This document shows positions 1 through 64,000 of a stretch of DNA of 64,000 nucleotides, in pieces (within the stretch, counting starts at the first letter, position 1; every line of letters starts with the position of its first letter). This DNA is from Amoebophrya sp. A120. Lineage: Eukaryota > Protista > Dinoflagellata. Location: positions 2,724,158-2,788,157 of the forward strand of contig CAJINV010000013.1 of the NCBI GenBank assembly GCA_905178155.1. The letters run 5' to 3'. A program made the position numbers and the translations under genes. The notes beneath the pieces are model-generated. The model had not been told where the DNA came from. It made no database searches and saw only the letters and a list, made by a program, of their open reading frames with translations.

Positions 1-239
1 CTGGAGAGGACTGCAGACCCATACCAAGCCCGAGTAGAGAGGCTTTGACTTAGGCGCCTAGCATGAAAGGCGTCCGTGATGTTGGCTCAACAGCATGACA
101 AACCGCCTCCATAATGGGACGGAAGCTGCTGCCCTTGTCTTCTTGCAACACAAACGTGACTTGTGACCTCAAATCAGCAACACAAATTTTCGAAAACTTA
201 CCTCTTCAATATGGGGACGGGGGATTTTTCCTTGCGATA
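1..239. mobile_element. Introner family A-like element, truncated by window edge
   Basis: Right end atggggacgggggatttttccttgcgata (211-239) matches the family A terminal inverted repeat; it abuts the last visible exon of the beta-oxidation gene. Confidence 0.7.
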
Positions 240-3200
240 GAAACCTGTCGGTAATTCTTGTTTTTCGACACCAGCTCCGTTCTTTCCTTGCCGTATTTCT
301 TCAGTCCCGCAAGAATGTTGTCCAGCCCCACAATGTTGTCTGCCCAGTGCATCGGACCGCCCTTGTAAGGGGGAAAGCCGTACCTGCGCGGGAGGTCGAG
401 GGAAGTTTTTGTTTGGGATCAAGACAGAGAGTCGAAATGGTCGTGTATCGAATCTCTACAACTTATTTTGTTCACGAACACTAATGGGCACCAGTGGACG
501 GGAGAAAAAACGCCATGAAAGAAAAATCTCATAGCGCTCCAATTTCAATATAGTACCCGTAAACGTAGACAATATCGATGTCTGATGGTCGCTGTGCCAT
601 GTTCTCCTCGAGAATCTTGAAGCCCTCGTTTACCAACGGGAAAAACAGTCGCTCGCACACCTCCTTCTCGTCAAACGACCGCGGGGTGACGCCTTTTGAC
701 TTCTGGATTTCGGCGACTTTTGGGGGCAGCTCCGGGTCTAGCTTCAGCTTCTTTCGGGTCTTTGCGTCGTACAGGAAAATACCTTTTCGTTTATTTCAGG
801 AGAAAACGAATGCTGTTGGAAAAAATTACTCAAAAAACAGCAGGGTCAAGAAAAATTTGGCCGCACGAAGAACATTCTAGTAGAAGTGGATGTGGAAACG
901 CCAGTTTTATATATTACCTCTTCCCGTCTTCACGCCCCACCTGTTCTGCTCGCAGAGCCAATCGCACATTTCATACGGCCCAATCGAAACTTTCGTCTCC
1001 ATCTGCATATTCCCCGCTGCCTTGCGCTGCTTCCAAAAGAGTTCCAAGCCGACCAGGTCCGCAAGGGTGAGCGGGCCCATGGGCATGCCAAACTTAAAGG
1101 CCGCGGAATCCACCAAGGACATGTCTGCGCCCTGTTCGACCATCATGCGAGCTTCCGCACCGTAGGGACCTCAAAATGTTGATTTCAACAGGACGCATTC
1201 TTTTTTATTTTTTAACCATCTTCATCTTCTTCTTCAGGAACAATGCAAGTGCTGCATAAACGCTTCGTGAATGAATGTAGGTAGTTGTCAACTGAAGAAA
1301 TCCTTGCAATTTCGTCACATCCAACATACTGAACAACAGAAGTCAAATGCTATTCTCTTTCGCGTTATGAATTTTTTCTAGTCATATTACAGAAGTAGTC
1401 CTCTAACTATACCCATCATCCTGTTTCCGACGAAGCCGTCGCAATTTCCGACTAACACCGCTTTTTTGCCGATCAGCTTGCCCATGGCCATGCAGCTCGC
1501 GAGCGTGACCGCGTCGGCCTTCTTGGTGCGCACGTTTTCCAGGAGCTGCATCACGTTGGCGGGGGAGAAAAAGTGGGTACCCATCACCTTTTCTGGGTAC
1601 GAGTAGGCGGCCGCGATCTCGTCGATGTCCAATCCGGAGGTGTTGGTGCAGACGTATCAAGAGGAAAACTCCCCCCTCCCCATATCGAAAACGAAATTTG
1701 TGGCGCTGTATTTGAGTACACAAATCGACTTGTAATGCTAGAAGGCCAAGAGACGCAGCTGTGGCCTCGTTTGCAGGCAATTCGTCATGCTGCTTCCCAC
1801 TTCCAGCTGCCGCCTGTCTTGCTGAAGCTGCAAGGCTTTCCCACGCCAACCAGCACTACAGTCCGCATCTTTTCCGTTCTAGCATGACAAAGCTGATTCG
1901 TGACCACAAATCTGCATCACAAATTCCTAGTTCGAGTATGGGGTGGGGGGATTTTTCATTTTGATAAGACGAGGCAGTCCTTCTTGCACACCTTGCCGAG
2001 CTCCTTGAAAACCTCCTTCTTCAGCGGCATAATCTCCGGAACCGCCTCGATGATGATGTCTACATCCTTCAAATCCTTGTAGTCCAGCGTCGGGTGCAGC
2101 AGCGACATCAGCTTCTTCGCCTGCTCCGGCTTCATCTTGCCCTTGGCGACCTGTTTTTTTTTGTTTCGTCACTTGCTTCGAGCAACGAGGATTAGCTGAA
2201 CATGGACATCGACATCAAAAAGTTTCATACAAAAGGTTCTTCTTATCTGTGAAGAAACTTTCACGTGGGAGTACGACAAAGACATCAAACCTTCGCCAAA
2301 ATACAGCTGCAAATACGTGAGAAACGAAGCTGCATATGAACAAGTCCGAGGGATGAAGCAGAGAAAAATCCAAACACCTACAGCAAGCGTGCAGCTGAAT
2401 GATGAATGTTGCCATTGCCTCCTTGTTACAAACTACTAACTATACCGTGATGTCGTAATTTTTCTTGATCGTCCCCACGCCGGCGTCGAGCCACTCCTTC
2501 TTTGCGTCCTTGATGACGACGGGGATGTTTTTCTTTAGAAAGTTCATGGCGATGCCCCCGCCCATGAGCCCGGCGCCGATGATCCCCACCTTCTTAATGG
2601 CCGTGGGCTTCGCGGTGTTGCCCTTCACCTTCAACGCCTGGCGCTCCGCGAAGAAAATGTTGCGCAGGGACGCCGACTCAGGGGACATGACCAATTTGCC
2701 GAACTGCTCCATCTCCACCGCGACCTTATGCATTGCAAATATGTCTGGGTCTGGAAACATGTAAACTTCTGATGCGCATTTGAGACCAGAGAAGAATCTG
2801 TCACGCATGGACTGCAAAAGTTGTCCATTTCTTGTCACCAAAAGAGGAACTTGTCATGCGGATTAGGCATCGCCTAACCTGTTCAAAACCTGTGTTGCCA
2901 GGACTTGCATGCCAGACCTTCTGTGCCCTGCACAAGAAGCATCACACTCTTCCAGACCCAGACATATTTGCATTTGATAGACCCCGGCCTCGAACGACGG
3001 GCCGAGGCAGGCCGCCTGGTATCAAAAGTAAAAATGTCTGGGTCTGGAAGAATGCAACTTGTAATGCGTATTTCAGAACACAGAAAAGTCTCTCATGCAT
3101 ACGTAGCAAAAGCTGCCCACTTTCTGTCAGCAAAGGAGGGGACTTGTCATGCGGATTCGGCATTGCGGAACTTCTCGAAACCTGTGATGCTAGCGCTTCC

Positions 3201-4940
3201 ATGCCAGACCTTCTGTGTCATGCAAAAACAGCATGACTCTTCCAGACCCAGACATTTTTACATTTGATACCTGGAAGCACTCGACTATCGCGTCTGGCGC
3301 GATCATGCCGCGAGCGGTCTTGCTCGCGGTCAGCCGGGCCATGTCGAGCCCCCCGGCCTTGGCCATCACCTTATTCCCGATCGGCACCTTCATCTTGGAG
3401 ATCGGCCGGGGAGGCTTGCTCAGCGCAAAGGCCGCAGCGGCGTCCAGGAGGGGCGAACCTGAGATTCATTGTTTTCATTTTTGCGTCGTGCAGGAACTTG
3501 TTTGTTTTCTACGAGTTGTCAGCAAGAAACTTTTATGCATCTACTGTCCCGCACCCGCGTTGAAGAGAGAGGATACAATTATAAACCAGTACAAACCAGC
3601 ACTTCTTCTACCCTTCGGCTCAACTTTATCGACGATCCCGGCTTTGTTGGCTTTCATCATGTTCAGATTCTGCCCTGTCATGACCATCTGCAGGGCGACG
3701 TCGAAGGGAGCCACCCGCGGCAACCTTTGTGTGCCCTGGCCCCCGGGGAGCAGGCCGAGAAGCACCTCTGGGAACCCGATCTGCGCGTTGTCCACGGCGA
3801 CCCGGTAGTGGCAGGCCAGCGCAACTTCGCCGCCGCCGCCCAAAGCTTGGCCGTTGATGGCAGCCACCGTGGTTTTCGGACAGGCGTCCAGGCCGTTGAT
3901 CATGTTGTGCAGGTTCATGATCTGTAATTTTGGGTGTTTGTTGGCATAGATACGAATCTCTCTTCATTTTTATCTAGTGCAAGGAAAATCAGAATCCGGA
4001 GGCTCTTATTCCCTTATGACGTGTGCACAAAACGAATGCGATTCCGACATGCATTTTTTTACTGTTATTGAAGTATCATTTCCGGTGCCGCAATGAACGA
4101 TGCATAAGTAGAGCAAGAAGTACTTCTTACCGCCTGCGGTCCCGCGGTCGCAAATTCCTCTATGGCAAAACCGCCGCAAAAAAGCGCGCCGTGCTATCAA
4201 CTGCAAATACGATGTCTGAGTGTGCAAGATTGAGTGTGTGCCTGGGACGCCCCAAGGACTCTGTATCTGTAGCTGCACTGGTACACGCATGTTCGTTGCG
4301 TAAAAACAATAACAATAATTCCCTCGTCTCTGCAGAAAGAATGAAGCAGCCAGCTCCTGTGCCTCAGATCAACAAGCAACGCTGGGCTGGTCAGCTGTCA
4401 TGCTCGGCCAGGCAATGTGGTGTGTTTGTGCAGCACAGACCAAAACACAACTTTATTCCGGACCCAGACATCATATCTTTGCAGTGGATACCTTCCCCGT
4501 GACAACCACCGCCTTGACTGCCGGGTCCTTGTATCCTGAGTAAAAACGTACCCACACCAGAGCTGTCATGCAGATTTGCAAAGACAGGAAGACTTGTAAT
4601 GCGCATCCCCATGAGAGCCATTTCCAATCGTGTTTTGGAATTTGTGATGCTGTGAACAGGATGAGCAGATGAATCTGCGATGCGGCTGCACTTGCTAACC
4701 TGCACTACACTGTAGAGTGCAACTTGTCATGCGTGACTCACAAAACTCCTAGGTTTGTGTTGCAAAATCCCCATCCTGACTCTGGTGTGGGTACGTTTTT
4801 ACTCAGGATACCTTGGACACCTTCGCCAAATTTTCATTGAAGGACTTGACCAGACCAGACGCAAGGGAATTCACGGGCGGGTTGTCCAGCGTGATGACGG
4901 CCACGCCGTCTGGCCGCACCATGCACTGCGTGGTGGCCAT
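240..4940 (-). CDS. Multifunctional fatty-acid beta-oxidation enzyme (enoyl-CoA hydratase + 3-hydroxyacyl-CoA dehydrogenase; MFP/EHHADH/FadJ-like), multi-exon, C-terminus continues past window start
   Basis: ATG at 4940 ([26 protein letters not shown]). Crotonase motifs [40 protein letters not shown]; Rossmann [13 protein letters not shown]; [40 protein letters not shown]. Interrupted by 6 introners and several GT-AG introns. Confidence 0.95.
1655..1966. mobile_element. Introner family A (312 bp), TSD agacg
   Basis: TIR tatcaagaggaaaactcccccctccccatatcgaa / ttcgagtatggggtggggggatttttcattttgata; agacg at 1650-1654 and 1967-1971; removal restores [11 protein letters not shown]. Confidence 0.93.
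2727..2979. mobile_element. Introner family B (253 bp), TSD gacct/gaccc
   Basis: TIR tatgcattgcaaatatgtctgggtctggaa / ttccagacccagacatatttgcatttgata; removal restores [11 protein letters not shown]. Confidence 0.92.
3020..3269. mobile_element. Introner family B (250 bp), TSD cctgg
   Basis: TIR tatcaaaagtaaaaatgtctgggtctggaag / cttccagacccagacatttttacatttgata; removal restores VECFQ-AACLGP. Confidence 0.93.
4195..4490. mobile_element. Diverged introner family B (296 bp), degenerate TSD cgtgc/ccttc
   Basis: Ends tatcaactgcaaatacgatgtctgag / gacccagacatcatatctttgcagtggata; removal restores VTGK-(H)GALFCGGF. Confidence 0.82.
4532..4810. mobile_element. Introner family C (279 bp), TSD ccttg
   Basis: Perfect 31-bp TIR tatcctgagtaaaaacgtacccacaccagag; removal restores [16 protein letters not shown]. 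Confidence 0.95.
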
Positions 4941-5768
4941 TCTGCTTCGCCGCGACCGAGAAACGTTATCTCAGTTCTCCTCTGACGTTCGTTGGTATTC
5001 AGTACTGATCTATCGGTGCAACAATTCTTTTTCCTTGCAGTTGATTATCGCAATAAATCTGTAGTTGTTATTGTGATGGCAAGCGATATCAAGGCGAATC
5101 TCCGATGTCGGGTAGATCGAAGAAAGAGGTGCAAAAAAAGGAGGAACAAGAAATACGCGAACTTGCTTCCGTACTTTTTCTGCACGAGCTTTGGAGGGTG
5201 ATAGGCTTTGTTTTTTTTTTGGAAAAAACGTCTATCAAAAAGCTGAATTGACTTCTCAGGGACCGACCGGGGTCCTGTGTCTAGTGCCTCAGAAAAACCA
5301 AAATTATATCACTCGTCTTCTACTCAGGCAGCAACCGTACTATTTAATAGTATTAACACCGGCTCCAGGTCACGATCGTTATTCGGAATAGCCTCCTGTA
5401 CTACTGGTAGTGCCGCTCATCTTGCGTCTCTCAAAAAAGAAGAAAAAATCGATGGACCCGAACGGGCCTAAAAAAAGGCCGAAAAAACACCGACTCGGAA
5501 TTTTTATCAGGTAGTGGCATGCTGCAGCACCTATGCCACTTACTTACTCAAAAATCCTACCTCTTCATGCCCTTACTAGTCGCATGGACCGACAGAGGAG
5601 ACGCCAAGCAATCCACCTCTTTTTCAAAAAACAGAGCCGCACCCACAAGCATCCTTCATGACCGACATGGACATTGCCGCAATTTTTACTTCTTTGCGTA
5701 GTGAGTCGAGTAGTATAAACAATTCGCATCGATATATAGTAAGTGCAACTGGAGAACGCGTTCCCGCC

Positions 5769-8042
5769 TCACAATGCGGGCTCCCGTTGACAGCTTGCGG
5801 GCGTCAACCGAACCGCCGTGCTGGTTGCTGAAATAGATACCATGTATATGTGCGTGTGTGTTTTCTCTTTCCAAAAGTCTTGTACAAGTACCATGCATGC
5901 GGGAGCCACCTCCATCTGTAGATTGTGTCGTGTGAACGCGCAGCGTGCTGACGATGGTGAAGCACACGACGGCATCATATGCAATAGCAATCGTAATGTT
6001 ACAGGAGGGATTCTATCAATTTTGGCCATGGTTCATCATGCTTATTCGCCCTGTATATGAATGTAAAGATACACCACACAAATGTTATACTATCAATCTG
6101 ACCGATGAAATTCAGGAACGCAAAAAACAGAATCATGACAAGATTAAATTAAAATTATACGTGGAGAGGATCATGTCACGATGGAGAGGAAGTGACACGC
6201 AGATGCAAATGGATGAAGTCGTCAATTTTTTTTACTACTGGAATCGAATCATATTGACGGTCGTTAGTAGCGTAAGAATTTGAATTGGAAATGGAAGAGT
6301 TGGTATACTAATTTATTAGGGAGGCGAGAAAAGGCTATCGACTGAAAACACTTGTCTACTCCTACCCCCAGATTGAGTTACAAATAGTATTGTAAAATAA
6401 CGCATACAACATACTGCAGTGCATTGCAGAAACATGACTCACTTTGTTTCTCAACAATCGCCCAGCATTTTCGGATCACATCAGCGCCCGTGGTGAATCC
6501 TGCAGCTCATTTTTGTTGTTTTGTGCCGTGCACGCAGTGTGGTCAATTTTTTTTGTACAAAAATGCGACTGTACTCCTTGTGTTATCCTACACGACGCGA
6601 CGTGAGCGTGACGCCACCGACTTTCATTCTCACATCGTTGCCGCCTTGATTTTTTCCTTGATGGCCTGCTTTTCGGCCCGATTTCGGTCATGTAGCTCCT
6701 TCAGGATTTCCTTCAGATTGGCCTTCGGCGCACGGTCAGCGGCTTTTATCCGCTCGATCAGAGGCGCCTCCGGGATCAGGATCTGAGTTAGGTGCATTTT
6801 TACTCTATTTTATTTTTATTCTTTGAGACATGTTGTCCTAGTCCTATACCAGCAGTCATGCTCATGCATGTAGTGTGCGCGACAAAACAAAAACGTAAGC
6901 ATGCCAGCAAGTGCATGACAAACACGACAAAGAGCACCATATATTCATACCTTCCCCATCATAGACCCGTATCGTTTGTTGCTTTCCCGCAAATTCGCTT
7001 TGTCTTCCCGGCAGCGCTTATCCCGATGGGGCAAAGTCCACCAATCACACAAAGAGAGCCGTGATCTCTGCCTGCTTTCATCGATGAACTAGAACTTGAT
7101 GAAGATCATGATCTAGATCATCTAACTATGCATACTAAAATTCAAATTTCGTGAAAGTAATTGCTGAATGCCTAGCGATGAAACCAGGTGCTCATATTTT
7201 ATTGGCTGTTAATATCACGCAATCTTCATGTAGTCGAGGTGCACTTTTCAGTAGGATACGAGTGGAAAGTCTCGGCAAACGCTGCTTTTTTCTTCTCTTC
7301 CCGAAATAACCTGATGGCAATTTTTGAACGAGGATTTCTTTGCTTTGCAAGTACTGGTACTCGCATGAGCAAAAAAAGGGCGAAATCGATTCAAGGAAAG
7401 CAAAAGTGAAACACATATTTTCAATTGCAGGCATATTTCTAACTCTTCTAAGTTGTAAGCATAGTACCTGTTGTCGCGTATGCTTCGCAAGTAAGCAGAC
7501 GTGTTGCAGTGGCTCGGAACAGAGTGGGGCACGTTCGAACTTATGGACATTTTCAACTTCGAAATTCATCTTTTTCCTTGCTTCCGGACCTAAGGACTGA
7601 GTTCTTTGTTCACTCGAACAACATTTGTCATGTTGCGGATGCTGGATTCGTCAGGACAATGACCGTGTTTCCTCGAGCACTAGAGATGTTCTGGGGAGCG
7701 AGATTCATGCAACACAACAAATTTGCGACGATTGAAACTCAAGTCACTGAATGGCACTGCAAGTGTGCAACTCCAGTGAAGACCCGGATGATAAAGCAAA
7801 AGCAGATGAATTTCCTATTGAATTTTTTTCACTGTGGTAAAATTTGGATCGAATTTGTGAAAGCCCCCGTCGTGCCAGGTGCACCAGCCGGTTCCGTGCG
7901 CGTGCGGGATGCACATCCGCCCCATGTGGTCGATGTAGGGAATCAAATTGGAGTTTTCCCCGAGGGGGTACGGTGTGTAGCGCTGCTTCGGCGGAGCGGA
8001 AGTGGCCCGAGCCGTTGAGCTGCCGGAAGCAGGGTGACCCAT
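5769..8042 (-). CDS. Probable multi-exon hypothetical protein (boundaries uncertain)
   Basis: Protein-like exon fragments, e.g. MGHPASGSSTARATSAPPKQRYTPYPLGE... (7815-8042) and ILIPEAPLIERIKAADRAPKANLKEILKELHDRNRAEKQAIKEKIK (about 6635-6783), separated by AT-rich stretches. No family recognised. Confidence 0.4.
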
Positions 8043-9514
8043 GGTGTTGTTTCAAAGGTGAAAAAGTTGTTCTTGAAACTACGTCCTCGCGAAGTAGACG
8101 ATACCGAGGTAGTACTTACTCTAGCTGCCACAGCAGCCTAGAAAAAAATGCGAGTTTCCAAAAGATGAAAACACAAAGAGGGACAAAAAAGTAGGGAGCA
8201 ATACTCACATTGGGCGCAGGAGGGGAGCGCAGACAGAATGTGAATCTGCTGTAGTACCCTGTTGGAATGCAAGAGGTAAAATCAATCACAAGCAACAACC
8301 GGTCAATATCTGCAATTGAGGGGAATGATGCAGACCAGTGCCACATAGATAGTAAGCACGATGCAACGCTCACACGAGCGCTGCTTCACCACAGGTTGTG
8401 TCTCGGCCTGTGTCTGTGCGCCAAGACAGATGTAGAAAAAAAAAAGCCGAAGCCTTATTGTTTCGCTTCCCTTTATCACAGGACCGAAATCAACTGGCAG
8501 ATAAAAACTAGGAGGCTCAGACCTAGGCATACGATATAAAAAAAAAGGCTTCCGGAATACCGAAAGAAATTCGAAATCCTGATGGCGAGAACGAAATTTC
8601 TTTTCTCCCGATGGCATAGAAAAAAGACCGATTCGTCCTAGAGGCACGCTCATGCGGTTGTTGTTCTTCTTTCAGATAAACGAACAAAATGAAAATTGCT
8701 GCAATTGATATTCTCGCAAAACAGGCACAGAAAAACCGATGGAAAAATCACTGTCCATACCGAGATCATTCGATGTTTCATTTACCGACCACACACAGCA
8801 CCAACAGCAGCACTTTCGATTCTCTGTGATGTGAACACGGTTGCATATGATGGAACCAGCTTTCCAGCAACACCTCCACGACGTCAAGAAAAAAAATGAT
8901 AGAAAATTCAAAAAGATTTCTTCGGTTTCACTTTCATATCTGGTTCGGCACCTCTCTCCGCAGGTCGTGAAGAAGCAGGTTTAGCTTCAACACAACTCGG
9001 GAACGGGCATTCGAGGACCTATAATGTTGCCTGAGATGGTACAGAGCAAATACAAATAGAAACAGTGGGATTCCCGAGAAATACAACCCGAAAGGCCCTG
9101 CAACTACTGTCATCTCATCGTACCATTCTTCATTTCATGGTAGTTTTTTATTTTTTCTTATTGGTTTAACAAAAAGTATAAGACTCAGAATTAGTAACTT
9201 GTGGGGAACAAGGATAAAAGAAGAAATGGGAAAATAGAAATACAAAAAAAAAACAATTTGATACAATGAAGAAAAGAAGTGACTCCTCCATCGAAATGCG
9301 GTACGGAAAAGCTAGAGCAAACTGGAAATTGAAGCGACGAGAGAACAAAAGGGAGACGTGCAAAAATGTAAAAAATGCGAATGCCATTAAAGGACATAGC
9401 AGACCGCACAAAAATGCTCTTTCCGGTGCGTTTTTGCACGACGCAATGGCGCTGCACCCGTCACGAATGCATTTTTTACATCGTCTTTACTTTTAGAAAC
9501 TCACGTCGCTGCCG

Positions 9515-11730
9515 TCACAAGTCCTCGCCGTCGCCTTCAGAAACCCCAGTTGCTCCGCCGCCCTTCCGCTGCGGTTTTTTATCCGCGTCCTTTATCCCGC
9601 GTCTTCGCGCCCGCGCGGGCCGTCGGTAGTTGGGTTGTGCCACTCGGTTCGGTATGCTGCTGCCAGATGAACCGCACGCATTATTTCGTGCCGCACTTGC
9701 CTCCTGCTGCTCCTGGTGGGATTTATTTCCTCTACGCATGATTTTCATCTCTGCGGGACGAGGTCGTGGTCTCGACGGCGTTGCATCCAGATAGTATTCT
9801 GCATTCGCATCTTCTGGATTCGTGTCCCTTTTCCGTGCTTCTTCTTCTTCACATGCACGTGCTGACGCTCCATCCCGCAGCTGTGCATAATGCGCAGTCC
9901 CGGAGGTTCTAATTGTGGCATCTCCAGACAAAGACTCAGGAAGTTGTAGAAGTAACCCAGGCCTCGCGGCGCACGTTTCTATTCTGTATGGCGTATTTCG
10001 TTTCGAATCTTCACCAACAATCCGGCTATTATTTCCGACAAACGTCATCTCTTGCGAAGGTTCTACTGGTGGCACAAACACGAAGCTGCTTTCGACGTCC
10101 ACGCTCATAGTTTTCATCATCCGTGGGGATGGATTTTCAGCGCCGCAAGATCCGGAAGTGGATCCACCGCAAGAACCCGGGCTACAATCGACCGAACCGT
10201 GTGTCGGACAAGATTTATCATTTTCCTCTGAGACAACCTCAACGAGCAAGCCCGACAGCGCGCTTCCCTCCGGATAAAAGCTGAAGTGGTGCAGTGGTAG
10301 GTGGTGCTCGGACGAGTGCCGGTGGATGCTCATGCGGTGGTGCCGCCCCGGTTTGGTCAAGGAGGAACCGCCCGCGACGTTACTCGTATAGTACGAGGTG
10401 GAGTCTAAATTCGTGGCCTTATTCTTCGGACCACGTCCGCCCTCCGAGGAGCTGCTGTCGCTGGAGGAGTCCGAGGACGAGGAAGTGTCAGTCCCTGCCT
10501 GCAGTCGTATCGCGCGCGCCTCACCCTCAGCTGTGATGTTGTGGTTGTGGCGGATAAAGATCAATATTTCTAGAAAAAAATCTCATTATTTTCGACAAAC
10601 GAGAAATACAAGAACAGTGCTGAATGAACAAAATATTCTCGGTCTCAGGAGCGGGAGCAACCATGAAAACAATTCGGAAAATAGTACCTATCCTTGGAAT
10701 CGTGGGGGCGTTCGACTTTAGTTGACTCGTTGGCTGTGGCACTGGTACCATGGCGGCAATATCGGGATCGTAATCCGTGGGCCCGAAACTCTTCTCCCCT
10801 GTGTTCATATTGCCAATCAGCGTTTGCACTACGCAGTGTTAATGTTTCTTTGTGTGCAGTCACCATTCGGATAGTATATTCAAAGCAAAAACTTCTATCA
10901 AAAGTATTAACCGGTGATCACTAGTAGCAAAAGCTTCGCTAAAAGAAGAAGGATGCAACTGCATGTAATTCAATCAAGGTTTCCGTACCGAATTTCCGAC
11001 TCCGTTTGGTTCCATCGAAGGCTTCGGAGGCCATTTTGGATCTTTGCTCCTTCTTTTCCTTTTTGGCCTCCTTTTTCTCAATGTACCCCTCCAGCTCGTT
11101 TACGCACAGTTCGTCCGGCTTCCCGTCCTTTTTGTCCTTCTTCTTTTTCTTCTCATCGACACCGGATTCTAGCTTTGACTTTTCCTTCTTCTCCTTTTTG
11201 TCTTTTTTGTCCTTCTTCTTCTTTTTCTTCTTCTCCTTATCCGAGGCGTCGGTGCCAGGAATTTGGGGCGTCGGTGCGACTATCCCGAGGAAAGAAAATA
11301 CTTACCCCCTCTGCAACCCCATAGATGAAGTAGTCAGAGCGGTGCTAGTGGGTTTTGCGTGCTGCTCTCAAATCAACTTACTTATCTTGCAACACGGCGA
11401 GGAAACACCAACCGTGACGCACATACATATCGGGAAGCAAGAACTTGTCATCGATTGGGGTCGTGCCTTAGCTTTTCGCTGTCATACTGAACAAGCAAAG
11501 CGTTTTCGAACGTGCTCGCGACGAAGAATCAATTTTACGCCGGTATGAATCTGCTCTTGCCTTCTGACACACATGACATCAGAGGGATTTGTATGCAAAT
11601 TTCTTTTCAACTTTACGGAGTCGTGGGGGGAGACTTTTTTCTCTTCGATAGCATCATCCTCCGACTCGGAGCCGGACACGGTCTCGCGCGAGTCCGGCTC
11701 GTCGTAAATCTCTGTCCGGTTGTCCGTCAT
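9515..11730 (-). CDS. Multi-exon low-complexity hypothetical protein with Lys/Glu-rich segment
   Basis: ATG at 11730 (MTDNRTEIYDEPDS...), K/D/E-rich exon at about 11030-11280, 349-codon terminal open frame 9515-10564. Confidence 0.5.
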
Positions 11731-13405
11731 GGCTCCACTGCCGGTTCTTGGCGCTGGTGGTCAGCAGGTGCACTAGAACTAGCTCCACTTTGAGTTCTAC
11801 AACAGCCCAAACGATTTTTACGAAAATCCGCCACCGCCGTGAGAACTAGTCATTACGAGCCGGACCACAGACAAAAACATCGGAAGGAGCAGGTACGAAG
11901 AGCATGCGAAGAGGACAATTAATCTTAACTTTTGCTTTTCAATGTAGAAGTTGTTGACTAAGTCGCAAAATATCGATCAGCGCAGCGATAGTTATACGGC
12001 GCTTACGTACTGGCGCTTTGACTTTTCTACGTGCTGTTCGCTCCTGCGCAGCTAGTACAAAACATGCACCTCTTACATCGTGCTCCTGAAGTTGGGAGCG
12101 TCACCTACCACGTAATCAAATCAGGATTGACAAGGGCATCAGTCATAGTCTTATTGGTGAGAAATCTAATGTAAAAATCATAAGTAGGAGGGTGAAGCAT
12201 TGAATGAGGTCCTGCGAGAGTTTGAAGTCAAGAGGGAAATCAATGACATGATGTCTACTTATTATCTTCATGACAGCAGAAGGATGCGGCAACACAGGCG
12301 CACGAAAGTGACGAAAATGTACGAGAAGCCACATTCAAGAATGGCATGTACGATGAAATGGAAATGTCGAGATACAGAGTTTTTTCGCATTCGAATTTTT
12401 TGACCGAATCGAAAACCATATTTTCTCTTCGGTTCTTGTAATATGGTTGGCAAACTTTTCTACTTCACACAAGCACCGACACAATTGCGCGAACGAAAGG
12501 ACGGAACCGATTCGAGTGCCTGTATTTTCCGTTCGAATGAATCATCAATCGGGATGCACGAACCGACTATGATTGTCTTGCACAAAGTCGAAAATCTATT
12601 TTCATTCTTACAATGACCATTTCTCCGCACCGAAACTTGCTCCAAGGGCCAGGATAAACAAAATTTTCCTTTATTTCACATTCACTTTTCTATCATGCCC
12701 GGAAGGAGCAAATTTCGCCGGAGCGCTCTCCCATAGATGAATCGAATAGGTTGCCGCTCTGTGAAAACAATGATGAACAGCTGCACAAAAAGGAACTTCT
12801 GCGAGCCGAGGGCACACCATAAACTCTCAAGCTCAGCAGTTGGTCAGGTCATAGAAGGCTCTCAATCACATCAAACTTTGTGAAAATATCACGGAATCCA
12901 CTGAAAGGCAAAGCGCAGGACTTCTTCGACTTGGTAATATGTAGTTGCTTTCTTGCCTCTATCAATCTTTAGGCCACCTCACCTCAGGTACAATGCGCTG
13001 ACAACTAAATTTTAATCATGACACAAACTCTTACTTTCAGCGAATATTTTTTTTCAGGATCATTGAGATGGTGCTGGAGTTTCAGTGTCTAGTACACGAG
13101 CATACAGAAGAAGACAACGCACGTTATATATTTGACATCAATGCAGACTCTTTTCCACGACTGAAGCTGCTCGTCCTCTAGTAGCTGTTTGCAAGTGAAT
13201 TTCCTCTTGTAATAATTCTTTAAGATGCTGCTCAACATACAAAAAAATCGTTCTTTCATAGATATCTTTCTGCGCAAAAAGTAAAAAAATAGGTACTAGA
13301 GATATGGACAATGAAATCGGTCTCGGTGTAGTGTTAGAGTTAGACTAGTAGTAGTAGTAGTGATTCCCAGCAGGGGGAGAGAAGGGGACGCCAACTCACA
13401 CCTCA

Positions 13406-16400
13406 CTAACTTTTCACCACTTTCTTCATCGCGCGTTTGGGTTTGGGGTTTTGGTTCACTTTCTTCTCCTTCTGCTTGCACGCACACTCATGCGCGACCA
13501 TCTTGCTAATTCGCAGCGATTCACTATGGTCATGAGGCCGCTCCACCCGATTGTCGTGATTGAAGAGAATCTTGTACGTTTTGCATTTCCTGCATCGTAA
13601 AAACTCGCAACCTGCCCGGTTCGTGAAAAGTGCGTCTCGTGGTAGAACGTTTCGCCAGCCCTTCGCATCAGACCCAAAATAATACCGGCCCGCCCAGTGG
13701 TTCCAAAGGTGTTGCTCCGGTCGGTAGTCGCCTGTTGCTCTGCCTTGTGCGTCTTTTTTCCTTCCTATCCTGATGTATCCACTCTCCCTGTGGACCTGCG
13801 CATGTTTTTCCATTGCCCCCGCTGTGGAGGCGTACATTAATGCGCACGATTTGCAGAAGATTTTTTTGACATGCGCCGTCGGCCCCCTCGCCATCTTGTC
13901 ACGCAGAATGTCGCTGCTCCTCTCGATGATCTCGCGCCGTATCTCCTGATCTTGCTCGTTGCTGATTTGCTCGACCTTTTTCATAACTAGCGCCTTAATT
14001 TCCGTGTTAGTCGATTTTTTCACCGCATGTTCTTGCTGCATGTGCGCGATCATTTCCTCCGATGGCCCGCCGTCCGTTGTTCCCCACGAGGCCGCCAGCG
14101 GATAGCTCTGCTCGCACCACATGCACTGGCGCTCGGCGTCAAAATGCTCCAGGGCCGACGGCTGTCCTGTCGGGAGCGAGTACACTACATCCTCCGCACT
14201 CACGCTCGAGTCTTGTTCCTGTGCAGCCTTGATTGCATCCGCACGCGTTGGCGTCTGTCCTGGGTTGCCGAAATACTTAATAGCCAGCTCATCCGTTATT
14301 TTCTGCCGTAGTTCCTCGTCTCCATTGCTCCAGTCCGCAGCAGTTTCCCGTATGAAGCACTGCCGCGTCATTGCGTAGAAAAGTCGTTTGTTGGCAGCAT
14401 ATAGCGTCGAGCCATTCGGCAGCTCTTCGGGCTGCCGCGCTTGTGTTGTCTCCAGATCCTCGGTAAGGAGCTGCACCATTTCCATAGGCATGTTGCATTT
14501 TTTCGTCAAATGCTCCAACGCGTCTTGGAGGAAGGACTCCACCCGCCGCTCTTTTGGGTCAACTTCCTTAAGCTCCTTGACTGATCGTAGAACTTCTGCT
14601 CTGGCACGTAAACCATCTTCCAACGCATTGCCAACACTAGCCCCGCGGTACAAAATCGGCACAAACTTGCCCACCAGTGCGCGTCTGGCTAAATCGGTCG
14701 GCTTCCGTCGTAGTACGTGCCCCACAAATCGCATCTGTAGATACTTTAAGTGCACTCTGAACGGCGGGACTTTCAATTTGCGCCGAAGATCGGCCGCGCT
14801 CTTCTTCTGCAGTACACGCTCCCACCACGGAATGTCTTGAATCCTCTGCATCATCGCAATCTCCTCACGCTCGAGAGCCCGCACTTCGTCTGGACTAACA
14901 TACCTCGCCGTCAGGCCGTACAAGAATATGCTTCGGATCATTATGATGATTAGCTCTCCGCGCCGCTCAGCAAAAAGATTCGAAACGCCGCTCATCTTCG
15001 CCCGTAACTTGTTGTAGGCAGTCCAGGCCTTGCGCTTTTTTTGTCGTATGTCTTCACGGGGGTCCGTGTAGCTTCCTAAATTCCTTACCGACATGTCGCA
15101 GATGTTGCCACTAAATCGCTTGGTGTCGTTTTCCCGGCACCCTGACTCCCGCAGTGCCTTCGTCAGTAACTTCATGGCCTTAGACTCCGATGGCGCAAGC
15201 TTCTTCCCGATTAACTCCGCGTTGATTTTCAAGAACTGCTGCAATTCCGCCTCGGTCATGTGTTCCAGCAGCGTCGTGTCATCGGCAAACAGCAGGTCCA
15301 TCACGTGATCAGTGCTCAGCTCCGGCTCACCTTCTTCTGGCTTCTCGCCCCCGGTTATCTCATGCAGCTGGTCGGCCCTCTTCATATGTCCCAAGTCAGC
15401 GCGTGAATATAGCCTCACCCCTTTCAGTGATTCTGACCCCTCCTGACTGCGTAAAAGTCTGTGATATTTCATCACTGCCGTGTAGCTAATCAAGAAGACG
15501 AGGGGGCTGCTGACGCATCCTTCCTTCGTTCCATTTTCCAACGTGAATCGGTTTCCCGGCTTCTTGGTTTCTGGGTCGTAAAACTCGTGCTTGGCATGCC
15601 TATGGCTACTATTTATCAAGCTCCAACATGTTGTCTCCCCTATTCCCAGCGTCTCCATTACCGCCGTCACTAATCTCCAGTCCAGACTTGGGAAGGCTTT
15701 TTTGAGGTCCACCAGCGTCGCCAGTAACCTGCTTGATTTGTGCCGCGAATAGTGACACAGGTCCTCCCTTATTCGGTTCCAGATCATAATACTTTCTAGC
15801 GTGCCGCGATTTGCCCGAAAACCGAACTGGGTCTCGCAAAAGTATTGCTTGTCTTCCAGAACCTTGTAGAGCCGGTCGCTGTAAATTTTTGTGCACAATT
15901 TCAACAAACACGGCGACACTACGAGAAAGCGATAGTTGTCAGGTTTTGTCGGGTCTCCTTTTTTGAACAGCGGCACGTCCCGGCATAAATGCAAATCTTC
16001 ACGCAGCTCGGATAATCGTCGTCCCCGCAGTTGAGAGTTAATGGCCTTGGTCATCATTTGCACTGATGCGTCGTCGAGAAATCTAAATATTCCCGCGTGT
16101 AGACCGAAAACATCCCGCGCCTTGCCGCCCGACATCAACATCTTCGCCGCCTTCGTGAGTTCCTCTTCATCTATGTCTTTGTCCAATTCCTCAATCTCCT
16201 CCGCGGTTAGTTTCGGAACAAGCTCCTCGAGGTGTTGCGTGATCGGCAGCGGGGTGTCCGGATTTAGCCGCGAATTCCCGACACTGTAGTACTGTTCTTC
16301 CGCTTGGGTGGGGCTTATGGCACAAATTCGATCGATCTTTGAAATGTCAAACTCGCGGAAGACTCGCCACATTTCACTTCGTTTCTTCCCATCTTCCAAG

Positions 16401-19400
16401 TACTTCTCAGCGTCTTCCGTGGGGATCTCCTTTTTGACCTTCCCAATGATTTGCGGCATGTGGTGCGTCAAAAAATCCTGCATGTCTTCCAACGAGAACG
16501 CCTCAGCCCCGCCTCTTTTCTCCACGCGCTTCCGTAGGTCATTGTTAAAGTGTGCCAAAATGTCCTCGCTAGGATCTTTGATCAAACCAAACGTGGCAAG
16601 CCGCCGCATTTCGCCCTCTTCCCGTAGTCGCTTCTTCGTCTTGACATCGTGGTCCATCTCGATGGCTTTGTGGTCAAACTTTTTCTGCGCCCAGCGTTCG
16701 CCTTTCTCGTTTTTTCCGTTAATGTCGAACCTCCTGTAGCCCCGCACCTTCTGCAGCTGTTGTCCCGGCACCACAAAAAAGTCGACCTCGTTCCCAGCGT
16801 CATGCGTGGCAAAGTTCAATACTTCGTCGGCTTGAAACGTCCCCGGCAGGACCATATTCATCGCCAAAAGATTTGTCGCCAAAGTGCGGGCATTTGGTGA
16901 GGTCAACGCCGGCCCATTTCCGCCGTGAAATGGGGTGTCGCGATATTGCTGCGCACCAATTTGGCAATTCCAGTCCCCTCCAAAAACTTTCGTCTTCCAT
17001 TTTTGTGATTTCATCTTCTGCATTTCCCGCACTGACGCTGCAAATTGGGAGTTGAAGAAGTCGCGATCTGAGGCAGGGGCGCTGGAGGTAGGGGCATAGA
17101 CCGCGGTATAGATTTCTTCGTCTAGGAATAAAGTGAGGACCCGTGGCCTTGATCTCACCGCCCCGGTCTTGTGCTCGTGTAGTTTGCCCGCTTCAATCTG
17201 GTGTCGCAGCTTGTTGTTCAGGATTAGGATGCCCACTCCGTTGCCATACAGCAGATGAAATTTGTCGCGAATGAGCCAGCTGTAGCCGCTCTTTCCAAAC
17301 TGCCGCATCCCCACCTCATTCTCCTCGTTTTCATTCTCCTCGAGGGCCTCGAGCTGCTCGAGAGCCAGCGCCTCCAGGTGATGCTCGTCGCCCTGTTCGT
17401 CCACTAACTCGCTCTCTAGAAGATCAACCACACCAGCCCCGTCAGGATCCTGGTCCTGCTGCGCTTTTTTGTCCCGCGCCGCGTTCGTTTGCTCGTCGAT
17501 TCCTTGGCGGCTGTACTCGAACTCATCCAGAAGGATAACATCCCACCCGCAAACCCCCGCGGCCCTTAAGACGTGCTCAAACCTGACCGACTCCTGTCCG
17601 CTGCTCCTCATGTTAATGGCAGCCGTTCGCCTTCGCGTATGCCCCGCAAGTGGTTCCTCCTGTGCTGTGACTGCGCGATCCGGAAAAAAGTTGTGCCCCA
17701 ACTCCCCATCGCCATCGCGATTCGAGTCACCGCCGTTTTCGTTCTCCCCACCGTCCTCACTTCCTTCTCCTCGAGAGGCGTCGCTTTCCTTTTTCTCACG
17801 ATCGGCCTGGGCTTCGCGGAAAAAGCTCTGCGGTTTGCTCATGAAGCCGCCCAATGTCCTCTCACCCTGCAATATAACCTGCGCCGTTTTGTCCAGCATC
17901 TTCTCGCAGATAGCAGTCGCGCGCGTCTGTTTCGCAGGTGCTGGCTTATTGTTGTATACAGGTAGGGGGGCACGTCGTCGCCTTTTCTTGTTTCTCCTTG
18001 TTTTCGCATTTCCGCCAATGGTTAGCAACGAGTCGTCCGTCGTTGTCGATTCAGGTGTGCGTGGTGTCTTCATGTCTTCGATGAGAGGCTGTGTGGCTGT
18101 AGGCGGCGACGCGCTCTGCTCCCCCTTCATCGGCTCCGACGTCTGTGTTCTTCCGGGAGTCGCAGAGGCAGGCGGCTGCAACCTTGCCATGGCAGTGGCG
18201 CCACACATCGCTTCCATAGCCTTCTGCTGTTCTTCTATCTTTTTCTTCTTCTTCAGCTCGACCAAGCCCAGTCCAGCAGCTGCAAGAGACATAGCATTCT
18301 CCTCCGGAGCGGTGTGACCATTGTCGACGTCTATTTCCATGTTTTTCAAGCAACACCCCGGCAGCGCATGAGCTTCATCTTCATCGCCCCTCGCAGGCAG
18401 TCGCGCCTGCATCTCATCTTGGTCAAGCAAAGTCGCCCGAACCGTCGTGGCCACCGGCTGCCCTACCAGTGCACGGCGATGTTTTGTCGGCTGGGGGTCT
18501 GCAGGCGTCAGTCGTGCTTTTACCTCGACCAAGCTTTTCTGAATATTGCTCACCAGGGCCGCAGTGTCGTGTCTCATTTTCATCCATAGCTCCGCAAAAG
18601 TCTCCACTCGCCCTCCCTCAGGAGTGTTGCCGCGTCGCTCCTTTTGCTTCCGCTGGGTCCTCTCTTTTCGTCTTTCCCTCCGGGCAGCCACTAGTCGGAG
18701 CAAAGCTTGTCGCTTAGCCTCTTTGGCGCCTGTCGTCCTCCGCGTCTGGCTGTGTGTGCGTAGCATCGCGCGTCGATGTTCGTAGACCCGGCATAATGTC
18801 CTTTGCAATTTGGAGACGGTTTTTCCCACTGTTCGCAGCCGTCCACCAAAGCTGCAGTGCCGTCGGTCTGGCCTTTCCCGTCCTTTCCATCCGTCCGCCA
18901 TCGAGGGCGGATCATTTCTGAATCCATCCGCGTCACCCACCGCTTCGCTGTACTTCAAGTTCTTGTAGATCACACCAAACTCGTATCTGGCTACGTTGAG
19001 AATGTTCTGCAGGGGCAGGATAGTCAGGGTGCTCACAAGAACAAGGATGTGGCAGACACGCGGCGCCCGGCGTGCAAGATCATGTAGGTAACTGTACTCC
19101 CGGTGCCACCAAGCCGGTACTCGTGGTCTCCTCCTCTTTCTTTCCTCGACTATCTCACACTCGATCAGCCGCCCCGCTTCCAGAGTTGGCAACAGTGCCG
19201 CGGGTCTCGGTAAGCCCAATTTTCCACCGCATGACACCACCGCACGCGACCGATGGTTTGCCCCAACAACCTGAGGTTGGAAGGTTCGAAGCGAGGGCAG
19301 GAAGAGTTGCATATGCATGCACACCGAAACAATACAGCCATGAACTTTTGATTGCAGCACGATGGGGGAAGGAAGCAAACATACTAGGGTACCTGATAGG

Positions 19401-21778
19401 GCGCCTCCTCTTATTCCCATCATAGAGGAAGCCGCCCTGACCCGAAATTTTGGCGATGGTGATAAAACTGAGCGAGGCTGTACTGCAGGATGAGAAGCTG
19501 AGGACCATGACCAACAATTTTCACCGCGCGATTGCCCACTGTTTCCACGTCCATGGATTGCATCACTCGGAAGATCATAACCCGCTCCACGTTCCCTTGC
19601 GGTGGTCTCGGTTTGCATCTTGGTCTCGATGCGTCGCGTCATCACGTGTGGACGCTGTGCATCATGAAGTACTTCCCGTTGGCCATTCAACATGCGTTCC
19701 AGCAACAGCAGCAGCCCCGTGATCCGGTGCGCACTACTGGGTCCCCGTGGGCATGAGGTCCGTCTTTTAACATCTTCCGCCGCTCCTCCGCATGCTACTC
19801 CTCCGATGACACCAAAACCAGTCTTGTTGCGGTTTGGGGGTTTTGGCGGTGTGTACACGCTTATTACGGCTGCGAAGCCTTTTTTCATATTATTGGAAAA
19901 AAAAGACCCGAACCCGCTCTCGCGTGATGTGCACGCTGGGCGCAGATCACGACCTCCGCGTTCTGGTCGAATTAGAACAAAGATACGACGGCTTCCTGCC
20001 ATCTGCACCTGCTTTGCCGAGCACCAATTCCCGTCGACAATCACACCGCAGCACGCGCTCCAGATCCACAAGCAGCTGTAGCTGTGCCGCGGAGTGCCTT
20101 CGTGCCCTGCTAGGGCGCTCCCTCTATTTTCCATAGCAGAGGAAGACGCTCCACCCCAAAGTTTTGGCGAAGATGTTAAGAGGTCCAGACGCCAAGCTTT
20201 TTGTACTGCAGTTTTTCGCTGGAGCGCTGATATTCGATTCCCGTCTTCAGCTACTAGCGATTTTTTCTTTTTCGTTGGTGGTGCGGCAGTCTTCTGATTC
20301 AGCTCGGCTTCTGAGGTAGAACGGCATAGCGTAGAATTGGAAGTCCTCACATCCAAAGGTACTGACGTAGCACTACACGGAGAGCGATTGCATGTCCTCG
20401 ATAATTCCAGGGGTACTGTTGTTGCACTACACGGAGAACGATTGCATGTCCTCGACATTTCCAATGGTACGGATGTGGCAATACACGGAGAACGATTGCA
20501 TGTCCACGATAATTCCAGCGGTAATGACGTAGCACATCTCCTCGTGGTATTGGGAGAACTCGCAACGAAAGGTAATGACGTATCACTACTCAACGTTGGA
20601 ATGGGAGGCCTTGAATCCTGTTGCAACAAAACCAACGGCACTGTTGCGCGATGTCGTTCCTGAATCCCCAAACGCGAGTACGGCATTCGCGCGCAGAACG
20701 CCAAGTCCGCATGGCAACCCGGAAGAAGGTGCGCGTCGCCATTCAACACGCAATCCAGCAGCGGCAGTGTGCAGCTCCCCGGCACTCGAATTCCGATAGA
20801 AGTGCCCCGATACGTGTTTTTCTGGAGACAAAAAACCTCCCAAAACGCGCCCACGCCATCGTAATCGCAATGCCGCATTGCGACACGGGGTCCACGTGGA
20901 CACGAGGTCCACCCTCTTACGTTCTCAACAGCTCCCCCTCGTGCTGCTCCGTCCATCACTTTAGGCCAGATGCTGCTACAGTTTGCGCCCGTTGAGGTTG
21001 TGGGCCATCTTCCTGCAGCTGTCAGCCCAGTTTCACCACTCGTCTTCCAATGCCCGCTGGTAACTGATAGCTTCCGGCCCCCGTTGAAGAACGTCCCCAT
21101 TCGACATCGAAGTTCGCAGATCCTCTTACCCACCGCAGTCATCATTCTTTTCCCTCGCTTGCCTCCGTTTTTCCAGCGGTCTGCCCATCGACATCCGTCG
21201 CTGCAATTATGGGAGGAAATTCGAGACCCGAGCACGCTCCCGTGTGATGTGCTGTACATCTGCAGATCACATCCACGATGCTCTGGTCGGGAGAACACTA
21301 AGATATTCCCTCCATTCGCTGTTCCTGGTTGTTTCTCGCCATCGGTCTTCCGTTCAGGTTCACTCGCAATCACCGATGAGTATCTGGACACTGAACTCTT
21401 TGGTTGGAAAGGTAGCAACGCACGCACTCTTATCGAGTTTGATGAAAAAGTCGAAGGCGAGACCGAGCTGCTCAAGCGACGTTTCCTGAAGAGTGACCGC
21501 CTTGATCTCCACGTGCGATCGCTGCGAACACTCCATCTCTCCTTCCCAGCCCAATCGCCATCATCACCGACCCCGTCAAGTGCGATCATCAGAGTCATAT
21601 CCTGCCAATCGGATTTCGACCTCCTTGCACGTCTGCAGAGAACAGTAGCCAGCCAACTGCCCGAGGTTGGACCACTTGCAGGCAAAGCTCCTGCCAAAGT
21701 ACACGACTCAGAAGAGGATAGATGACGTGACCACTTCGATATTGCACACACAGAACCACTGTAACTTGACACATGCAA
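13406..21778 (-). CDS. Retrotransposon polyprotein: long N-terminal region, AP endonuclease, reverse transcriptase, C-terminal Cys/His zinc fingers
   Basis: APE motifs WDVILLDE, GVGIL, VYAPT, GGDWN, VDFF, FDH; RT motifs LFKKGD..NYRFL, QFGFR, VDLKKAF, GTKEGCVSSP, FADDT, LGS; C-terminal CMWC..H...H, CKSC..H...H, CRKC..H.C. No stops; true start unknown. Confidence 0.93.
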   Translation of the reverse strand: MHVSSYSGSVCAISKWSRHLSSSESCTLAGALPASGPTSGSWLATVLCRRARRSKSDWQDMTLMIALDGVGDDGDWAGKERWSVRSDRTWRSRRSLFRKRRLSSSVSPSTFSSNSIRVRALLPFQPKSSVSRYSSVIASEPERKTDGEKQPGTANGGNILVFSRPEHRGCDLQMYSTSHGSVLGSRISSHNCSDGCRWADRWKNGGKRGKRMMTAVGKRICELRCRMGTFFNGGRKLSVTSGHWKTSGETGLTAAGRWPTTSTGANCSSIWPKVMDGAARGGAVENVRGWTSCPRGPRVAMRHCDYDGVGAFWEVFCLQKNTYRGTSIGIRVPGSCTLPLLDCVLNGDAHLLPGCHADLAFCARMPYSRLGIQERHRATVPLVLLQQDSRPPIPTLSSDTSLPFVASSPNTTRRCATSLPLELSWTCNRSPCIATSVPLEMSRTCNRSPCSATTVPLELSRTCNRSPCSATSVPLDVRTSNSTLCRSTSEAELNQKTAAPPTKKKKSLVAEDGNRISALQRKTAVQKAWRLDLLTSSPKLWGGASSSAMENRGSALAGHEGTPRHSYSCLWIWSACCGVIVDGNWCSAKQVQMAGSRRIFVLIRPERGGRDLRPACTSRESGFGSFFSNNMKKGFAAVISVYTPPKPPNRNKTGFGVIGGVACGGAAEDVKRRTSCPRGPSSAHRITGLLLLLERMLNGQREVLHDAQRPHVMTRRIETKMQTETTARERGAGYDLPSDAIHGRGNSGQSRGENCWSWSSASHPAVQPRSVLSPSPKFRVRAASSMMGIRGGALSGTLVCLLPSPIVLQSKVHGCIVSVCMHMQLFLPSLRTFQPQVVGANHRSRAVVSCGGKLGLPRPAALLPTLEAGRLIECEIVEERKRRRPRVPAWWHREYSYLHDLARRAPRVCHILVLVSTLTILPLQNILNVARYEFGVIYKNLKYSEAVGDADGFRNDPPSMADGWKGRERPDRRHCSFGGRLRTVGKTVSKLQRTLCRVYEHRRAMLRTHSQTRRTTGAKEAKRQALLRLVAARRERRKERTQRKQKERRGNTPEGGRVETFAELWMKMRHDTAALVSNIQKSLVEVKARLTPADPQPTKHRRALVGQPVATTVRATLLDQDEMQARLPARGDEDEAHALPGCCLKNMEIDVDNGHTAPEENAMSLAAAGLGLVELKKKKKIEEQQKAMEAMCGATAMARLQPPASATPGRTQTSEPMKGEQSASPPTATQPLIEDMKTPRTPESTTTDDSLLTIGGNAKTRRNKKRRRRAPLPVYNNKPAPAKQTRATAICEKMLDKTAQVILQGERTLGGFMSKPQSFFREAQADREKKESDASRGEGSEDGGENENGGDSNRDGDGELGHNFFPDRAVTAQEEPLAGHTRRRTAAINMRSSGQESVRFEHVLRAAGVCGWDVILLDEFEYSRQGIDEQTNAARDKKAQQDQDPDGAGVVDLLESELVDEQGDEHHLEALALEQLEALEENENEENEVGMRQFGKSGYSWLIRDKFHLLYGNGVGILILNNKLRHQIEAGKLHEHKTGAVRSRPRVLTLFLDEEIYTAVYAPTSSAPASDRDFFNSQFAASVREMQKMKSQKWKTKVFGGDWNCQIGAQQYRDTPFHGGNGPALTSPNARTLATNLLAMNMVLPGTFQADEVLNFATHDAGNEVDFFVVPGQQLQKVRGYRRFDINGKNEKGERWAQKKFDHKAIEMDHDVKTKKRLREEGEMRRLATFGLIKDPSEDILAHFNNDLRKRVEKRGGAEAFSLEDMQDFLTHHMPQIIGKVKKEIPTEDAEKYLEDGKKRSEMWRVFREFDISKIDRICAISPTQAEEQYYSVGNSRLNPDTPLPITQHLEELVPKLTAEEIEELDKDIDEEELTKAAKMLMSGGKARDVFGLHAGIFRFLDDASVQMMTKAINSQLRGRRLSELREDLHLCRDVPLFKKGDPTKPDNYRFLVVSPCLLKLCTKIYSDRLYKVLEDKQYFCETQFGFRANRGTLESIMIWNRIREDLCHYSRHKSSRLLATLVDLKKAFPSLDWRLVTAVMETLGIGETTCWSLINSSHRHAKHEFYDPETKKPGNRFTLENGTKEGCVSSPLVFLISYTAVMKYHRLLRSQEGSESLKGVRLYSRADLGHMKRADQLHEITGGEKPEEGEPELSTDHVMDLLFADDTTLLEHMTEAELQQFLKINAELIGKKLAPSESKAMKLLTKALRESGCRENDTKRFSGNICDMSVRNLGSYTDPREDIRQKKRKAWTAYNKLRAKMSGVSNLFAERRGELIIIMIRSIFLYGLTARYVSPDEVRALEREEIAMMQRIQDIPWWERVLQKKSAADLRRKLKVPPFRVHLKYLQMRFVGHVLRRKPTDLARRALVGKFVPILYRGASVGNALEDGLRARAEVLRSVKELKEVDPKERRVESFLQDALEHLTKKCNMPMEMVQLLTEDLETTQARQPEELPNGSTLYAANKRLFYAMTRQCFIRETAADWSNGDEELRQKITDELAIKYFGNPGQTPTRADAIKAAQEQDSSVSAEDVVYSLPTGQPSALEHFDAERQCMWCEQSYPLAASWGTTDGGPSEEMIAHMQQEHAVKKSTNTEIKALVMKKVEQISNEQDQEIRREIIERSSDILRDKMARGPTAHVKKIFCKSCALMYASTAGAMEKHAQVHRESGYIRIGRKKDAQGRATGDYRPEQHLWNHWAGRYYFGSDAKGWRNVLPRDALFTNRAGCEFLRCRKCKTYKILFNHDNRVERPHDHSESLRISKMVAHECACKQKEKKVNQNPKPKRAMKKVVKS
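20358..20535. repeat. 54-bp tandem repeat, about 3.3 copies, inside the retrotransposon ORF
   Basis: Units start at 20358, 20412, 20466, 20520 and encode TCNRSPCxATxVPLExSR on the minus strand. Confidence 0.9.
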
Positions 21779-22254
21779 AAACTCTGTTGCTACACCTCCA
21801 TGATGACCATGTGATGCCCCGACGCCGTCACCTACTTCGTGATGATCATCTTGGTGTAGTTGTGATTTGAGGCCACTGTGGGTAGTTGTTGAGCGTATTA
21901 CCGATGTTGTTGAGAATTAGACAAAATAAAAGTGTAAATTGTACAACAAGAAAAAGGTTTGTAGAACGGGACTGCCACTGAAAGACGATCGATGTATACG
22001 AAATGCGAACAAGTGAAAGTGAGGAAAAAAAAGGCAAAGCAATATACTGAAAGTCCTTTTGTTGATGGAGGAAGGAATGGGAACAACAAAAAAAAATGCA
22101 ACACTATGCAAAAAATAGGAGCGAGAAAGATCGAGAAAAAAAAAACACGTTTGGGTTCGGCTGTCCTCTCACGCCAAATTTGCCTTTTCCCCGTCGTGCG
22201 CGTCGACTTTGGAACTTTTTCCATTAGGATCGGTCAGCTTCCGTCTCATTGCTC

Positions 22255-23202
22255 TCATGATTTAGAAAAAGCCCCTTCGTGCTCGGGGAACGCGGCAGCG
22301 GGAGCAGATTGCTCCTTGATCATGTCATCGTGAAACACTGAACTACCCCCCGCCGTCGCATTTTGCCGCGTCATTTGCTGCGTGACGGGTCCTTGCTGTG
22401 TGTGAACCGCTCCAGATTGCAGCTGTGTGAACGCACCGGTGTTGCTTGTCGTCGTTCCCTCTCGTCTGCCAGCTGAAAACGTTGGGTGGAGGGGGTCCAC
22501 CGGAGGAGCATCTTCATGTTTCTGCGGGAGCAGTGCTGGCGTTGCCTGTGGATTACGGGACCCGACGGAGGTAGTCGTAGTGTGGTCGTCGGTATTTGAT
22601 TTTTCCCGGCCGTCGACCAGTCGTCTGTCTCCGCCTGGTGGCGCGTTCAGCTTGTCCGTGCTTGACTCATTGTTCGTGTTTTGCTCCCCCTGCAGAAAGC
22701 TTGTACTGCTCGCTTTCTGGTCGTCCGTGTCGGTTTGCAGGAGAACGGAAGACGGTCGCGTGCCGGCGCTCTTCGGTTGGCTCGCGTTCTGCTGCTGCTT
22801 TTGGTCGACGTCCAACTCGGAGGTTACGGTTTCCAGCGGGGCGGGGAGACGCAGCGCGAGCGGAGCAGAAGTGGCCGTGGACGTTGCAGTATTAATCTTC
22901 GGGGAAAAAAGAGCGTGTTCATCGTGGAGGAGGAGCTGCTCCTCTTTTTGAGACTTAGCGACGGCATCACCGTCGACAGCCGGCACGCTTGGGTTCTGCA
23001 AAAATACGCTTGTAGCTCGAAGCCGAGGAAGGAATGAGTCTGGTTCTGTGGAATTGGTGGGGTGTGTCGACGTTTGCAGCTGAGCGAAGGACGAGGACGC
23101 CGGATGGCTCGAGGAGAACGAAGGCCGCGCTAAATGTCGTTGCAATACGTCAACCGTCCAGAGGCGGCCAATGGGCTCCTGCAAAAAGTATGCACGTAAC
23201 AA
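22255..23202 (-). CDS. Hypothetical Ser/Thr/Ala/Gln-rich protein (start uncertain)
   Basis: 315-codon ORF with recurring FAQLQ/VFLQ/VLLQ/SFLQ/FTQLQ motifs; no known domain. Confidence 0.55.
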   Translation of the reverse strand: MLRAYFLQEPIGRLWTVDVLQRHLARPSFSSSHPASSSFAQLQTSTHPTNSTEPDSFLPRLRATSVFLQNPSVPAVDGDAVAKSQKEEQLLLHDEHALFSPKINTATSTATSAPLALRLPAPLETVTSELDVDQKQQQNASQPKSAGTRPSSVLLQTDTDDQKASSTSFLQGEQNTNNESSTDKLNAPPGGDRRLVDGREKSNTDDHTTTTSVGSRNPQATPALLPQKHEDAPPVDPLHPTFSAGRREGTTTSNTGAFTQLQSGAVHTQQGPVTQQMTRQNATAGGSSVFHDDMIKEQSAPAAAFPEHEGAFSKS

Positions 23203-23975
23203 GCACAGCTCATTTTCGTCTCCGATGGCAGGCCGGTGCCCTGCACAACGAACTGATACTCGCTTACGCTTTGTAGTTCAACAAATCGATTACGGTTCCG
23301 GCATGATAGTAAAGCATCATCATCATCATCATCATCTTCATATTAGTGCTTGTCCTGCAATAGAGTTCACAACGTTCTCATCGATCTCTAGTGAAACAAA
23401 AACTAAGTACATATGGACGGTATCATGTTTTGGCAGGATGAAAATTATCCCAAGCAACGTCTGCCATTCTTGTCCGAGCGCGTGCTTGCGTCTTCTCCAG
23501 TATCGAAAAGAAATGCGAGCTTACACCCACCTCTGTTGATCACGATTTTCAACACCGGCTCTTTAATGAAGTAACTTCCAAAGCAATATCTGTACATAGA
23601 TGAAACTACCTGCGCCTGGCAGGGGGAAAAGACACGGCAAGGCCAAGTCCCTGTTGCGGTACCACGCGAAGAGGAAGTTCGCACAATATCTCTTCCCGGA
23701 GGATCATTCATGACATTGGAACTCGTGGCGAGGCACTAAATGTCAAAACCACGACGGGCTCCAATGCGTTGCGAGTCATAGGTGCTTTGGCTTCAGACTG
23801 ACCTGCCGTGTGTGGCGGTCGCAGGCAGCTCAACCCTGCTAAATGATGTAAGTGAGGGCGGATATGGAAGACAAACTAGACGTGCATTTTTATACTATCA
23901 TCGATAATCGAGCACAAAATAACGGAGCCAGGAAATTCAGATACAATGTGGAAGTGGGTGCCTAACTTGCATTCT

Positions 23976-26870
23976 TCAATATGATATGCTTGATAGAGGT
24001 GCGTGCGCATAGACGATGTGCCGGCAGATTAGATCCCACAATCCTGCTGGGCTTAAGTGCTGGCGCAGGGCCTCCTGCTCCTCTTGTTCCCAGTAGACTG
24101 TCATTTGTTGTAGTGCCTGCTGTTTGGCGTCCTCGTCAAAATGTACGCGTGCTGGAGGTAAACTTGATATTGTTTTCTCCCCGCCGCGGTCTGTATGTTG
24201 TTCATAATAGGCTATGTTCCACAACTCTTGTCCAGGCGGATGCACAACTCTTGTCCACCAGTCGAAACCGAGTTGCGACAGCATAACGCGACTTGCAGCA
24301 AACCAATCGGATCTGGGCGAAAGCCACTCAGACTTCTTTAAGGGCGCACCTCTTCCGCCTTGCTTCCGCATATATTCTGCATGCTCCACTGAGTTGGAAA
24401 TCTTGTGTTCTTTTATAGCTTGTTGTATAGCTTGTTGCTCTCTTTGATATGCAGCAGTCAAAGCTGGACTCAGGTACCCCGCTGTCCCGCCTCTGCGGTC
24501 GCCACCCCAGAACTGTAAATTGGCGTGAGTGTTGTCGGAGCACAGGGGACACGCGGGGGCGCCGCTTTCTTGTTCCTGTGCATCATAATTATTGTCGACT
24601 ATGTCAACATCTCCCAAGACCACGTCCAAGGGGCCGACGTCTCCAACGCTCTTCTCAAATCGCATAAAATCTCCTTTTTCGTCTTGCCGGAACGAAAACT
24701 CCTTTCCCCAGCGGTCTCGTCTGTTAGTGAGGCACGTCTGGCCGAAGTCCAGCAACTTCGGCTGTCCATATAAAGCCTCGTCCTTCTCGTCCAACGCAAA
24801 CCCCATGTTAACTTCTTTCAGATCAATCAGCACGTATCCAGCCGCATCTAGGTCAGCCAGAATCTTATGAAACGTTCTGACGTATTGTGTCGCCTGCGGC
24901 CACACTCCATGTTTCACTTCCTTTTCCACCATCTTCTTTCTCCGGTCTTCCGGCAATGTTCTCCTGCGTAAAAGTGTGCCCACTACACAGCCAATAGTAG
25001 ATACTTCTTATCTCCAATGAAATTGAAAGCCTTGGTGTGTGCATCTTAGAGCAGGAATAGCAATTTTTGGAATTGCTTACTTAAAGCAGGAAAACAGTGC
25101 CCACATCAATGTCGTCGCCCTTTTCATATTTTCTCCTTCGTCTTTTTTTTCTTGTGCCAGAAGTCGGGCGTAGGTCTCCGAGTCCTTTTTCCGCAATGTA
25201 ATAAGCGTTCAGCGGCCCCGAGGAAAACTGAACACTTTCCCTTCCCCTGGCCCTGGAGAAAGAAGATTTCTTGGCTGCTTTTGGAAAAAAAATTCGCTTT
25301 ACTTCCGGCTCCGGCCATATGCCTTTCTCGTTCTCTTGGGGCTGATTATAAGCCGAGCTACATTCCGGCCTTTTCGGACCCCTCTACGCCATAATTATTA
25401 GTGCGGTTCCCCTACACAATAAGCAAAACTGCTCCCGCCCCGCGGCGTGTGCAGAGCAATTTCGCAGATGCCAGAGCGCGCATATTTCGTTGTCATGTCG
25501 TGCAGCAAATAGCAACACAGCGTGTACGTGCCCTCAAATAATGAGCCCCTCCCTGCTAGTACTACTGGTCCCGATGGGCGCGACTCCAACGCTCATCGAA
25601 TTTCGAGCGTGATAATGATAATCAATGGTCCAGCGAAAAAATAAAAGTGCTACTGCAACTGCAGGTTCAGCGATCTTTATGCATTACATCAAAAAACGCA
25701 GCACGATGCTGGGCAAACGTCTCATCTCTTAGAAACAAATTTGCCTATCATGGACAAGAGGGCGAAAATTTTACGCAGGATATGTTCGTCGAGGAAAGCA
25801 GGGAAGATGTGCACTTGCTCGATAAAATAGGTGAAGCGAATTCGTTTGGTCGGTAGCATGTTGCCCAGAGCCAGAGGTTCCCGCTGATTCAGCGAACCCA
25901 AAGTAACACCAGCTGGAAGTCGCAGCACCTCATCTCTGATTCGGCGGAGCTCACTTGCTCCATTGTTTCTGATGTCTTCAATTGGCAGCTCTTCCTCTGG
26001 GGCATAAGAGACGACCACCCGCTGCAGCTTCGCAACGCCTCTTGCTGTGTCTGTATTCCCGTAGCCCAGCAGCAGGTTCATCAAAATTTCGTGCGCGTTT
26101 TCCCGTAGACAATGAAAGATGTTTCCGTTGGCCTCAGCCCCACGGGGGGGATGTGGTCTACTTCTTGCGAAAGGGCCGCATTCGATCACCTTCATGACCT
26201 GACGAACTTCTTCCGTTGCCAGACGGCCTGTCGCTAGTCGCTCTTTGACAGGATCCTCCGAGTGCAGCTCCGTCCCGTCTGCGCTACCTGTATTGCGGAG
26301 TAGTCTCAACGCCTCGAAATCTTTGTAGACGGTCGCGGTTGCGCCCGAAGAGAAACGCATAGGGTTGTATTTCACAATCTGCATCTCCACCCCCTGCGCT
26401 CCGTGGCGGGACACGTGAAATATGGTCTGACTGTTTTCCGTGCGCTGTGCTGCATCTCCGTCCGGGAACGGCAACAGATAGCTCGTCCGCTGCTGAATAC
26501 TATCCGCTGGCTCGACGTCGCGAAAAATTCCAGCATGAAGATATTTTTTAATCCATTGCCTGGCGTCTGTCTTGAAAGTGGAGGCATGTGGTTGCTGGGC
26601 GGAGCCGTGTGCGTCGGTAATTGGTGCTTTCCATCTTCGAAACTCGTCGGCATCCCGGAGAACATGTACGAAAGTTTGCGGTGCTCCTAGATAAAGCTTC
26701 CACAGATCGTCTGTCATCATGTCTAACAGCGTGTCAATTTGACCCTCGATGAGATTTGGGAACATGCTCCTGCCCTGCCGATTGTTCACTGGTGTCGAGT
26801 GGAAACTTGTACCCAGAGCACACACGTTTCTGCAGCTGAATGCATCTACAAACAAATTGCCAAGCTTCAC
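23976..26870 (-). CDS. Divergent protein kinase-like protein, split over at least two exons/ORFs
   Basis: ORF 25722-26870 has N-lobe motifs FSSGATATVYK, VMKVI, ENAHEILMN; ORF 23976-24983 has C-lobe motifs VLIDLKEVNMGF, LLDFG, GGTAGYLSP, SDWFA. Joining exons not resolved. Confidence 0.72.
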
Positions 26871-27322
26871 GACCCCGCAATGAGTTCGAAATGACCGGAA
26901 AATGCCAAAAAAAGGAAAATCATAAAAACAATATGTTTGTTTGCCTCTGGAGGGTGGGCGAGAAAATCATAAAAGCAAGAACGTAAACTTCTGCTCTGGA
27001 TACAATAACAATTCCATCGAATCGCACCATTGCTCGCCTGCACATTTCACATGTGCTGTCAGTAATTTTTTACAGCGTAAAGAAAGTGAAATAGTAAGAA
27101 ATACATTGGTAACTTTTTCATCTTATTGACCAACATAAAACAGAGGTTGGCATTCCGTACCTCCTCTAAGCGACACCTATCATGTGAAATGGGTACAAAA
27201 TTCCTTCGCGATACGGTTTCCCGGATCCGAGATCTCTTGCTCCAATCGCCTGTAACGTTTTCGATATCGATTCTTTCAGGGGACCCTACCAAGTCATGGA
27301 ATTACAATTATTTGCGAAGCCA

Positions 27323-27547
27323 AGGGAGAAGGAGTTTGCTTTATTTAAGCGTGGCCTAAACCCTGAAACCTAAACTAAACCCTTCCGGATCGACCTTGAG
27401 CAGCCGGTGAAGGCAGCGGAAGCCGTGGCATGTACGTCGAAGGAGAGACGGACGCGGCGGCAGCCATCCCGTGACGGCAGCGGCGGCGGCCTAGCTAAAC
27501 CTGGGAGAAAAAACCTGCTTGGTGCCTAGGGAGAAGGAGTTTACTTT
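27323..27547. repeat. 185-bp insertion with telomere-like repeats bracketed by a 20-bp direct repeat
   Basis: agggagaaggagtttRcttt at 27323-27342 and 27528-27547; cctaaaccctgaaacctaaactaaaccct at 27355-27383. Confidence 0.7.
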
Positions 27548-27863
27548 CAAGCATAAAGGTGTAATCTCTATCAGTGACTTGACCCGTATTGCCATGTTCA
27601 TTTTCTTTTTTCTTCGTGTATAACACACGAAGGTCGTCCGAAAGCGGAAGAGCAAAAAACTATCTATCACAAATGATGATGAAAAATAGGAGTATCCGAC
27701 GACTCCGTCCGGTACGCATCCGGGTCCGGGTCCAGCTGTGGCATTAAGATCAAATGGCAAAATGAAATGGTGCCTTTTTTTTGCATTTGCATGATTCTGA
27801 TAAAGATGTTGATGTTTGGCGTGCTTTTGCCACTGCGCAAGAAAAGACACCTACCCAGACCAG

Positions 27864-29521
27864 TCAGGCTCGGCATAATTGCTCCTTGACTGGCCCGAAC
27901 ACATGATGGAGTAGGGCGAAAGAAACTGAATCTACTTTTTGTTCACGCACAAACTCCAGAAAAGGAATACTACAGTCATACCCAAGCTGTCCCTTGATTA
28001 TGTCGTCGATCTCCCCTTTTTCTTGTAGAAGCATCTCACGATCGTACTCTCGGGACATCTCTTCGACGACCTCCGTTGCTTTGTTTAGTTGCTCTGTAGA
28101 AAGTGCGTCCAATTCTTTCCAGTGGTCTGGTGTACTCGGGTCCTGTGCGTAAACGTACCCGATTTTGTTCGTGTTCCCCTTCCCGTCATGATTGAGATAG
28201 AGCGCCATAATATAACCTTGCCCAAATGCCTCCACGTCGTTCAGTGCCCATACTAATTTCGCGTCGGGCCGCAGGCTGGACAAGGCCGCAGGCTGGACAA
28301 GGCGTCTACTTCTGTCCTGTGCAAGCCCGCTCCCGTTCTCCGTTGCCGCTTGTAGCATGGAATGCGGCGCATCCTTCTGGAGGTGATGGGACATTGAAAA
28401 GTGCGACACAGAGGCAATCTCGTCAGCGGCTTTCTCGTTTGCGGCAATCTCGTTCTTGACCGTGCGCTCGCCGAAACCAAAGCCACTCTTGTAGTTCAGG
28501 CCACCCGCAACAGCCGTCTCCCCGCCGGGCTCGCGACCTTGAGCCGCCAGATCTTTCAGTTCTTCTGCACCTTTCTCCTGGGTAAAGGCAAGGGGCTCGC
28601 TTGAAAGCAAGTTATTTTCACCCAGATGCACTGGCGTGCCCTCGCTCGCAGCCGCGGTTGCAGTGCTTGAATCGATTCTTTTCTGCTTCCCAGCAGCAGC
28701 CTGCGTTTTTGCATCATCTTCAGGACGTCGAGAGCCCGCATCCCCACCATCACCCGGAGCCGGAACGGCGTGCGGCGGCGGTCCACTGGTGTTTTCGACC
28801 GAGTCGGCTTTGCGCACTTCTTCTGGATCTAGCGGCCGCTCGTTCCGCACTACTTTCCGCGGCTGTCGCGCCAGTGCGGCCATCGAGGCGCCAATACCGT
28901 CTGTCATCAGGCTCCGCTCGACAAAAGCGGCCGCTGCATCCGCGTCGGAATTCTTCGAACCACCTCGCGAGGCGCGCCCCTGCTTTCGTTCCTTCCTTTT
29001 GCGGCGCCGACTAGATTTGCTTTTATTTCGCTTTTTATCAGGCTCTGCCGGGGCAGCTGCGCTGGCGTCGAGGCCGGAGTCCTGGGATATCCCGATGAAA
29101 ACACTTCTTCGCAAAGCAGGCGAACGTCGAGAAGTAGTATAAAAGAAGAATCTTTCAGTCTTCAGCTTCACCAACGTAGTACAACTATGGTATCATACGA
29201 AGCCCGACATGATCATGCAATTGTACCAGCAATGCTATCTAACAATATCAGTAGCAATAAAGCCGTCGCCATGCAAGTTGCAGCAGTTTTCATTGGCATA
29301 AGGTCAGCCTTGGCACTGTGTTTATTATTCGAGCCTCCGGTGGTGCCTTTCGTGCTTCTCGAACCTTTTCTTTTCCGGTGCGCGTCTGCCGCACCCACGA
29401 GGACAGTCGCCAAAGCGAGCGCGCGGCCCCGGTTTTGACACACCTTCCGCGAGCGCTGGCCTCGCAGGGCCCGAGCGGTGGCCGGGGCTGTTGACTCGTC
29501 TTGGTACTCACGGTCCGACAT
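27864..29521 (-). CDS. Hypothetical, probably secreted protein (at least 2 exons)
   Basis: ATG 29521 (MSDREYQ...RALALATVLVGAADA, hydrophobic leader) followed by the 436-codon ORF 27864-29174 with a globular-looking C-terminal part. Confidence 0.6.
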
Positions 29522-31369
29522 GATGACTTGGGTGCTTGTAGCAATTGTTTCGCGTAGTACAGCGTGTATCACTTTGGGGATGGACAACGTCACTGCTCCT
29601 GCACTGATGAAGCTACTTAGACAAGAGCTGATAAAAAAAGTCTTTTTTAAGGGGAATTGGTAAGTACTTTGTTCGTCCGTTTCCTTGATGTGAGAAAAGA
29701 GGGGGTGGTTTAGGTTTTTGTCATTCGCCGGATTTTTGGAAATAACGGGGGGGGAAAGCTCGTCAACGTTCTCTTTTTACAAAAAGTCGAAAGCGAGCTA
29801 CAACTGCGAAGAATGAAAAAGAAATTTACGCAACTGCTTCGTTTCCGACAACTGGAACTGAACAGAACATCAAGGCAGCTTGACTGAATTCAAGCTAAAA
29901 ACACTTACCTTGAAAGCCAAACAACGATACATGCAAAAAAAATCGATATCGACTTACGTTTCTGCAGTAAGCACTCAACAGAAGGTGAACGACACCGACC
30001 TCGCGGTCACGGCGGTCACGACTTCAACACAAGCTACATCCAAAAAGCCAGACAAGGATTGAAATCGAATACTTTAACCGACTTGTACACGCAGTTTGCG
30101 ACGCACGGGCACGACCGACCGACTCAACCACTGTGCTTAGATGCTGACTCTCAACCGACAACTTTTATTTTCCGTTTTTTTTTTTGACGAGAAAAAAGCG
30201 GCCTTCTCGACGGAAACGAACCAAAGCAAATGGCGCAGTGTCGCTGTGTCGAAGATAGAAGCCACCACGGACGAAATGAGGATAAAAAATAGCACGAATA
30301 GCGAACCGACGTCAAAATCAAATTTCTCACGGACGACCGAAGCTGTTTTCGTTCATTCACTTTTTGTGGTGCGAAAACCCGCACCTTTTCTGGTCGACGA
30401 TGCCGTCATGGCCCGAACAGCTGGTAGCGGTCTCAATGACACAAAATTCAAACGTCTTTCTTGACGAGCATCGACCTGCGACGACTTCATTTGCAACAAA
30501 ATGAGAAAGCGAAAGGAATATCGACAAGTAGAAAACAACCTTGAAGATACTGCACCTTCTGTGCGAAGAATCGTTTGTTATCTAAAATAAAGCAGCTAGA
30601 AACGGATAACGCCTATAATTACACAAAAATGAACGAAACATTTTTAAGTATTCGTAGGTTCCTGTTGCAGCTCTCCCATCTGGTCTTGATGGAAGAATGT
30701 ATCGAATGCGGTGCTGCGGCGCGCCGCTCACACTATGCCACCTGGTGGGGTTTTCTGTACACAGGTGCAACCGGTGTGGCGCGCTTTTCGAAATCGGTCC
30801 TCATGATGCTTCTTCGGATAGAAAATGGAGAGAAAAACATCTGAGAGTTAGAACTACCGTATCCACCGTGACGGTCATAGACCTTTTGTAGGGAACCAAC
30901 TGTGACAAGAATAAATCTTCTTTACTTACTTGCTTGCAATAAGCCTCTTTATCTTACTTAATTTCGGAAGGCTGCCACGCCAACGCATCCGCGTGACGAG
31001 CTCTCCGCGATATTGAAATACCCCTTGCTTCTTTGTCTTTGTGAATCTGAAAACCACCAACGTTCGATACCTTCGAACTTGAATATTACCCCCGCTGGAA
31101 GCCATCATCCAATCCCTTTCCGGGGCAAGATGGACAACGCATTTTTCCTTTCGCTCTATGCTATTCTTTCAAAAATTACTCCTTTGTCGAGGAGGAGAAA
31201 CCACAATCAGGGGAAGGAATTAAAATTGGTGCGAAACATGAAACGAAGTTACTCTAGTAGGTAACTTGGGGAAACAAAAAAAGAAATCTTTGATATCATT
31301 GGTGCAGTGAAGAAAAATGTCTACTATTGAAATAGATTCTCTGTGGTGCAACACCACATAAAAGTAAGT

Positions 31370-33867
31370 TCAGCACTTCTGCAGCGCTCGGTCGAGCGCT
31401 TTGATGAGGTCGTCTGCGTCCTCGATACCGCACGATACCCGGATAAAACCGTCAGTAATGCCCACCTTCAGAGAATTTCAGATTGAAAAGCGCACTCACC
31501 GTCTACTTGGGGTCCACTTCACCGTGTTCGGCGGCAGCAAAACACACAAAAGAACAACTGTAAGTGATGCTGAGTGACCTTGATGACGTTCTGCAGTACC
31601 AGGAATTATCAATTTGCAGTGCAAAAGAACCGGAAAAAACTGAAAATGCGTAAAAATTAGAGTCGGCTGATGCAAATGTAGTTGCTCTATCGCATGACAA
31701 ACCCAAACTTCATAACAAGTGCCACTTAGTGACGTTATGGCCGCAGCACACATTTGGACAAGTAGTGGGGGCGCTTTTCACCGTCATACTCGGTCCTCCT
31801 TGACCATATTGGCGTGCGTCATCACAGCGCAGGCCGTAATAATAGACTCCGTGGCACCTGCAGAAGTTTAAAAAGTTTTTTCCATGCATAATAAATCTTG
31901 GTGTGTTCGTTGTCATGTCCTCGTAGGTTACAAGAGAAAAAATACCATACTCAGCAAACTCCAAGCCAGAAAAAAGTTTCGTGCAGATCTAGTAGTACCC
32001 AGGTTCTCGCACAGACTCCATGGCCGCTCGATTTCGTTCATCAACGTGATCGGATTTCCGTAGTATACAGGTGAAAAATCAAAGTCGTCAACATGAGCCT
32101 GAACTGTTATTTTTCGGCTGCCTAAAACACAAACAACGACCAACGCAAGAATCCTGGTCAGAGTCAACAAAGTTATTTTCGAGGTCTATGAATCACAATG
32201 ATAGGATACAACATGACAAACTACAAAAAAGCGGCCCGGTGTGACAGTTTAAATGCAGAAAGATCTTCCTGCGGCTGCACGCAGAGCAACGCAAGCTCAT
32301 CTATCATCAAAACTCATTTTTCGCCCCCATAAGTCAACTTCAAACCAAAGCATCGCGCCGTGCACTCCTTCACGATGGTATTTGTCTGCGATGGCCTTTT
32401 GCGGATGCTTGGTCCCGGGGTAGCACACATTCGTCACTTTTGGATGACTTTCCAACCTGTCGTGAGAAGCAGTTTTTCGTAAAAATATAGTTGAAGTTAT
32501 TTTTCCACACGTGCACTATTTTTTTTTTTTTGATGCTGTACGCACGAGCTAACCGTGCCAAGGTCCCACAGATGAAGAGCATATAAGCGCACTGAAACTG
32601 AATCAGCACTTTGCATGGCAACGACCTTCAAATTGCCGAGACCGCGACAACATTGAAAGCAAAATATCGGTATCGTATCAGCACAATCTGTCGAAAAGAA
32701 GCATTTTTTATTACCAAGTAGCGATTTTCGTTGCGGTTTCGCTTTGTCTGCGCACCCGCAGGGACATGGATTTCATGGTCTGCAAAATCGTGAACGCGAC
32801 CTGGGGCGCCATGATGTTGCCGTGCATGTTCTGCCCCAGTTTGATCGCCTCGAACAGCTCCTGCGTTTTCGCGACCACCGCACCCCCGGTCCCGATGTTG
32901 TGTCCGTCGTAGAATTTGGTCAACGACTGCATGGTCAAATCGCAGCCCCAGTCCAGCGGCTTCAGCATCACCGGCGTCGCGAACGTCGCGTCGCAGCAGT
33001 GCAGGGCCCCGTGCTCATGGGCGATTTTGGACACCTCTTCCAAGTCGACCAATCCGAGGAGCGGGTTAGACGGCGCCTCGCTCCAAATCAGCTTGGTGTT
33101 CGGCTTCATAGCCTTGCGGATCGCGTCATTATCCCGGAAGTCGACAAAACTAAACTCGATGCCGTACTTCTCAAACTGGACCCTGCACAGGCGGTTGGTC
33201 CCACCGTAGCTGCAGTCAGTGATTACGCAGTGGTCGCCTGATGTGTTTTATTGGTGGTAACAGCCGCAGTGAGAAAAGAGCTCATGTGAACTGCTTGAAT
33301 AACGGACTTGTACGATCAAATTCAAATCGGAATGAATCTCTGTCATGGCTGCATTTCCATTTCTGTGTCCAAAACTATCCTACCTTGCGCCAAGAACGTG
33401 CTCATGACGATGGTTGTCGCTGCCATTCCTGTCCCGGTGCAGACCGCGCCCACACCGCCCTCGATCTCTGCCACTTTCGCCTCCAGCGTCGACACCGTCG
33501 GGTTGTTTGTGCGGGAGTAGCTAAAGCCCTTCGCGAGATATTTCTCGACTGACTCCTGGACAAAAGTGGTCGACTGGTACACCGGGGTGATGATGGCTCC
33601 GGACTTCTCCTCGGGGGTGATCGCCGCATGGACCAGATCCGTGTCCTGGTGCCTGCTCCCCGGCATCCAGTCGCCCGCTTTGCGAGTCGGGCGGGAGAGC
33701 GTGTGGAGGGGACGGATACTCACGTCGGAGGGGGTGCTGGTGCGGCGGAGGTGATGCAACCTGGAGCAGGAGGCTGCGGCTGCTGCGTTCGAATTTCTGC
33801 ATGAGGAAGTCGCGGTTGACCTGGCAACCGCGTTGGACGCCGCACGTTGGAGGTTTTTGGAGAGCAT
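31370..33867 (-). CDS. Cystathionine gamma-lyase/synthase family PLP enzyme (Cys/Met metabolism) with an N-terminal mitochondrial-type presequence
   Basis: GAIITPVYQSTTF, YSRTNNPT, GMAA, WSEAPSNPL, DATFATP, PLP-lysine motif QSLTKFYDGH, LESHPKVTNVCYPG, SLCENLG, GITDGFIRVSCGIEDADDLIKALDRAL; stop at 31370. Small exons between 31470 and 32330 not fully resolved. Confidence 0.92.
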
Positions 33868-34752
33868 CGTGACGTTTTTGGGTGTGAAGAGTCGACAACA
33901 GTAGAAAAGAAGGTCTACAAGGTGAGCGTTGAGTCCTGCTCAATAGACGCAGATAGGTGAGAAGACCAAATGGAAATACTGCAAACTACGACGCATCAAC
34001 GAAAACCACAGTGGGTTGTTCTACTTCTATCAGGGCGGATGAAGATTAACATTAAAGCGGATTGCGAGTGCAGATGAAGTTCTGGTAGGTTAGTGTTTTT
34101 TGTAGAAAGAGGAGTCAGGATTAGGGACGGCCTGGGTCATAGTATCGCACGACAGTCTTGTGAATTTCTAAATCTCAATCGTGTAGTGGTAGTCAAAACT
34201 TCAACTCCTAGACTGATACGCTCGGGATGTTTGCTTGAAACTGCCACAACTACACTCATGCGGAGGTGAAACTGAAACAACCCTCCTCTGAGTACGTAGT
34301 GTCGTAAAAAACCGGCTCTCTCTGCCTCTTTTCGTTGCCGCACTCACAGATGACCTCTCGAAATGTCATTGGAATCAATTCATGGCTCAGGCAACGCTTA
34401 CACGGGGGCACAAAAGTCCCAGACAAAAGAACGGCAGGAGAAGCGCCTCATTTCACAATCCTCTGCGGTCGTTATCGTCCATCGCCACTTTACAAATTAC
34501 GAGGGGCTGGCATCGAATCGCTGGTTTACGTTCAGGATGGTTTCGATAAACATTGAGATACATACCACCATAGATACCGGTCATAGTTCAAATGAATTAC
34601 TCAAATAAAAATCTGTTCTGATGCAATACCTGCAGATGCCACTGCTATAAAGGCTTTCCACCTAGCCTGCGCAGAGGCTAAAGAATTCAATTTTAAAGAG
34701 ACATCGCTCTGTGGACCTTCATCTTTATCATGACGAGTTTGGTCCATCTTCA

Positions 34753-36127
34753 TCACACCGAACTCCGGTCGCTCGTGGATCCTGATGCCGATTCTGTTCG
34801 TGGGTTTGGTGCAGTAGCCGGGTTATTCCCGGTCTGCGTATCCCCACCCCGAGGACCTACCAAACTACGGTCATAAAAATAGCGAGCTTCTGGCAAAGCG
34901 TTATTAATAGCATTTCCCTCGAGCCTATGCATTGCAAATATGTCTGGGTCTGGAATCTTGCGATGCAAGGAAGGGAATAGCGAGCAAACTGTCACGCGCT
35001 GCCAAGCATGACAAGTTTTTTCGCAGTTCTGAACTGCGTACTCCGCATGAGAAGCTGCGTTTTGGCATGAGCGGCAAGAGGAACTCTTTGCGGCCACGCA
35101 ACACAGAGTCCAGACTCATGCCAGACTAGCATGACAAACCTCGCAATCTCCCAGACCCAGACATATTTGCACTTGATAGCGCCCCACATGGGTTAACAGC
35201 CGCCCGAACTCCTGGTCCTGGGAACTCTGCGCCGGCCCGGAATTATCTTGCTGCTTTCGTTTCGATGCCTGCGACTTTTGTCCTTGATGCACCTCTTGTA
35301 TGCAGAGTAAAACAATATCAAAAAGATCCTTATCGAAGAAAGCCATACATTCTATTTACTCGTGATCAAGCAGTAGGCGCGCATGAGATGGTTTCTCATA
35401 TTTTCCTCACGAAGTGAGCACGTGTGCGAGTGTGATGATGCCCTAGCCCTTGTCGCGCATGGGATTTTTACGTATTTTCTTTTTCAAAAACGCTCAACCT
35501 CAACATGCATATCATTTCATGCAAAATTTTGATTTTCCTAGCGATGTAGATGAAGACATTCGGTATTTATATATTGTTTTCACATTTCGTACTCTTGTGT
35601 GCAGTGTTTGTCCGCTCCTTCGAAGTCGCAATACTAGTAGCAACCTCAATTTGCTGCTTGTCTTTCCCACCGGTGTTCGTGTTGGTAAACGCGGACGGAC
35701 CTGATTTAAGGTTGAAGTTGATCAATCGTGTTCATATATCACAAGCGACGACACGTCACCACGAAAGGTATCAGTTGTGCCTTTCGCCCCCTTCTCTATG
35801 TAATATGCAGCCATGAGATGAACTCAAATCACTAACTATACCCCTCTCCTCCTCCCCAACTTCGGGCGAAAATTCTTCTTCCCCGTGCTCATCCACAGTG
35901 GCGTATACGTCCGTCGCGAGCTGCTTCACCCCACCGACAGCCGCTGGAGCGGCTCCAAACTTGTTCAGAGCAAATAGCACACCGAACTTCGCAGCAGCTC
36001 GCGCGAAAAGGCGACGCTCGCGTCGGGCCGGGGAAGTTGGCATTTTCGTGTATACTGGTTTTGTAACTACGTGTACGTGTACGTTAGATATCCGGTAAAG
36101 ATACGCCTCAATTTTTACCAGCGCCAA
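34753..36127 (-). CDS. Multi-exon hypothetical protein interrupted by an introner
   Basis: Frames 35116-35346 and 34753-35097 join in phase on removing 34926-35178 plus one TSD (LTHVG-LEGNAINN); the upstream ORF 35771-36127 has a hydrophobic leader. Exon linkage is inferred. Confidence 0.45.
34926..35178. mobile_element. Introner family B (253 bp), TSD gagcc/gcgcc
   Basis: TIR tatgcattgcaaatatgtctgggtctgg / ccagacccagacatatttgcacttgata. Confidence 0.9.
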
Positions 36128-36820
36128 ATCACGGTTGCCAATTCAGATGGTGACGATTTTACGGTTTCTGTTGCTGGAAAGACCTTGCTCAGAGGCACCT
36201 CATCAAGACGAGCAGTTAACTTATACGTTTTCACTTTATCAATTGCAAAAAACGCAGAGCGTCAGGTGCGCGCACTCACCCAAGGCGCCACACCCTTTCC
36301 TAAATCGTTCCTTCACCAGGATTTGGAGGTATTCAAAATGGCAATTCTTGAAGATAATTGAAAGCAGAAAAATAAGTAGATCAACACTTTGGGCGGACAC
36401 AAAGAAGCGAAATTGTTCACGATTACTATGTACTGTGCGTCTGCTGCATCCGGTTCTGAAGCTGCTACAAACCGATCCCAGAAAATAATCCTACGACACG
36501 AAGTACGACGAAGAACGACCCTTCTACGATAGCGCACTTTAGATGTTGGGTTTCTCCGTCTGATTTCTTCTTCTTACTTGACTGACGAAAATCATATGAC
36601 AATTTCTCGCGATTCGACCACGTAAGTGCTACGATGTGAGGAAACGATAGAATCGAAGTACCGAACTGGAATCGATTAGCCGGGGCGCAAAAAATGAACT
36701 CGGCGTCCATGTAGATAGTCACGCAGCACCCAGGTGAGCTGATTCGTTCACCATCAACTACACCTTTTTTTCACGAATACAAAAGAGTAGTGCATACACT
36801 TCCACGTAGTTCCTTCTCCA

Positions 36821-38089
36821 TCATGTCTTCACATTCAGGCTCCAGTCGTAGGGTCGATAGTTCAATCGTATCTCCCACTCCTTCGCAATCGCTTCTTCAA
36901 TTTTTGCGCTGCTGTCTTCCTCTAAAAATTTCTTCACAAACGAAATTCGATCCAGCTCCGTCTCACCGAAGTCTTGCCCATACCACTTGAATAGCATAGA
37001 AAGAGTGATTTCCAGGTGATAAAGATCAGAGTTATTTTCATCTACTCCTCCTTCATTTTTCACCACTTCCACCTCCGTTTCCGCTCGGAGGAACGACTTC
37101 GCCGCGGCGTTCAAGCCGGTTTCGACGTTCTGCTTGCTGTAAACTTGAATCCTCGGGCAACCCCGGGCGCCGCAGTTCAACGCAAAATGTATCCGGGGGT
37201 CGAGAGGGGCACAACTACTCAGGCCCTCTTCGTCGGGGGCCGCGCCAGCGGTAACAACTTTGCTGGTACCTCCAATCGCGACTTTCCATTCCTCAGGCGT
37301 GTTTGGGTCGCTGCAGGGCACCTTCCCACGTAAAAGCCCGTGCTCAATGTCGTCGAGGGAGAGCCGAATATTGTCGACGAGATACGCGGTGTCTTTGAAG
37401 AAGTGCTTCGGGTTGGATCGGGCTGATCCTGCTGCTGAGGCTTCTCCTGGTGCTGCATTTGTATTGCTAATTTCTTGGCAAGCATCTTCTATTATTTCTC
37501 GATTGTCATGCAGTGGGTGGATCAGTTGTTCGTTCCCCTTGTGGTACCGCCTCGCAATCAGCCCGTGCATCATCAGCACGTTGTAGAGGTTTATGAGGAA
37601 AACCTTGCGCTCAGTCGCGTCCCTTGGCATGACAGACTTAGGGTTCTTTAGATTCTCCGTAGTTTGGCCATCTTCTCCTTCCGACGGAACTTCTATTGCA
37701 CCAGCAGTAGTCGTTCGCGTATCTGAACAAGACGTAGTGCCGTTGTCCGCCCCACTCAGCTGCTCGGCCAAAAGCAAGAACTCGCGCCAATCTTCGCTTT
37801 TCTCAAGGTTCTCGTAGTCGACGAGACTTGGTGAGCCTCCTGGTGCTTCGGAAGTTTTTATCCAGTTCGCCTGGATCTTCAAGCTGCATTGCCGCAGCTG
37901 CTCCGCCAGGGTGGGTTCTTTCAGCTTATCTACCTGCGGAGTCACCGAACCTTTTTCCGTCGCTTGCTCTCTCCTCGCTGGAATAACGCCGTCTTCAGGC
38001 GTTCCTGTCTGAGAACTTGGTGCATCGGTCACGCTACTTTTTCTCGGAGCATTGAGCACGGGAGGTGCACTAGAACTAGAAGACAACAT
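36821..38089 (-). CDS. DUF547 domain protein
   Basis: Motifs RKVFLINLYN, LSLDDIEHGLLRG, DPRIHFALNCGARGCP, LSMLFKWYGQDFG, YDWSLN; single 422-codon ORF. Confidence 0.9.
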   Translation of the reverse strand: MLSSSSSAPPVLNAPRKSSVTDAPSSQTGTPEDGVIPARREQATEKGSVTPQVDKLKEPTLAEQLRQCSLKIQANWIKTSEAPGGSPSLVDYENLEKSEDWREFLLLAEQLSGADNGTTSCSDTRTTTAGAIEVPSEGEDGQTTENLKNPKSVMPRDATERKVFLINLYNVLMMHGLIARRYHKGNEQLIHPLHDNREIIEDACQEISNTNAAPGEASAAGSARSNPKHFFKDTAYLVDNIRLSLDDIEHGLLRGKVPCSDPNTPEEWKVAIGGTSKVVTAGAAPDEEGLSSCAPLDPRIHFALNCGARGCPRIQVYSKQNVETGLNAAAKSFLRAETEVEVVKNEGGVDENNSDLYHLEITLSMLFKWYGQDFGETELDRISFVKKFLEEDSSAKIEEAIAKEWEIRLNYRPYDWSLNVKT

Positions 38090-38968
38090 TGTGTTTCTTT
38101 GGTCGAAGAGAAGCCGGCGGGCTAGGGGGGTTCGATTGATGTCTATCTAGATCTACAAAGCGCAACGGTCACATGAAGCACAGTGTCAAAATAGGACGGG
38201 CCGCTACCGAGACACACTGTTCACGAAGAATGAAGCTAAATTCGAAATCACAAGAGACTGCCGGGCATTTAGTTGACGGGCGGCTGTTTGGTAACAAACG
38301 AAAGGTCACGAGATGGAGCGTCTGATCGGCTTTGTAGTCTGTTTCTACTTTCTAATCACCTTCATTCGAACCTTCCGTGGGCGGAAACACCTGAAAAGAT
38401 CAGCTCAAATTGCCTGCTTGCTGTTGCAAGGTTCCTGCTCTTCATGCAAGTCATATTCCTTCTCGGAATTGGTGCGCTTTCTTGCTACCGCAGCTGCGGT
38501 GTGTCTGTCACACTTCGATAAGGCGAAGGCCAACGACGTTCAGGAAGGCTTTCATTTTACATTCACACATCGTTTACACAGTTGCTGTTTTTCTGTTTTT
38601 CTAGTGGGAGCACTCTATTTGAAAATTGTATAACCTTCTTGTCCTCTACACAATGATCATCATCTTCACATTACAATCTCGATTTTTTGGAAAAACTATT
38701 CTACAAATTCAAATTTACATCATGCTGTTTTGCTATAAGTCGCTACCATGCATCATCAGAAGCGGAAAGTCAACAGCGACTCTCCTGGTTGAATATCTTT
38801 ATCGTTTCTTACGTCGATTTGCACAGCACGGGAAGGGCTAAACTTCTGCCGTCGTATCGATTTTCAAAAGTAGAAGTACGAAACAAGAACTTCATTGGCA
38901 ATAAAGTTATGATAGATACATTTCCTCCCGCCGTTGTAAGAAAGTAGTGCTGCGCTGTTTCGATTTTT

Positions 38969-41900
38969 TTACAAATCCGGAGGGCAGCTACCCTGGTCCC
39001 GACATTGATCCGCAACCTCGCGGATTCCGTGCCAAAGTAAATCTTGCGCCATGGCGTCGCCGTCCCGAATGTATTTTTCAGAGGTAGTTTCCGCGTCTTT
39101 GATGTCTTCCTCAAAGCTGTTTTCATTCCTGCTGGTTCTTCCTCCGTTCGACGAAGAGAGTCGTGGCATTCGCGACGAAACATAAAACGGGACCATTTTC
39201 AACTCTGCCATGGCGGTCTCTGCTGCTTTTGATACGTGGGAAACGAAAGACCAGCGACGCGAAGAAGATGAACTCTCTTGCACTTGCTCGGCGGACGAGG
39301 CAAGACCCGAAGGAAGATGAAGATCCTCACCGCTCCCGGTGACCTCCACGCCGAGCGTCGCACTATTGATGTGGCCATCTCCGTTATCGGTCGTCCCTCT
39401 CAGGAGCGAGCTCGCCGCCGGGGGGTCGTGCTCAGTGGCTGCTTCTGGTTGCTCACTCTCTACTACACCTGCACTTAAGCTTGCAGTCGTGAACGAGCTC
39501 GCGCCGGTACTTGGTTGTGAAACCCCAGACGAAAGTACTGCCGTATGAGGATCCTCCGGGGTTTCTTCATTTCCGTCCGGTTCGACTTCGACCAACTCTG
39601 GTAGCGGCAACATCAGTGGCGCCAAAATGTCAAACGCGAGCTGCTCCGCGGACCTGCGGGTTGGCTTCAGGTTTTCTAGCAGAAGGAGCGCCGCTTGTTT
39701 CTCTTGAACATCTTGTTCGCTGACATCAGTGTCGCGGGCGGAGGCGTTTCTCCATCTAGAGAACGACTCGGAGACCTGTGTTTTCCACCGCCAAAGTTGC
39801 TGCGACGCGGTGCTGCGTGGTTGCGAAGTTGTGCCACCAGGAAGCGGCCCGGGTTGGTCGACAGCATTTTCATTTTTTACTTCCGTTTTTTCTTTTGGTA
39901 GATCGAGGGTTTTTTCACTCCGTACCAGCATCGCCACCAGTCTCCGGCCGCCAACACCGGTATGGTCGAAAGAGGGTAGTTGTGTTTGCATCTGCAATGG
40001 CTGCTCCGGTGCACTAGCACTAGCAGTACCGCGCTTCTGCCAGAGTGAGAATGGTGCGCTGTGGTTGTAATACACCCTCTGTGTGATACTCCTGGCACTA
40101 CTCTGCCAGAAGGATTTCACTCTGGAAAGCCACGAAACAGACTGCTGGGCCGGCTCAGTCGCGGCGCCTTCATCCGGATCGGCCGCAGGGGTGGTAGTGG
40201 GAGCAGTCGTTTCCGGATTTGCAGCACCAGACTCCGCTTCCTCAGGAAGATCGGCCACAGGAGTTGTGGCGGGAGCAATCGTTTCAGAATTTGCAGCGCT
40301 GATGTGGTCACCTCCTTCTTGGTCCAGCAACGGCTGCTGTGCCCCGGAAATACTAAGGGAAAGGCTGCCGAAAGTAGTGGCGGTTGAGTCAGCAACACCT
40401 GCAGCGGCGCTGCTTGATGCTGGAGGTTCTGGTACAACCGGAACGGCCGCAGGAGGCCCCTCAGGCACTGCTTTTGCCGCGATGAGCAGGTGCGCCGGGG
40501 AAAAGCCTGGAAAGTGGAAGTACTTCTTCTCTAGGTCAACAAGAATACCGCCGGCCGCACGGGATTCCTCTGCAGTCATCTGCTGCGCTTCACCTGAAAC
40601 GGCAGTCCCAGCAGAAGTAAAAGATGTACCAGAACCGGATAAAAAACTCCCATCTACTAGGGCACTCGAAGAATATGTTGAGCTACTTGCTGCAGTAGAC
40701 GCGGAGCTGCTCGCTGCTGTGCTGGCCACTGACGTTGCGGCGGAGCCACTGCTTTCCGTGCTATTCGCACGCTCCATGGTCATTTCTTCAGGTGGTATTC
40801 TTGCCACGGTAGTTTCATCATTTCTCGCATCTTCTTGGCCTCCAACGGAAGACCCCTCCTGGCTATCTCCTGTGGGTCGTGCGACAGCTACACTAGGGCT
40901 CTCTATTTCTCTTACGCGAGTCGCGCTCTCATCTGCGGCCGCAAGATCTGGCTCGGGGTCCTGTGCAGCTGCTTTGTCCTTTAGTTCAACGCCGGTCACC
41001 ACGGCGTATTTTCTCGTCGGTCCGCCTACATCGCGATTTTGCGGCGTGGAGGTTGAAGTGCTTGTCACCATCCGGTAGTCCAGCGGCAGTCTCTGCTCCA
41101 GTTCCCACCCTTGTCGCAGCTCCCTCAAGAAGGCGCCGCAGGTGGATCCAGGCTTCGCCGATGTGTCGTGCTGCTGTTGTGCCTCTTGCTCTTTCTCATC
41201 TCCGGTCGCCTTTGCCTGCTCGCCGTCAGCAATCGCACGCCCATCTTTCCTCTTTTCATCAACCCGAAAATCCACCAGCTGCAGGAGTTTTTTCTTTTCC
41301 GCCTCGTAGTTCGCTCCGCCCAAGCGGCGTCGGTCGAAGTAGAAAAACGCCGACAAGCACGTCGCAATGGCGGGATTCCCCGGCCCCGCTTCGATAAAAG
41401 ACCACCGCTCACGGTGGTTGGTCGGACTTGCACTCGAAGTCGGACTTGTTGGGGCGGATGCATCTTGTTGTTCGCCAACGGCCGCCGTACTTCTAGGAGA
41501 ATCGATAAGAGCGTTGGAAGTCTTCGTGTCTAGCAGAGCTGTATCATAGTCCGGTGCATTCAGGACATCAAGCAGCATCAGGCTCCATGCGAACCGCTCG
41601 AATTTTGGGGAGAATTGAAACCGGTTTTGCGCCAGAAAGATTTGTCGATCTAGGTCTTGGATTTTTTGGGCGGCCGTTTGACGATCCTGTTCAGCACGAC
41701 GAGGGCCTTCGTCAGAAGAGCCTGACGTCACAACAGGAGCCGGCACGTGCTGCTGGCCATCAACTACAGGTCCACCTGGGCTCTCAAGTCGTTCCTCTGC
41801 CCGTCCTGTGGGTTCTTGATGTAGCAAAGCTTCTCTTTTAGACCGCTGCTCCTGCTCGACGACTTGTGCCAATCTCTTCTCGCGGTAACACAAATCTTCC

Positions 41901-44740
41901 CAGACCGGGTCGACGTACCCTGCCGTCCCATCGCACAGATACCGGCTGTTCTTCTTCTCCTCTCTCCCCATCAGATTCTTGCTGTTTGGGGCAAGAAACC
42001 GGTCGCCCTTCCGACTCAGAATCCCCGCCATACCGAAGTCGAAAATCCGAATTTTGGTGTAGTCAGCCGATGGTGGGGGAGATGCTCCTCTTGTGAAGGC
42101 GGAAAAAGACGTCGGCGGAGGCGGCGCTGGAGTCGTCGACGTCGGCAGGTGGCTAGTTCCAGCTCCAGTTGGCCGCGTCAAACTGTTTTGCAGCTGATGC
42201 AGGAGTTGTTGTCCTCCCTGTCCGCTCCCCGGCGGCGCGTGGGGAGAATTCCAAAGAGGAAACCCGACGTTTGGCGTTTTCATGTCCGCGTGCAGGATCC
42301 GGAGCCGCTCCAGTTTCCGCTGACAGCTGAGCGCGTGGCTGACGAAGGAAAAACTCTTCTCCGCGAGTTGTTCCGCAACTACTTTCTGCTTTTCTTCGCT
42401 CGCGTCCAATGGAAAAACCTCAACTCGCTCCATCGCCAGGAAAACGTCGAGTTCATAGCTGTTTGCTGTAGTTCTACTCGTCTGCGCGACCTTCGTCGCG
42501 AGGCTCCTGTTTGACCTCCTGATCGGTTTCTTGCTTCCGCCTCCCTCCCGCAGCTTGAGCTTCCCCCTAGCATGCACGGAATGCAGCGCCGTGACGCACT
42601 TGTTCTCGTAAATTAACTCGCTGCGCTGCTCGGCGGTGAGAAGGATGTCCTTTGCGCCTGGTGGTACAGAAGACAACACGGTAGAAGGTGTTGGAGAACT
42701 ACCAGCAACTACAACTCCCCGACCCTGCTCTTCTCCACATGAAGATACTTGCCGTTTTTTGCAGGAGCGGAATTTATTCCGGAAAAACTCGACGAAAAAC
42801 CTGCGATTGATATTTTTGCGGTCATTTTCACTTGTGGCTTGACGGAGTAGTAGTTCTTCCTGGCGTTTGTTGATGTCATCCGCGATGACAAATTCCTCAA
42901 AAACCGTCAAAGCCCTTTGGATCAACACCTCAATCACCACGGCGCGGAGGTCCTGCTTGTGCTCGGTCTTGATCCTTTTTAAAACTTCTCGTGGTGTCGA
43001 CCGCGCTGCGCCAGCTGAGACTGCAGGAGGAGCTGCAAGAGCTGCTCCCGGTGCGGTTGAAACGGTTGATGGATTTGTATTATCGGGTATTGAAGTTGCT
43101 CCATCATTGGTTTGCGTTCTTTGTGTAGTAGAACTGTCAGCGTGAAGATTCTGCTGATCCGCTACGAATCCTGCTGGTCCTGCGTCTCGGTTCTCCTCAG
43201 CAGCAGAAAATGACGCTTGTTGACTATGAAGACTGTCCGCATCGTCTGAAAAAGTTTCGTCCGAAAGCTCGAAAACGCTTCCATTGCCCCCGCTCCCGAT
43301 TTCCGTCATGGTGACTCCATCGCCTGTGCTGTTGCCGGGATCTTCAGCCCCGTCGGTGCCTCCAGCTGCGGAGGTCGTTATCGAGAAGGTTCTTTTCAAC
43401 CTCGCAGACAGGCTTCGCGGAACGGTTTTCTGCTGCAGCCAGTCCGCAGCCTCCACAACCGCGGATGGGAAAGAAAAAGTAGTACGCTGCAGGTAGGATT
43501 TTGGTCCATTTTTGCTTGCGTTGCTCCGTTTATTCTTTTCCCTGTTTTGTCTCGTCCGGGTCGATTCCAGGCCCTTTGGTGGCCCGTTGTGGAAGACGGA
43601 CAGCAGCTTGTGTTTGATCCAGGCGGTTCGCGTGCGCCGTGCTGGTGGTGGTGATACACCTCCCTCGGTAGGCGTTCCTTCTCGGGAGGAGGAGGTCATA
43701 GGACCTTCACTTACCGCTGCAATAGGTCGCGACTCTTGCGTACTGTTTACAACGTTCTCCGCTCCTGGTCCTGCTGGTCCTGTTGCGTCTGCTGCTTGTT
43801 CAATGTTATCAGTCAGAAGTTTGAACGCGTAGAGGACTGGGCTTTGCTGCCGCTCGGGATTAGCACTGCGACTGCTCGTCCCGGTTTCCTGCCGATCCGC
43901 TACAACTGGCGCTGTGGCAGGACCAGGAGTAGCAGGAGGCAGCTGGTGAGTATTACTTCCCGGCTCCGAAGCCGTGGCAATCCCGGGGAGGAGGGCTTCT
44001 GCTTGTTCATCACCCGCGAGAGACAAAGCAGCACCTCCACCTGCATCGCTATCAACCGCAGGGGAAGTTGTACTATCTAGATTTGCACTTCTCACCTGAT
44101 GTCCACCTGTTGCTCCAACATAAGCGTGGGCGTCTGGGTAGTTTTGATTTGCCCGAAGAGCACCTACAGGAGCTGCCACTGGGCCTATTGCAGCTGCTGG
44201 TGCATCTTCTGGATCTATTGCGGAAGAAGAAACAAAAACTTGTGGATCGGTATTCTCTTCGACAGGCTCGAGAACCCACAATTCTTCCGGAAATAGGTCG
44301 AAGAAAAACTTTCCTTCCTCTTCTGAATCCAAAATTTCCGCTGCGATGTCGAGTAGTTCGTTCTTCGGTCGTGCGGAATTTTTACTGTCCTTTGCCTCTG
44401 TGACGCCAGTCGTGCTATAAAGATCTACTTCTCCTACCCAGAAATAATCCTGCACTTCCTCTCCTTCACCGTCGGTGCTTCCGCTACTATCACCGTGAAG
44501 AAAACTGAAAAATCCGTAAATTTGCTCCATGAAATGCCTTCTGCGGGATTTAATGGTATGATTCTTGCCATGATCTTCTGCGCCGGCAGGGAGAAGGCGG
44601 GCATTGGCAACATGCTGACCAGCATCCGGTGCCGCAACGCTGATGCTCTGAAGCGCCAGCACCGAGGTAGGAGCATAATTTCCGCAGAGCAGAGCAGTGC
44701 AAAAGACGAAGAAATAAAGTCCGGAAAAAACTGGGCTCAT
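38969..44740 (-). CDS. Large single-exon protein kinase with signal peptide and long low-complexity inserts
   Basis: ATG 44740 MSPVFSGLYFFVFCTALLCGNYAPTSVLA; kinase motifs IGSGGNGSVF, VLKRI, VIEVLIQ, LAMERV, ILHADMKTPNVGF, IFDFG, DGTAGYVDP. Confidence 0.85.
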   Translation of the reverse strand: MSPVFSGLYFFVFCTALLCGNYAPTSVLALQSISVAAPDAGQHVANARLLPAGAEDHGKNHTIKSRRRHFMEQIYGFFSFLHGDSSGSTDGEGEEVQDYFWVGEVDLYSTTGVTEAKDSKNSARPKNELLDIAAEILDSEEEGKFFFDLFPEELWVLEPVEENTDPQVFVSSSAIDPEDAPAAAIGPVAAPVGALRANQNYPDAHAYVGATGGHQVRSANLDSTTSPAVDSDAGGGAALSLAGDEQAEALLPGIATASEPGSNTHQLPPATPGPATAPVVADRQETGTSSRSANPERQQSPVLYAFKLLTDNIEQAADATGPAGPGAENVVNSTQESRPIAAVSEGPMTSSSREGTPTEGGVSPPPARRTRTAWIKHKLLSVFHNGPPKGLESTRTRQNREKNKRSNASKNGPKSYLQRTTFSFPSAVVEAADWLQQKTVPRSLSARLKRTFSITTSAAGGTDGAEDPGNSTGDGVTMTEIGSGGNGSVFELSDETFSDDADSLHSQQASFSAAEENRDAGPAGFVADQQNLHADSSTTQRTQTNDGATSIPDNTNPSTVSTAPGAALAAPPAVSAGAARSTPREVLKRIKTEHKQDLRAVVIEVLIQRALTVFEEFVIADDINKRQEELLLRQATSENDRKNINRRFFVEFFRNKFRSCKKRQVSSCGEEQGRGVVVAGSSPTPSTVLSSVPPGAKDILLTAEQRSELIYENKCVTALHSVHARGKLKLREGGGSKKPIRRSNRSLATKVAQTSRTTANSYELDVFLAMERVEVFPLDASEEKQKVVAEQLAEKSFSFVSHALSCQRKLERLRILHADMKTPNVGFPLWNSPHAPPGSGQGGQQLLHQLQNSLTRPTGAGTSHLPTSTTPAPPPPTSFSAFTRGASPPPSADYTKIRIFDFGMAGILSRKGDRFLAPNSKNLMGREEKKNSRYLCDGTAGYVDPVWEDLCYREKRLAQVVEQEQRSKREALLHQEPTGRAEERLESPGGPVVDGQQHVPAPVVTSGSSDEGPRRAEQDRQTAAQKIQDLDRQIFLAQNRFQFSPKFERFAWSLMLLDVLNAPDYDTALLDTKTSNALIDSPRSTAAVGEQQDASAPTSPTSSASPTNHRERWSFIEAGPGNPAIATCLSAFFYFDRRRLGGANYEAEKKKLLQLVDFRVDEKRKDGRAIADGEQAKATGDEKEQEAQQQHDTSAKPGSTCGAFLRELRQGWELEQRLPLDYRMVTSTSTSTPQNRDVGGPTRKYAVVTGVELKDKAAAQDPEPDLAAADESATRVREIESPSVAVARPTGDSQEGSSVGGQEDARNDETTVARIPPEEMTMERANSTESSGSAATSVASTAASSSASTAASSSTYSSSALVDGSFLSGSGTSFTSAGTAVSGEAQQMTAEESRAAGGILVDLEKKYFHFPGFSPAHLLIAAKAVPEGPPAAVPVVPEPPASSSAAAGVADSTATTFGSLSLSISGAQQPLLDQEGGDHISAANSETIAPATTPVADLPEEAESGAANPETTAPTTTPAADPDEGAATEPAQQSVSWLSRVKSFWQSSARSITQRVYYNHSAPFSLWQKRGTASASAPEQPLQMQTQLPSFDHTGVGGRRLVAMLVRSEKTLDLPKEKTEVKNENAVDQPGPLPGGTTSQPRSTASQQLWRWKTQVSESFSRWRNASARDTDVSEQDVQEKQAALLLLENLKPTRRSAEQLAFDILAPLMLPLPELVEVEPDGNEETPEDPHTAVLSSGVSQPSTGASSFTTASLSAGVVESEQPEAATEHDPPAASSLLRGTTDNGDGHINSATLGVEVTGSGEDLHLPSGLASSAEQVQESSSSSRRWSFVSHVSKAAETAMAELKMVPFYVSSRMPRLSSSNGGRTSRNENSFEEDIKDAETTSEKYIRDGDAMAQDLLWHGIREVADQCRDQGSCPPDL

Positions 44741-46338
44741 CTTCCTCGTACTGCTACTGCCGGAAAAAAAGTGCTGTCTCCTGTAAAATACTTCTGCTTC
44801 GCCGGAAGGGTTTTGTGAAATAAATTGCAATTGCTGTTTAGATTCTACAAAATTCAAAAATTGATTCGCATTCGGCTATTCCATTTATCATGAAACAAAA
44901 TAAAATAAAAAAACAAATATTACAAGAACGGGCTGCAGAGCCGATATATGGCTGTCAAAAACCGCTACGGAATTTTTTGTATGTAGCCAAGAAAAAATCC
45001 TACAGAATCAAGTAAAAGTGCTTAGGCTTTTTAAATGATGAAGATAAAGATAATAAACAGCAAAAAAGTTTTACATCGCTGTTGTACTACTAGAAATGGT
45101 ACCGCAGATAAAACGAACTTGTTTATTCAACATGAAGGTGATCATCTAAAGTGGTATCACGTCCACGAGGGTGAAAGCACGTGCTTGCCACGTGCTTGCA
45201 TGTGGATGTGCTATTCGTAGAACTAGAAGTCGCCCTAAAAATAGTAAAGGCTGATCACGCACTCGTCGTATCCAATTGATGTCAAGCGGGAGGTTGCATC
45301 AAAATCATTCCGATCTTCGTTCTAAGTACTTTCTCTTGGAGAGAAAGCCGTTTTTCTTTTTCTCGATCGGATCCCTCTCCTTGTAGACCTTTTTGCTTTT
45401 CGATTGTCAGATCAGACGAAGTAAAAAACGAATTCGCTGAAACGACCAGTGCACAAAGACAAACTCGCGACTTAAGAATAAGACATCCGAATCACAGGTT
45501 GTTGTAACACGCTGGTGTTATGGCGCTCCCAAGTTGCGTTGCGAATCTGCTAACGCGTCTGCAACGGAAGAAGAAGAACTCCGCTGCATCGCGGACTGCG
45601 TCATAATAGTGGTCCCGCTACCGCCTCTTGGTCTTATCGCCCAAAAAAAATTTTCCGTCGCTGCAGTCTCGCTTACAACGAACTACGGGGCCGCCCATAG
45701 CAACATCAAATCGACAGTCAGGCATGAGGCCGACTTCTTCTCGGAATTGCTTACATGATCATTCTCGTGTTTGTTACCCCAGATCCATCGAAGCAAGCAA
45801 TCGAAAAACCAAGAAAATAGAAGCGAGACGACTAGGATGTTAAAAAAACTACTAGTTGTAAATCTTCAGAATGCGTGTCGGAAGTTAGTACAAAAAGAGA
45901 GCTGGAGAGCGGCTCGATTACAGTTATGAACTTGAAAAAATCCGAGCGCCGGGTATTTTTCAAATTCATAAAGCAAAGCCAGACTTCAGTGGAAGAAATT
46001 ACAAGAGCTTGAAATATTGTGGGGTAAAACGCTGATGTTCATCCAGGGTGGTTGTACCTACGATATTGAGGGCTATATCAATCACTGCAGCTGAAAAATC
46101 TCCTACCATAACTACACTAGTATCGATTTTCATACACACAGAGCTGCGATGAGAAGCAGAAAACTTGACACTAGTGTAGGTGCTATCCTGTGATAGAAAA
46201 GGGATTAAGTACTATTTAAACTTTAAAAATCTGTCTACTGCAGGGAGCTTCTCGATGATGTCGAAAGAGCGCGATTGCAAAACACGACCAGTTCACCTCA
46301 AAAATACTGAACATCTCCTTGCAATGAAACTCCCACCT

Positions 46339-48174
46339 TCACGCCTTCCGCAACCGCTTTGCCACGTCGTCTTTGGACAATTGCAGCGCCCCGGACTTCT
46401 TGTTTTGACCCGACAGGTACCCGCGGTAGACCTTCAGCTTCTCTTGCAGATCCGCGTACACCTTTTCCCATTTCGCCCCCTTTTCCTGCTTCAGCGCGAT
46501 CATCTGGTTCTCCACCGCACGAACCGCAAACTGGCACAGCTCCTGCCACGGGGGGTGTGGAGGGAAAGAAATCTCTGCCTGAGAGCTCTACGTTCGTGCT
46601 TGTGCTGCTTTTTTGATTCATCATCATCTTCATCCTCATCTCGAGGGTAAGAAGTAAAAGAGCAAGAAGCACCCGAAGAGCAAGAAGCAAGCAGACTACT
46701 TGCAAATACTCCAACCTGTAGCTGCACGATCATGAGCAGCATGTTAGGACGTCGAATACACTTCCTTGTTCCGGAGAAACAAGTCAAGAAGCATGCAAGG
46801 CACATCTAGCCTTTTCTCTTCTGGAAATGAGAATTTATGAATGCAAGAAAGCAGCACAAAAATCAGGCAGAAGTGTTGTCGGGGGAGCAGTGGTCTCAGT
46901 TCCCCGGACGATACCCTCTTCGCAAGGTTCACGTAGCTTGGGCAGGAATCCTTGGGCCGCATGTCGTGCATGTGATTATTGGAATCGCGGAACAGCCCGC
47001 GGAAGTTGCCCAGCTGGTACACCTTCTTCAGTTGCGTTTGCGGGTCGATCTCCGGCGCGTTCAGAAATTCCGGAATGGGGACCTCCCGCAACCCCTGTTT
47101 TCTCAGCGCCCGGGAGTAGTCGAAGTCCGGTGGGGGCCACTGGGGAAAGACGTACCACCACCGGGAAAGGATGTCGGAAATCAACTTGGATCGCTCGGTA
47201 GACACAGAGCCGTCTGTCATGGTGGGAGTGTTGAGATCTGACAACTTTTTAGCAAACAGAGTGGCGACGTGGTCAAATGATCAAGATGACGCTGACTACG
47301 ATTAGCACTAGAGAGCAGTTTATTTCCGTCATCAGGATCAAGTTGCCCTTCCTTCATCAGTATCCAGCATCGAAAGGCTAGCGTGAAAACTACTTAGACA
47401 AACAGCAATAGAAATTAATCCATGCAAAACCAAAACCAATAACGGGAATGTATACCTGTCGCGTTTCTCCACCCGTTGATTGCCCTGGACTTGGGGCTGA
47501 GCTGCGTTTTTCTGTACTCCGGGATTTGCGCGCGGAGCACCGGCGACACGCCGTTGTCGGTGACCAGGCTCATCAACCGCTCGCGCGGCGGGAATTTCGG
47601 CTCCCACATTATGAGAGTGTCAGGTTTGAAATCGACAAAGTTGAAATACTTTGTCATGCATAAAATGGATGCCAGTTAGACCTGCAGTTTGTAATCGGTG
47701 CATGGCAAATTTTCCCGGTTCTGGAAGCGAGTCTGTCATGCGGTTTAGGGCAAAAGAGCTGCCTTCTGTCATGCTAGTCAGCAGTCCAACTGTTGACCCT
47801 TACCAGGACTATAATCTGCCTTCCTTGCGTCCTCTGCAATAGAGTCACTTTTTGTATCGCATTTTAATATGCATTACAAGTTATTTCAACTTTGACGATT
47901 TCAATCCTGACAGATCCATACACATCTTCGGCAAGTTAAACTTTTTCTTCATGTCCTCCTCCTCCTCCCGGCGCGGCGACCGCGACCGACGGGGCGTCAG
48001 TGACCGCCGGATCTCCACCTGCTCCCGGCTGACCGGCAGCGGGGGCACGACCTTGTGGAAGCTGCCCTGGCCGGCGTGGTGACCCTCATGACCAGGCGTG
48101 GGCAGGGGCCCGCTGGACGGCCCGGCGGAAGAGGACTGGGGTGGCGGGTGCACTTTGATTGAAGGGGACGACAT
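46339..48174 (-). CDS. Multi-exon conserved hypothetical protein (RWWY..P.WPP domain)
   Basis: ATG 48174; introner at 47610-47920; GT-AG intron at about 47240-47455; domain ILSRWWYVFPQWPPPDFDY...FRGLFRD...DMRPKDSCPS; last exon ELCQFAVRAVENQM...RLRKA with stop at 46339. Confidence 0.7.
47610..47920. mobile_element. Introner family E (311 bp), TSD cacat
   Basis: Imperfect TIR of about 55 bp, tatgagagtgtcaggtttgaaatcgacaaagttgaaata / tatttcaactttgacgatttcaatcctgacagatccata; removal restores NLPKM-WEPKFPP. Confidence 0.9.
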
Positions 48175-49237
48175 TGTTCTTTTTGGCTCTTCGCTGGAGA
48201 AATCGACCAGAGTTGTTCGTATCCTCTTGGGTAGAAGAAAAAAACCAAAGGAAACGACTTAAATCAGGTTGTAAGAAGAGCTGGTGATAAAGCCCTTTTA
48301 CAAAAGATGAGAGGTCAGAAATCTACTTAAATTGTATATGGGGAGAGCAAATTATGACAGCACTGTCGCCACGCAATCTGCACTTACTTTGATGTAGAAA
48401 CACAATGAGGAGGCAGCTACCTACACGACCCTAGCAGTGGTCCTAGCCGCAGTACGAAATTTTGCGGGCGTCGTGAAATTGGAAACTAGACGCAAGTGGA
48501 CGAATTTTTGCCGATGGATGGAATTCATCTTGCAATCGAAACGATAAACGACTACTAGTTCTTCTTCTTCCGACCGTCACGACATGAGGAAAAAAATGCA
48601 AAATCTCTTTACCGAAAGCCGCAATTGAGATTGCGGTTTCTGCCAAACGAAATTGTGTCCTTTCACCACAACAAAACAACCGATGCCTGTAAAAATACTC
48701 GTCTTCTTGTTCTTACCCAGGTCCGATTTTCACTGTGTTGTTGCAAGGCAAATAAACGCAGCACGACCGACATTTCCTGTCATTGTATGTACGAAGGTAC
48801 TTGTACTCAAGATTCGAAGCAGAGTTTTCCTAGAACTCAACTTTTTTGTCCGGCTGGAGGCGATAGGCATAAGTAACATGTACGAGGCTGCCGGTACGAC
48901 GAGAGACAGAGGACTCAGTGAACGCAATTATACTGCATAATCTCGTGCTCGTCTGAATACGTCTTTTGTATATCATTCGGATGAAAAGCGAGAGTCTTTG
49001 CATAGCACTTACAAGTACGCAGCTCCGATTCATTCTTCTCTTTCACGAGTTATGCGTTTGCTTTTTGAATGGATAAATGTTCAAACAGTTTTTGATGGCT
49101 TTTTGACATTCATGATCGGTCTCTTCCGCATACATTTCAAAAGTAGAGGGACGACTGTGAACAGTAGAGGGACGACTACAGTGAAGATCCTGAGTATGAT
49201 GAAGATCATACTAGATCCCGTTCTTCATATTCACAGT

Positions 49238-52200
49238 TCACAGTTCTTCTCTTTCCTTCGGCGTCCGCCACACATTCAAGGCCATGTCTCTTCTCGCAGA
49301 GGCCATGGGCTGCTTTTCCCCAGCCTGCTTGGCAAATTGCCGGTTGGATTTCTTGTAGGGCTTTTCGAGGAAGCTCCTCTCCAGCTGGATCGCCATGCTG
49401 AAACGCGATTCCTGCGTGCCGATGAAAAAGTCCGCCCGGTATCAAGAAGAAAAATCCCCCCGCGCCATATCAAAACGGAAATCTGTGATGCTGATTTGCA
49501 GTCGCAAATCAGCTTTGTGATGCTAGAAGGGAAAAGATGCGGACTGTAGTGCTGGGTGGCGTGGGGAAGCCTTGCATCTTCAGCATGACAGAAAGCAACT
49601 GGAAGTGGGAAACAGCATGACAAATTTCCTGCAAACGAGGCCACGACTGCGGCTCTTGGCCTTCTAGCATTACGAGTCGATTTGTGTACTTACTCAAATA
49701 CCGCATCAGAAATTTCGGTGTCGATATGGGGTGGGGGGATTTTTCCATTTGATACCCGGCTCGCAATCCACATCTCGACGATGCTCTGCTTGCCCGGGTG
49801 CTGCAGCGTTTCCCGGTGCGCGTCCGAGGTTTCCTGGTAGTCGAAAAACACCAGATCGGACGCGGTTTTCTTGGTTTTTTTGCTTGTTTTTGTTCCACCG
49901 GCGTCCGCGTCGCTATCCTCTTCGTCCAGTTTGTCTAACACGTCCTCACCGTTGAAGAGCAGCATGGCCTCCTCCTTCTCCGCCTTGGTGGCGTCGGTCG
50001 CGATGAAGATCTTCTGCAACTTCGTCTCCTTCTGCAGCGCCTTCAGCTGCGTCACGATCGAATCCCAGTCAGCTGTGGTCGAGGCCCGGGACTTGACGAA
50101 ATCTGACCGACGACAATGCGCGGCAATAAACTTGGTACCTGTACTAGTGTCGTAGATTTTTGAAGTACAGCTGTTGTTGCATCAATATTTCTTCGTGCAC
50201 CAAAGAAAAAGATAACAGCATGATCAGCTCATCACATGAACATGAACATGATCATGAAGTCGCATGTCTCTATACCTCCAAACTTTTCCCGCATAAACTC
50301 CTCCCCGATGGTTCGCAGATCTTTGTGAAAATGGACCGACTCCCGTAAGCCAATGCCGTCCAAGGCGGAGATGTCCGGAATCGCCAAGTAGTCGTAGTGT
50401 TTGATCAGCACGGTCGAAACGTCCTTGTTGCCATCGTCGAGCATGTCGACAATGCCCTGCGCGAACGGCGTTTTGATGATCCCACACTTCACATTCGTCG
50501 TCACGACCCCCTTGTCGCAATACCCCGCATAGACGACCCGTTTTTCGTCTTTCTCCTCACTATTTTCCACGTCTTGCACAACTCCGGTTATCAGAGAGAA
50601 GTAGTAGAACACCTACTCCCTCGCCCTTCTTCACGATAATTTTTACAGGAAATGCAAAGCAAGCGAAACAAGGACAAGATAGAAAGCCAAGAGTGATACA
50701 ATAAATCTGCTCTCGCATGAAAAGAAACGAAGAGCACAGACGCACGGATAGATTGTAGAAGCGCCATCCACCTGCAGCTCTGGCGCCGGGCGCCTCATGC
50801 AACAAACATGGCCACAGCACTCCTGAGCTCCTTGAGCAGCACATCAAGTGTACTAGGCACGTCGACTATGTTCGTGCCTCTTCACGATTTTTCTCGAGTT
50901 GACGACGGAGGGGAAGATCTTCCTGTGCACTCGGATCATACCGCCCTTTGCCTTGTCACAATCGGTGTAGTCGTTCTGCGACCACCCGACAAAGTCGTCC
51001 CCGGGGTTTTTCCCGGGTGAAATCATCCCGTACCTTTGCTCAACGTCGTAGAAAATGACGCGGTCGATTTTGTTGGAATTGTTCAGCGCTTGCTGGGACA
51101 GCTCGTGATACTCGATCACGGAGAATGGCAGCTGCTTCAACATGTCAATGTCGAACAGTTCGCCCCAGGGTAGTTTCTGCAGGCGGTTGGGCAAGTCGTA
51201 GTTCCGCCAGTGCGCCAGCCGGCACCAGGGGGGCAGCACAATCCCCCACAGGACGCAATCCGGGGTCTTCCCGAGGGAACCCGACTCCCCGCACCGGTCT
51301 TCGATACGAAAGTTTAGCATCGCCACCGCGTGCGCGACGCGGGGAAACACTTCCCGCTGGAGGTTAAACCCCTCGCCATACTTCGTGTCATACAAGAGCC
51401 AGCGCCGGTTCTTGCTGGTGGTAGATGTTGAGTCCGTTTCTGCTGCATCAGTACTATCATCTGCAGCGCTGCCGCTATCGTGGAGAATTACCTTGTTCGT
51501 TCCCAAGGTGTCCGTCTCCTTCGCCTTTGGGTCTTTCTGCTTGGTCGGCGGATTTTTCAGCGCGTCTAAAACGTGGTCCAGCCCCGCTTGGTCGTCGGCC
51601 AACACGGCGGGCTCTTTCTTCTTCTTTTTCTTGCCTTCTTTTCCAGCTTTCGACGCTATTGCTGTAGGTTTTTTCGTCTTTCCCGAAGTAGAAGATGTCG
51701 CGGTAGAAGTGGTACTTGTGCTGGTACTAGTACTTCTTTCTGGTTTATCTTTCCCGGGTATCTCCTTTGTGCACTTGGATACGCACTGCGCCATCGGTCT
51801 GCGCATGGCTTTGTCGTAGCACATACAACTAGGCCCAACCTCCGGTGGCTCGGGCGTATCCGTGCACGCCGCGCCGCCACGCGACATTTGGAAGTTGCCC
51901 TTGCCCATAACTCCCTCGCACCAGGTCTGGCACGTGTTCAAGTCGGCATTATCGGGACACGGGTGAATCAACCCAGTTGTCGAATCAACAGCGGGGGCGA
52001 CGGCCGGCGCAGAAGGAGTACTAGCAGAGGCCACTTTCTTTTTCATCTCTGCGGCTTTTTTCTTGTCGAGGTTTTTTTCGGAATTCGAAGTTTTCTTGGT
52101 TCCCGCCATTTTCTTGTGCAGAGCCTGTTCGTCGTCGCCACTATCGTCGGTGTCTAGGTCGTCTAAGTCATCGTCATCTTCTGCGGTGGTCTCCGCTTCG

Positions 52201-55200
52201 GCGTCGATTTTCATCTTCGCTGCTTTTGTTTTACTTTTGATGTTCCCTTTCGTTGTCTTTGTACTGCTCTCTACAACTTTTTCGTTCTGCAATTTCTTCT
52301 CTACAAACTTGACGAACTCGTCCTGTTTCCGGCCCCCCTCGAACTTCTCGATTATCCTGAGTAAAAACGTCCCCACACCAGAGTTAAGCTGGGAAATCTG
52401 CTAGACAAATCTATCAGTTTTTGCTGTTGCGCATGACAAATTTGGCCTCGCAGTGTAATCCTGTTTAGCTTGTTTAGCAGCATCACAGATCTAGCACATC
52501 ATGCTGATTCTAGCATCACAAATCCAAAAACACGACTAGAGACTGCTTCTCATGGGTCTCCGCATGAGAAACATGCTCAGCGTGCAGATTTGCATTACAA
52601 CTCTGGGGTGGGGACGTTTTTACAAATGATATCGATATCCTTCGCTTTATCCGCCGGGTACCAGTAGATGGTCGGGTACCCACTTATGCTCGGCATCACC
52701 TTCTATCAACTGTAAAAATGTCTGGGTCTGGAAGAATTCGAATTTGTGATGCGAAGTCTACATCATGAGAAAATCTGTCATGCATGGCTAGCAAAAGGCC
52801 CCACTTCTTGTTTCCGAGAGCCGGGATTTGTCATGCGGATTAGGCATTGGGATATCTGCTCAAAATCTGTGATGCTAGAGCTTGTATTCCAGACGATTTG
52901 GGTCATGCAAAATCTGCATGACAGATTTCGCATTCTTCCAGACCCAGACATTTTTGCAGTTGATACCTTCCGTGCGTCCGTTTGCGTCGCGTCCATCTTG
53001 GCGATCAGGACGCTCTCGTTCTTCTCGAAGTGCTTCGCCACCTTCTTCCACACCGGCGCCAGGGCTTTGCAGTGTCCGCACCAGGGCGCGTAAAACTCGA
53101 CCAGGAGGGCCTGCTGCCGGTTCTCCACGATAGCTTCCCAGTTGGACCCCGTCAGCGTGACCACCACGTCCTTCTCGGCTTTTAGTGTCTTGCTCCCCCA
53201 GGCCTTCGCGAACTCCTGAATCTCGCTCTTCGTGATCTTCTTCAGGTTCGGGGGTTTCTTGCCGCCTTTCGTGGACGGGTCGTTTGCCTTGCCAAAATGG
53301 TACACCTGGGTGGGGGTAGGGGAGGGGTAGTTAGTACTACACGAGGTTTATCTTTTTACCCGCAACCTTTACTTGCAACATGTTGGAAAGAATTCTGATC
53401 AGCCTAAGAACGCTAACGAGCTGCAAGCAGTTTACACACTTATACGTAAACACCTTATCTTCGTCTTCGGTCTCACCGAATTCCCAGATAAAAAACGCTG
53501 GCGCCTGGGTATCACTCGAAATGTGCTTCACAAAGTCGTCCCCCCATGTGCCGGTTTTTGCCGCCACCCACTTTAGTTGTCTTTGGGCAGTGTCTTCAGA
53601 CGTGTTCTTTGCTTTGTCCTTTTCCAAAGTCCAGTCCTGCGCCGCGCGGTAAGCTTGCTCGAAAAGGTGCACATCGGACGCTGCGTCGCCGTACACAACG
53701 GCGAGCGCCTTCCCGGGCGCAGTGTCGTGCAGGAAGAGCGACTCGTTCTCCTGCGCGGCCGTAATCAGGTACTTTCCGGCCTGGTTGACCTTGATCCAGG
53801 AGAGAAGGTTTTTACCGCTTGTTCCTTCTTCCGCGATCTCAGGACTTGTAGTGTCGCGGTACACGACGCCAGAATCAAGAATTACATCTGTACGTTTAAA
53901 ATATCCCGCTTTTTCGGATATCACCGCAGTGCAAAGGTACGTCTACGTTGATCTTGATCATGTTCTTGCTATATACGAAAATAGTCAGAAACAAAAAGCA
54001 GGCGAACAATGTTGCACAACAGAAGTAGTTGAAGTACAAAATGAACACGGGCGATCAAGTAGGTGCTGGCGTCATTACTAGTATAAATATGGAGGAGGCA
54101 ATGGCACCCTGATAGATCAAATTGTACCGTTCCGGAGCAGATACGTCCCGACTTTTCCCTTCGCCAATTTCAGCGCAAAGTCGTCCCACTTTTTCCAATC
54201 CGGCTTTTTCTTTATCTGCTTTACCAGCGACTTCAGCAGCTGCGAATCCTTTTCCACATACACAACCGGAAAGTCTTGGTCCTTCGCATTCGCAACCGGT
54301 CGTGGGTTCAACACAAACCCCGCGCCGGCCAGCTCCTGAATCCCTGCATCGCCGGCCACATCCGGCTCGATCTCGGTGCCTTATGCATTGCAAATATGTC
54401 TGGGTCTGGAAGGTTGGAACTTGTAATGCAGGTTTTCCATGACCCATGAGGTCTGGAATGCCGAACCTAGCATGGCAGAGTCTGTGAGGTCTCTGTCATG
54501 CCTCTCCTGCATGAGAAACTCCCTCCCAACTTGGTTGAAAGTGGACAACTTTTGGCACTCACGCAACCCAGATTTTTGCATGATTCGGATTTAGCATGAC
54601 AAGTTCGCATTCCTCCAGACCCAGACATATTTGCAATGCATATACCTACGTGCAGAACCACGAAGGGTTTCTTCATCAGTTTCTCGACCACCGCGGATGC
54701 GGACACCTCGGCGGCGTCAAATTGCTGGAAAAACGGTTTCTCATTTTCGTACTTCCCGGTCACGTATTTTTTGAAGGAAGCCGCGTCCCGTTTTCCGTTG
54801 TACCGCACGTAGTAGTTCTGGTTTCGGTAGAAAAGGAGCAATGTGGGAAACCCGGTCACCGCAAACTTTCCCGCCAGGTCCTTCTCCACCGTGGCGTCAG
54901 CTTTGGCAATTTTGATGCTACCTTCCTCGCCCGTTTCTTCGCCCCAGGAAACTACCTCGGTCGCAAGCTTGTCCCAGTCCGGAATCAGCTTTTTACAGTG
55001 CCCACACCAAGGAGCGTAGAACTTTACGAAGGTAAGAGTGCTGGACTCGAGCGTGTCATCGAAATCAGCGGACGTTAGCTCGAGAACAGCAGCGGTGGTC
55101 GAGACAACCAGAGAATTACTTTTGGTGAGACTTGATCCGCAAAAGGACCACTTTACCACGCAAGAAAAAAGCATTCTTGCGCTGAACCCTCGCGGCCAAC

Positions 55201-55237
55201 CGCGACCGCTAGAAGCGGCTCTTTGCAGTTGCGCCAT
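49238..55237 (-). CDS. POFUT2: Protein disulfide isomerase (two WCGHC thioredoxin domains) fused to a POFUT2-type GDP-fucose protein O-fucosyltransferase, C-terminal REEL
   Basis: FYAPWCGHCK occurs twice; POFUT2 motifs RRWLLYDTKYGEGFNLQREVF, IVLPPW, RESVHFHKDL, IAAHCRRSDF, IFIATDA, IVEMWIASRADFFIGTQESRFS. The end of Trx domain 2 (IEKFEGGRKQDEFVKFV) and the POFUT2 N-terminus lie in the same ORF 50853-52376. Confidence 0.88.
49440..49754. mobile_element. Introner family A (315 bp), TSD cccgg, opposite orientation to the 1655 copy
   Basis: TIR tatcaagaagaaaaatccccccg / gggggatttttccatttgata; removal restores WIASR-ADFFIGT. Confidence 0.93.
52353..52631. mobile_element. Introner family C (279 bp), TSD tcgat, opposite orientation to the 4532 copy
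   Basis: TIR tatcctgagtaaaaacgtccccacaccagagt / actctggggtggggacgtttttacaaatgata; removal restores KAKDI-EKFEGGR. Confidence 0.92.
52704..52965. mobile_element. Introner family B (262 bp), TSD ccttc
   Basis: TIR tatcaactgtaaaaatgtctgggtctggaagaat / attcttccagacccagacatttttgcagttgata; removal restores TDARK-VMPSISGYPTI. Confidence 0.94.
54382..54642. mobile_element. Introner family B (261 bp), TSD tgcct/tacct
   Basis: TIR tatgcattgcaaatatgtctgggtctgga / tccagacccagacatatttgcaatgcata; removal restores VLHVG-TEIEPD. Confidence 0.93.
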
Positions 55238-55796
55238 GTTATTTGTTTTTGTTCCCCTTCCGTGCCGCGACTTTACCGCTTCCCTTCGCAGTCGAAGTTC
55301 GAATGACAGCGCGAACTTATTGCGATCGAAGAGAAAACTTGCCTCTTCGTTGTTACCAGGAAACCAGCCTCATCTTCAGTTTTACTTCATATGACGATCT
55401 CACAACCGCACATTCTAACTTCCTGTTCCTGCTCCGGCTACAACTTCATACATAAATAAAGAGTCCCATGGCACAACTCCACGAGTGGCATAATTTCATC
55501 ATCATTTCACATTCTTTCATTATAGAAGGCCGCATGTTCATTTGCCATGAAAAAGGTACATCGAGCGTTTTGGCCGCAGGTGGTGTGCATGATCGAACGA
55601 GGATCTTGCAAGCATCGAACCGATGAAGACATCATGTTCACGGAAAGCATCAAATAGAAAACCAGGACCGAGTTGTCACTTTGCGAAGCACCAAGAACTA
55701 AAAGAAATACAGCACACAGCATGAAAACTCTTGGAAAAAAGAAACAGATCGATGACCCATTTCATTTGATACTTGTTCGGTTTTGAAGATCTAAAA

Positions 55797-55954
55797 GTTG
55801 AAAGGGCACACGGCACGACTGCAACGCAAGCTGCTCTATCGTGCAACGAATTTTATCACAGTGATGATTTTACTGCTCTACAGCGGGAAGTGAAGTACCG
55901 CGACCGCCGAGCAAGTGCCGTTTTTTTTCCTTTCCTACAACTGCAAGGTCATGA
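55797..55954. repeat. Intergenic dispersed repeat of about 160 bp, copy 1
   Basis: Aligns by eye with 58830-58994 (shared blocks tgcaacgaattttat, gctctacagc, gtgaagtaccgcgaccgccg, aactgcaag.tcatga). Confidence 0.85.
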
Positions 55955-56898
55955 TTCAAAAGTTGCTTGGCGTAAGATGTAGCTATCTGAAAAGATAGTT
56001 CTGTTTCTTCGTGATTCAAAAGTTGCAGTTAGAGTTATATGAGAAAAAAAATTAGCTCGGGGAAGTTGTAAAGACGTGCTGTAAAAATGAACAGTGCAAT
56101 TTATTTTGGTACTATGAGCTTGTTTGTTTGTTGATTTGTTCAGGATGGTCACATGGAACCGCTTGAAAGGTGGTCTTTCCTCATCCTCTCATGTGTCTAG
56201 CGCTATTTCAATAAAAACGAACGACTTGGTGGAGCTCCTTTGGCTCCCACCTCAGAAAAAGGAACTGCTGCCGAGAACGAGAAAAATTTTTTGTTAGGAA
56301 GAGCCTGCTACTGGATAAAAATAAAATGGTTGCTACTGAAGTTTTTAAAAGGTTGTACGTGGTAAAGCTGTAAGAAGAACGCTGCTGATTAAAAGTCTTT
56401 TAAGATCTAAAACTTGAGTCTGAGTTTTGTTGCTTTAAAAATCTAAAACTTGAAGCTTCTTGCAGTTGTCGAAAGATTTGGGTTTGGGGCTTATCATACA
56501 TTGCAGTTCAAAATCAAAGAAAGACGAAAGAACTGCGAGGACGAGGACGGGGGAAAGAGCATTTTTGATGTGAGATGAAAAAAAGTTCTAAAGATAAAGT
56601 AAGTTTATGTTATGCTAAACAGTAAAAAAAATAAAGGTGTGAAAATTACATGAGGAATCGATCGCAAACATCATCGTCATCATTTATCCTGCACTAGGGG
56701 GGGACGTGCGGAGGGGTTGGGGTTCGAGTTCGTTTCAAACTGCATCTCGGGGTTGTGTCACAGCAGCTTCGCACATCTTCGTGTTTCGTCGTTTACTACG
56801 AACGAAACATTCAAAAAAAAAAAACGGTGAGTTCCGTAGTGCACCCTGATCATCTTGTCGCTGAAGACAATGAGAAGACAACATTTGTCATCTTTTCT

Positions 56899-58217
56899 CT
56901 AGCGCTGGCCCTCCAGTTCCTTCTCTGTTAGGGTGACCAGGCCGCAGGAGTGTCTCCGTGTGAGGAACCAGTTCTGCCGATCAGCGTCTTCGTATTCCTG
57001 CGCGGCCCGCTCGCACCACATTTCGTCTTCGGGGTCATTCTCCGGCGTCCCCCGGCGGCAACACACGCCCTTCGTGCGCCGCTTCACCCCCTCCGAAAGC
57101 GTGGACCGGTCCGGGTCCAACCCACACGTCTCGTCGCAGAGCCCGCCGTGGCCGCCGCAGGCGTCGTAGCAATCTCCGCCCGAAAGTTCAAGCGTCGTCG
57201 CACGAGAGTCGCCGCTCGCAGAGCCGTCGACCATCCGCGGCCCGTTCGGATCCGGCGCGCAGCCCAGACCCACGTAACGGTGACAGGCCCCGTTTTCCTC
57301 GTACCGCACTTGGTGGTAAATCAGCTTCAGATAATCGTATTTCGTCTCTTCCAAATCGAAGCCGCCCCGCGACCGGCTCACGACCGCATCCAAGCATTCC
57401 TCCCGCGACGCTTTCTGCATCACCGGCTTTCGGTGTTGCGCGCACTCGTCCGCGTACGCTTTGATGTACGTCGAGTTTCCGCGATTCACCGCAAACTTGA
57501 TTTGATTCCACTCGCAGTCGAGGCGCTGCAGATTGCCACCCCGCAACTCATTTTTGAAACCGAAGATCTCCACACAGGTCTCCTCCCAGTTCGGGAACCA
57601 AGCGTCATGTCCAGTGGGATTCACCTGGACTGTGAGAGGACCAAGGTGGTAGGCATTTTGGTCGTCGTGTGTGCGGTCTTCAAACTGCGCATCCTCCGCC
57701 ACCCAGGGATTGTAATCCTTGTCGTAGCGATTGTAGAGCGTGCCCTCGGAGTCTTTGTAACGGGCGACCAGATCCGCGACCTGCTGCGGCGTCAGGCCAT
57801 AGGTAGTGCCGAAAACGATGTTGTTTTTACTCACAGTGGCAGGAGGCGTCGAAGCGGTCGTAGAAGGAGGAGACGCCGTTTCTTGCCGGCGACGACTCGT
57901 TGTACTAGAACGCCGGCGTCGACTACCACGCCGGCGCGAGCTGGACGCGTTTGAGGCGACTTCCGCAAACGACGCGGAAGTTGTACTAGCCCGACTACCG
58001 GTCGTGGGCGACGGCAGATGTTGAACTCCCCGCAGTCACTGTGCTTCCCCGAGTCTGCCGCGCCAGGCAGAGGAGGGGTCGGGCTGCCAAGCGGGCGATG
58101 TTTTTTGTCCCGGGCGAGCAGCGATTTCATCTTCCTCCCCTGCGAAGAGGACTCCACGACCTGGCCTGTCGAGCCCGCAAGCAGGGCCGTCGTGGAAAAA
58201 ATGGAGGACTTCTTCAT
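56899..58217 (-). CDS. Probable secreted Cys-rich protein
   Basis: ATG 58217 MKKSSIFSTTALLAG leader; main ORF 56899-57834 has CYDACGGHGGLCDETCG...GVCCRRG. A frame change near 58020-58080 (small intron or indel) is needed to join them. Confidence 0.6.
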
Positions 58218-58829
58218 TTTTCCTTGTCCTTCAAACTCCTGCAAACGGCAAAACTACTCCAACCACAGTAATTGCCGTACAAACTTGAAGATTCTTGTTT
58301 GTCCACTTGATAGCCGCAGCAAACAGAACGAGTTTCAGCTCGATCCGTTCGAGGACGGTTGAAAAAACGAGGGGTGAGTGTTGAGGTGCTGTTGATGGAA
58401 ATGGGAAACTTACTCTACTACTGATTCTACTTCTTTCCGTGCCGCACAGGGAGACGTTCGAAAAGTCATTTTGTTTGTTTGAGGACGGTAAAAATCAGAA
58501 AAAAAAAATTACGACGAACGACAAGTCTGAAGGGCGCCGACGAGGGAGGGAAAGAAAATGAGCGTAAGCAGCAACAAAAGCCACATGATGATGATGCTGG
58601 CAGTGTGCCCTTTAGCGGACTGCTGCGCGCTACTCCCTCCTCCAGCCCGAGAGCAGCTGAACGCCGATCTTCTATGACGAACAGTTGATCTATACCATAA
58701 GGGCGCGGCTGTTGGTACGAAAATTATTTCGGAATACGAGGGATCCTTAGTACGACGATCGGTCATAGATGAAGATGCACGAGTGGGGACGAGGACGATT
58801 ACATAGTTCTGAATATACCTCACTTTAAT

Positions 58830-58994
58830 GTTGAAGGGGCACACCACACGACTGCGCCGCAAGCGCAAGCTGTTTCAGTTTCTGCAACGAATTTTATAAC
58901 AGTGCCGATTTTACCGCTCTACAGCAGAAGGTGAAGTACCGCGACCGCCGCGTAAGCGCCGCTTTTTTCTTTTCCAAAAACTGCAAGATCATGA
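58830..58994. repeat. Intergenic dispersed repeat of about 165 bp, copy 2
   Basis: Same-orientation match to 55797-55954. Confidence 0.85.
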
Positions 58995-59748
58995 AACTTG
59001 TCTTCATTTTCACAGCCCTCCCTGCTTCCAAAAAGTCCACAGGCTCAGGAGAAAGATGTTGTTTTTTACGCCACCAGGGTGCTCTTTCTCTTCTCTTCGC
59101 ACAGATTCAAGGAGTGATATGCTAATAGATTACAGGCACTGTAAATCATGCTGTGAAGGTGGAGCAAGACGTGGAGATAGTGTACACATATTTTTTTTTC
59201 TTGAAGATGAGGTTTCGGAAACAATAAACGAATAAACGCGTGATCAAACTTGTACAGTGGATGATAATTCTTGTTCAAATTTTGCAGTAAATCACCACAA
59301 GCCCGCCCTCAAAGCGCTAGCGTGCGTATCAGATCCAAATCCAATCGTAACAATGATAAATTTTGCGTAAATACAATTACAAACAAGTCTCAAATAACAA
59401 TGACAATACAGTGTAAAATTTTCATGTTCAAATTCAAACAAAGTGGTTTCTATTAAAACCTTATAGACTTTTCAACACAAATCCGTCGCGCAATTCTTGT
59501 ACTTGTTGTTCTCATCACACTACACGTCGCACGAAAGAATGCTCAAATTGCAAACTTCGCTACGGCTACAGCATGAGTGATGAGCTTAATGACGATATTA
59601 TTGAAACATAAGCAGATAGCTCCTAACTGTTCCACATTTTCATTTACTTTAGGTAAGTTGACAATAACCCACCATGTGTTCACGCTCCTTGGTTACTGCT
59701 GCACGTTCGTATGAACCAAAACCAGTCGATTGCAGAGCGACCGTCAAC

Positions 59749-62700
59749 TTAGTTTTCCTTGTACTGTAGGTTCCACTTGCCCAACCGGCCCAACGCGGAG
59801 GCCTTCAGCTCCCCGACCGAGACGTTGGCCGCCCCCAGTTTCGCGGCGGACCCGCTCCCGGAGCCCTTCTGCAGACCGTGGCCCTTTCCGCCGAGCGCGA
59901 CCAACCGGTCCATTAACGGGAAGTATCAAAATGAAAAATCCCCCCACCCCATACTCAACCTAGAAATTTGTGATGCAGATTTGTGGTCACAAATCAGCTT
60001 CGTCATGCTAGAAGGGAAAAGATGCGGACTGTAGTGCTGGTTGGCGTGGGAAAGCCTTGCATCTTCAGCATGACAGGGGGCAGCTGGAAGTGGGAAACAG
60101 CATGACAAATTGCCTGCAAACGAGGCCACAGCTGGGTCTCTTGGCCTTCTAGCATTACAAGTCGATTTGTGTACTCAAATACAGCATCACAAATTTCGTT
60201 TTCGATATGGGGAGGGGGGATTTTTCCTTTTGATAGGAAGTGGTCGTTGTTTTCCGCGTGCGCGACCGCCGTGTACTGCTTCGCGTCGTACGCGTTCAGG
60301 TCCGCGTATCCCACAGAAAAAAGCTGGCAGGGCATATAATTTGTAATGCAAAAATAAATACACAGAAAGACTTGCCATGGGCGGCCCCATAGCATGCAGC
60401 TTCGGATATGCAATACAGATTTTCTTGTGTATCTGTATTTATTTTCGCATTACAAATATGACCTGCCAGCTTTTTTCTTTGGGATACCGCGCCGAGCTCG
60501 AGCAGCAGCATGCACACCTCACTGTGGCCGCCGATCGCGGCGAAGTGCAGCGGCGTGCGCTTCAGGCGGTCCAGGGAGTTCACGTCCGCACCCCACTCGA
60601 CCAGGCGACACACACCGTCCACATCGTTGTTCGCGGTGGCGATGTGCATGGCCGCGCACCCGTTGCTATCGGACGCGGTGACGGGCACCCCGTACATGTG
60701 CAGCAGTTCCATGATGTCGTAGCGTTTGTGCTTGGTCGCGATGGTGAAGGGGATGTCGCCGGTCTTCGCGTTTTTCAGGTTCAGGTTCGCCCCCCGGCGG
60801 TAGCAGAGCTTCGCCAGCGCGAGGTTGCCCGTCAAACAAGCGTGCTCCAGCAGGGTTTTCTCGCTCTCAATGTCGCGGGCGTCGATGGAGGTGGTGTCGA
60901 GTAACTGTTATCAAAAGGAAAAATCCCCCCTCCCCATATCGAAATGGAAATCTGTGATGCAGGATTTGAGGTACCAAATCGACTTGTCATGCTAGAAGGC
61001 CAAGAGCCGCAGTCGTGGTCTCGTTTGCAGGCAATTTGTCATGCTGTTTCCCACTCTCAGCTGCCTCCTATCATGCTGAAGATGCAAGGCTCCCCCACGC
61101 CACCCAGCACTACAGTCCGCATCTTTTCCCGTGTAGCATGACAAAGCTGATTTGTGACCTCAAATACAGCATCACAAATTTCGTTTTCGATATGGGGAGG
61201 GGGGATTTTTCCTTTCGATAACTGCTCCAGTTTGTTCAGCAGAATGGTGCCGTTTTTCGTCAAAATCTGCCGAATGTTGAAGGTTGTGATCTTCTCCCGC
61301 GGCTGCTGCATCACGCCCCCGCGATAGTGACCCGCCGCAGCTCCGTGATGTTGTCCACCATGGGCCATGGACCCAGCCGCTCCTTTGCTGCCGGCGTCGA
61401 GGGTCGTGCCGGCTTTGCCCGTTTGATGCATCGACGTGGCGGATTTGTTGCCCGCCTGGTCCCCCGCGCCGGCTTCCGCGTGCTCCTCGGAGGCGGCAAG
61501 CGCTTTGGCGTCGCCCGCGGCGGTTTTCTCTTCCCGCTTCTTCCCGCCTTGCTCCAACAGCTCCTGCGACTTCAACTGATCCTCACTGGGCAGGTTGATG
61601 GCCTGGTCCGCGGTCAGCGTGGCCGGCTTTTTCTTGTCGTTGATGTCGTCTTCGGAAATGAGCAGGATCTTGGACAGTGCGTTCTGCATCTTCTTCACCG
61701 TGTTCACGTCCATCGCGCCCCACTTCACCTGGTCCGGCTTCGTGGATTTCACTTGTGGGTGCCCCGTGTCGTGCAGAAACTTCCACAGCGCCTTGGACAA
61801 GGCCAGCAGAATCACCGGCGCCGGGCCGGGCAGGGTGGCCAGTTTCGGCCAGTTCTTCAGGTCGGCGGAGGTGGGTTGCACGTCGCCATCAATCGCTTGC
61901 AGAATACCATCGTTATCCTGCAAATGCAAGATCGCGAGCGGGGTCAAGCTGTGTGTAGGAGTTGTTTTTTCATGAGGGATTTTTTCAGGGTGCAGTTGCT
62001 ATTTTTTCATGAATATACAAGGTTGTCAACATCGATCTGCAAGCCATATGTTATACTCATGACTCAATCTGCGGGGTGAGGTTTCACACAGAAGTATACA
62101 GAGTTCTATCGTACGTCATGCTCTTCAAGTTCAAAATACATGACTTTATTATACTTTTTGTTGTTCTGTCGTTCGATGATGGCGGTCATGAAGTAACCGA
62201 TGGACCTTAGCGAGAACAGGTTCGCTTCCAGGGAGATGTAACTGAGACTCGGGCACGTGGTGATGATCTGGCAGATATCAAATGCAAAAATGTCTGGGTC
62301 TGGAAAAATGCAAGATTTGTCATGCTTAACAGACTGCGCAGCTAAATGCAAGATTTGTCATGCATATTTCTCATGACCCATGATGCCTGTAATGCATGAC
62401 CTAGCATCGCAAACATTCAAAGGGCTTCCTGATGCACGTTCCGCATGAGAAATGCCCTGTCAGTGCAGCACAAACGGCGCCCCTCTTGCTGGTCATGCAA
62501 TACAAAACTTTTTAGAGTCCAAAAACAGCATGACAAGTTGCAATCTTCCAGACCCAGACATTTTTGCAATTGATAGCAGATGTCCGCACAGGAGTCCATG
62601 GTCAGCTGATTTTTCGACAAGTCGAGCGTGTGCAAACTCGGGCAATCGGTGAGGACTTGCGACAAGGTGGAAAACCCAATATCGGAGATGGCGGACCCCC

Positions 62701-63085
62701 GCAGCAGTGCCTGCTCCAAGTCCCGCTGACGGAGCCACTGATCCACGGTCCGGATGATTTTGGTCGCGGCTTTGGCCGCCTGCTCCGGCTGCCCGTCGTC
62801 CTCGTTCCGCTGCAGTTTCGCGGGCTTCCCCTTCTTGTTCTTATTCCCATCTCGGTCGTCTTTCAGCTGCAATCCGAGAATGATGTTCTGCGCCTCGATC
62901 TGCTCCCGCTTCGCGAGCTCCGCGTCGACGGACTTCTGCAGCGTGACGATTTTCGCCTTCAGCTGCGAAATCTCATCGTACTGGTGCTGCCCGGTGGACT
63001 GCTGGGCCGAGAGCTTTTCCGAAAGCTCGGTCAGCTCCTTTTTCAGAGCCTCGTTCTGCTCCTCAACCGGGGCCATCCGAGCCAT
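59749..63085 (-). CDS. Coiled-coil + leucine-rich repeat + ankyrin repeat protein
   Basis: Coiled coil EEQNEALKKEL...; LRRs CPSLHTLDLSKNQL, CPSLSYISLEANLF, LAILHLQDN; ankyrin repeats TLLEHACLTGN, AMHIATANND, RTPLHFAAIGGH; stop at 59749. Four introners; the start may be further upstream. Confidence 0.85.
59924..60235. mobile_element. Introner family A (312 bp), TSD ggaag
   Basis: TIR tatcaaaatgaaaaatccccccaccccata / tatggggaggggggatttttccttttgata; removal restores NNDHF-PLMDRL. Confidence 0.94.
60307..60486. mobile_element. Introner family D (180 bp), TSD ccgcg
   Basis: TIR of about 55 bp, tatcccacagaaaaaagctggcagggcatat / atatgacctgccagcttttttctttgggata; removal restores LELGA-DLNAYD. Confidence 0.93.
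60909..61220. mobile_element. Introner family A (312 bp), TSD actgt/actgc
   Basis: TIR tatcaaaaggaaaaatcccccctccccatatcgaaa / tttcgatatggggaggggggatttttcctttcgata; removal restores KLEQ-LLDTTSID. Confidence 0.93.
62276..62575. mobile_element. Introner family B (300 bp), TSD gcaga
   Basis: TIR tatcaaatgcaaaaatgtctgggtctggaa / ttccagacccagacatttttgcaattgata; removal restores CADIC-QIITTCP. Confidence 0.93.
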
Positions 63086-64000
63086 GGTGTGCGAGTTTTT
63101 TTCGATGTACTCGGGCCAAACAAAATTAGTTTTTTCAACCCTCACGCAAAAAACGATAAAAAAAAACGTGTGGGTGAAGAAACACACAACTGTCACGCTT
63201 TTCAAAAAAGCGACGACAGAGTGGCCTGCGAGGAAGTAGGGATTGCTCGAAAGATTGAGATTTCGTATATACTTAACAGGAGTCCTGTAAAAATTTAACC
63301 GTGGATTAGCAATGTTGTTCTTGACACGGACACGATACTAGAACTACACGGATGTTTTTTACTTCACACTTCTTTGTCTTTCCCAAGATGTCCAAGGCAT
63401 GAGGAACGCGAGTCTAAGTCTAGCTTTAGCATTTTTACGACGTAAACCTAGTGTCCTGGTTCTAATTCTCTTGCACGACGGTGTTCTTCCAGGACGAAGT
63501 TTCGACATGGTAGATGGTGGACTGTACGACGAGATAGTGGAACTTCTGAAGTACGAGGATCTTCTGCAGCTCCGTCCAGAGGTGGCACAAGAACTGTACG
63601 ACAATCACACGCACGACCCGCACGGTGCAATACAGAACGATGGAGGGAAAAGAAACGACAGGCCCGTACTATGTTGTAAATAACTGACGATGTTTTCACG
63701 ACTGCCTGGTTTGTTCCCTTGATGTTCTAGTAAACGAGATTACTCCGTGCCGGAAGAACAGAATATGAGCACGACGAGGCACAATTTCGAAGATGATCCG
63801 AACCACGCCTGTAGCTCCTTGCATTCTTCTTTTCGGCCAAGAGCAAGTGCCCCTCGAGGTGGAGCCTCAAAGCCGCGACTAATGTACCTACACGCTCGTA
63901 CTTGTTTGTGCGCAGCTATTTTCATTATGGTATAGGTCCGAAAAGTTGCAGGACGAGAGCAACTCACTTCTAAAGTGCGGTCCTTTTCACTATACAGTCC

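Follow-up and report, generated by a model that had tools for sequence, protein, structure and literature searches.

The locus raises the question of how genes whose coding exons are interrupted by short inverted-repeat elements, many of them offering no GT-AG border, can yield intact messages. These elements are the same introners that Farhat et al. (2021; PMC7789003) described, already known in this organism, and the initial annotation had correctly stated that non-canonical introners bounded by inverted and direct repeats have been described in Amoebophrya. What the present analysis adds is that cutting probably occurs at a constant position, which the ends of the element determine. Our preferred reading, to which we assign a probability of about 0.5, is that the TAT...ATA introners of Amoebophrya are cut out by a relaxed spliceosome that is positioned by the element ends and not by GT-AG.

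Host genes and elements

Coordinates refer to the window, i.e., the whole stretch of 64,000 nt that was analyzed. Based on protein identity the host is an Amoebophrya of the A120 type, as residues 1-693 of P0003 (named Amoebophrya sp. A120 at source) map letter for letter to the exons of host gene 1, and P0121 (Amoebophrya sp. A120 by source name) is also letter for letter identical to window exons. The minus strand carries all host genes, including the following three:

239-4940, minus strand: host gene 1, enoyl-CoA hydratase / 3-hydroxyacyl-CoA dehydrogenase bifunctional enzyme (Pfam ECH)
48971-55469, minus strand: thioredoxin/PDI domains, then an O-fucosyltransferase domain (Pfam)
58963-63300, minus strand: LRR-like and ankyrin-repeat protein (Pfam and RNA-type joints)

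Host gene 1 has 12 exons in the window, five whole elements and six GT-AG introns. The spliced model of the second gene is 4480 nt long with an open frame of 1370 codons, and a single 4480-nt contig (X6 record 10) spans this gene without five elements and three GT-AG introns.

The 15 complete elements of the initial annotation (families A x4, B x7, C x2, D x1, and E x1) are all present, and all begin with TAT and end with ATA. To these we add a decayed 16th element, F1, which was found through an RNA-type joint, and an element cut by the window start, A0. In the list below, each joint gives the two window positions that are joined and, in brackets, the length lost; L042 is a locus of a relative of A120.

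A0, 1-239: family A, truncated at the window start, with its right end ...GATA at 239; located in the gene that also carries A1; ~70% BLAST match to A copies; P0003 mapping ends at 239; site empty in L042
A1, 1655-1966: 312 nt; perfect 5-bp duplication; no GT/GC-AG register; 317 nt absent from P0003, with ungapped orthologs (protein basis); L042 site empty with a single 5-mer
B1, 2727-2979: 253 nt; duplication 4/5, upstream copy retained at position 1; GT-AG register still possible; common to the window and L042, removal read from P0003
B2, 3020-3269: 250 nt; perfect duplication; GT-AG in the -1/+4 register; removal from P0003
B7, 4195-4490: 296 nt; divergent, duplication 3/5; no GT/GC-AG register; 301 nt absent from P0003
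C1, 4532-4810: 279 nt; perfect duplication; GT-AG in the -1/+4 register; removal from P0003; empty in L042
B3, 34926-35178: 253 nt; duplication 4/5; GC-AG register available; 258 nt absent from the annotated protein P0121
D1, 47610-47920: 311 nt; perfect duplication; no GT/GC-AG register; joint 47604>47921 (316 nt), X5 and X3
A2, 49440-49754: 315 nt; perfect duplication; no GT/GC-AG register; joint 49434>49755 (320 nt), X5
F1, 50589-50940: 352 nt; decayed TAT...ATA; duplication 3/5; no terminal stem; no GT/GC-AG register (GT-CG in -1/+4); joint 50583>50941 (357 nt), X5
C2, 52353-52631: 279 nt; perfect duplication; no GT/GC-AG register; joint 52347>52632 (284 nt), X5
B4, 52704-52965: 262 nt; perfect duplication; GT-AG in the -1/+4 register; joint 52697>52965 (267 nt), X5
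B5, 54382-54642: 261 nt; duplication 4/5; GT-AG register available; in X6 record 10 a piece starts at 54643 with 0 other letters, 266 nt lost by length
A3, 59924-60235: 312 nt; perfect duplication; neither GT nor AG available in any register; joint 59918>60236 (317 nt), X5 and X3
E1, 60307-60486: 180 nt; perfect duplication; no GT/GC-AG register; joint 60301>60487 (185 nt), X5 and X3
A4, 60909-61220: 312 nt; orientation opposite to A3; duplication 4/5, upstream copy retained; no GT/GC-AG register; joint 60901>61219 (317 nt), X5 and X3
B6, 62276-62575: 300 nt; perfect duplication; no GT/GC-AG register; joint 62270>62576 (305 nt), X5 and X3

The A copies are 85-95% alike (BLAST), and B7 is B-like in its terminal repeat only, with no BLAST link to the other B copies. 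TA..TA termini occur in 16/16 elements, decayed F1 included, and 14 of the 16 left ends (exceptions D1 and F1) read TAT, seven variable bases, and at least three A. The elements are like MITEs in being short (180-352 nt), non-coding, and bounded by terminal inverted repeats (TIRs), with a duplication of fixed length made at insertion. They are not a chance pattern: 288 element candidates were found in 164 loci of the relative, in which families A-E recur and the base A occupies positions 11-13 in 465-490 of 518 element ends, while 60 base-shuffled loci gave three candidates, none with a perfect duplication.

Target duplications and insertion

Insertion creates a 5-bp duplication, as is seen from the empty orthologous sites, with one 5-mer, that the initial annotation had proposed to look for and that L042 contains. 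The 5-bp duplications described earlier are present, but perfect in only 10 of the 15 listed elements; four have a 4/5 match (2727, 34926, 54382, and 60909) and 4195-4490 has 3/5, so that with F1 the 16 elements comprise ten perfect duplications, four at 4/5, and two at 3/5 (B7 and F1). In strong-armed copies of the relative the duplication is exactly 5 bp in 138/170, and 6-9 bp in 0/170. Either orientation and any target sequence are tolerated: the 121 orientable copies among 190 in the relative divide 62:59, i.e., randomly. An apparent G bias at duplication positions 4-5 was not borne out in 150 copies of the relative.

Loss of the elements from transcripts and proteins

Precise loss of the element plus one duplication, as the initial annotation had predicted, is found at nine sites by listed RNA-type joints and at a tenth (B5) by length; the remaining six elements (A1, B1, B2, B7, C1, and B3) are removed in annotated A120 proteins identical to those of the window. 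The RNA-type runs, so typed presumptively from a run guess and the loss of GT-AG introns, are assembled contigs from two samples of one study, which were compared with the window beyond position 44000; 15 of their 16 joints are listed, and eight of these are non-canonical. The same contigs also lose five GT-AG introns. No junction was found in X13 (149 reads, all partial, element matches only) or X9 (exon pieces).

Removal restores the original exon length. The elements interrupt coding exons, and their retention would place an in-frame stop within the element in 15/16 cases and, in the 16th, cause a frameshift with a stop just beyond. When each element is deleted with one duplication, the CTNTS and WIASRADFFIGT motifs return, as had been noted; in the LRR-like/ankyrin gene a 752-codon frame opens once its four elements and one GT-AG intron are deleted. 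The exons form open frames, and in the comparison with L042 they are much more strongly conserved than the introns.

Splice dinucleotides and the position of the cut

The eight copies named at the outset (1655, 47610, 49440, 52353, 59924, 60307, 60909, and 62276) have no GT/GC-AG register on the sense strand. With 4195-4490 and F1 this is true of 10/16 elements, the other six offering GT-AG or GC-AG. This apparent canonical enrichment did not hold in the relative, where GT/GC-AG is available in 11/150 copies compared with 8/150 antisense and 6.2% expected, i.e., at chance level, in support of the claim that removal does not depend on these dinucleotides.

Where the two copies of a duplication have diverged, the product reveals which was kept. 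The upstream duplication is the copy retained, in 6/6 cases, three of them at position 4 (p ~0.017 for a uniform register). At B7, it is retained at positions 2 and 4, thus the ends are GT-AC or TA-CG; the codon concerned is a conserved Lys common to P0003, P0004, P0005, P0007, and P0013, and L042 has the same junction. Two diverged duplications appear to pass over an available canonical register: the B5 contig retains the upstream copy at position 4, read from a piece boundary, so that the available GT-AG appears unused, and P0121 has Arg at B3, where according to the annotation the upstream copy is retained at position 4, so that the available GC-AG likewise appears unused. Retention of the upstream copy places the 5' cut 0-1 nt before TAT. 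The relative's 40 diverged duplications, polarized by eye using AT bias, gave no direction.

The likely register is N-TAT...ATA-N4, with cuts 1 nt before TAT and 4 nt after ATA (-1/+4). It is drawn from six sites that are equally compatible with 0/+5, two of them being the piece boundary of B5 and the annotation of B3. In each of the three window copies with a perfect duplication and GT-AG (B2, C1, and B4), this pair falls in the -1/+4 register. A single spliceosomal signal may thus be left: with the likely register, every element would start as an intron with N-U-A-U. Of the GT-AG introns in the window 10/11 start with GTA and 5/11 with GTAT, the latter matching at +2 to +4. All nine of the commonest non-canonical classes in Table S4 of Farhat et al. 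(2021; PMC7789003) begin with N-T in A120, a pattern that may reflect the aligner's choice among equal placements. In the relative the -1/+4 register yields many different dinucleotide pairs and no 3' signal. Branch-like TGATA is not enriched at the sense 3' end over its mirror at the 5' end (30:34, a comparison diluted by differences that stem from the parent copies). F1 contains TGATA, and GUAUGA at the -1 position. In the open literature we found neither the machinery nor the register settled by any paper, although Figures 3 and S19-S25 of Farhat et al. may already show T at +2.

Terminal stem and direct repeat

The initial annotation proposed that excision is defined by the TIR stem and the direct repeat and not by spliceosomal dinucleotides. 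The second half of this proposal is supported, but an intact repeat is not needed, nor, strictly, a long stem. Two elements fold at z -9.7 and -10.0, which also speaks against a chance pattern, given that a GT-AG intron from their gene has only -0.8, whereas decayed F1 (z -0.9) has no terminal stem and is removed exactly, as is B7, which like F1 matches at only 3/5 of its duplication. Since F1 is removed, stem and repeat cannot be the whole rule. The terminal 30 nt of three shared copies are more conserved than the interiors (6/180 vs. 68/609 differences, p 0.0008). Selection on the arms as an RNA stem did not find support, as arm mismatches on the transcribed strand show no excess of G.U over A.C (115:122, diluted by differences that stem from the parent copies).

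How the elements may be removed

Under the preferred reading, a transposase encoded elsewhere would mobilize the elements. Cutting would take place 1 nt upstream of TAT on the 5' side and 4 nt downstream of ATA on the 3' side. UAU from the element would then stand in for +2 to +4 of the GUA(U) donor that is usual in this organism; in young copies the terminal stem would draw the two ends close to each other, and 3' cutting would involve no reading of an AG. The A120 spliceosome is described by Farhat et al. (2021; PMC7789003) as near-complete, with only U1 snRNA undetectable, and U1 snRNA was detected in neither A120 nor A25. Against a relaxed spliceosome is the prediction that the +2 U is paired in the stem, which would have to be unwound; the lack of a 3' signal, of a placed branch-like motif, and of a G.U bias in the arms also counts against it. 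A more specific form of the idea, which we regard as doubtful, makes the terminal repeat a two-way cassette for splicing: whichever way round it lies, UAU would serve as donor +2 to +4 and the closing AUA would place the acceptor by distance (a cut 4 nt later, possibly with its first A as the branch nucleotide at -7). A U1-less spliceosome could in that case remove any insertion, whatever the target, without G at +1 or AG, and the exon would be as it was before.

The strongest competitor, which we rate at about one chance in three, keeps the same elements and register and dispenses with the spliceosome: an endonuclease or TIR-binding protein would recognize the ends or the stem and leave fixed overhangs, and a ligase would join the exons, as has been proposed for euglenid nonconventional introns. 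The lack of any dinucleotide, orientation, or branch-motif bias, the very stable end-to-end stems with their conserved arms, the undetected U1 snRNA in both strains, and the Euglena parallel of fixed overhangs and circular products are all consistent with such a route, but the exact removal of stemless F1, which has a GU donor, and a likely register that reproduces the organism's donor at +2 to +4 speak against it. There were no back-going joints among the 15 listed of 16, which as contigs of presumed library type cannot show an absence of circular RNA.

Removal at the DNA level in some life stage, with transcripts made from cleaned templates, is improbable. Ciliate internal eliminated sequences have TA-type ends and inverted repeats and leave one repeat behind on excision. 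The elements resemble them in all three respects, and conservation of the arms after insertion with no G.U bias would fit recognition on DNA; however, unique contigs of the DNA-type run X1 (depth ~30) extend out of the flanking sequence into the ends of the elements, and the relative's assembly also holds the elements in place. The DNA-side data are from this one sample, with 15 of 888 joints listed, repeat-dominated.

We consider it very improbable that the joints are cDNA artifacts in which reverse transcriptase jumps between direct repeats over a hairpin, the RNA keeping the elements and the genes being dead or read by ribosomes hopping between matched codons. Direct repeats with strong structure are a known template-switching substrate (PMC4176328), all the RNA evidence is from cDNA-derived contigs in which minor forms are dropped, and whatever the frame, a repeat of 5 nt contains a matched codon. 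Copying from 3' to 5' should, we infer, carry the downstream repeat, yet the upstream copy is retained in 3/3 contig and 3/3 protein cases, and the 5' cut position so obtained argues against the artifact. It also fits poorly with F1, which lacks both a stem and a good repeat, with single contigs that lose up to five elements along with GT-AG introns, and with the open, conserved exons.

Ordinary splicing at cryptic GT-AG sites near the elements has a negligible probability despite the six copies with a canonical register, as it is refuted for the eight non-canonical listed joints, which remove exactly the element plus 5 nt although they offer no canonical register, and two available canonical registers appear unused, while availability in 150 copies is at chance.

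Mobilization

No transposase family was found in 26 window ORFs or in 120 ORFs from the relative's loci, and the longest element with matched ends, in a search within 3 kb at the relative's loci, was 631 nt. The sole mobile-element domain among those ORFs was a reverse transcriptase. A repeat at 55.8/58.9 kb was rejected as a transposase element, and neither the B-type arm pattern against viral contigs nor the window against Rfam gave a match. Farhat et al. (2021; PMC7789003) argue against general mobilization of these elements by transposase; Gozashti et al. (2025; PMC12130899) report TIR-type introners in A120 together with an integrase-like, TIR-flanked family. The IS3EU/GingerRoot transposons (PMC10045372) share TA..TA termini and TIRs, and their integrase-like DDE enzyme is a candidate mobilizer, but their duplications are usually 6 bp, compared with 5 bp here and 6 bp in 0/170 of the relative's copies.

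Comparison with known systems

The elements of A120 and A25 (PMC7789003) have the same inverted repeats of TAT, seven variable bases, and AAA, border direct repeats, RNA-supported non-canonical junctions, repeated families, and no internal transposase. The two sets do not differ in kind. The published elements are described with repeats of 3-5 nt and arms of 8-20 nt, whereas those in the window have a strict 5-bp duplication, supported by empty sites, and arms that can be longer; the border, "unknown" in the Figure 3 legend, is here narrowed by diverged duplications; and the families, strain-specific between A25 and A120, are here found again in a closer relative.

Nonconventional introns of Euglena (PMC12501133, PMC11282704) are likewise non-GT-AG, with inverted repeats that join the ends, frequent direct repeats, fixed overhangs beside the stem, and a proposed MITE origin. 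Euglena is an unrelated lineage with circular products, and its signature N3CDG...CH'GN5-6|R, in place of N-TAT...ATA-N4, was absent from the window elements by eye. The MITE-derived introners of Aureococcus and Micromonas (Huff et al., 2016, cited in PMC7789003) are also TIR elements that absorb the duplication and leave the protein unchanged, but those of Aureococcus use canonical splice motifs, to which the elements here are indifferent. Introns of Fritillaria borealis (Henriet et al., 2019, via PMC11282704 and PMC7789003) share a MITE-like origin and non-canonical ends; their removal is attributed to the spliceosome despite the odd ends, and they have a few preferred end pairs, in contrast to the lack of any preference here.

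Implications

The elements themselves will not surprise a specialist, as they are already in print for this organism. The diverged-duplication test is a cheap way to fix the intron border genome-wide. A machinery able to remove any exon insertion scarlessly would account for intron gains in the tens of thousands, and splice sites would then be chosen in a new way. If the two-way cassette were true, insertions into exons would be cost-free, and the machinery would read structure and spacing and not dinucleotides.

Introner elements in the window

Scans of the window for inverted arms flanked by 5-mers recovered the 15 complete elements, in five families, named in the initial annotation, all of them 180-315 nt long with TAT...ATA termini.

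Elements of families A-E and a decayed 16th element
1-239, family A copy truncated by the window start (A0)
1655-1966, A1
2727-2979, B1
3020-3269, B2
4195-4490, B7
4532-4810, C1
34926-35178, B3
47610-47920, D1
49440-49754, A2
50589-50940, decayed element (F1)
52353-52631, C2
52704-52965, B4
54382-54642, B5
59924-60235, A3
60307-60486, E1
60909-61220, A4
62276-62575, B6

Among the complete elements the duplications are perfect in 10 of 15, match at 4/5 positions in four and at 3/5 in B7. All eight copies said to be without a GT/GC-AG register do lack one, as does B7. F1, revealed by a 357-nt RNA-type joint, has a duplication matching at 3/5 and is without a terminal stem. The host genes are all on the minus strand, and surroundings were coding-like for 15/16 elements versus 417/1000 random positions. 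Retention of the element would lead to an in-frame stop in 15/16 cases and to a frameshift in the remaining one. End-to-end folding gave z values of -9.7 for A3 and -10.0 for B5, compared with -0.8 in a GT-AG intron.

Neighboring elements can be closely spaced, with exons of only 36-66 nt between them (2980-3019, 4491-4531, 52632-52703, and 60236-60306), for which chromatin or an insertion preference may be the cause. There is also a perfect-looking 46-nt TAT...ATA hairpin at 45925-45970, without a duplication.

Removal from transcripts and proteins

Six of 15 listed sequencing runs were compared with the window. Three of these (X3, X5, and X6; contigs from two samples of one study) were taken as RNA on the tool's guess, and their RNA nature is supported by GT-AG intron loss and by empty bins where the depth of the DNA-type run X1 is ~30. 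The X5 and X3 comparison covers 47001-63400, with 15 of 16 joints listed; among these, D1, A3, E1, A4, and B6 were skipped with 5 nt extra in both runs and A2, C2, and B4 in X5, and five GT-AG introns were likewise skipped. Joint 59998>61184 carries 24 other letters and is apparently chimeric between A copies. In X6, record 11 has exactly 819 nt missing (317+185+317), and record 10, at 4480 nt, has the length of the model after removal of B5 plus 5 nt. Removal of the element with 5 nt was seen for 10/10 elements in 47001-63400, seven of the initial annotation's eight copies among them.

The annotated protein P0003 is without the element and 5 nt at A1, B1, B2, B7, and C1, its orthologues being in register across the joints, and P0121 is without them at B3; the RNA-type contigs may be the basis of this public annotation. 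The original observation is correct, with support from contig joints as well as from empty sites and the annotated proteins.

Position of the cut

Which copy stays can be read from the product at sites whose two 5-mers differ. Contigs retained the upstream (sense) copy at position 1 of the duplication for A4, at positions 1-2 for F1, and at position 4 for B5, the last judged by a contig piece that has its boundary at 54643 and carries no other letters. Proteins retained it at position 1 for B1, at positions 2 and 4 for B7, with a Lys common to four orthologues, and at position 4 for B3 (annotation only). The upstream copy was thus retained in 6/6 cases (p ~0.017 if the register were uniform), which places the 5' cut 0 or 1 nt before TAT. 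An available GT-AG was apparently passed over by B5 and a GC-AG by B3, and the downstream duplication copy of B7 is without AG.

In the three perfect-duplication copies having GT-AG, it always falls in the -1/+4 register (cuts 1 nt before TAT and 4 nt after ATA), and the window's GT-AG introns start with GTA in 10/11 cases and with GTAT in 5/11. In Table S4 of Farhat et al. (PMC7789003), the nine commonest non-canonical classes of A120 all start N-T, and the corresponding nine of A25, in which the arms start TTA, start TT; such placements may have been favored by the aligner. We infer the cut register to be N/UAU...AUA-NNNN/ (cuts at the slashes), with -1/+4 and 0/+5 separated by none of the sites here.

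Splice dinucleotides, orientation and insertion in a relative

A search with the B-type arm motif gave at least 164 loci (413 kb), every one from assembly prefix JACKZZ01 (12 of 64 parts scanned); these loci are known from genome sequence alone. Strand was called by a codon model that was correct for 16/16 window elements, consistent in 123/128 within-locus pairs and in agreement with the Pfam strand in 11/11 calls (five loci). Of 271 copies with at least 3/5 matches, the strand and coding filters left 190, of which 150 had perfect duplications. GT/GC-AG was available on the sense strand in 11/150 and on the antisense strand in 8/150; 5-mers of the flanking exons predict 6.2% (p 0.50). The base make-up of the duplications is similar to that of their flanks, orientation relative to the sense strand is 62:59 (121 orientable copies), and surroundings are coding-like for 153/184 elements versus 531/1380 random positions.

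The 5-mers of 288 non-redundant candidates were perfect in 218, with four matches in 41, three in 12, and fewer in 17; among 170 strong-armed copies the repeat was 5 bp in 138 and 6-9 bp in none. One locus, L042, is orthologous to window 240-6550 (identity ~90%), in which B1, B2, and B7 are present and A1 and C1 are missing, each with one copy of its 5-mer; A0 is missing too. Since the A1 and C1 sites are empty with a single 5-mer, the duplication arises at insertion, and insertion was recent.

No transposase was found in ORFs of the window (n=26) or of the relative's loci (n=120). The TA..TA termini resemble those of IS3EU/GingerRoot, whose duplications are 6 bp (PMC10045372), unlike the 5 bp here; a TIR-flanked, integrase-like family in A120 is reported by Gozashti et al. 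(2025, PMC12130899). Extended copies of families B and C (457-631 nt; L035:3314-3770, L064:571-1051, L065:3862-4492) carry additional internal sequence, with ends and duplications intact. In raw RNA reads of X13, a run labeled as the same species, B-like arms are fused to foreign flanks (window 52704, 54557-54606, and 62274); by these reads family B exists in another strain, and one of its copies, either unspliced or located outside a coding exon, is abundant in RNA.

Mechanism of removal

In the three shared copies the terminal 30 nt differ at 6/180 sites versus 68/609 inside (gaps omitted), a low terminal divergence that favors a role for the element ends. Four of the six terminal differences are in B2, a possibly converted copy. 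Arm mismatches on the sense strand are G.U in 115 cases and A.C in 122, which is no difference; this, together with removal of the stemless F1, counts against a simple RNA-stem rule. F1 has GUAUGA at -1 and a 3' end preceded by a pyrimidine run with CUGAUA, signals that look spliceosomal in this single case; TGATA is not biased toward the 3' end among young copies (30:34).

The route that we favor, at about even odds (0.5), is a relaxed, U1-less spliceosome that would take its position from the element ends. We rank it above a Euglena-like non-spliceosomal removal, a somewhat less probable alternative. Template switching by reverse transcriptase (PMC4176328) could produce such joints but is unlikely, because by inference it should retain the downstream repeat and would have spared F1. 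Removal at the DNA level is unlikely because X1 contigs (one DNA sample) extend into element ends.

Other features of the window

Large ORFs and intergenic repeats
13406-21916, minus strand, intronless ORF of 2836 codons with an RVT_1 domain (Pfam)
38969-44875, minus strand, intronless ORF of 1968 codons without a Pfam match
55794-55994 and 58827-58994, intergenic repeat, two copies of ~160-200 nt, 84-88% alike

The first ORF is probably a non-LTR retrotransposon and contains no element of families A-E; X6 depth is absent over the 5' part of the second. Between the repeats, which had no match in Rfam and near which X1 depth is elevated, lies a gene whose 378-codon ORF belongs to no known family. 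An unusual fusion at 48971-55469 (minus strand) joins two thioredoxin/PDI domains and an O-fucosyltransferase domain in one frame and one transcript-like contig.

Three of five RNA-confirmed GT-AG introns are bordered by 5-6 nt direct repeats (47214-47455, 50136-50272, and 53302-53449). The first, with a GTAT start and a near-duplicated 5-mer mismatched at position 5, reads like an aged element, so old introners may account for some of the canonical introns.

Relation to published Amoebophrya introners

The exon adjoining A1, used as a query, matched P0003 with full identity across 93% of the query; a second exon matched P0121. Both proteins are named Amoebophrya sp. A120 by their sources. According to Farhat et al. 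(2021, PMC7789003), A120 introner elements have inverted repeats of TAT, seven variable bases and at least three A, with direct repeats of 3-5 nt and RNA-supported non-canonical junctions; the authors leave the exact border and the removal machinery undecided. The window elements are like these, the motif fitting 14/16 left ends, and because both organism and motif agree they are the published system. Our literature search, mostly of open-access text with figures excluded, found no paper that settles register or machinery. The introner system itself is already known for A120; new here are the duplication of strictly 5 bp, with its empty sites, the chance level of both orientation and dinucleotides, and the cut's polarity.

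Follow-up and report, generated by a model that had tools for sequence, protein, structure and literature searches.

A helically phased motif within the TAT…ATA introners of Amoebophrya A120 as a putative binding site of a shared protein

The octamer TGTVATGC is repeated at fixed helical spacings within the short TAT…ATA elements that interrupt genes of Amoebophrya A120. We regard it as a putative binding site on duplex DNA for one protein common to all TAT…ATA families, which probably aids their copying. All counts refer to the window, i.e. the whole 64-kb stretch of DNA analysed here, and to 154 loci rather than to the whole genome.

Exact TGTVATGC sites on both strands of the window numbered 60, against a mean of 6.12 and a maximum of 13 in 100 shuffles. 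The 14 intact TAT…ATA elements (3,879 bp) hold 51 of these sites (13.2 per kb; 2–5 in each of the 14), and dinucleotide shuffles of the same elements gave a mean of 1.0 and at most 4 in 100. One more site belongs to the element truncated by the start of the window, and eight fall in the other 59,882 bp (0.13 per kb), an enrichment in elements of 100-fold. The first-pass annotation had placed the motif in all five families of the window, had judged it much rarer elsewhere and had proposed a count against a composition-matched background; both observations were borne out, and the sites that it had quoted were found at 1731 (copy at 1655), at 4564, 4595 and 4643 (4532), at 47652, 47734 and 47767 (47610) and at 60342 and 60447 (60307). 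Its octamer is present, but the motif extends further, to about AAAYYTGTVWTGCW (14 bp). Six core letters are nearly invariant, T occupies position 4 in only 13 of 1,099 cases, and an AAATT run flanks the core approximately 5–6 bp from TGC. A literature search with the octamer returned no report of the motif among the matches listed, which were unrelated.

Elements in the sister loci contain 1,086 sites in 86,365 bp, compared with 0.30 per kb outside (42-fold), and shuffles of these elements gave a mean of 24.5 and a maximum of 32 in 20. The motif is carried by 16 of 16 multi-copy family consensuses of the sister genome (82 sites in total) and at least once by 362 of 363 elements. None of four inverted-repeat elements with other ends (L016, nested; L057; L069; L042) has a site, in favour of a role tied to the TAT…ATA families. 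Two results count against it: the TAT-type element L036:2387-2652, with its 20/22 inverted repeat, lacks a site, and site number showed no relation to family size (rho 0.30, p 0.29).

Table 1. Elements of the window and a lone site, with strand-resolved motif positions and observations in RNA contigs and in the orthologous locus L037
Feature	Position	Target duplication	Sites	RNA contigs and further observations
A-like element, right part, cut by window edge	1..238		93-, 145-, 177-	absent from L037
Family A	1655..1966	AGACG	1731+, 1783+, 1815+, 1882-, 1914-	317 nt skipped; L037 is an empty site with one AGACG
Family B	2727..2979		2768+, 2799+, 2852+, 2891+, 2907-, 2939-; site-like tip at 2730	258 nt skipped; also present in L037
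Family B	3020..3269		3060+, 3091+, 3145+, 3183+, 3216+	255 nt skipped
Old decayed B-like element	4195..4490		one exact site, 4396+	301 nt apparently removed, judging from RNA contig coordinates
Family C	4532..4810	CCTTG	six, one direction; pairs 4564/4595, 4643/4676, 4725/4756 (31–33 bp)	removal suggested by RNA contig coordinates; empty site in L037
Lone exact site in TIR-less intron	6913..6920		-	site on the - strand; identical in sister strain
Family B	34926..35178		34959+, 35006-, 35045-, 35098-, 35129-	
Family D	47610..47920		47652+, 47700-, 47734+, 47767+, 47871-	316 nt skipped
Family A, reversed relative to 1655	49440..49754		49484+, 49516+, 49583-, 49615-, 49703-	320 nt skipped
Old TAT…ATA element, decayed inverted repeat (control)	50589..50940		none	357 nt skipped
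Family C, reversed relative to 4532	52353..52631		six, all - strand	284 nt skipped
Family B	52704..52965		52745+, 52776+, 52829+, 52868+, 52916-	267 nt skipped
Family B	54382..54642		54422+, 54470-, 54494+, 54509-, 54563-, 54594-	RNA contig piece ends at 54643
Family A	59924..60235		32-bp pairs 59969/60001, 60068/60100, 60152/60184	317 nt skipped; no register gives GT-AG
Family E	60307..60486		60342+, 60410-, 60447-	185 nt skipped
Family A	60909..61220		60953+, 60985+, 61037+, 61136-, 61169-	317 nt skipped
Family B	62276..62575		62318+, 62356+, 62388+, 62404-, 62443-, 62465-, 62497-, 62528-	305 nt skipped

The terminal inverted repeats (TIRs) of the 14 window elements match at 24–30 of 30 positions. 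TAT stands at 32 of 32 consensus ends, which was a requirement of the search, whereas the A-run at end positions 11, 12, 13 and 14 (24, 26, 30 and 27 of 32 ends) was not required; the ends read TATS. Target duplications of 5 bp are perfect in 309 of 363 elements in a search that allowed at most one mismatch, and L037, which lacks the elements at 1655 and 4532, retains a single 5-bp copy. The elements are non-coding and short (family medians 109–322 bp), and DNA run depth over them reaches hundreds to thousands of times that of their flanks. In their TIRs, target duplications with empty sites and short non-coding multicopy bodies, they resemble non-autonomous TIR transposons (MITEs). Positions 15–30 of the inverted repeats vary between families and lack the motif, and among the inverted-repeat tips only the TATGCATTGC variant scores as a site. 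After masking of the motif, 7 of 120 consensus pairs exceeded z 4 and 113 did not; some sequence modules are common to several families, and tip variants to up to 5 clusters. The families had been called otherwise unrelated, a description that we restrict to most of their interiors because TAT…ATA ends, A-run and 5-bp duplication are common to all of them, and some share modules.

Introners of A120 have been described as carrying an inverted repeat of TAT, seven variable letters and an A-run, with short direct repeats and a length of ~240 nt (PMC7789003), and as having non-canonical splice ends (PMC7789003; Farhat et al. 2021). The window elements resemble them in these ends and in their removal without GT-AG. 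Measured family lengths match those in the supplement of PMC12130899 (Gozashti et al. 2025; ~106, 149, 209, 234, 260, 278, 305 and 320), in which the row for fam38 lists '5-bp TSD, TA/TA termini'; in contrast to the published duplication of 3–5 nt, it is uniformly 5 bp here. In these features the window elements match the published A120 introners. The portions of PMC7789003 and PMC12130899 available to us describe no internal motif or phasing.

Direct pairs 31–33 bp apart were counted 24 times, in 14 of the 16 families (null mean 2.6, maximum 10 in 5,000). This distance corresponds to three helical turns; one or two turns almost never occur. Opposite-facing pairs are phased at a period of 10.5 bp (R 0.51, phase 5.0, compared with 0.10 at 11.0), a value matched by 0 of 2,000 block-preserving permutations, and 10 clan representatives gave R 0.73. 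All 23 inward-facing first sites start 32–34, 42–47 or 56–57 bp from the tip (p 0.0005; p 0.002 for 10 representatives), with the period measured from the tip lying anywhere within 10.5–12. Phasing of same-facing pairs outside the 32-bp class was not significant (p 0.06), and the nine outward-facing first sites did not show the expected 5-bp offset. Overall, an element has 2–8 sites, with direct pairs three turns apart and the first site three to five turns from the tip; opposite-facing sites are half a turn out of phase. The order and orientation of sites vary among families and the spacing is constant. Spacing periodicity, which had been suggested as a check, is thus present both in the direct pairs and in the 10.5-bp phasing, and from this geometry we read duplex DNA as the form that is bound.

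The sites are constrained between lineages and near-neutral in the youngest copies. Relative to the interior, core positions change at a rate of 0.28 along internal branches and 0.44 along terminal ones (p 3e-6), compared with a ratio of 0.86 (16/984 vs 59/3,109) in copies less than 5% from their nearest neighbour, which lies above that of older comparisons (p 0.018). The terminal-branch ratio, still below 1, counts against a role in copying, as do the core differences in three elements common to both strains, which amounted to 4/78 vs 49/395 (p 0.08). Partners of direct pairs agree at the two variable letters less often than by chance (0.21 vs 0.30).

AT-rich non-element DNA is itself enriched for sites approximately 4-fold (0.59 per kb, 0.137 expected), and it has 49 pairs facing the same way, 14 of them spaced at 31–34 bp (p 7e-10). 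Several of these pairs sit in TIR-less GT-AG introns, an argument against a role in elements only. The non-element sites of window positions 5300–8500 are identical in the sister strain in 4 of 4 cases, against 26–49% of neighbouring 14-mers. When the spacers of 19 outside pairs were compared with element spacers, 1 of 19 was clearly above shuffles; profile searches gave long matches for ~5 of the 19, partly driven by the motif. Some outside pairs are therefore probably element relics.

In RNA contigs, 11 window elements are skipped at element length plus 5 nt, and GT-AG is possible in any register in only 2 of 42 elements. Raw RNA runs X9 and X10, from a different strain, matched short element parts only and were left out. 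In strain AT5, introns are almost all canonical. The earlier suggestion that the motif marks these introns for excision, read as a signal on RNA, was not supported. On the mRNA strand, 678 UGUNWUGC sites stand against 633 of the complement, i.e. strand bias is absent, and copies whose sites all point in a single direction divide 12 vs 14. Removal from RNA contigs was seen for both orientations of families A, B and C. The element 50589-50940 has no site of at least 7 bits, yet the RNA contigs that skip its neighbours skip it as well; in this single case the motif was not needed for excision. The six TIR-less introns of the window contain 1 site in all. Elements fold back end to end, and splicing would rest on the TAT end, a mimic of the host donor GTATA, and on terminal pairing rather than on the motif. 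PMC7789003 reports no U1 snRNA.

Of 108 long reading frames, 99 were scanned with Pfam and none matched a transposase or integrase, and 0.6 Mb of the ~115 Mb genome yielded no autonomous element or transposase; PMC7789003 likewise states that none was found in A120. The sole long element, L021:505-1608, combines a D-like left end with an insert that is rich in GC and encodes no recognisable enzyme. A 2,835-aa frame of the window belongs to a reverse transcriptase element and contains two exact sites, no more than expected by chance. Three inverted-repeat patterns were absent from viral contigs. The paired-motif pattern matched 32 viral contigs once each, as by chance, and the four richest contained short tandem repeats of unrelated spacing; in L159 and L170, tandem-repeat matches lie inside reading frames.

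In the Emigrant/Lemi1 system, the transposase binds short subterminal repeats in both orientations, and how these are arranged affects the cooperativity of binding; PMC1636448 likewise names mariner, Sleeping Beauty, pogo, CACTA and hAT. Several conserved copies inside the ends, in both orientations, also occur here. The Emigrant repeat copies half of its own inverted repeat, however, whereas the inverted-repeat cores of the present families differ, and one motif is common to families, extends along the entire element and recurs in a phase of three helical turns. Among integrase-type Ginger/TDD elements, which have TIRs, TDD-4 and TDD-5 make 5-bp duplications as found here, whereas Ginger ends in TGTNR, not TATS, with mostly 4-bp duplications (PMC2836005); no enzyme was seen for the present elements, for which the 5-bp duplication suggests an integrase-like one.

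Helically phased sites of host proteins such as Fis, IHF and HMGB1 aid the assembly of recombination complexes. The known enhancers of this kind serve one element or invertase, whereas one type of array would here serve many families and also introns. A dimeric or multi-domain protein might bind the sites on one helix face and help to assemble or bend a paired-end complex, with cleavage at the TA ends. A better array would cause a copy to be copied more often, so that the motif would be kept despite drift of the spacers and of the inverted repeat in its family-specific part. The candidates for this protein, a transposase or a host DNA-binding protein exploited by the elements, are nearly evenly matched, because family-specific inverted repeats and outside pairs favour a host factor and tip phasing favours a transposition complex. 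Of the original proposal of a shared site for a transposase or excision factor, binding by a shared protein remains the best reading; the excision mark on RNA is not supported.

It is hardly credible that the motif is read on RNA by a splicing factor specific for one strand, or that it pairs with its complement in a hairpin of RNA or of single-stranded nucleic acid. Inverted neighbours 15–17 bp apart could form small stem-loops within elements that fold back, but they are complementary at the variable letters at 0.34 and 0.29 against 0.30 by chance, and hairpin pairing of inverted sites was rejected on this ground. The balanced strand counts and one-sided copies, removal of one-sided family C in both orientations and a period of 10.5 rather than 11 also oppose it. 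A host chromatin protein that recognises the motif in DNA and thereby flags the element for co-transcriptional RNA removal in place of the U1 step would accommodate orientation-free, helically phased sites, paired sites in TIR-less introns, hints of strain-to-strain conservation, the lack of GT-AG in most elements and the absence of U1 snRNA reported in PMC7789003. We consider it rather unlikely, given the skipping of site-less 50589-50940, the near absence of sites from the TIR-less window introns and the loss of sites by the youngest copies at nearly the interior rate.

The AAATT run near TGC and the 10.5-bp phasing might instead form a DNA-shape signal, an A/T run followed at half a turn by GC, which would bend DNA or position a nucleosome or histone-like protein independently of specific sequence. 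This is improbable: the core is nearly invariant and excludes T at position 4, and direct pairs at three turns, almost never at one or two, fit a protein footprint. Partial relatedness of the families, with shared modules and tip variants, would suit relics of one ancestral element of 32-bp repeats without current function. The slow core change on internal branches, the disagreement of direct-pair partners at variable letters, the differing order and orientation at constant spacing and the 113 dissimilar pairs make such relics very improbable.

Binding of duplex DNA by one shared protein would bear on two introner questions raised by PMC7789003, namely what moves them and how introns lacking GT-AG are excised without U1. 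It is doubtful, but conceivable, that a host DNA-binding protein reading phased pairs has been captured by tens of thousands of mobile introns, both for mobilisation and as a chromatin mark for RNA removal in a cell without U1, in which case duplex DNA would carry a signal for intron definition. After our tests, the splicing question lies less with the motif than with the TAT end and the pairing of the termini. The motif with its fixed 32-bp pairing offers a direct bait for protein pull-down, and its array could be used to trace the autonomous element and old relics across the genome. It also gives grounds for viewing the many families published so far as parts of a single mobilisation system.

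The motif TGTVATGC, which the first-pass annotation had described inside five introner families (A to E), occurs at 60 exact sites on the two strands of the window, where 6.12 were expected and 100 shuffles gave at most 13; every example quoted there was recovered. Looking for TAT…ATA stretches that combine terminal inverted repeats (TIRs) with a 5-bp direct repeat yielded 16 candidates, of which the 14 strong ones are families A to E and hold 51 of the sites (13.2/kb; mean 1.0 and largest 4 in their shuffled sequences). The element truncated by the window start has one further site and the other 59,882 bp have eight (0.13/kb), confirming that the motif is rarer outside the elements.

Metagenome contigs scanned with the family B inverted repeat gave at least 154 loci of the sister-genome assembly JACKZZ01 (604,216 bases with overlaps masked; a few duplicate stretches remain, and some copies are perhaps counted twice). 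Across the window and the listed loci there are 363 intact elements, 10 of them singletons and the rest falling into 16 families of at least two copies, with family B over-represented (175) owing to the B-derived query. The 349 elements of the listed loci carry 1,086 exact sites (12.6/kb against 0.30/kb outside elements; shuffles, 24.5, largest 32 in 20). The fourth letter is T in just 13 of 1,099 sites, TGTCATGC and TGTGATGC, found in 14 and 11 of 16 families, belong with the most family-ubiquitous 8-mers, and a matrix built on 82 consensus sites reads about AAAYYTGTVWTGCW. At least one site is present in 362 of the 363 elements and at least two in 361; a well-preserved TAT-type element in locus L036 has none, so the motif is an aid rather than a strict need. 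All four inspected inverted-repeat elements with other ends lack it. The site array is genuine and strongly enriched, had gone unremarked in these known introners, and is common to all sampled families. Our literature search found no report of the motif in the available parts of its sources, including PMC11282704, PMC12787238 and the supplement text of PMC7789003; subscription papers, file 14 of PMC12130899 and figures S19-S25 of PMC7789003, outside its scope, could show it.

Locus L037, the orthologue of window 240-12570 (~89% identity), lacks elements 1655 (family A) and 4532 (family C) and keeps one copy of each 5-bp repeat, identifying both as insertions with 5-bp target duplication. Eleven window elements are skipped, each at exactly its length + 5 nt, in contigs of one sample (runs X3, X5 and X6) whose RNA status is guessed, canonical introns being likewise skipped; the DNA run X1 showed none of the three RNA joints checked there. 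For 4532-4810 and the decayed 4195-4490, removal was derived from contig coordinates, with 95 nt between the pieces, as predicted. Together these data cover the 14 strong elements other than 34926 and 54382. Families are inserted in both orientations (68 to 52 in B, 10 to 9 in C); the genes examined in window 240-63300 are all on the - strand, like the co-oriented blocks described for Amoebophrya. Since the canonical donors of the host are GTATA or GTAAG (GTATA in five of six introns looked at), the TAT tip may act as a relaxed donor. GTATA matches the G|TAT start of elements; only 14 of 42 have a G immediately before TAT. When the two ends of each of the 363 elements are compared, they mismatch at 19-59% for positions 4-8 and at 2-3% for 11-13, so excision does not require pairing directly at the splice junction.

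Introner ends agree with those given for Amoebophrya A120 in PMC7789003, and the lengths of the families correspond to the 58 rows for A120 in PMC12130899 (supplementary file 8), which makes Amoebophrya A120 the probable source of the window. PMC12130899 assigns integrase-like homology to one A120 family and annotates it with a 5-bp TSD and TA/TA termini. By the descriptions in PMC2836005, introner ends lack the TGTNR termini of Ginger, and the 5-bp duplication fits TDD. No transposase was found in 99 long reading frames, the long element of locus L021 or viral-contig pattern matches.

Features beside the main element set (L-numbers, loci of JACKZZ01)
Location	Feature	Reading
window 1170-1412, 2151-2445, 47214-47455, 50139-50275, 61949-62154	canonical introns listed for GTATA donors	
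window 3020-3269; L037:10001-10264	family B; same site and duplication; interior differs ~18% (neighbour 2727, only about 3% between strains), left tip differs	possible gene conversion or repeated insertion
window 13406-21916 (-)	2,835-aa frame, reverse transcriptase domain; missing from L037	likely non-LTR retroelement
window 46552-46914	363 nt skipped in RNA contigs; gene strand starts GTATC, ends CC; weak motif sites ~50 bp inside either end	perhaps an ancient element whose 3' end is non-canonical
window 52704, 54557-54606, 60371-60418, 62274	matches of runs X9, X10	
window 55842-55927, 58883-58968	86-bp repeat, 87% identical; no motif or TAT ends	
L016:1600-2130	G-run/C-run ends, apparent 9-bp duplication, nested in B element; no motif	Mutator-like
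L018:2635-6090	C5 cytosine methyltransferase domains, two frames	
L021:505-1608	1,104-bp TAT…ATA element; D-like left arm, GC-rich repeat insert; no enzyme seen	
L034:1760-2120	fold-back motif array (TCTGTAATGCGGATT units), same 17-bp inverted spacing; no recognised TAT ends	

The families had been called otherwise unrelated. With motif and tips masked, seven of 120 consensus pairs exceed z 4 (among A to E the best are D-A at 3.8 and C-A at 3.7, others 2.1 or less), but TAT, the A-run and the 5-bp duplication are common to all families, and tip variants are common to up to five clusters. They are best regarded as a single system of mosaic descent. Raw RNA of another strain (X9, X10) matches only parts of B and E elements, so related families are present there. 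Descent alone is insufficient for the motif, because, on the internal branches of nine family trees, its core letters evolve at 0.28 of the rate of the interior and the variable letters of paired-site partners differ more than chance.

Same-facing sites lie 31-33 bp apart in 24 cases, drawn from 14 of 16 families, where random placement gives 2.6 (at most 10 in 5,000); beyond this class their phasing is not significant (p 0.06). Opposite-facing pairs are phased at 10.5 bp (R 0.51, offset 5.0; R 0.10 at 11.0), matched by none of 2,000 permutations preserving 32-bp blocks, and R is 0.73 with 10 clan representatives. Where the first site faces inward, as it does in 23 cases, its distance from the tip is always 32-34, 42-47 or 56-57 bp (p 0.0005), with a period anywhere between 10.5 and 12; the expected offset is missing in the nine outward-facing ones. 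Chiefly because this phasing is at B-DNA pitch and tied to the tip, we infer that the motif is recognised on duplex DNA.

A shared site for a transposase or an excision-marking factor had been proposed; phasing favours its DNA-bound form, whereas a mark on RNA fits poorly. With element strand taken from a coding model (261 of 363 assigned; 10/10 window calls right, 20/20 neighbours agreeing in a strict set), 678 motifs face one way on the mRNA and 633 the other, copies with all sites facing one way split 12 to 14, and family C, with six same-facing sites, is removed from RNA in both orientations. Complementarity of inverted neighbour sites is not above chance, and the old element 50589-50940, without a site, is nevertheless skipped.

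The main rival, a host chromatin mark for splicing, appears unlikely. Several hints leave a host protein among the candidates. AT-rich DNA outside elements has 0.59 exact motifs/kb, where 0.137 would be expected; of the 49 same-facing pairs there, 14 are spaced 31-34 bp, several of them in TIR-less GT-AG introns and in both orientations. Decayed elements contain about 5 of 19 such pairs. In window 5300-8500, four of four sites outside elements are unchanged in L037 (product of local rates about 0.03), and elements common to both strains differ at 4 of 78 core against 49 of 395 other positions (p 0.08). Core constraint is weaker on terminal branches (ratio 0.44, p 3e-6) and almost vanishes in the youngest copies (0.86), which is the pattern that selection during copying would produce. 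The array may work like subterminal repeats bound cooperatively by transposases, as described in PMC1636448, although, unlike those, it does not reproduce the inverted repeat of the family. On balance, the helically phased array shared by all sampled introner families is probably bound on DNA by one putative protein that would aid their copying.

Follow-up and report, generated by a model that had tools for sequence, protein, structure and literature searches.

POFUT2, disulfide isomerases and their thrombospondin-repeat clients

POFUT2 is regarded as a folding sensor that removes thrombospondin repeats (TSRs) from the disulfide-shuffling cycle, and its coordination with protein disulfide isomerases (PDIs) is unsettled. 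O-fucose is proposed, in passages of one report, to protect a TSR disulfide from oxidoreductases of the endoplasmic reticulum (ER) such as PDI (PMC9198472), and sections of two others set out the roles of individual POFUT2 residues (PMC6096484, PMC9828666). The Plasmodium vivax enzyme fucosylates TSRs in vitro, according to part of a further study (PMC5601480). POFUT2 was enriched in a pull-down of Toxoplasma PDI8 that yielded mostly apicoplast proteins, and the section of that report on it gives no reciprocal confirmation (PMC11389393). TSP1 proteins are described as numerous in both Amoebophrya strains (PMC6176090), and TSR arrays of Symbiodinium hold up to 16-20 repeats (PMC5446238).

The window, that is, the whole 64-kb stretch of Amoebophrya sp. 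A120 DNA analysed here, carries one gene for both kinds of enzyme. Its joined frame encodes 1326 amino acids, identical to Amoebophrya sp. A120 record P0001, in the order PDI (a-b-b'-a', two WCGHC), linker, eight-cysteine domain, linker, POFUT2 domain and REEL. No published description of a PDI-POFUT2 fusion was found in the literature search, in keeping with the initial annotation of this locus, which knew of no earlier account of it. Both halves are already known as enzymes, and the mechanism by which they might cooperate is one that we infer.

A spliced transcript across the junction

A single spliced transcript joins the PDI and POFUT2 coding parts, and the fusion is real (Table 1). Spliced contigs from four runs (X1, X2, X3 and X4) skip the same eight introns; these runs come from one sample, yield contigs and not single molecules, and are of an RNA nature only guessed from the record, no run containing this stretch being recorded as RNA. 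Contigs of X1, X2 and X4 span the gene from the first CGHC to the stop, and those of X3 run from domain a' to the stop, all with 0 other letters. The raw-read RNA runs X8, X9 and X10 gave 0 exon reads, the 85 reads of X8 lying entirely on introner repeats, and constitute no test of the gene.

The junction had been placed inside an uninterrupted open reading frame and called independent of splicing. The stop-free frame is real (50853-52400), but both of its ends are intron, and of the second thioredoxin domain exon 6 carries just the final ~20 residues. The link to the WCGHC motifs had therefore rested on two unusual introns, whose joints are now seen in contigs. Exon 6 itself runs through the contigs of all four runs in one stretch, without a break and with 0 differing letters.

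Table 1. Features of the PDI-POFUT2 fusion gene, in window positions and in order of transcription.
Feature	Positions	Strand	Content	Basis
Coding region	55237 to 49238	(-)	ATG at 55237, stop 49240-49238	residue map
Exon 1	54643..55500	(-)	5' leader (to the longest contig's end), ATG, N-terminal leader	contig pieces
Exon 1 domains		(-)	domain a 55087-54752, CGHC at 55006-54995, then start of b	Pfam, residue map
Intron 1	54377..54642	(-)	introner type; terminal inverted repeat 32/35 matched; GT..AG cut incompatible with contigs	
Exon 2	54128..54376	(-)	domain b, non-catalytic thioredoxin-like (predicted)	contigs
Exon 3	53450..53887	(-)	rest of b and the larger part of b', including the W[EQ]FG(E/D)-acidic-DK motif	contigs, residue map
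Exon 4	52965..53301	(-)	end of b', thioredoxin domain a', CGHC at 53080-53069	contigs, residue map
Intron 4	52698..52964	(-)	introner type; inverted repeat 38/41, terminal direct repeat; GT..AG cut also possible	
Exon 5	52632..52697	(-)	66 nt of domain a', flanked by two introners	contig joints
Intron 5	52348..52631	(-)	introner type; inverted repeat 21/24, 5-nt direct repeat; no GT..AG cut	
Exon 6	50941..52347	(-)	1407 nt, fusion junction: end of a', Lys/Asp-rich linker, eight-cysteine domain, Ser/Thr/Lys-rich linker, POFUT2 start, Glu887 (51374-51372)	contigs X1, X2, X3, X4
Eight-cysteine domain	51771..51959	(-)	residues 692-754, predicted helix and three strands	
O-FucT domain	51407-49289	(-)	POFUT2-like transferase	Pfam
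Intron 6	50584..50940	(-)	357 nt; neither a GT..AG cut nor a long inverted repeat	
Exon 7	50273..50583	(-)	middle of POFUT2 domain	contigs
Exon 8	49755..50135	(-)	donor-binding half of POFUT2: His1141 and Arg1143 (50112-50110), Asp1182, Glu1255	contigs, residue map
Intron 8	49435..49754	(-)	introner type; inverted repeat 21/24, 5-nt direct repeat; no GT..AG cut	
Exon 9	48971..49434	(-)	POFUT2 end, REEL 49252-49241, stop, 3' untranslated part	contigs

A GT..AG cut is impossible in four of the eight introns. Introns 1, 4, 5 and 8 combine terminal inverted repeats with short direct repeats (imperfect in intron 1) and are spliced out, and their repeat motifs recur across the window. These 4/8 introns resemble the Amoebophrya introner elements already described (PMC7789003), and no difference from that known type was seen.

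The isomerase and transferase halves

Both annotated WCGHC thioredoxin domains are present. A profile search finds Pfam Thioredoxin in two stretches of this protein (E 5e-52), and TIGR01126 scores 211.8 against a cut-off of 107.2 (two CGHC thioredoxin domains); the whole-protein model TIGR01130 stays below its cut-off (233.7 vs 344.25), which was reached by 0/4 proteins scanned. The intervening spacer, called non-catalytic in the initial annotation, can be refined to two predicted thioredoxin-like domains, b and b'. These folds are predicted in a model of the A25 orthologue, aligned to full-length PDIs, and PF13848 lies above cut-off in the relatives P0008 and P0009; the Pfam scan did not find PF13848 in P0001 itself. 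The b' motif occurs in 13/13 fused clusters and two WCG[H/Q]C sites are kept in 8/9 proteins examined. Four thioredoxin-fold domains are predicted for the PDI half. Relatives are automatically named 'protein disulfide-isomerase', so the fusion is hidden in them.

The POFUT2-like domain is complete, as had been annotated, with its catalytic Glu and Arg. O-FucT (PF10250) matches at E 2e-26 and 93.6 bits, against a curated cut-off of 31.5, and P0001 matches human POFUT2 4AP5 at E 9e-23; the relative P0019 is closer to POFUT2 (4AP5, E 3.5e-31) than to POFUT1 (E 0.1). By alignment, the catalytic base, human Glu54, is Glu887, which also aligns with the Glu mutated to Ala in 4AP6, and human Arg294 is Arg1143. 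Equivalents of human Glu54, Asn57, His292, Arg294, Asp333, Ser387 and Phe389 are kept, and the GDP-binding set (Asn57, His292, Asp371, Ser387, Thr388, Phe389) is identical at four of six positions. The donor-site changes Asp371 to Glu and Thr388 to Arg are common to Plasmodium yoelii and P. berghei POFUT2, and acceptor-side motifs near the catalytic Glu match those of Plasmodium and Chromera. A model of the A25 orthologue, not of the A120 protein, matches 4AP5 at E 2e-24 with a TM of 0.78 by target, and the transferase domain is predicted to have a POFUT2-like GT-B fold.

The annotated C-terminal REEL is present in this protein. A KDEL-like end fails as a general feature of the family, xxEL occurring in 3/13 clusters and 10/13 being without one. 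The annotated leader is hydrophobically weak in A120, where the best window of 11 residues reaches 1.89 and lies at residue 42, near the domain start; in the A25 orthologue the hydrophobic stretch is clear (2.75, residue 16). The fusion product is a candidate ER protein.

An eight-cysteine domain between disordered linkers

The Lys/Asp-rich linker of the initial annotation exists, but the same region also contains a folded eight-cysteine domain that had been overlooked. This domain is conserved in 13/13 fused clusters and present in 72/295 proteins compared (near-copies counted). Every named animal, apicomplexan, Chromera and chlorarachniophyte protein of that set is without it, and it marks dinoflagellate-type POFUT2. 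Pfam assigned it to no family at E 1, Foldseek gave nothing at E 0.001, and there was no match with Z >= 5 among 48,161 chains (best Z 3.3) and no usable Atlas match, null results that prove neither a new fold nor a lack of relatives. With CxxxC on a helix and CxC on a strand, it shows the pattern of the cysteine-stabilised alpha-beta (defensin-like) fold; the plant defensin 7jn6 comes at rank 16 (Z 2.7, rmsd 2.6 over 40 residues), tied with unrelated folds.

The domain was also considered as a built-in TSR-like acceptor and rejected, its CxxxC motifs having no Ser/Thr directly before the second Cys. A complex prediction for it and the A25 orthologue's transferase domain scored 0.00 with the alignment unused and is weighed neither way. 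The linkers on both sides, which are long, basic, of low complexity and variable in length, are predicted to be disordered, and a second small domain is present in ten core-dinoflagellate fusions. As a guess, the eight-cysteine domain could be a client-binding or docking module.

Distribution and evolution

Sequence searches recovered the Thioredoxin with O-FucT architecture, with both families in 9/9 long matches of one search and 12/16 of another. The layout is common to 13 sequence clusters, this one and 12 others with the same order drawn from genomes, transcriptomes and metagenome-type sources, and identity to the A120 protein is 33-48% with both halves intact (9 aligned). All six clusters with a named member are from dinoflagellates, four of them non-parasitic; Biecheleria cincta, Apocalathium hangoei and Cladocopium goreaui are species with the fused layout. 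POFUT2 stands alone in Chromera, Plasmodium and Cryptosporidium, and no sequence search gave a named match from Perkinsus, Oxyrrhis or colponemids. Four long POFUT2-type matches without thioredoxin (P0122-P0125) were set aside as unrelated joins. The suggestion that the fusion serves parasite adhesins is not supported: the layout occurs in non-parasitic dinoflagellates, and POFUT2 is a separate protein in the apicomplexans that produce TRAP and MIC2. Given fused genes in free-living and coral-symbiont species, a parasite-specific adaptation was rejected.

Some paralogues are unfused and carry leaders of their own. Quick trees place them within the fused genes, with five changes, and the isomerase half was apparently lost several times; one clade of all fused rows is rejected with p-AU 1e-5 in a 27-row tree. 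The first of these trees excluded near-copies and any protein covering <75% of the domain and kept 14 of the animal matches, and the two later ones used 39 and 27 chosen rows. Since unfused paralogues exist, the transferase can do without the isomerase in cis. A sister clade keeps the eight-cysteine domain and the donor-binding HxRR and has no catalytic Glu in 7/7 examined; neither this clade nor the unfused paralogues had been noticed in the initial annotation. The fusion likely arose once, before the Syndiniales/core dinoflagellate split, with duplicates later shedding the isomerase half; for the PDI half, a single origin is based on the shared b' motif and cross-search, not on a tree, in a comparison without stand-alone dinoflagellate PDIs.

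Proposed mechanism and alternatives

On balance, we lean towards an ER-resident, flexibly tethered relay that couples TSR folding and fucosylation in one chain. The isomerase half would make and rearrange disulfides in thrombospondin-repeat clients, the transferase half would add fucose to each repeat reaching its native fold, and the fucose would shield the finished repeat from reopening by the adjacent isomerase, a gain that should be greatest for proteins with long repeat arrays. Such a 'fold-then-lock' relay supposes ER residence, activity of both halves, TSR clients and a kinetic gain from tethering, and it fits the POFUT2 model as given in part of its published account (PMC9198472). A six-frame TSR motif scan of the window gave four matches, none convincing. 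A wider version is possible though doubtful: a dinoflagellate enzyme dating from before the split, in which the isomerase would hand disulfide-rich domains straight to POFUT2, the eight-cysteine domain would select or dock the client, and the dead paralogues would be folding sensors or regulators. If true, it would amount to a lineage-wide ER quality-control module and offer direct evolutionary evidence that PDI and POFUT2 are coupled in other eukaryotes as well.

The two halves might both work and yet be kinetically uncoupled, the isomerase being a general ER PDI or the transferase's built-in chaperone or anchor, as the long, variable disordered linkers, the repeated apparent loss of the isomerase half (5 tree changes) and the PDIs found as partner subunits among the top structural matches (7zsc, 6i7s, 8zpw) would allow. 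We consider this rather unlikely, given that unfused paralogues argue against the need for a chaperone subunit, that both CGHC sites are kept in 8/9 examined, and that the paired enzymes act in sequence on the same disulfide-rich substrates. Less probable again is a client other than the TSR, with the eight-cysteine domain steering the enzyme to dinoflagellate-specific disulfide-rich proteins and the family of fused, unfused and dead members expanded around that role. The taxonomic restriction of that domain, its retention with HxRR in the Glu-less clade and the extra small domain of the ten core-dinoflagellate fusions point that way; against it stand the Plasmodium- and Chromera-like motifs by the catalytic Glu, a best solved relative that is POFUT2 and not POFUT1, and the abundance of TSR proteins in dinoflagellates.

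Polyproteins are known in other dinoflagellate gene families, and the long, basic, low-complexity linkers, predicted to be disordered, would suit a cut that releases isomerase and transferase as separate enzymes. However, the aligned linkers show no conserved cleavage motif, and the chain has a single leader and its sole retention-like signal at the far C-terminus, which makes this reading very improbable. Two neighbouring genes joined by misassembly or a faulty gene model have next to no probability left: repeated introners do break the gene and fragment DNA contigs, and the assembly may itself derive from the unspliced run X5, but the junction exon is matched without difference by the spliced contigs of four runs and by an unspliced contig covering 49725-52379, and with the 12 further fused clusters these contigs largely refute the artefact.

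A natural single-chain PDI-POFUT2, found in coral symbionts as well as in a parasite and accompanied by unfused paralogues, would allow a clean cis-versus-trans test of the folding-sensor model. The family also points to an unexamined dinoflagellate O-fucosylation system that includes a new small domain and a clade of pseudo-enzymes and may bear on the making of the many TSR proteins of these organisms.

Comparison with known systems

The transferase half resembles POFUT2 (CAZy GT68, PF10250; human 4AP5/4AP6, Caenorhabditis elegans 5FOE/8AY1, and the Plasmodium and Toxoplasma enzymes) in its predicted GT-B fold, catalytic Glu and Arg, donor motifs and alveolate-type motif variants. Known POFUT2s are stand-alone, whereas here the transferase follows a whole PDI and the eight-cysteine domain, neither of which occurs in the named Chromera, Plasmodium, Cryptosporidium and animal proteins compared. 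Classical a-b-b'-a' PDIs (PDIA1/PDIA3; TIGR01126, TIGR01130) share the two WCGHC domains flanking two predicted non-catalytic thioredoxin folds, but they end in a retention signal, and the fusion runs on for 740 residues into a second enzyme. UGGT likewise joins thioredoxin-like domains to a glycosyltransferase in ER quality control; its thioredoxin-like domains are non-catalytic and it marks unfolded proteins, whereas both CGHC sites are intact here and POFUT2 marks folded domains. PDI is physically tied to an ER modifying enzyme in prolyl 4-hydroxylase (7ZSC), MTP (6I7S) and Htm1/Pdi1 (8ZPW), but as separate chains in fixed complexes, in contrast to one chain with predicted disordered linkers. 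The PDI-C hybrid of plants and chromalveolates (PDI with Erv41/46), as presented in part of its description, is likewise a lineage-restricted fusion of PDI to a secretory-pathway protein, and differs in that its partner is a cargo receptor and the partner here is a glycosyltransferase (PMC4729789).

Gene structure and transcript

Across dinoflagellates, two known ER enzymes are fused, with an unclassified domain between them. In Amoebophrya sp. A120 the protein comprises a PDI half (a-b-b′-a′), a linker, an eight-cysteine domain, a second linker, and a POFUT2 domain. The gene encodes two thioredoxin domains that each carry WCGHC, an O-FucT domain split into pieces, and REEL at the C-terminus. 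The observation of the initial annotation is confirmed with corrections: the open reading frame called uninterrupted at the junction is free of stops, but both of its ends are intron and the real junction exon has the limits given in the table.

Contigs from four public sequencing runs (X1-X4), which are one sample with an RNA status only guessed by the record and are not single molecules, are read as transcripts because they skip introns. Spliced contigs of all four runs pass through the PDI-POFUT2 junction, as expected of one transcript. The X1 contig (4507 nt) aligns as nine pieces with zero differing letters, and its eight joints recur identically in X2, X3, and X4. In X1, X2, and X4 alike, one contig spans everything between the first CGHC and the stop; in X3 the span begins at domain a′. 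Three further runs, of raw RNA reads, had no reads on the exons and count neither for nor against this. Joined, the pieces give a frame of 1326 residues identical to the protein record labelled Amoebophrya sp. A120 (P0001).

Features of the fusion gene and its surroundings in the window
Feature	Position	Strand	Observation
Fusion gene	49238-55237	minus	
X1 contig	48975-55500		
Intron 1	54377-54642	minus	
Junction exon (exon 6)	50941-52347	minus	
Eight-cysteine domain	51959-51771	minus	
Introner inverted repeat shared by introns 1 and 4	2743-62559		six head-to-head pairs
Stop-free frame	13406-21916	minus	2836 residues; reverse transcriptase domain (RVT_1, E 3e-15); likely an intact retroelement
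DUF547 protein	36821-38146	minus	
Stop-free frame	38969-44875	minus	1968 residues; no Pfam match at E 0.01
Upstream neighbour frame	56899-58035	minus	378 residues; C-terminal part cysteine-rich; no Pfam match at E 0.1
Ankyrin-repeat protein	60296-60907	minus	

Domains of the fusion protein

The PDI half covers residues 51-582 of the A120 protein, in which Pfam finds two thioredoxin domains; the cut-off of TIGR01126 is reached and that of TIGR01130 is not. The structure model, made of the 1199-residue orthologue from the second strain, A25, and not of the A120 protein (pTM 0.53), predicts four thioredoxin-type folds and a GT-B domain, with disorder at 564-635 and 699-793 and a small folded domain in between, and it resembles full-length PDIs and human POFUT2 in structural matches.

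By alignment, Glu887, Asn890, His1141, Arg1143, Asp1182, Ser1271, and Phe1273 correspond to human POFUT2 Glu54, Asn57, His292, Arg294, Asp333, Ser387, and Phe389, while Glu1255 and Arg1272 replace human Asp371 and Thr388, both as in Plasmodium POFUT2. Roles of these residues are described in excerpts of PMC6096484 and PMC9828666.

The eight-cysteine domain (residues 692-754) keeps all eight cysteines in 26/26 aligned sequences and is predicted as a helix plus three strands (pLDDT 86). Its cysteine pattern is reminiscent of defensin-like folds, a likeness neither backed nor dismissed by structural searches with the model. A partial Prorocentrum cordatum protein (P0055) carries the domain twice in tandem ahead of POFUT2.

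Distribution and evolution

Thioredoxin and O-FucT domains co-occur in 9/9 matches among proteins of 820-2340 residues and in 12 of 16 from a profile search (1018-2905 residues). The searches combined gave 13 fused clusters, and the layout that the initial annotation proposed to seek in other dinoflagellates does occur there. Six clusters have an organism-named member: Amoebophrya A120, Amoebophrya A25, Biecheleria cincta, Cladocopium goreaui, Apocalathium hangoei, and Breviolum minutum (a partial model). All 13 share the eight-cysteine domain and a common b′ motif, and three end in xxEL; a single CGHC is present in P0007, and the a′ site of P0005 reads CGQC. Another small conserved domain, starting W-x-F-D and lying ~60 residues ahead of the eight-cysteine domain, occurs in ten core-type fusions (P0003-P0006, P0008, P0009, P0118-P0121) and in some Glu-less paralogues; among the 13 clusters, the two Amoebophrya proteins and P0007 lack it.

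Shorter dinoflagellate-type proteins, one named Effrenium voratum, consist of leader, eight-cysteine domain, and POFUT2 without PDI. Several open with a hydrophobic leader directly ahead of the eight-cysteine domain, and some may be incomplete assemblies. The POFUT2s attributed by name to Chromera, Plasmodium, Cryptosporidium, Amorphochlora, and animals show neither PDI nor the eight-cysteine domain.

The transferase domain was placed in quick trees, the first of which unites the proteins with the eight-cysteine domain (SH-aLRT 98) next to Chromera and apicomplexans; the second does not resolve this grouping. Fused and unfused forms are intermixed, requiring five changes, and a topology that keeps all fused rows together is rejected (p-AU 1e-5). 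Because the PDI half is common to the fused forms, the simplest reading would be one gain followed by several losses. A separate clade of ten rows (P0150, P0152, P0153, P0155, P0160, P0163, P0176, P0210, P0217, P0250) comprises dinoflagellate-type POFUT2 relatives, most with the eight-cysteine domain; the catalytic Glu is absent in 7/7 examined and the donor-binding motif is kept in those seven. These are likely pseudo-enzymes.

Possible function

POFUT2 acts on folded thrombospondin type-1 repeats (TSRs) only, and its fucose is proposed to guard the TSR disulfide against ER oxidoreductases such as PDI (excerpts of PMC9198472). Partial texts further report that P. vivax POFUT2 modifies folded TSRs in vitro (PMC5601480), that Toxoplasma POFUT2 is located in the ER and affects MIC2 (bioRxiv 10.1101/382515), and that a Toxoplasma PDI8 pull-down enriched POFUT2, yet mostly apicoplast proteins (PMC11389393). 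As for clients, excerpted sources describe numerous TSP1 proteins in Amoebophrya (PMC6176090), expressed TSP1 proteins in another parasitic dinoflagellate (PMC13693241), and, in Symbiodinium, TSR arrays that reach up to 16-20 repeats and do not resemble TRAP (PMC5446238). Given these links and clients, a putative tethered relay of the two halves on TSR clients is therefore somewhat favoured. Against it stand the unfused paralogues, the retention signal missing in most relatives, and the odd A120 leader.

An uncoupled or chaperone-type pairing of PDI and POFUT2 is a less probable account, and selection of a non-TSR client by the eight-cysteine domain is improbable. Cleavage of a polyprotein is more doubtful still, and an artefactual fusion is scarcely credible. 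The idea of a coupled enzyme for TSR adhesins in a parasite is thus supported in part: the fusion with its catalytic residues stands, whereas a parasite-specific adaptation is not supported, the same layout being present in B. cincta, C. goreaui, and A. hangoei.

In the full texts of mainly open-access papers, as judged from listings, no description of a PDI-POFUT2 fusion was found, nor any paper combining O-fucosyltransferase, thioredoxin, and dinoflagellate; thioredoxin, disulfide isomerase, fusion, and dinoflagellate are absent from the main text of a 2025 fucosyltransferase review (PMC12717137). Both domains may already be recorded for this gene in the annotation tables that accompany the genome papers on Amoebophrya and Symbiodiniaceae. 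Public databases name the A120 protein "unnamed protein product" and its relatives "protein disulfide-isomerase".

Genomic setting and introns

The minus strand bears nearly all long frames of the window, which agrees with reports of unidirectional gene clusters in Amoebophrya. For intron 1, the contigs are compatible only with AT..GC or TA..CA cuts; a GT..AG pair lies 3 bases off the observed cut but would yield a base unlike the contigs. It seems to be an introner removed at a non-canonical site despite an adjoining canonical one. Introns 5 and 8 have a motif that recurs at several further places in the window. Across the fusion gene, no GT..AG cut is possible in four of the eight introns, and four of the eight have terminal inverted repeats. 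In both respects these introns are like the introners described for Amoebophrya in excerpts of PMC7789003.
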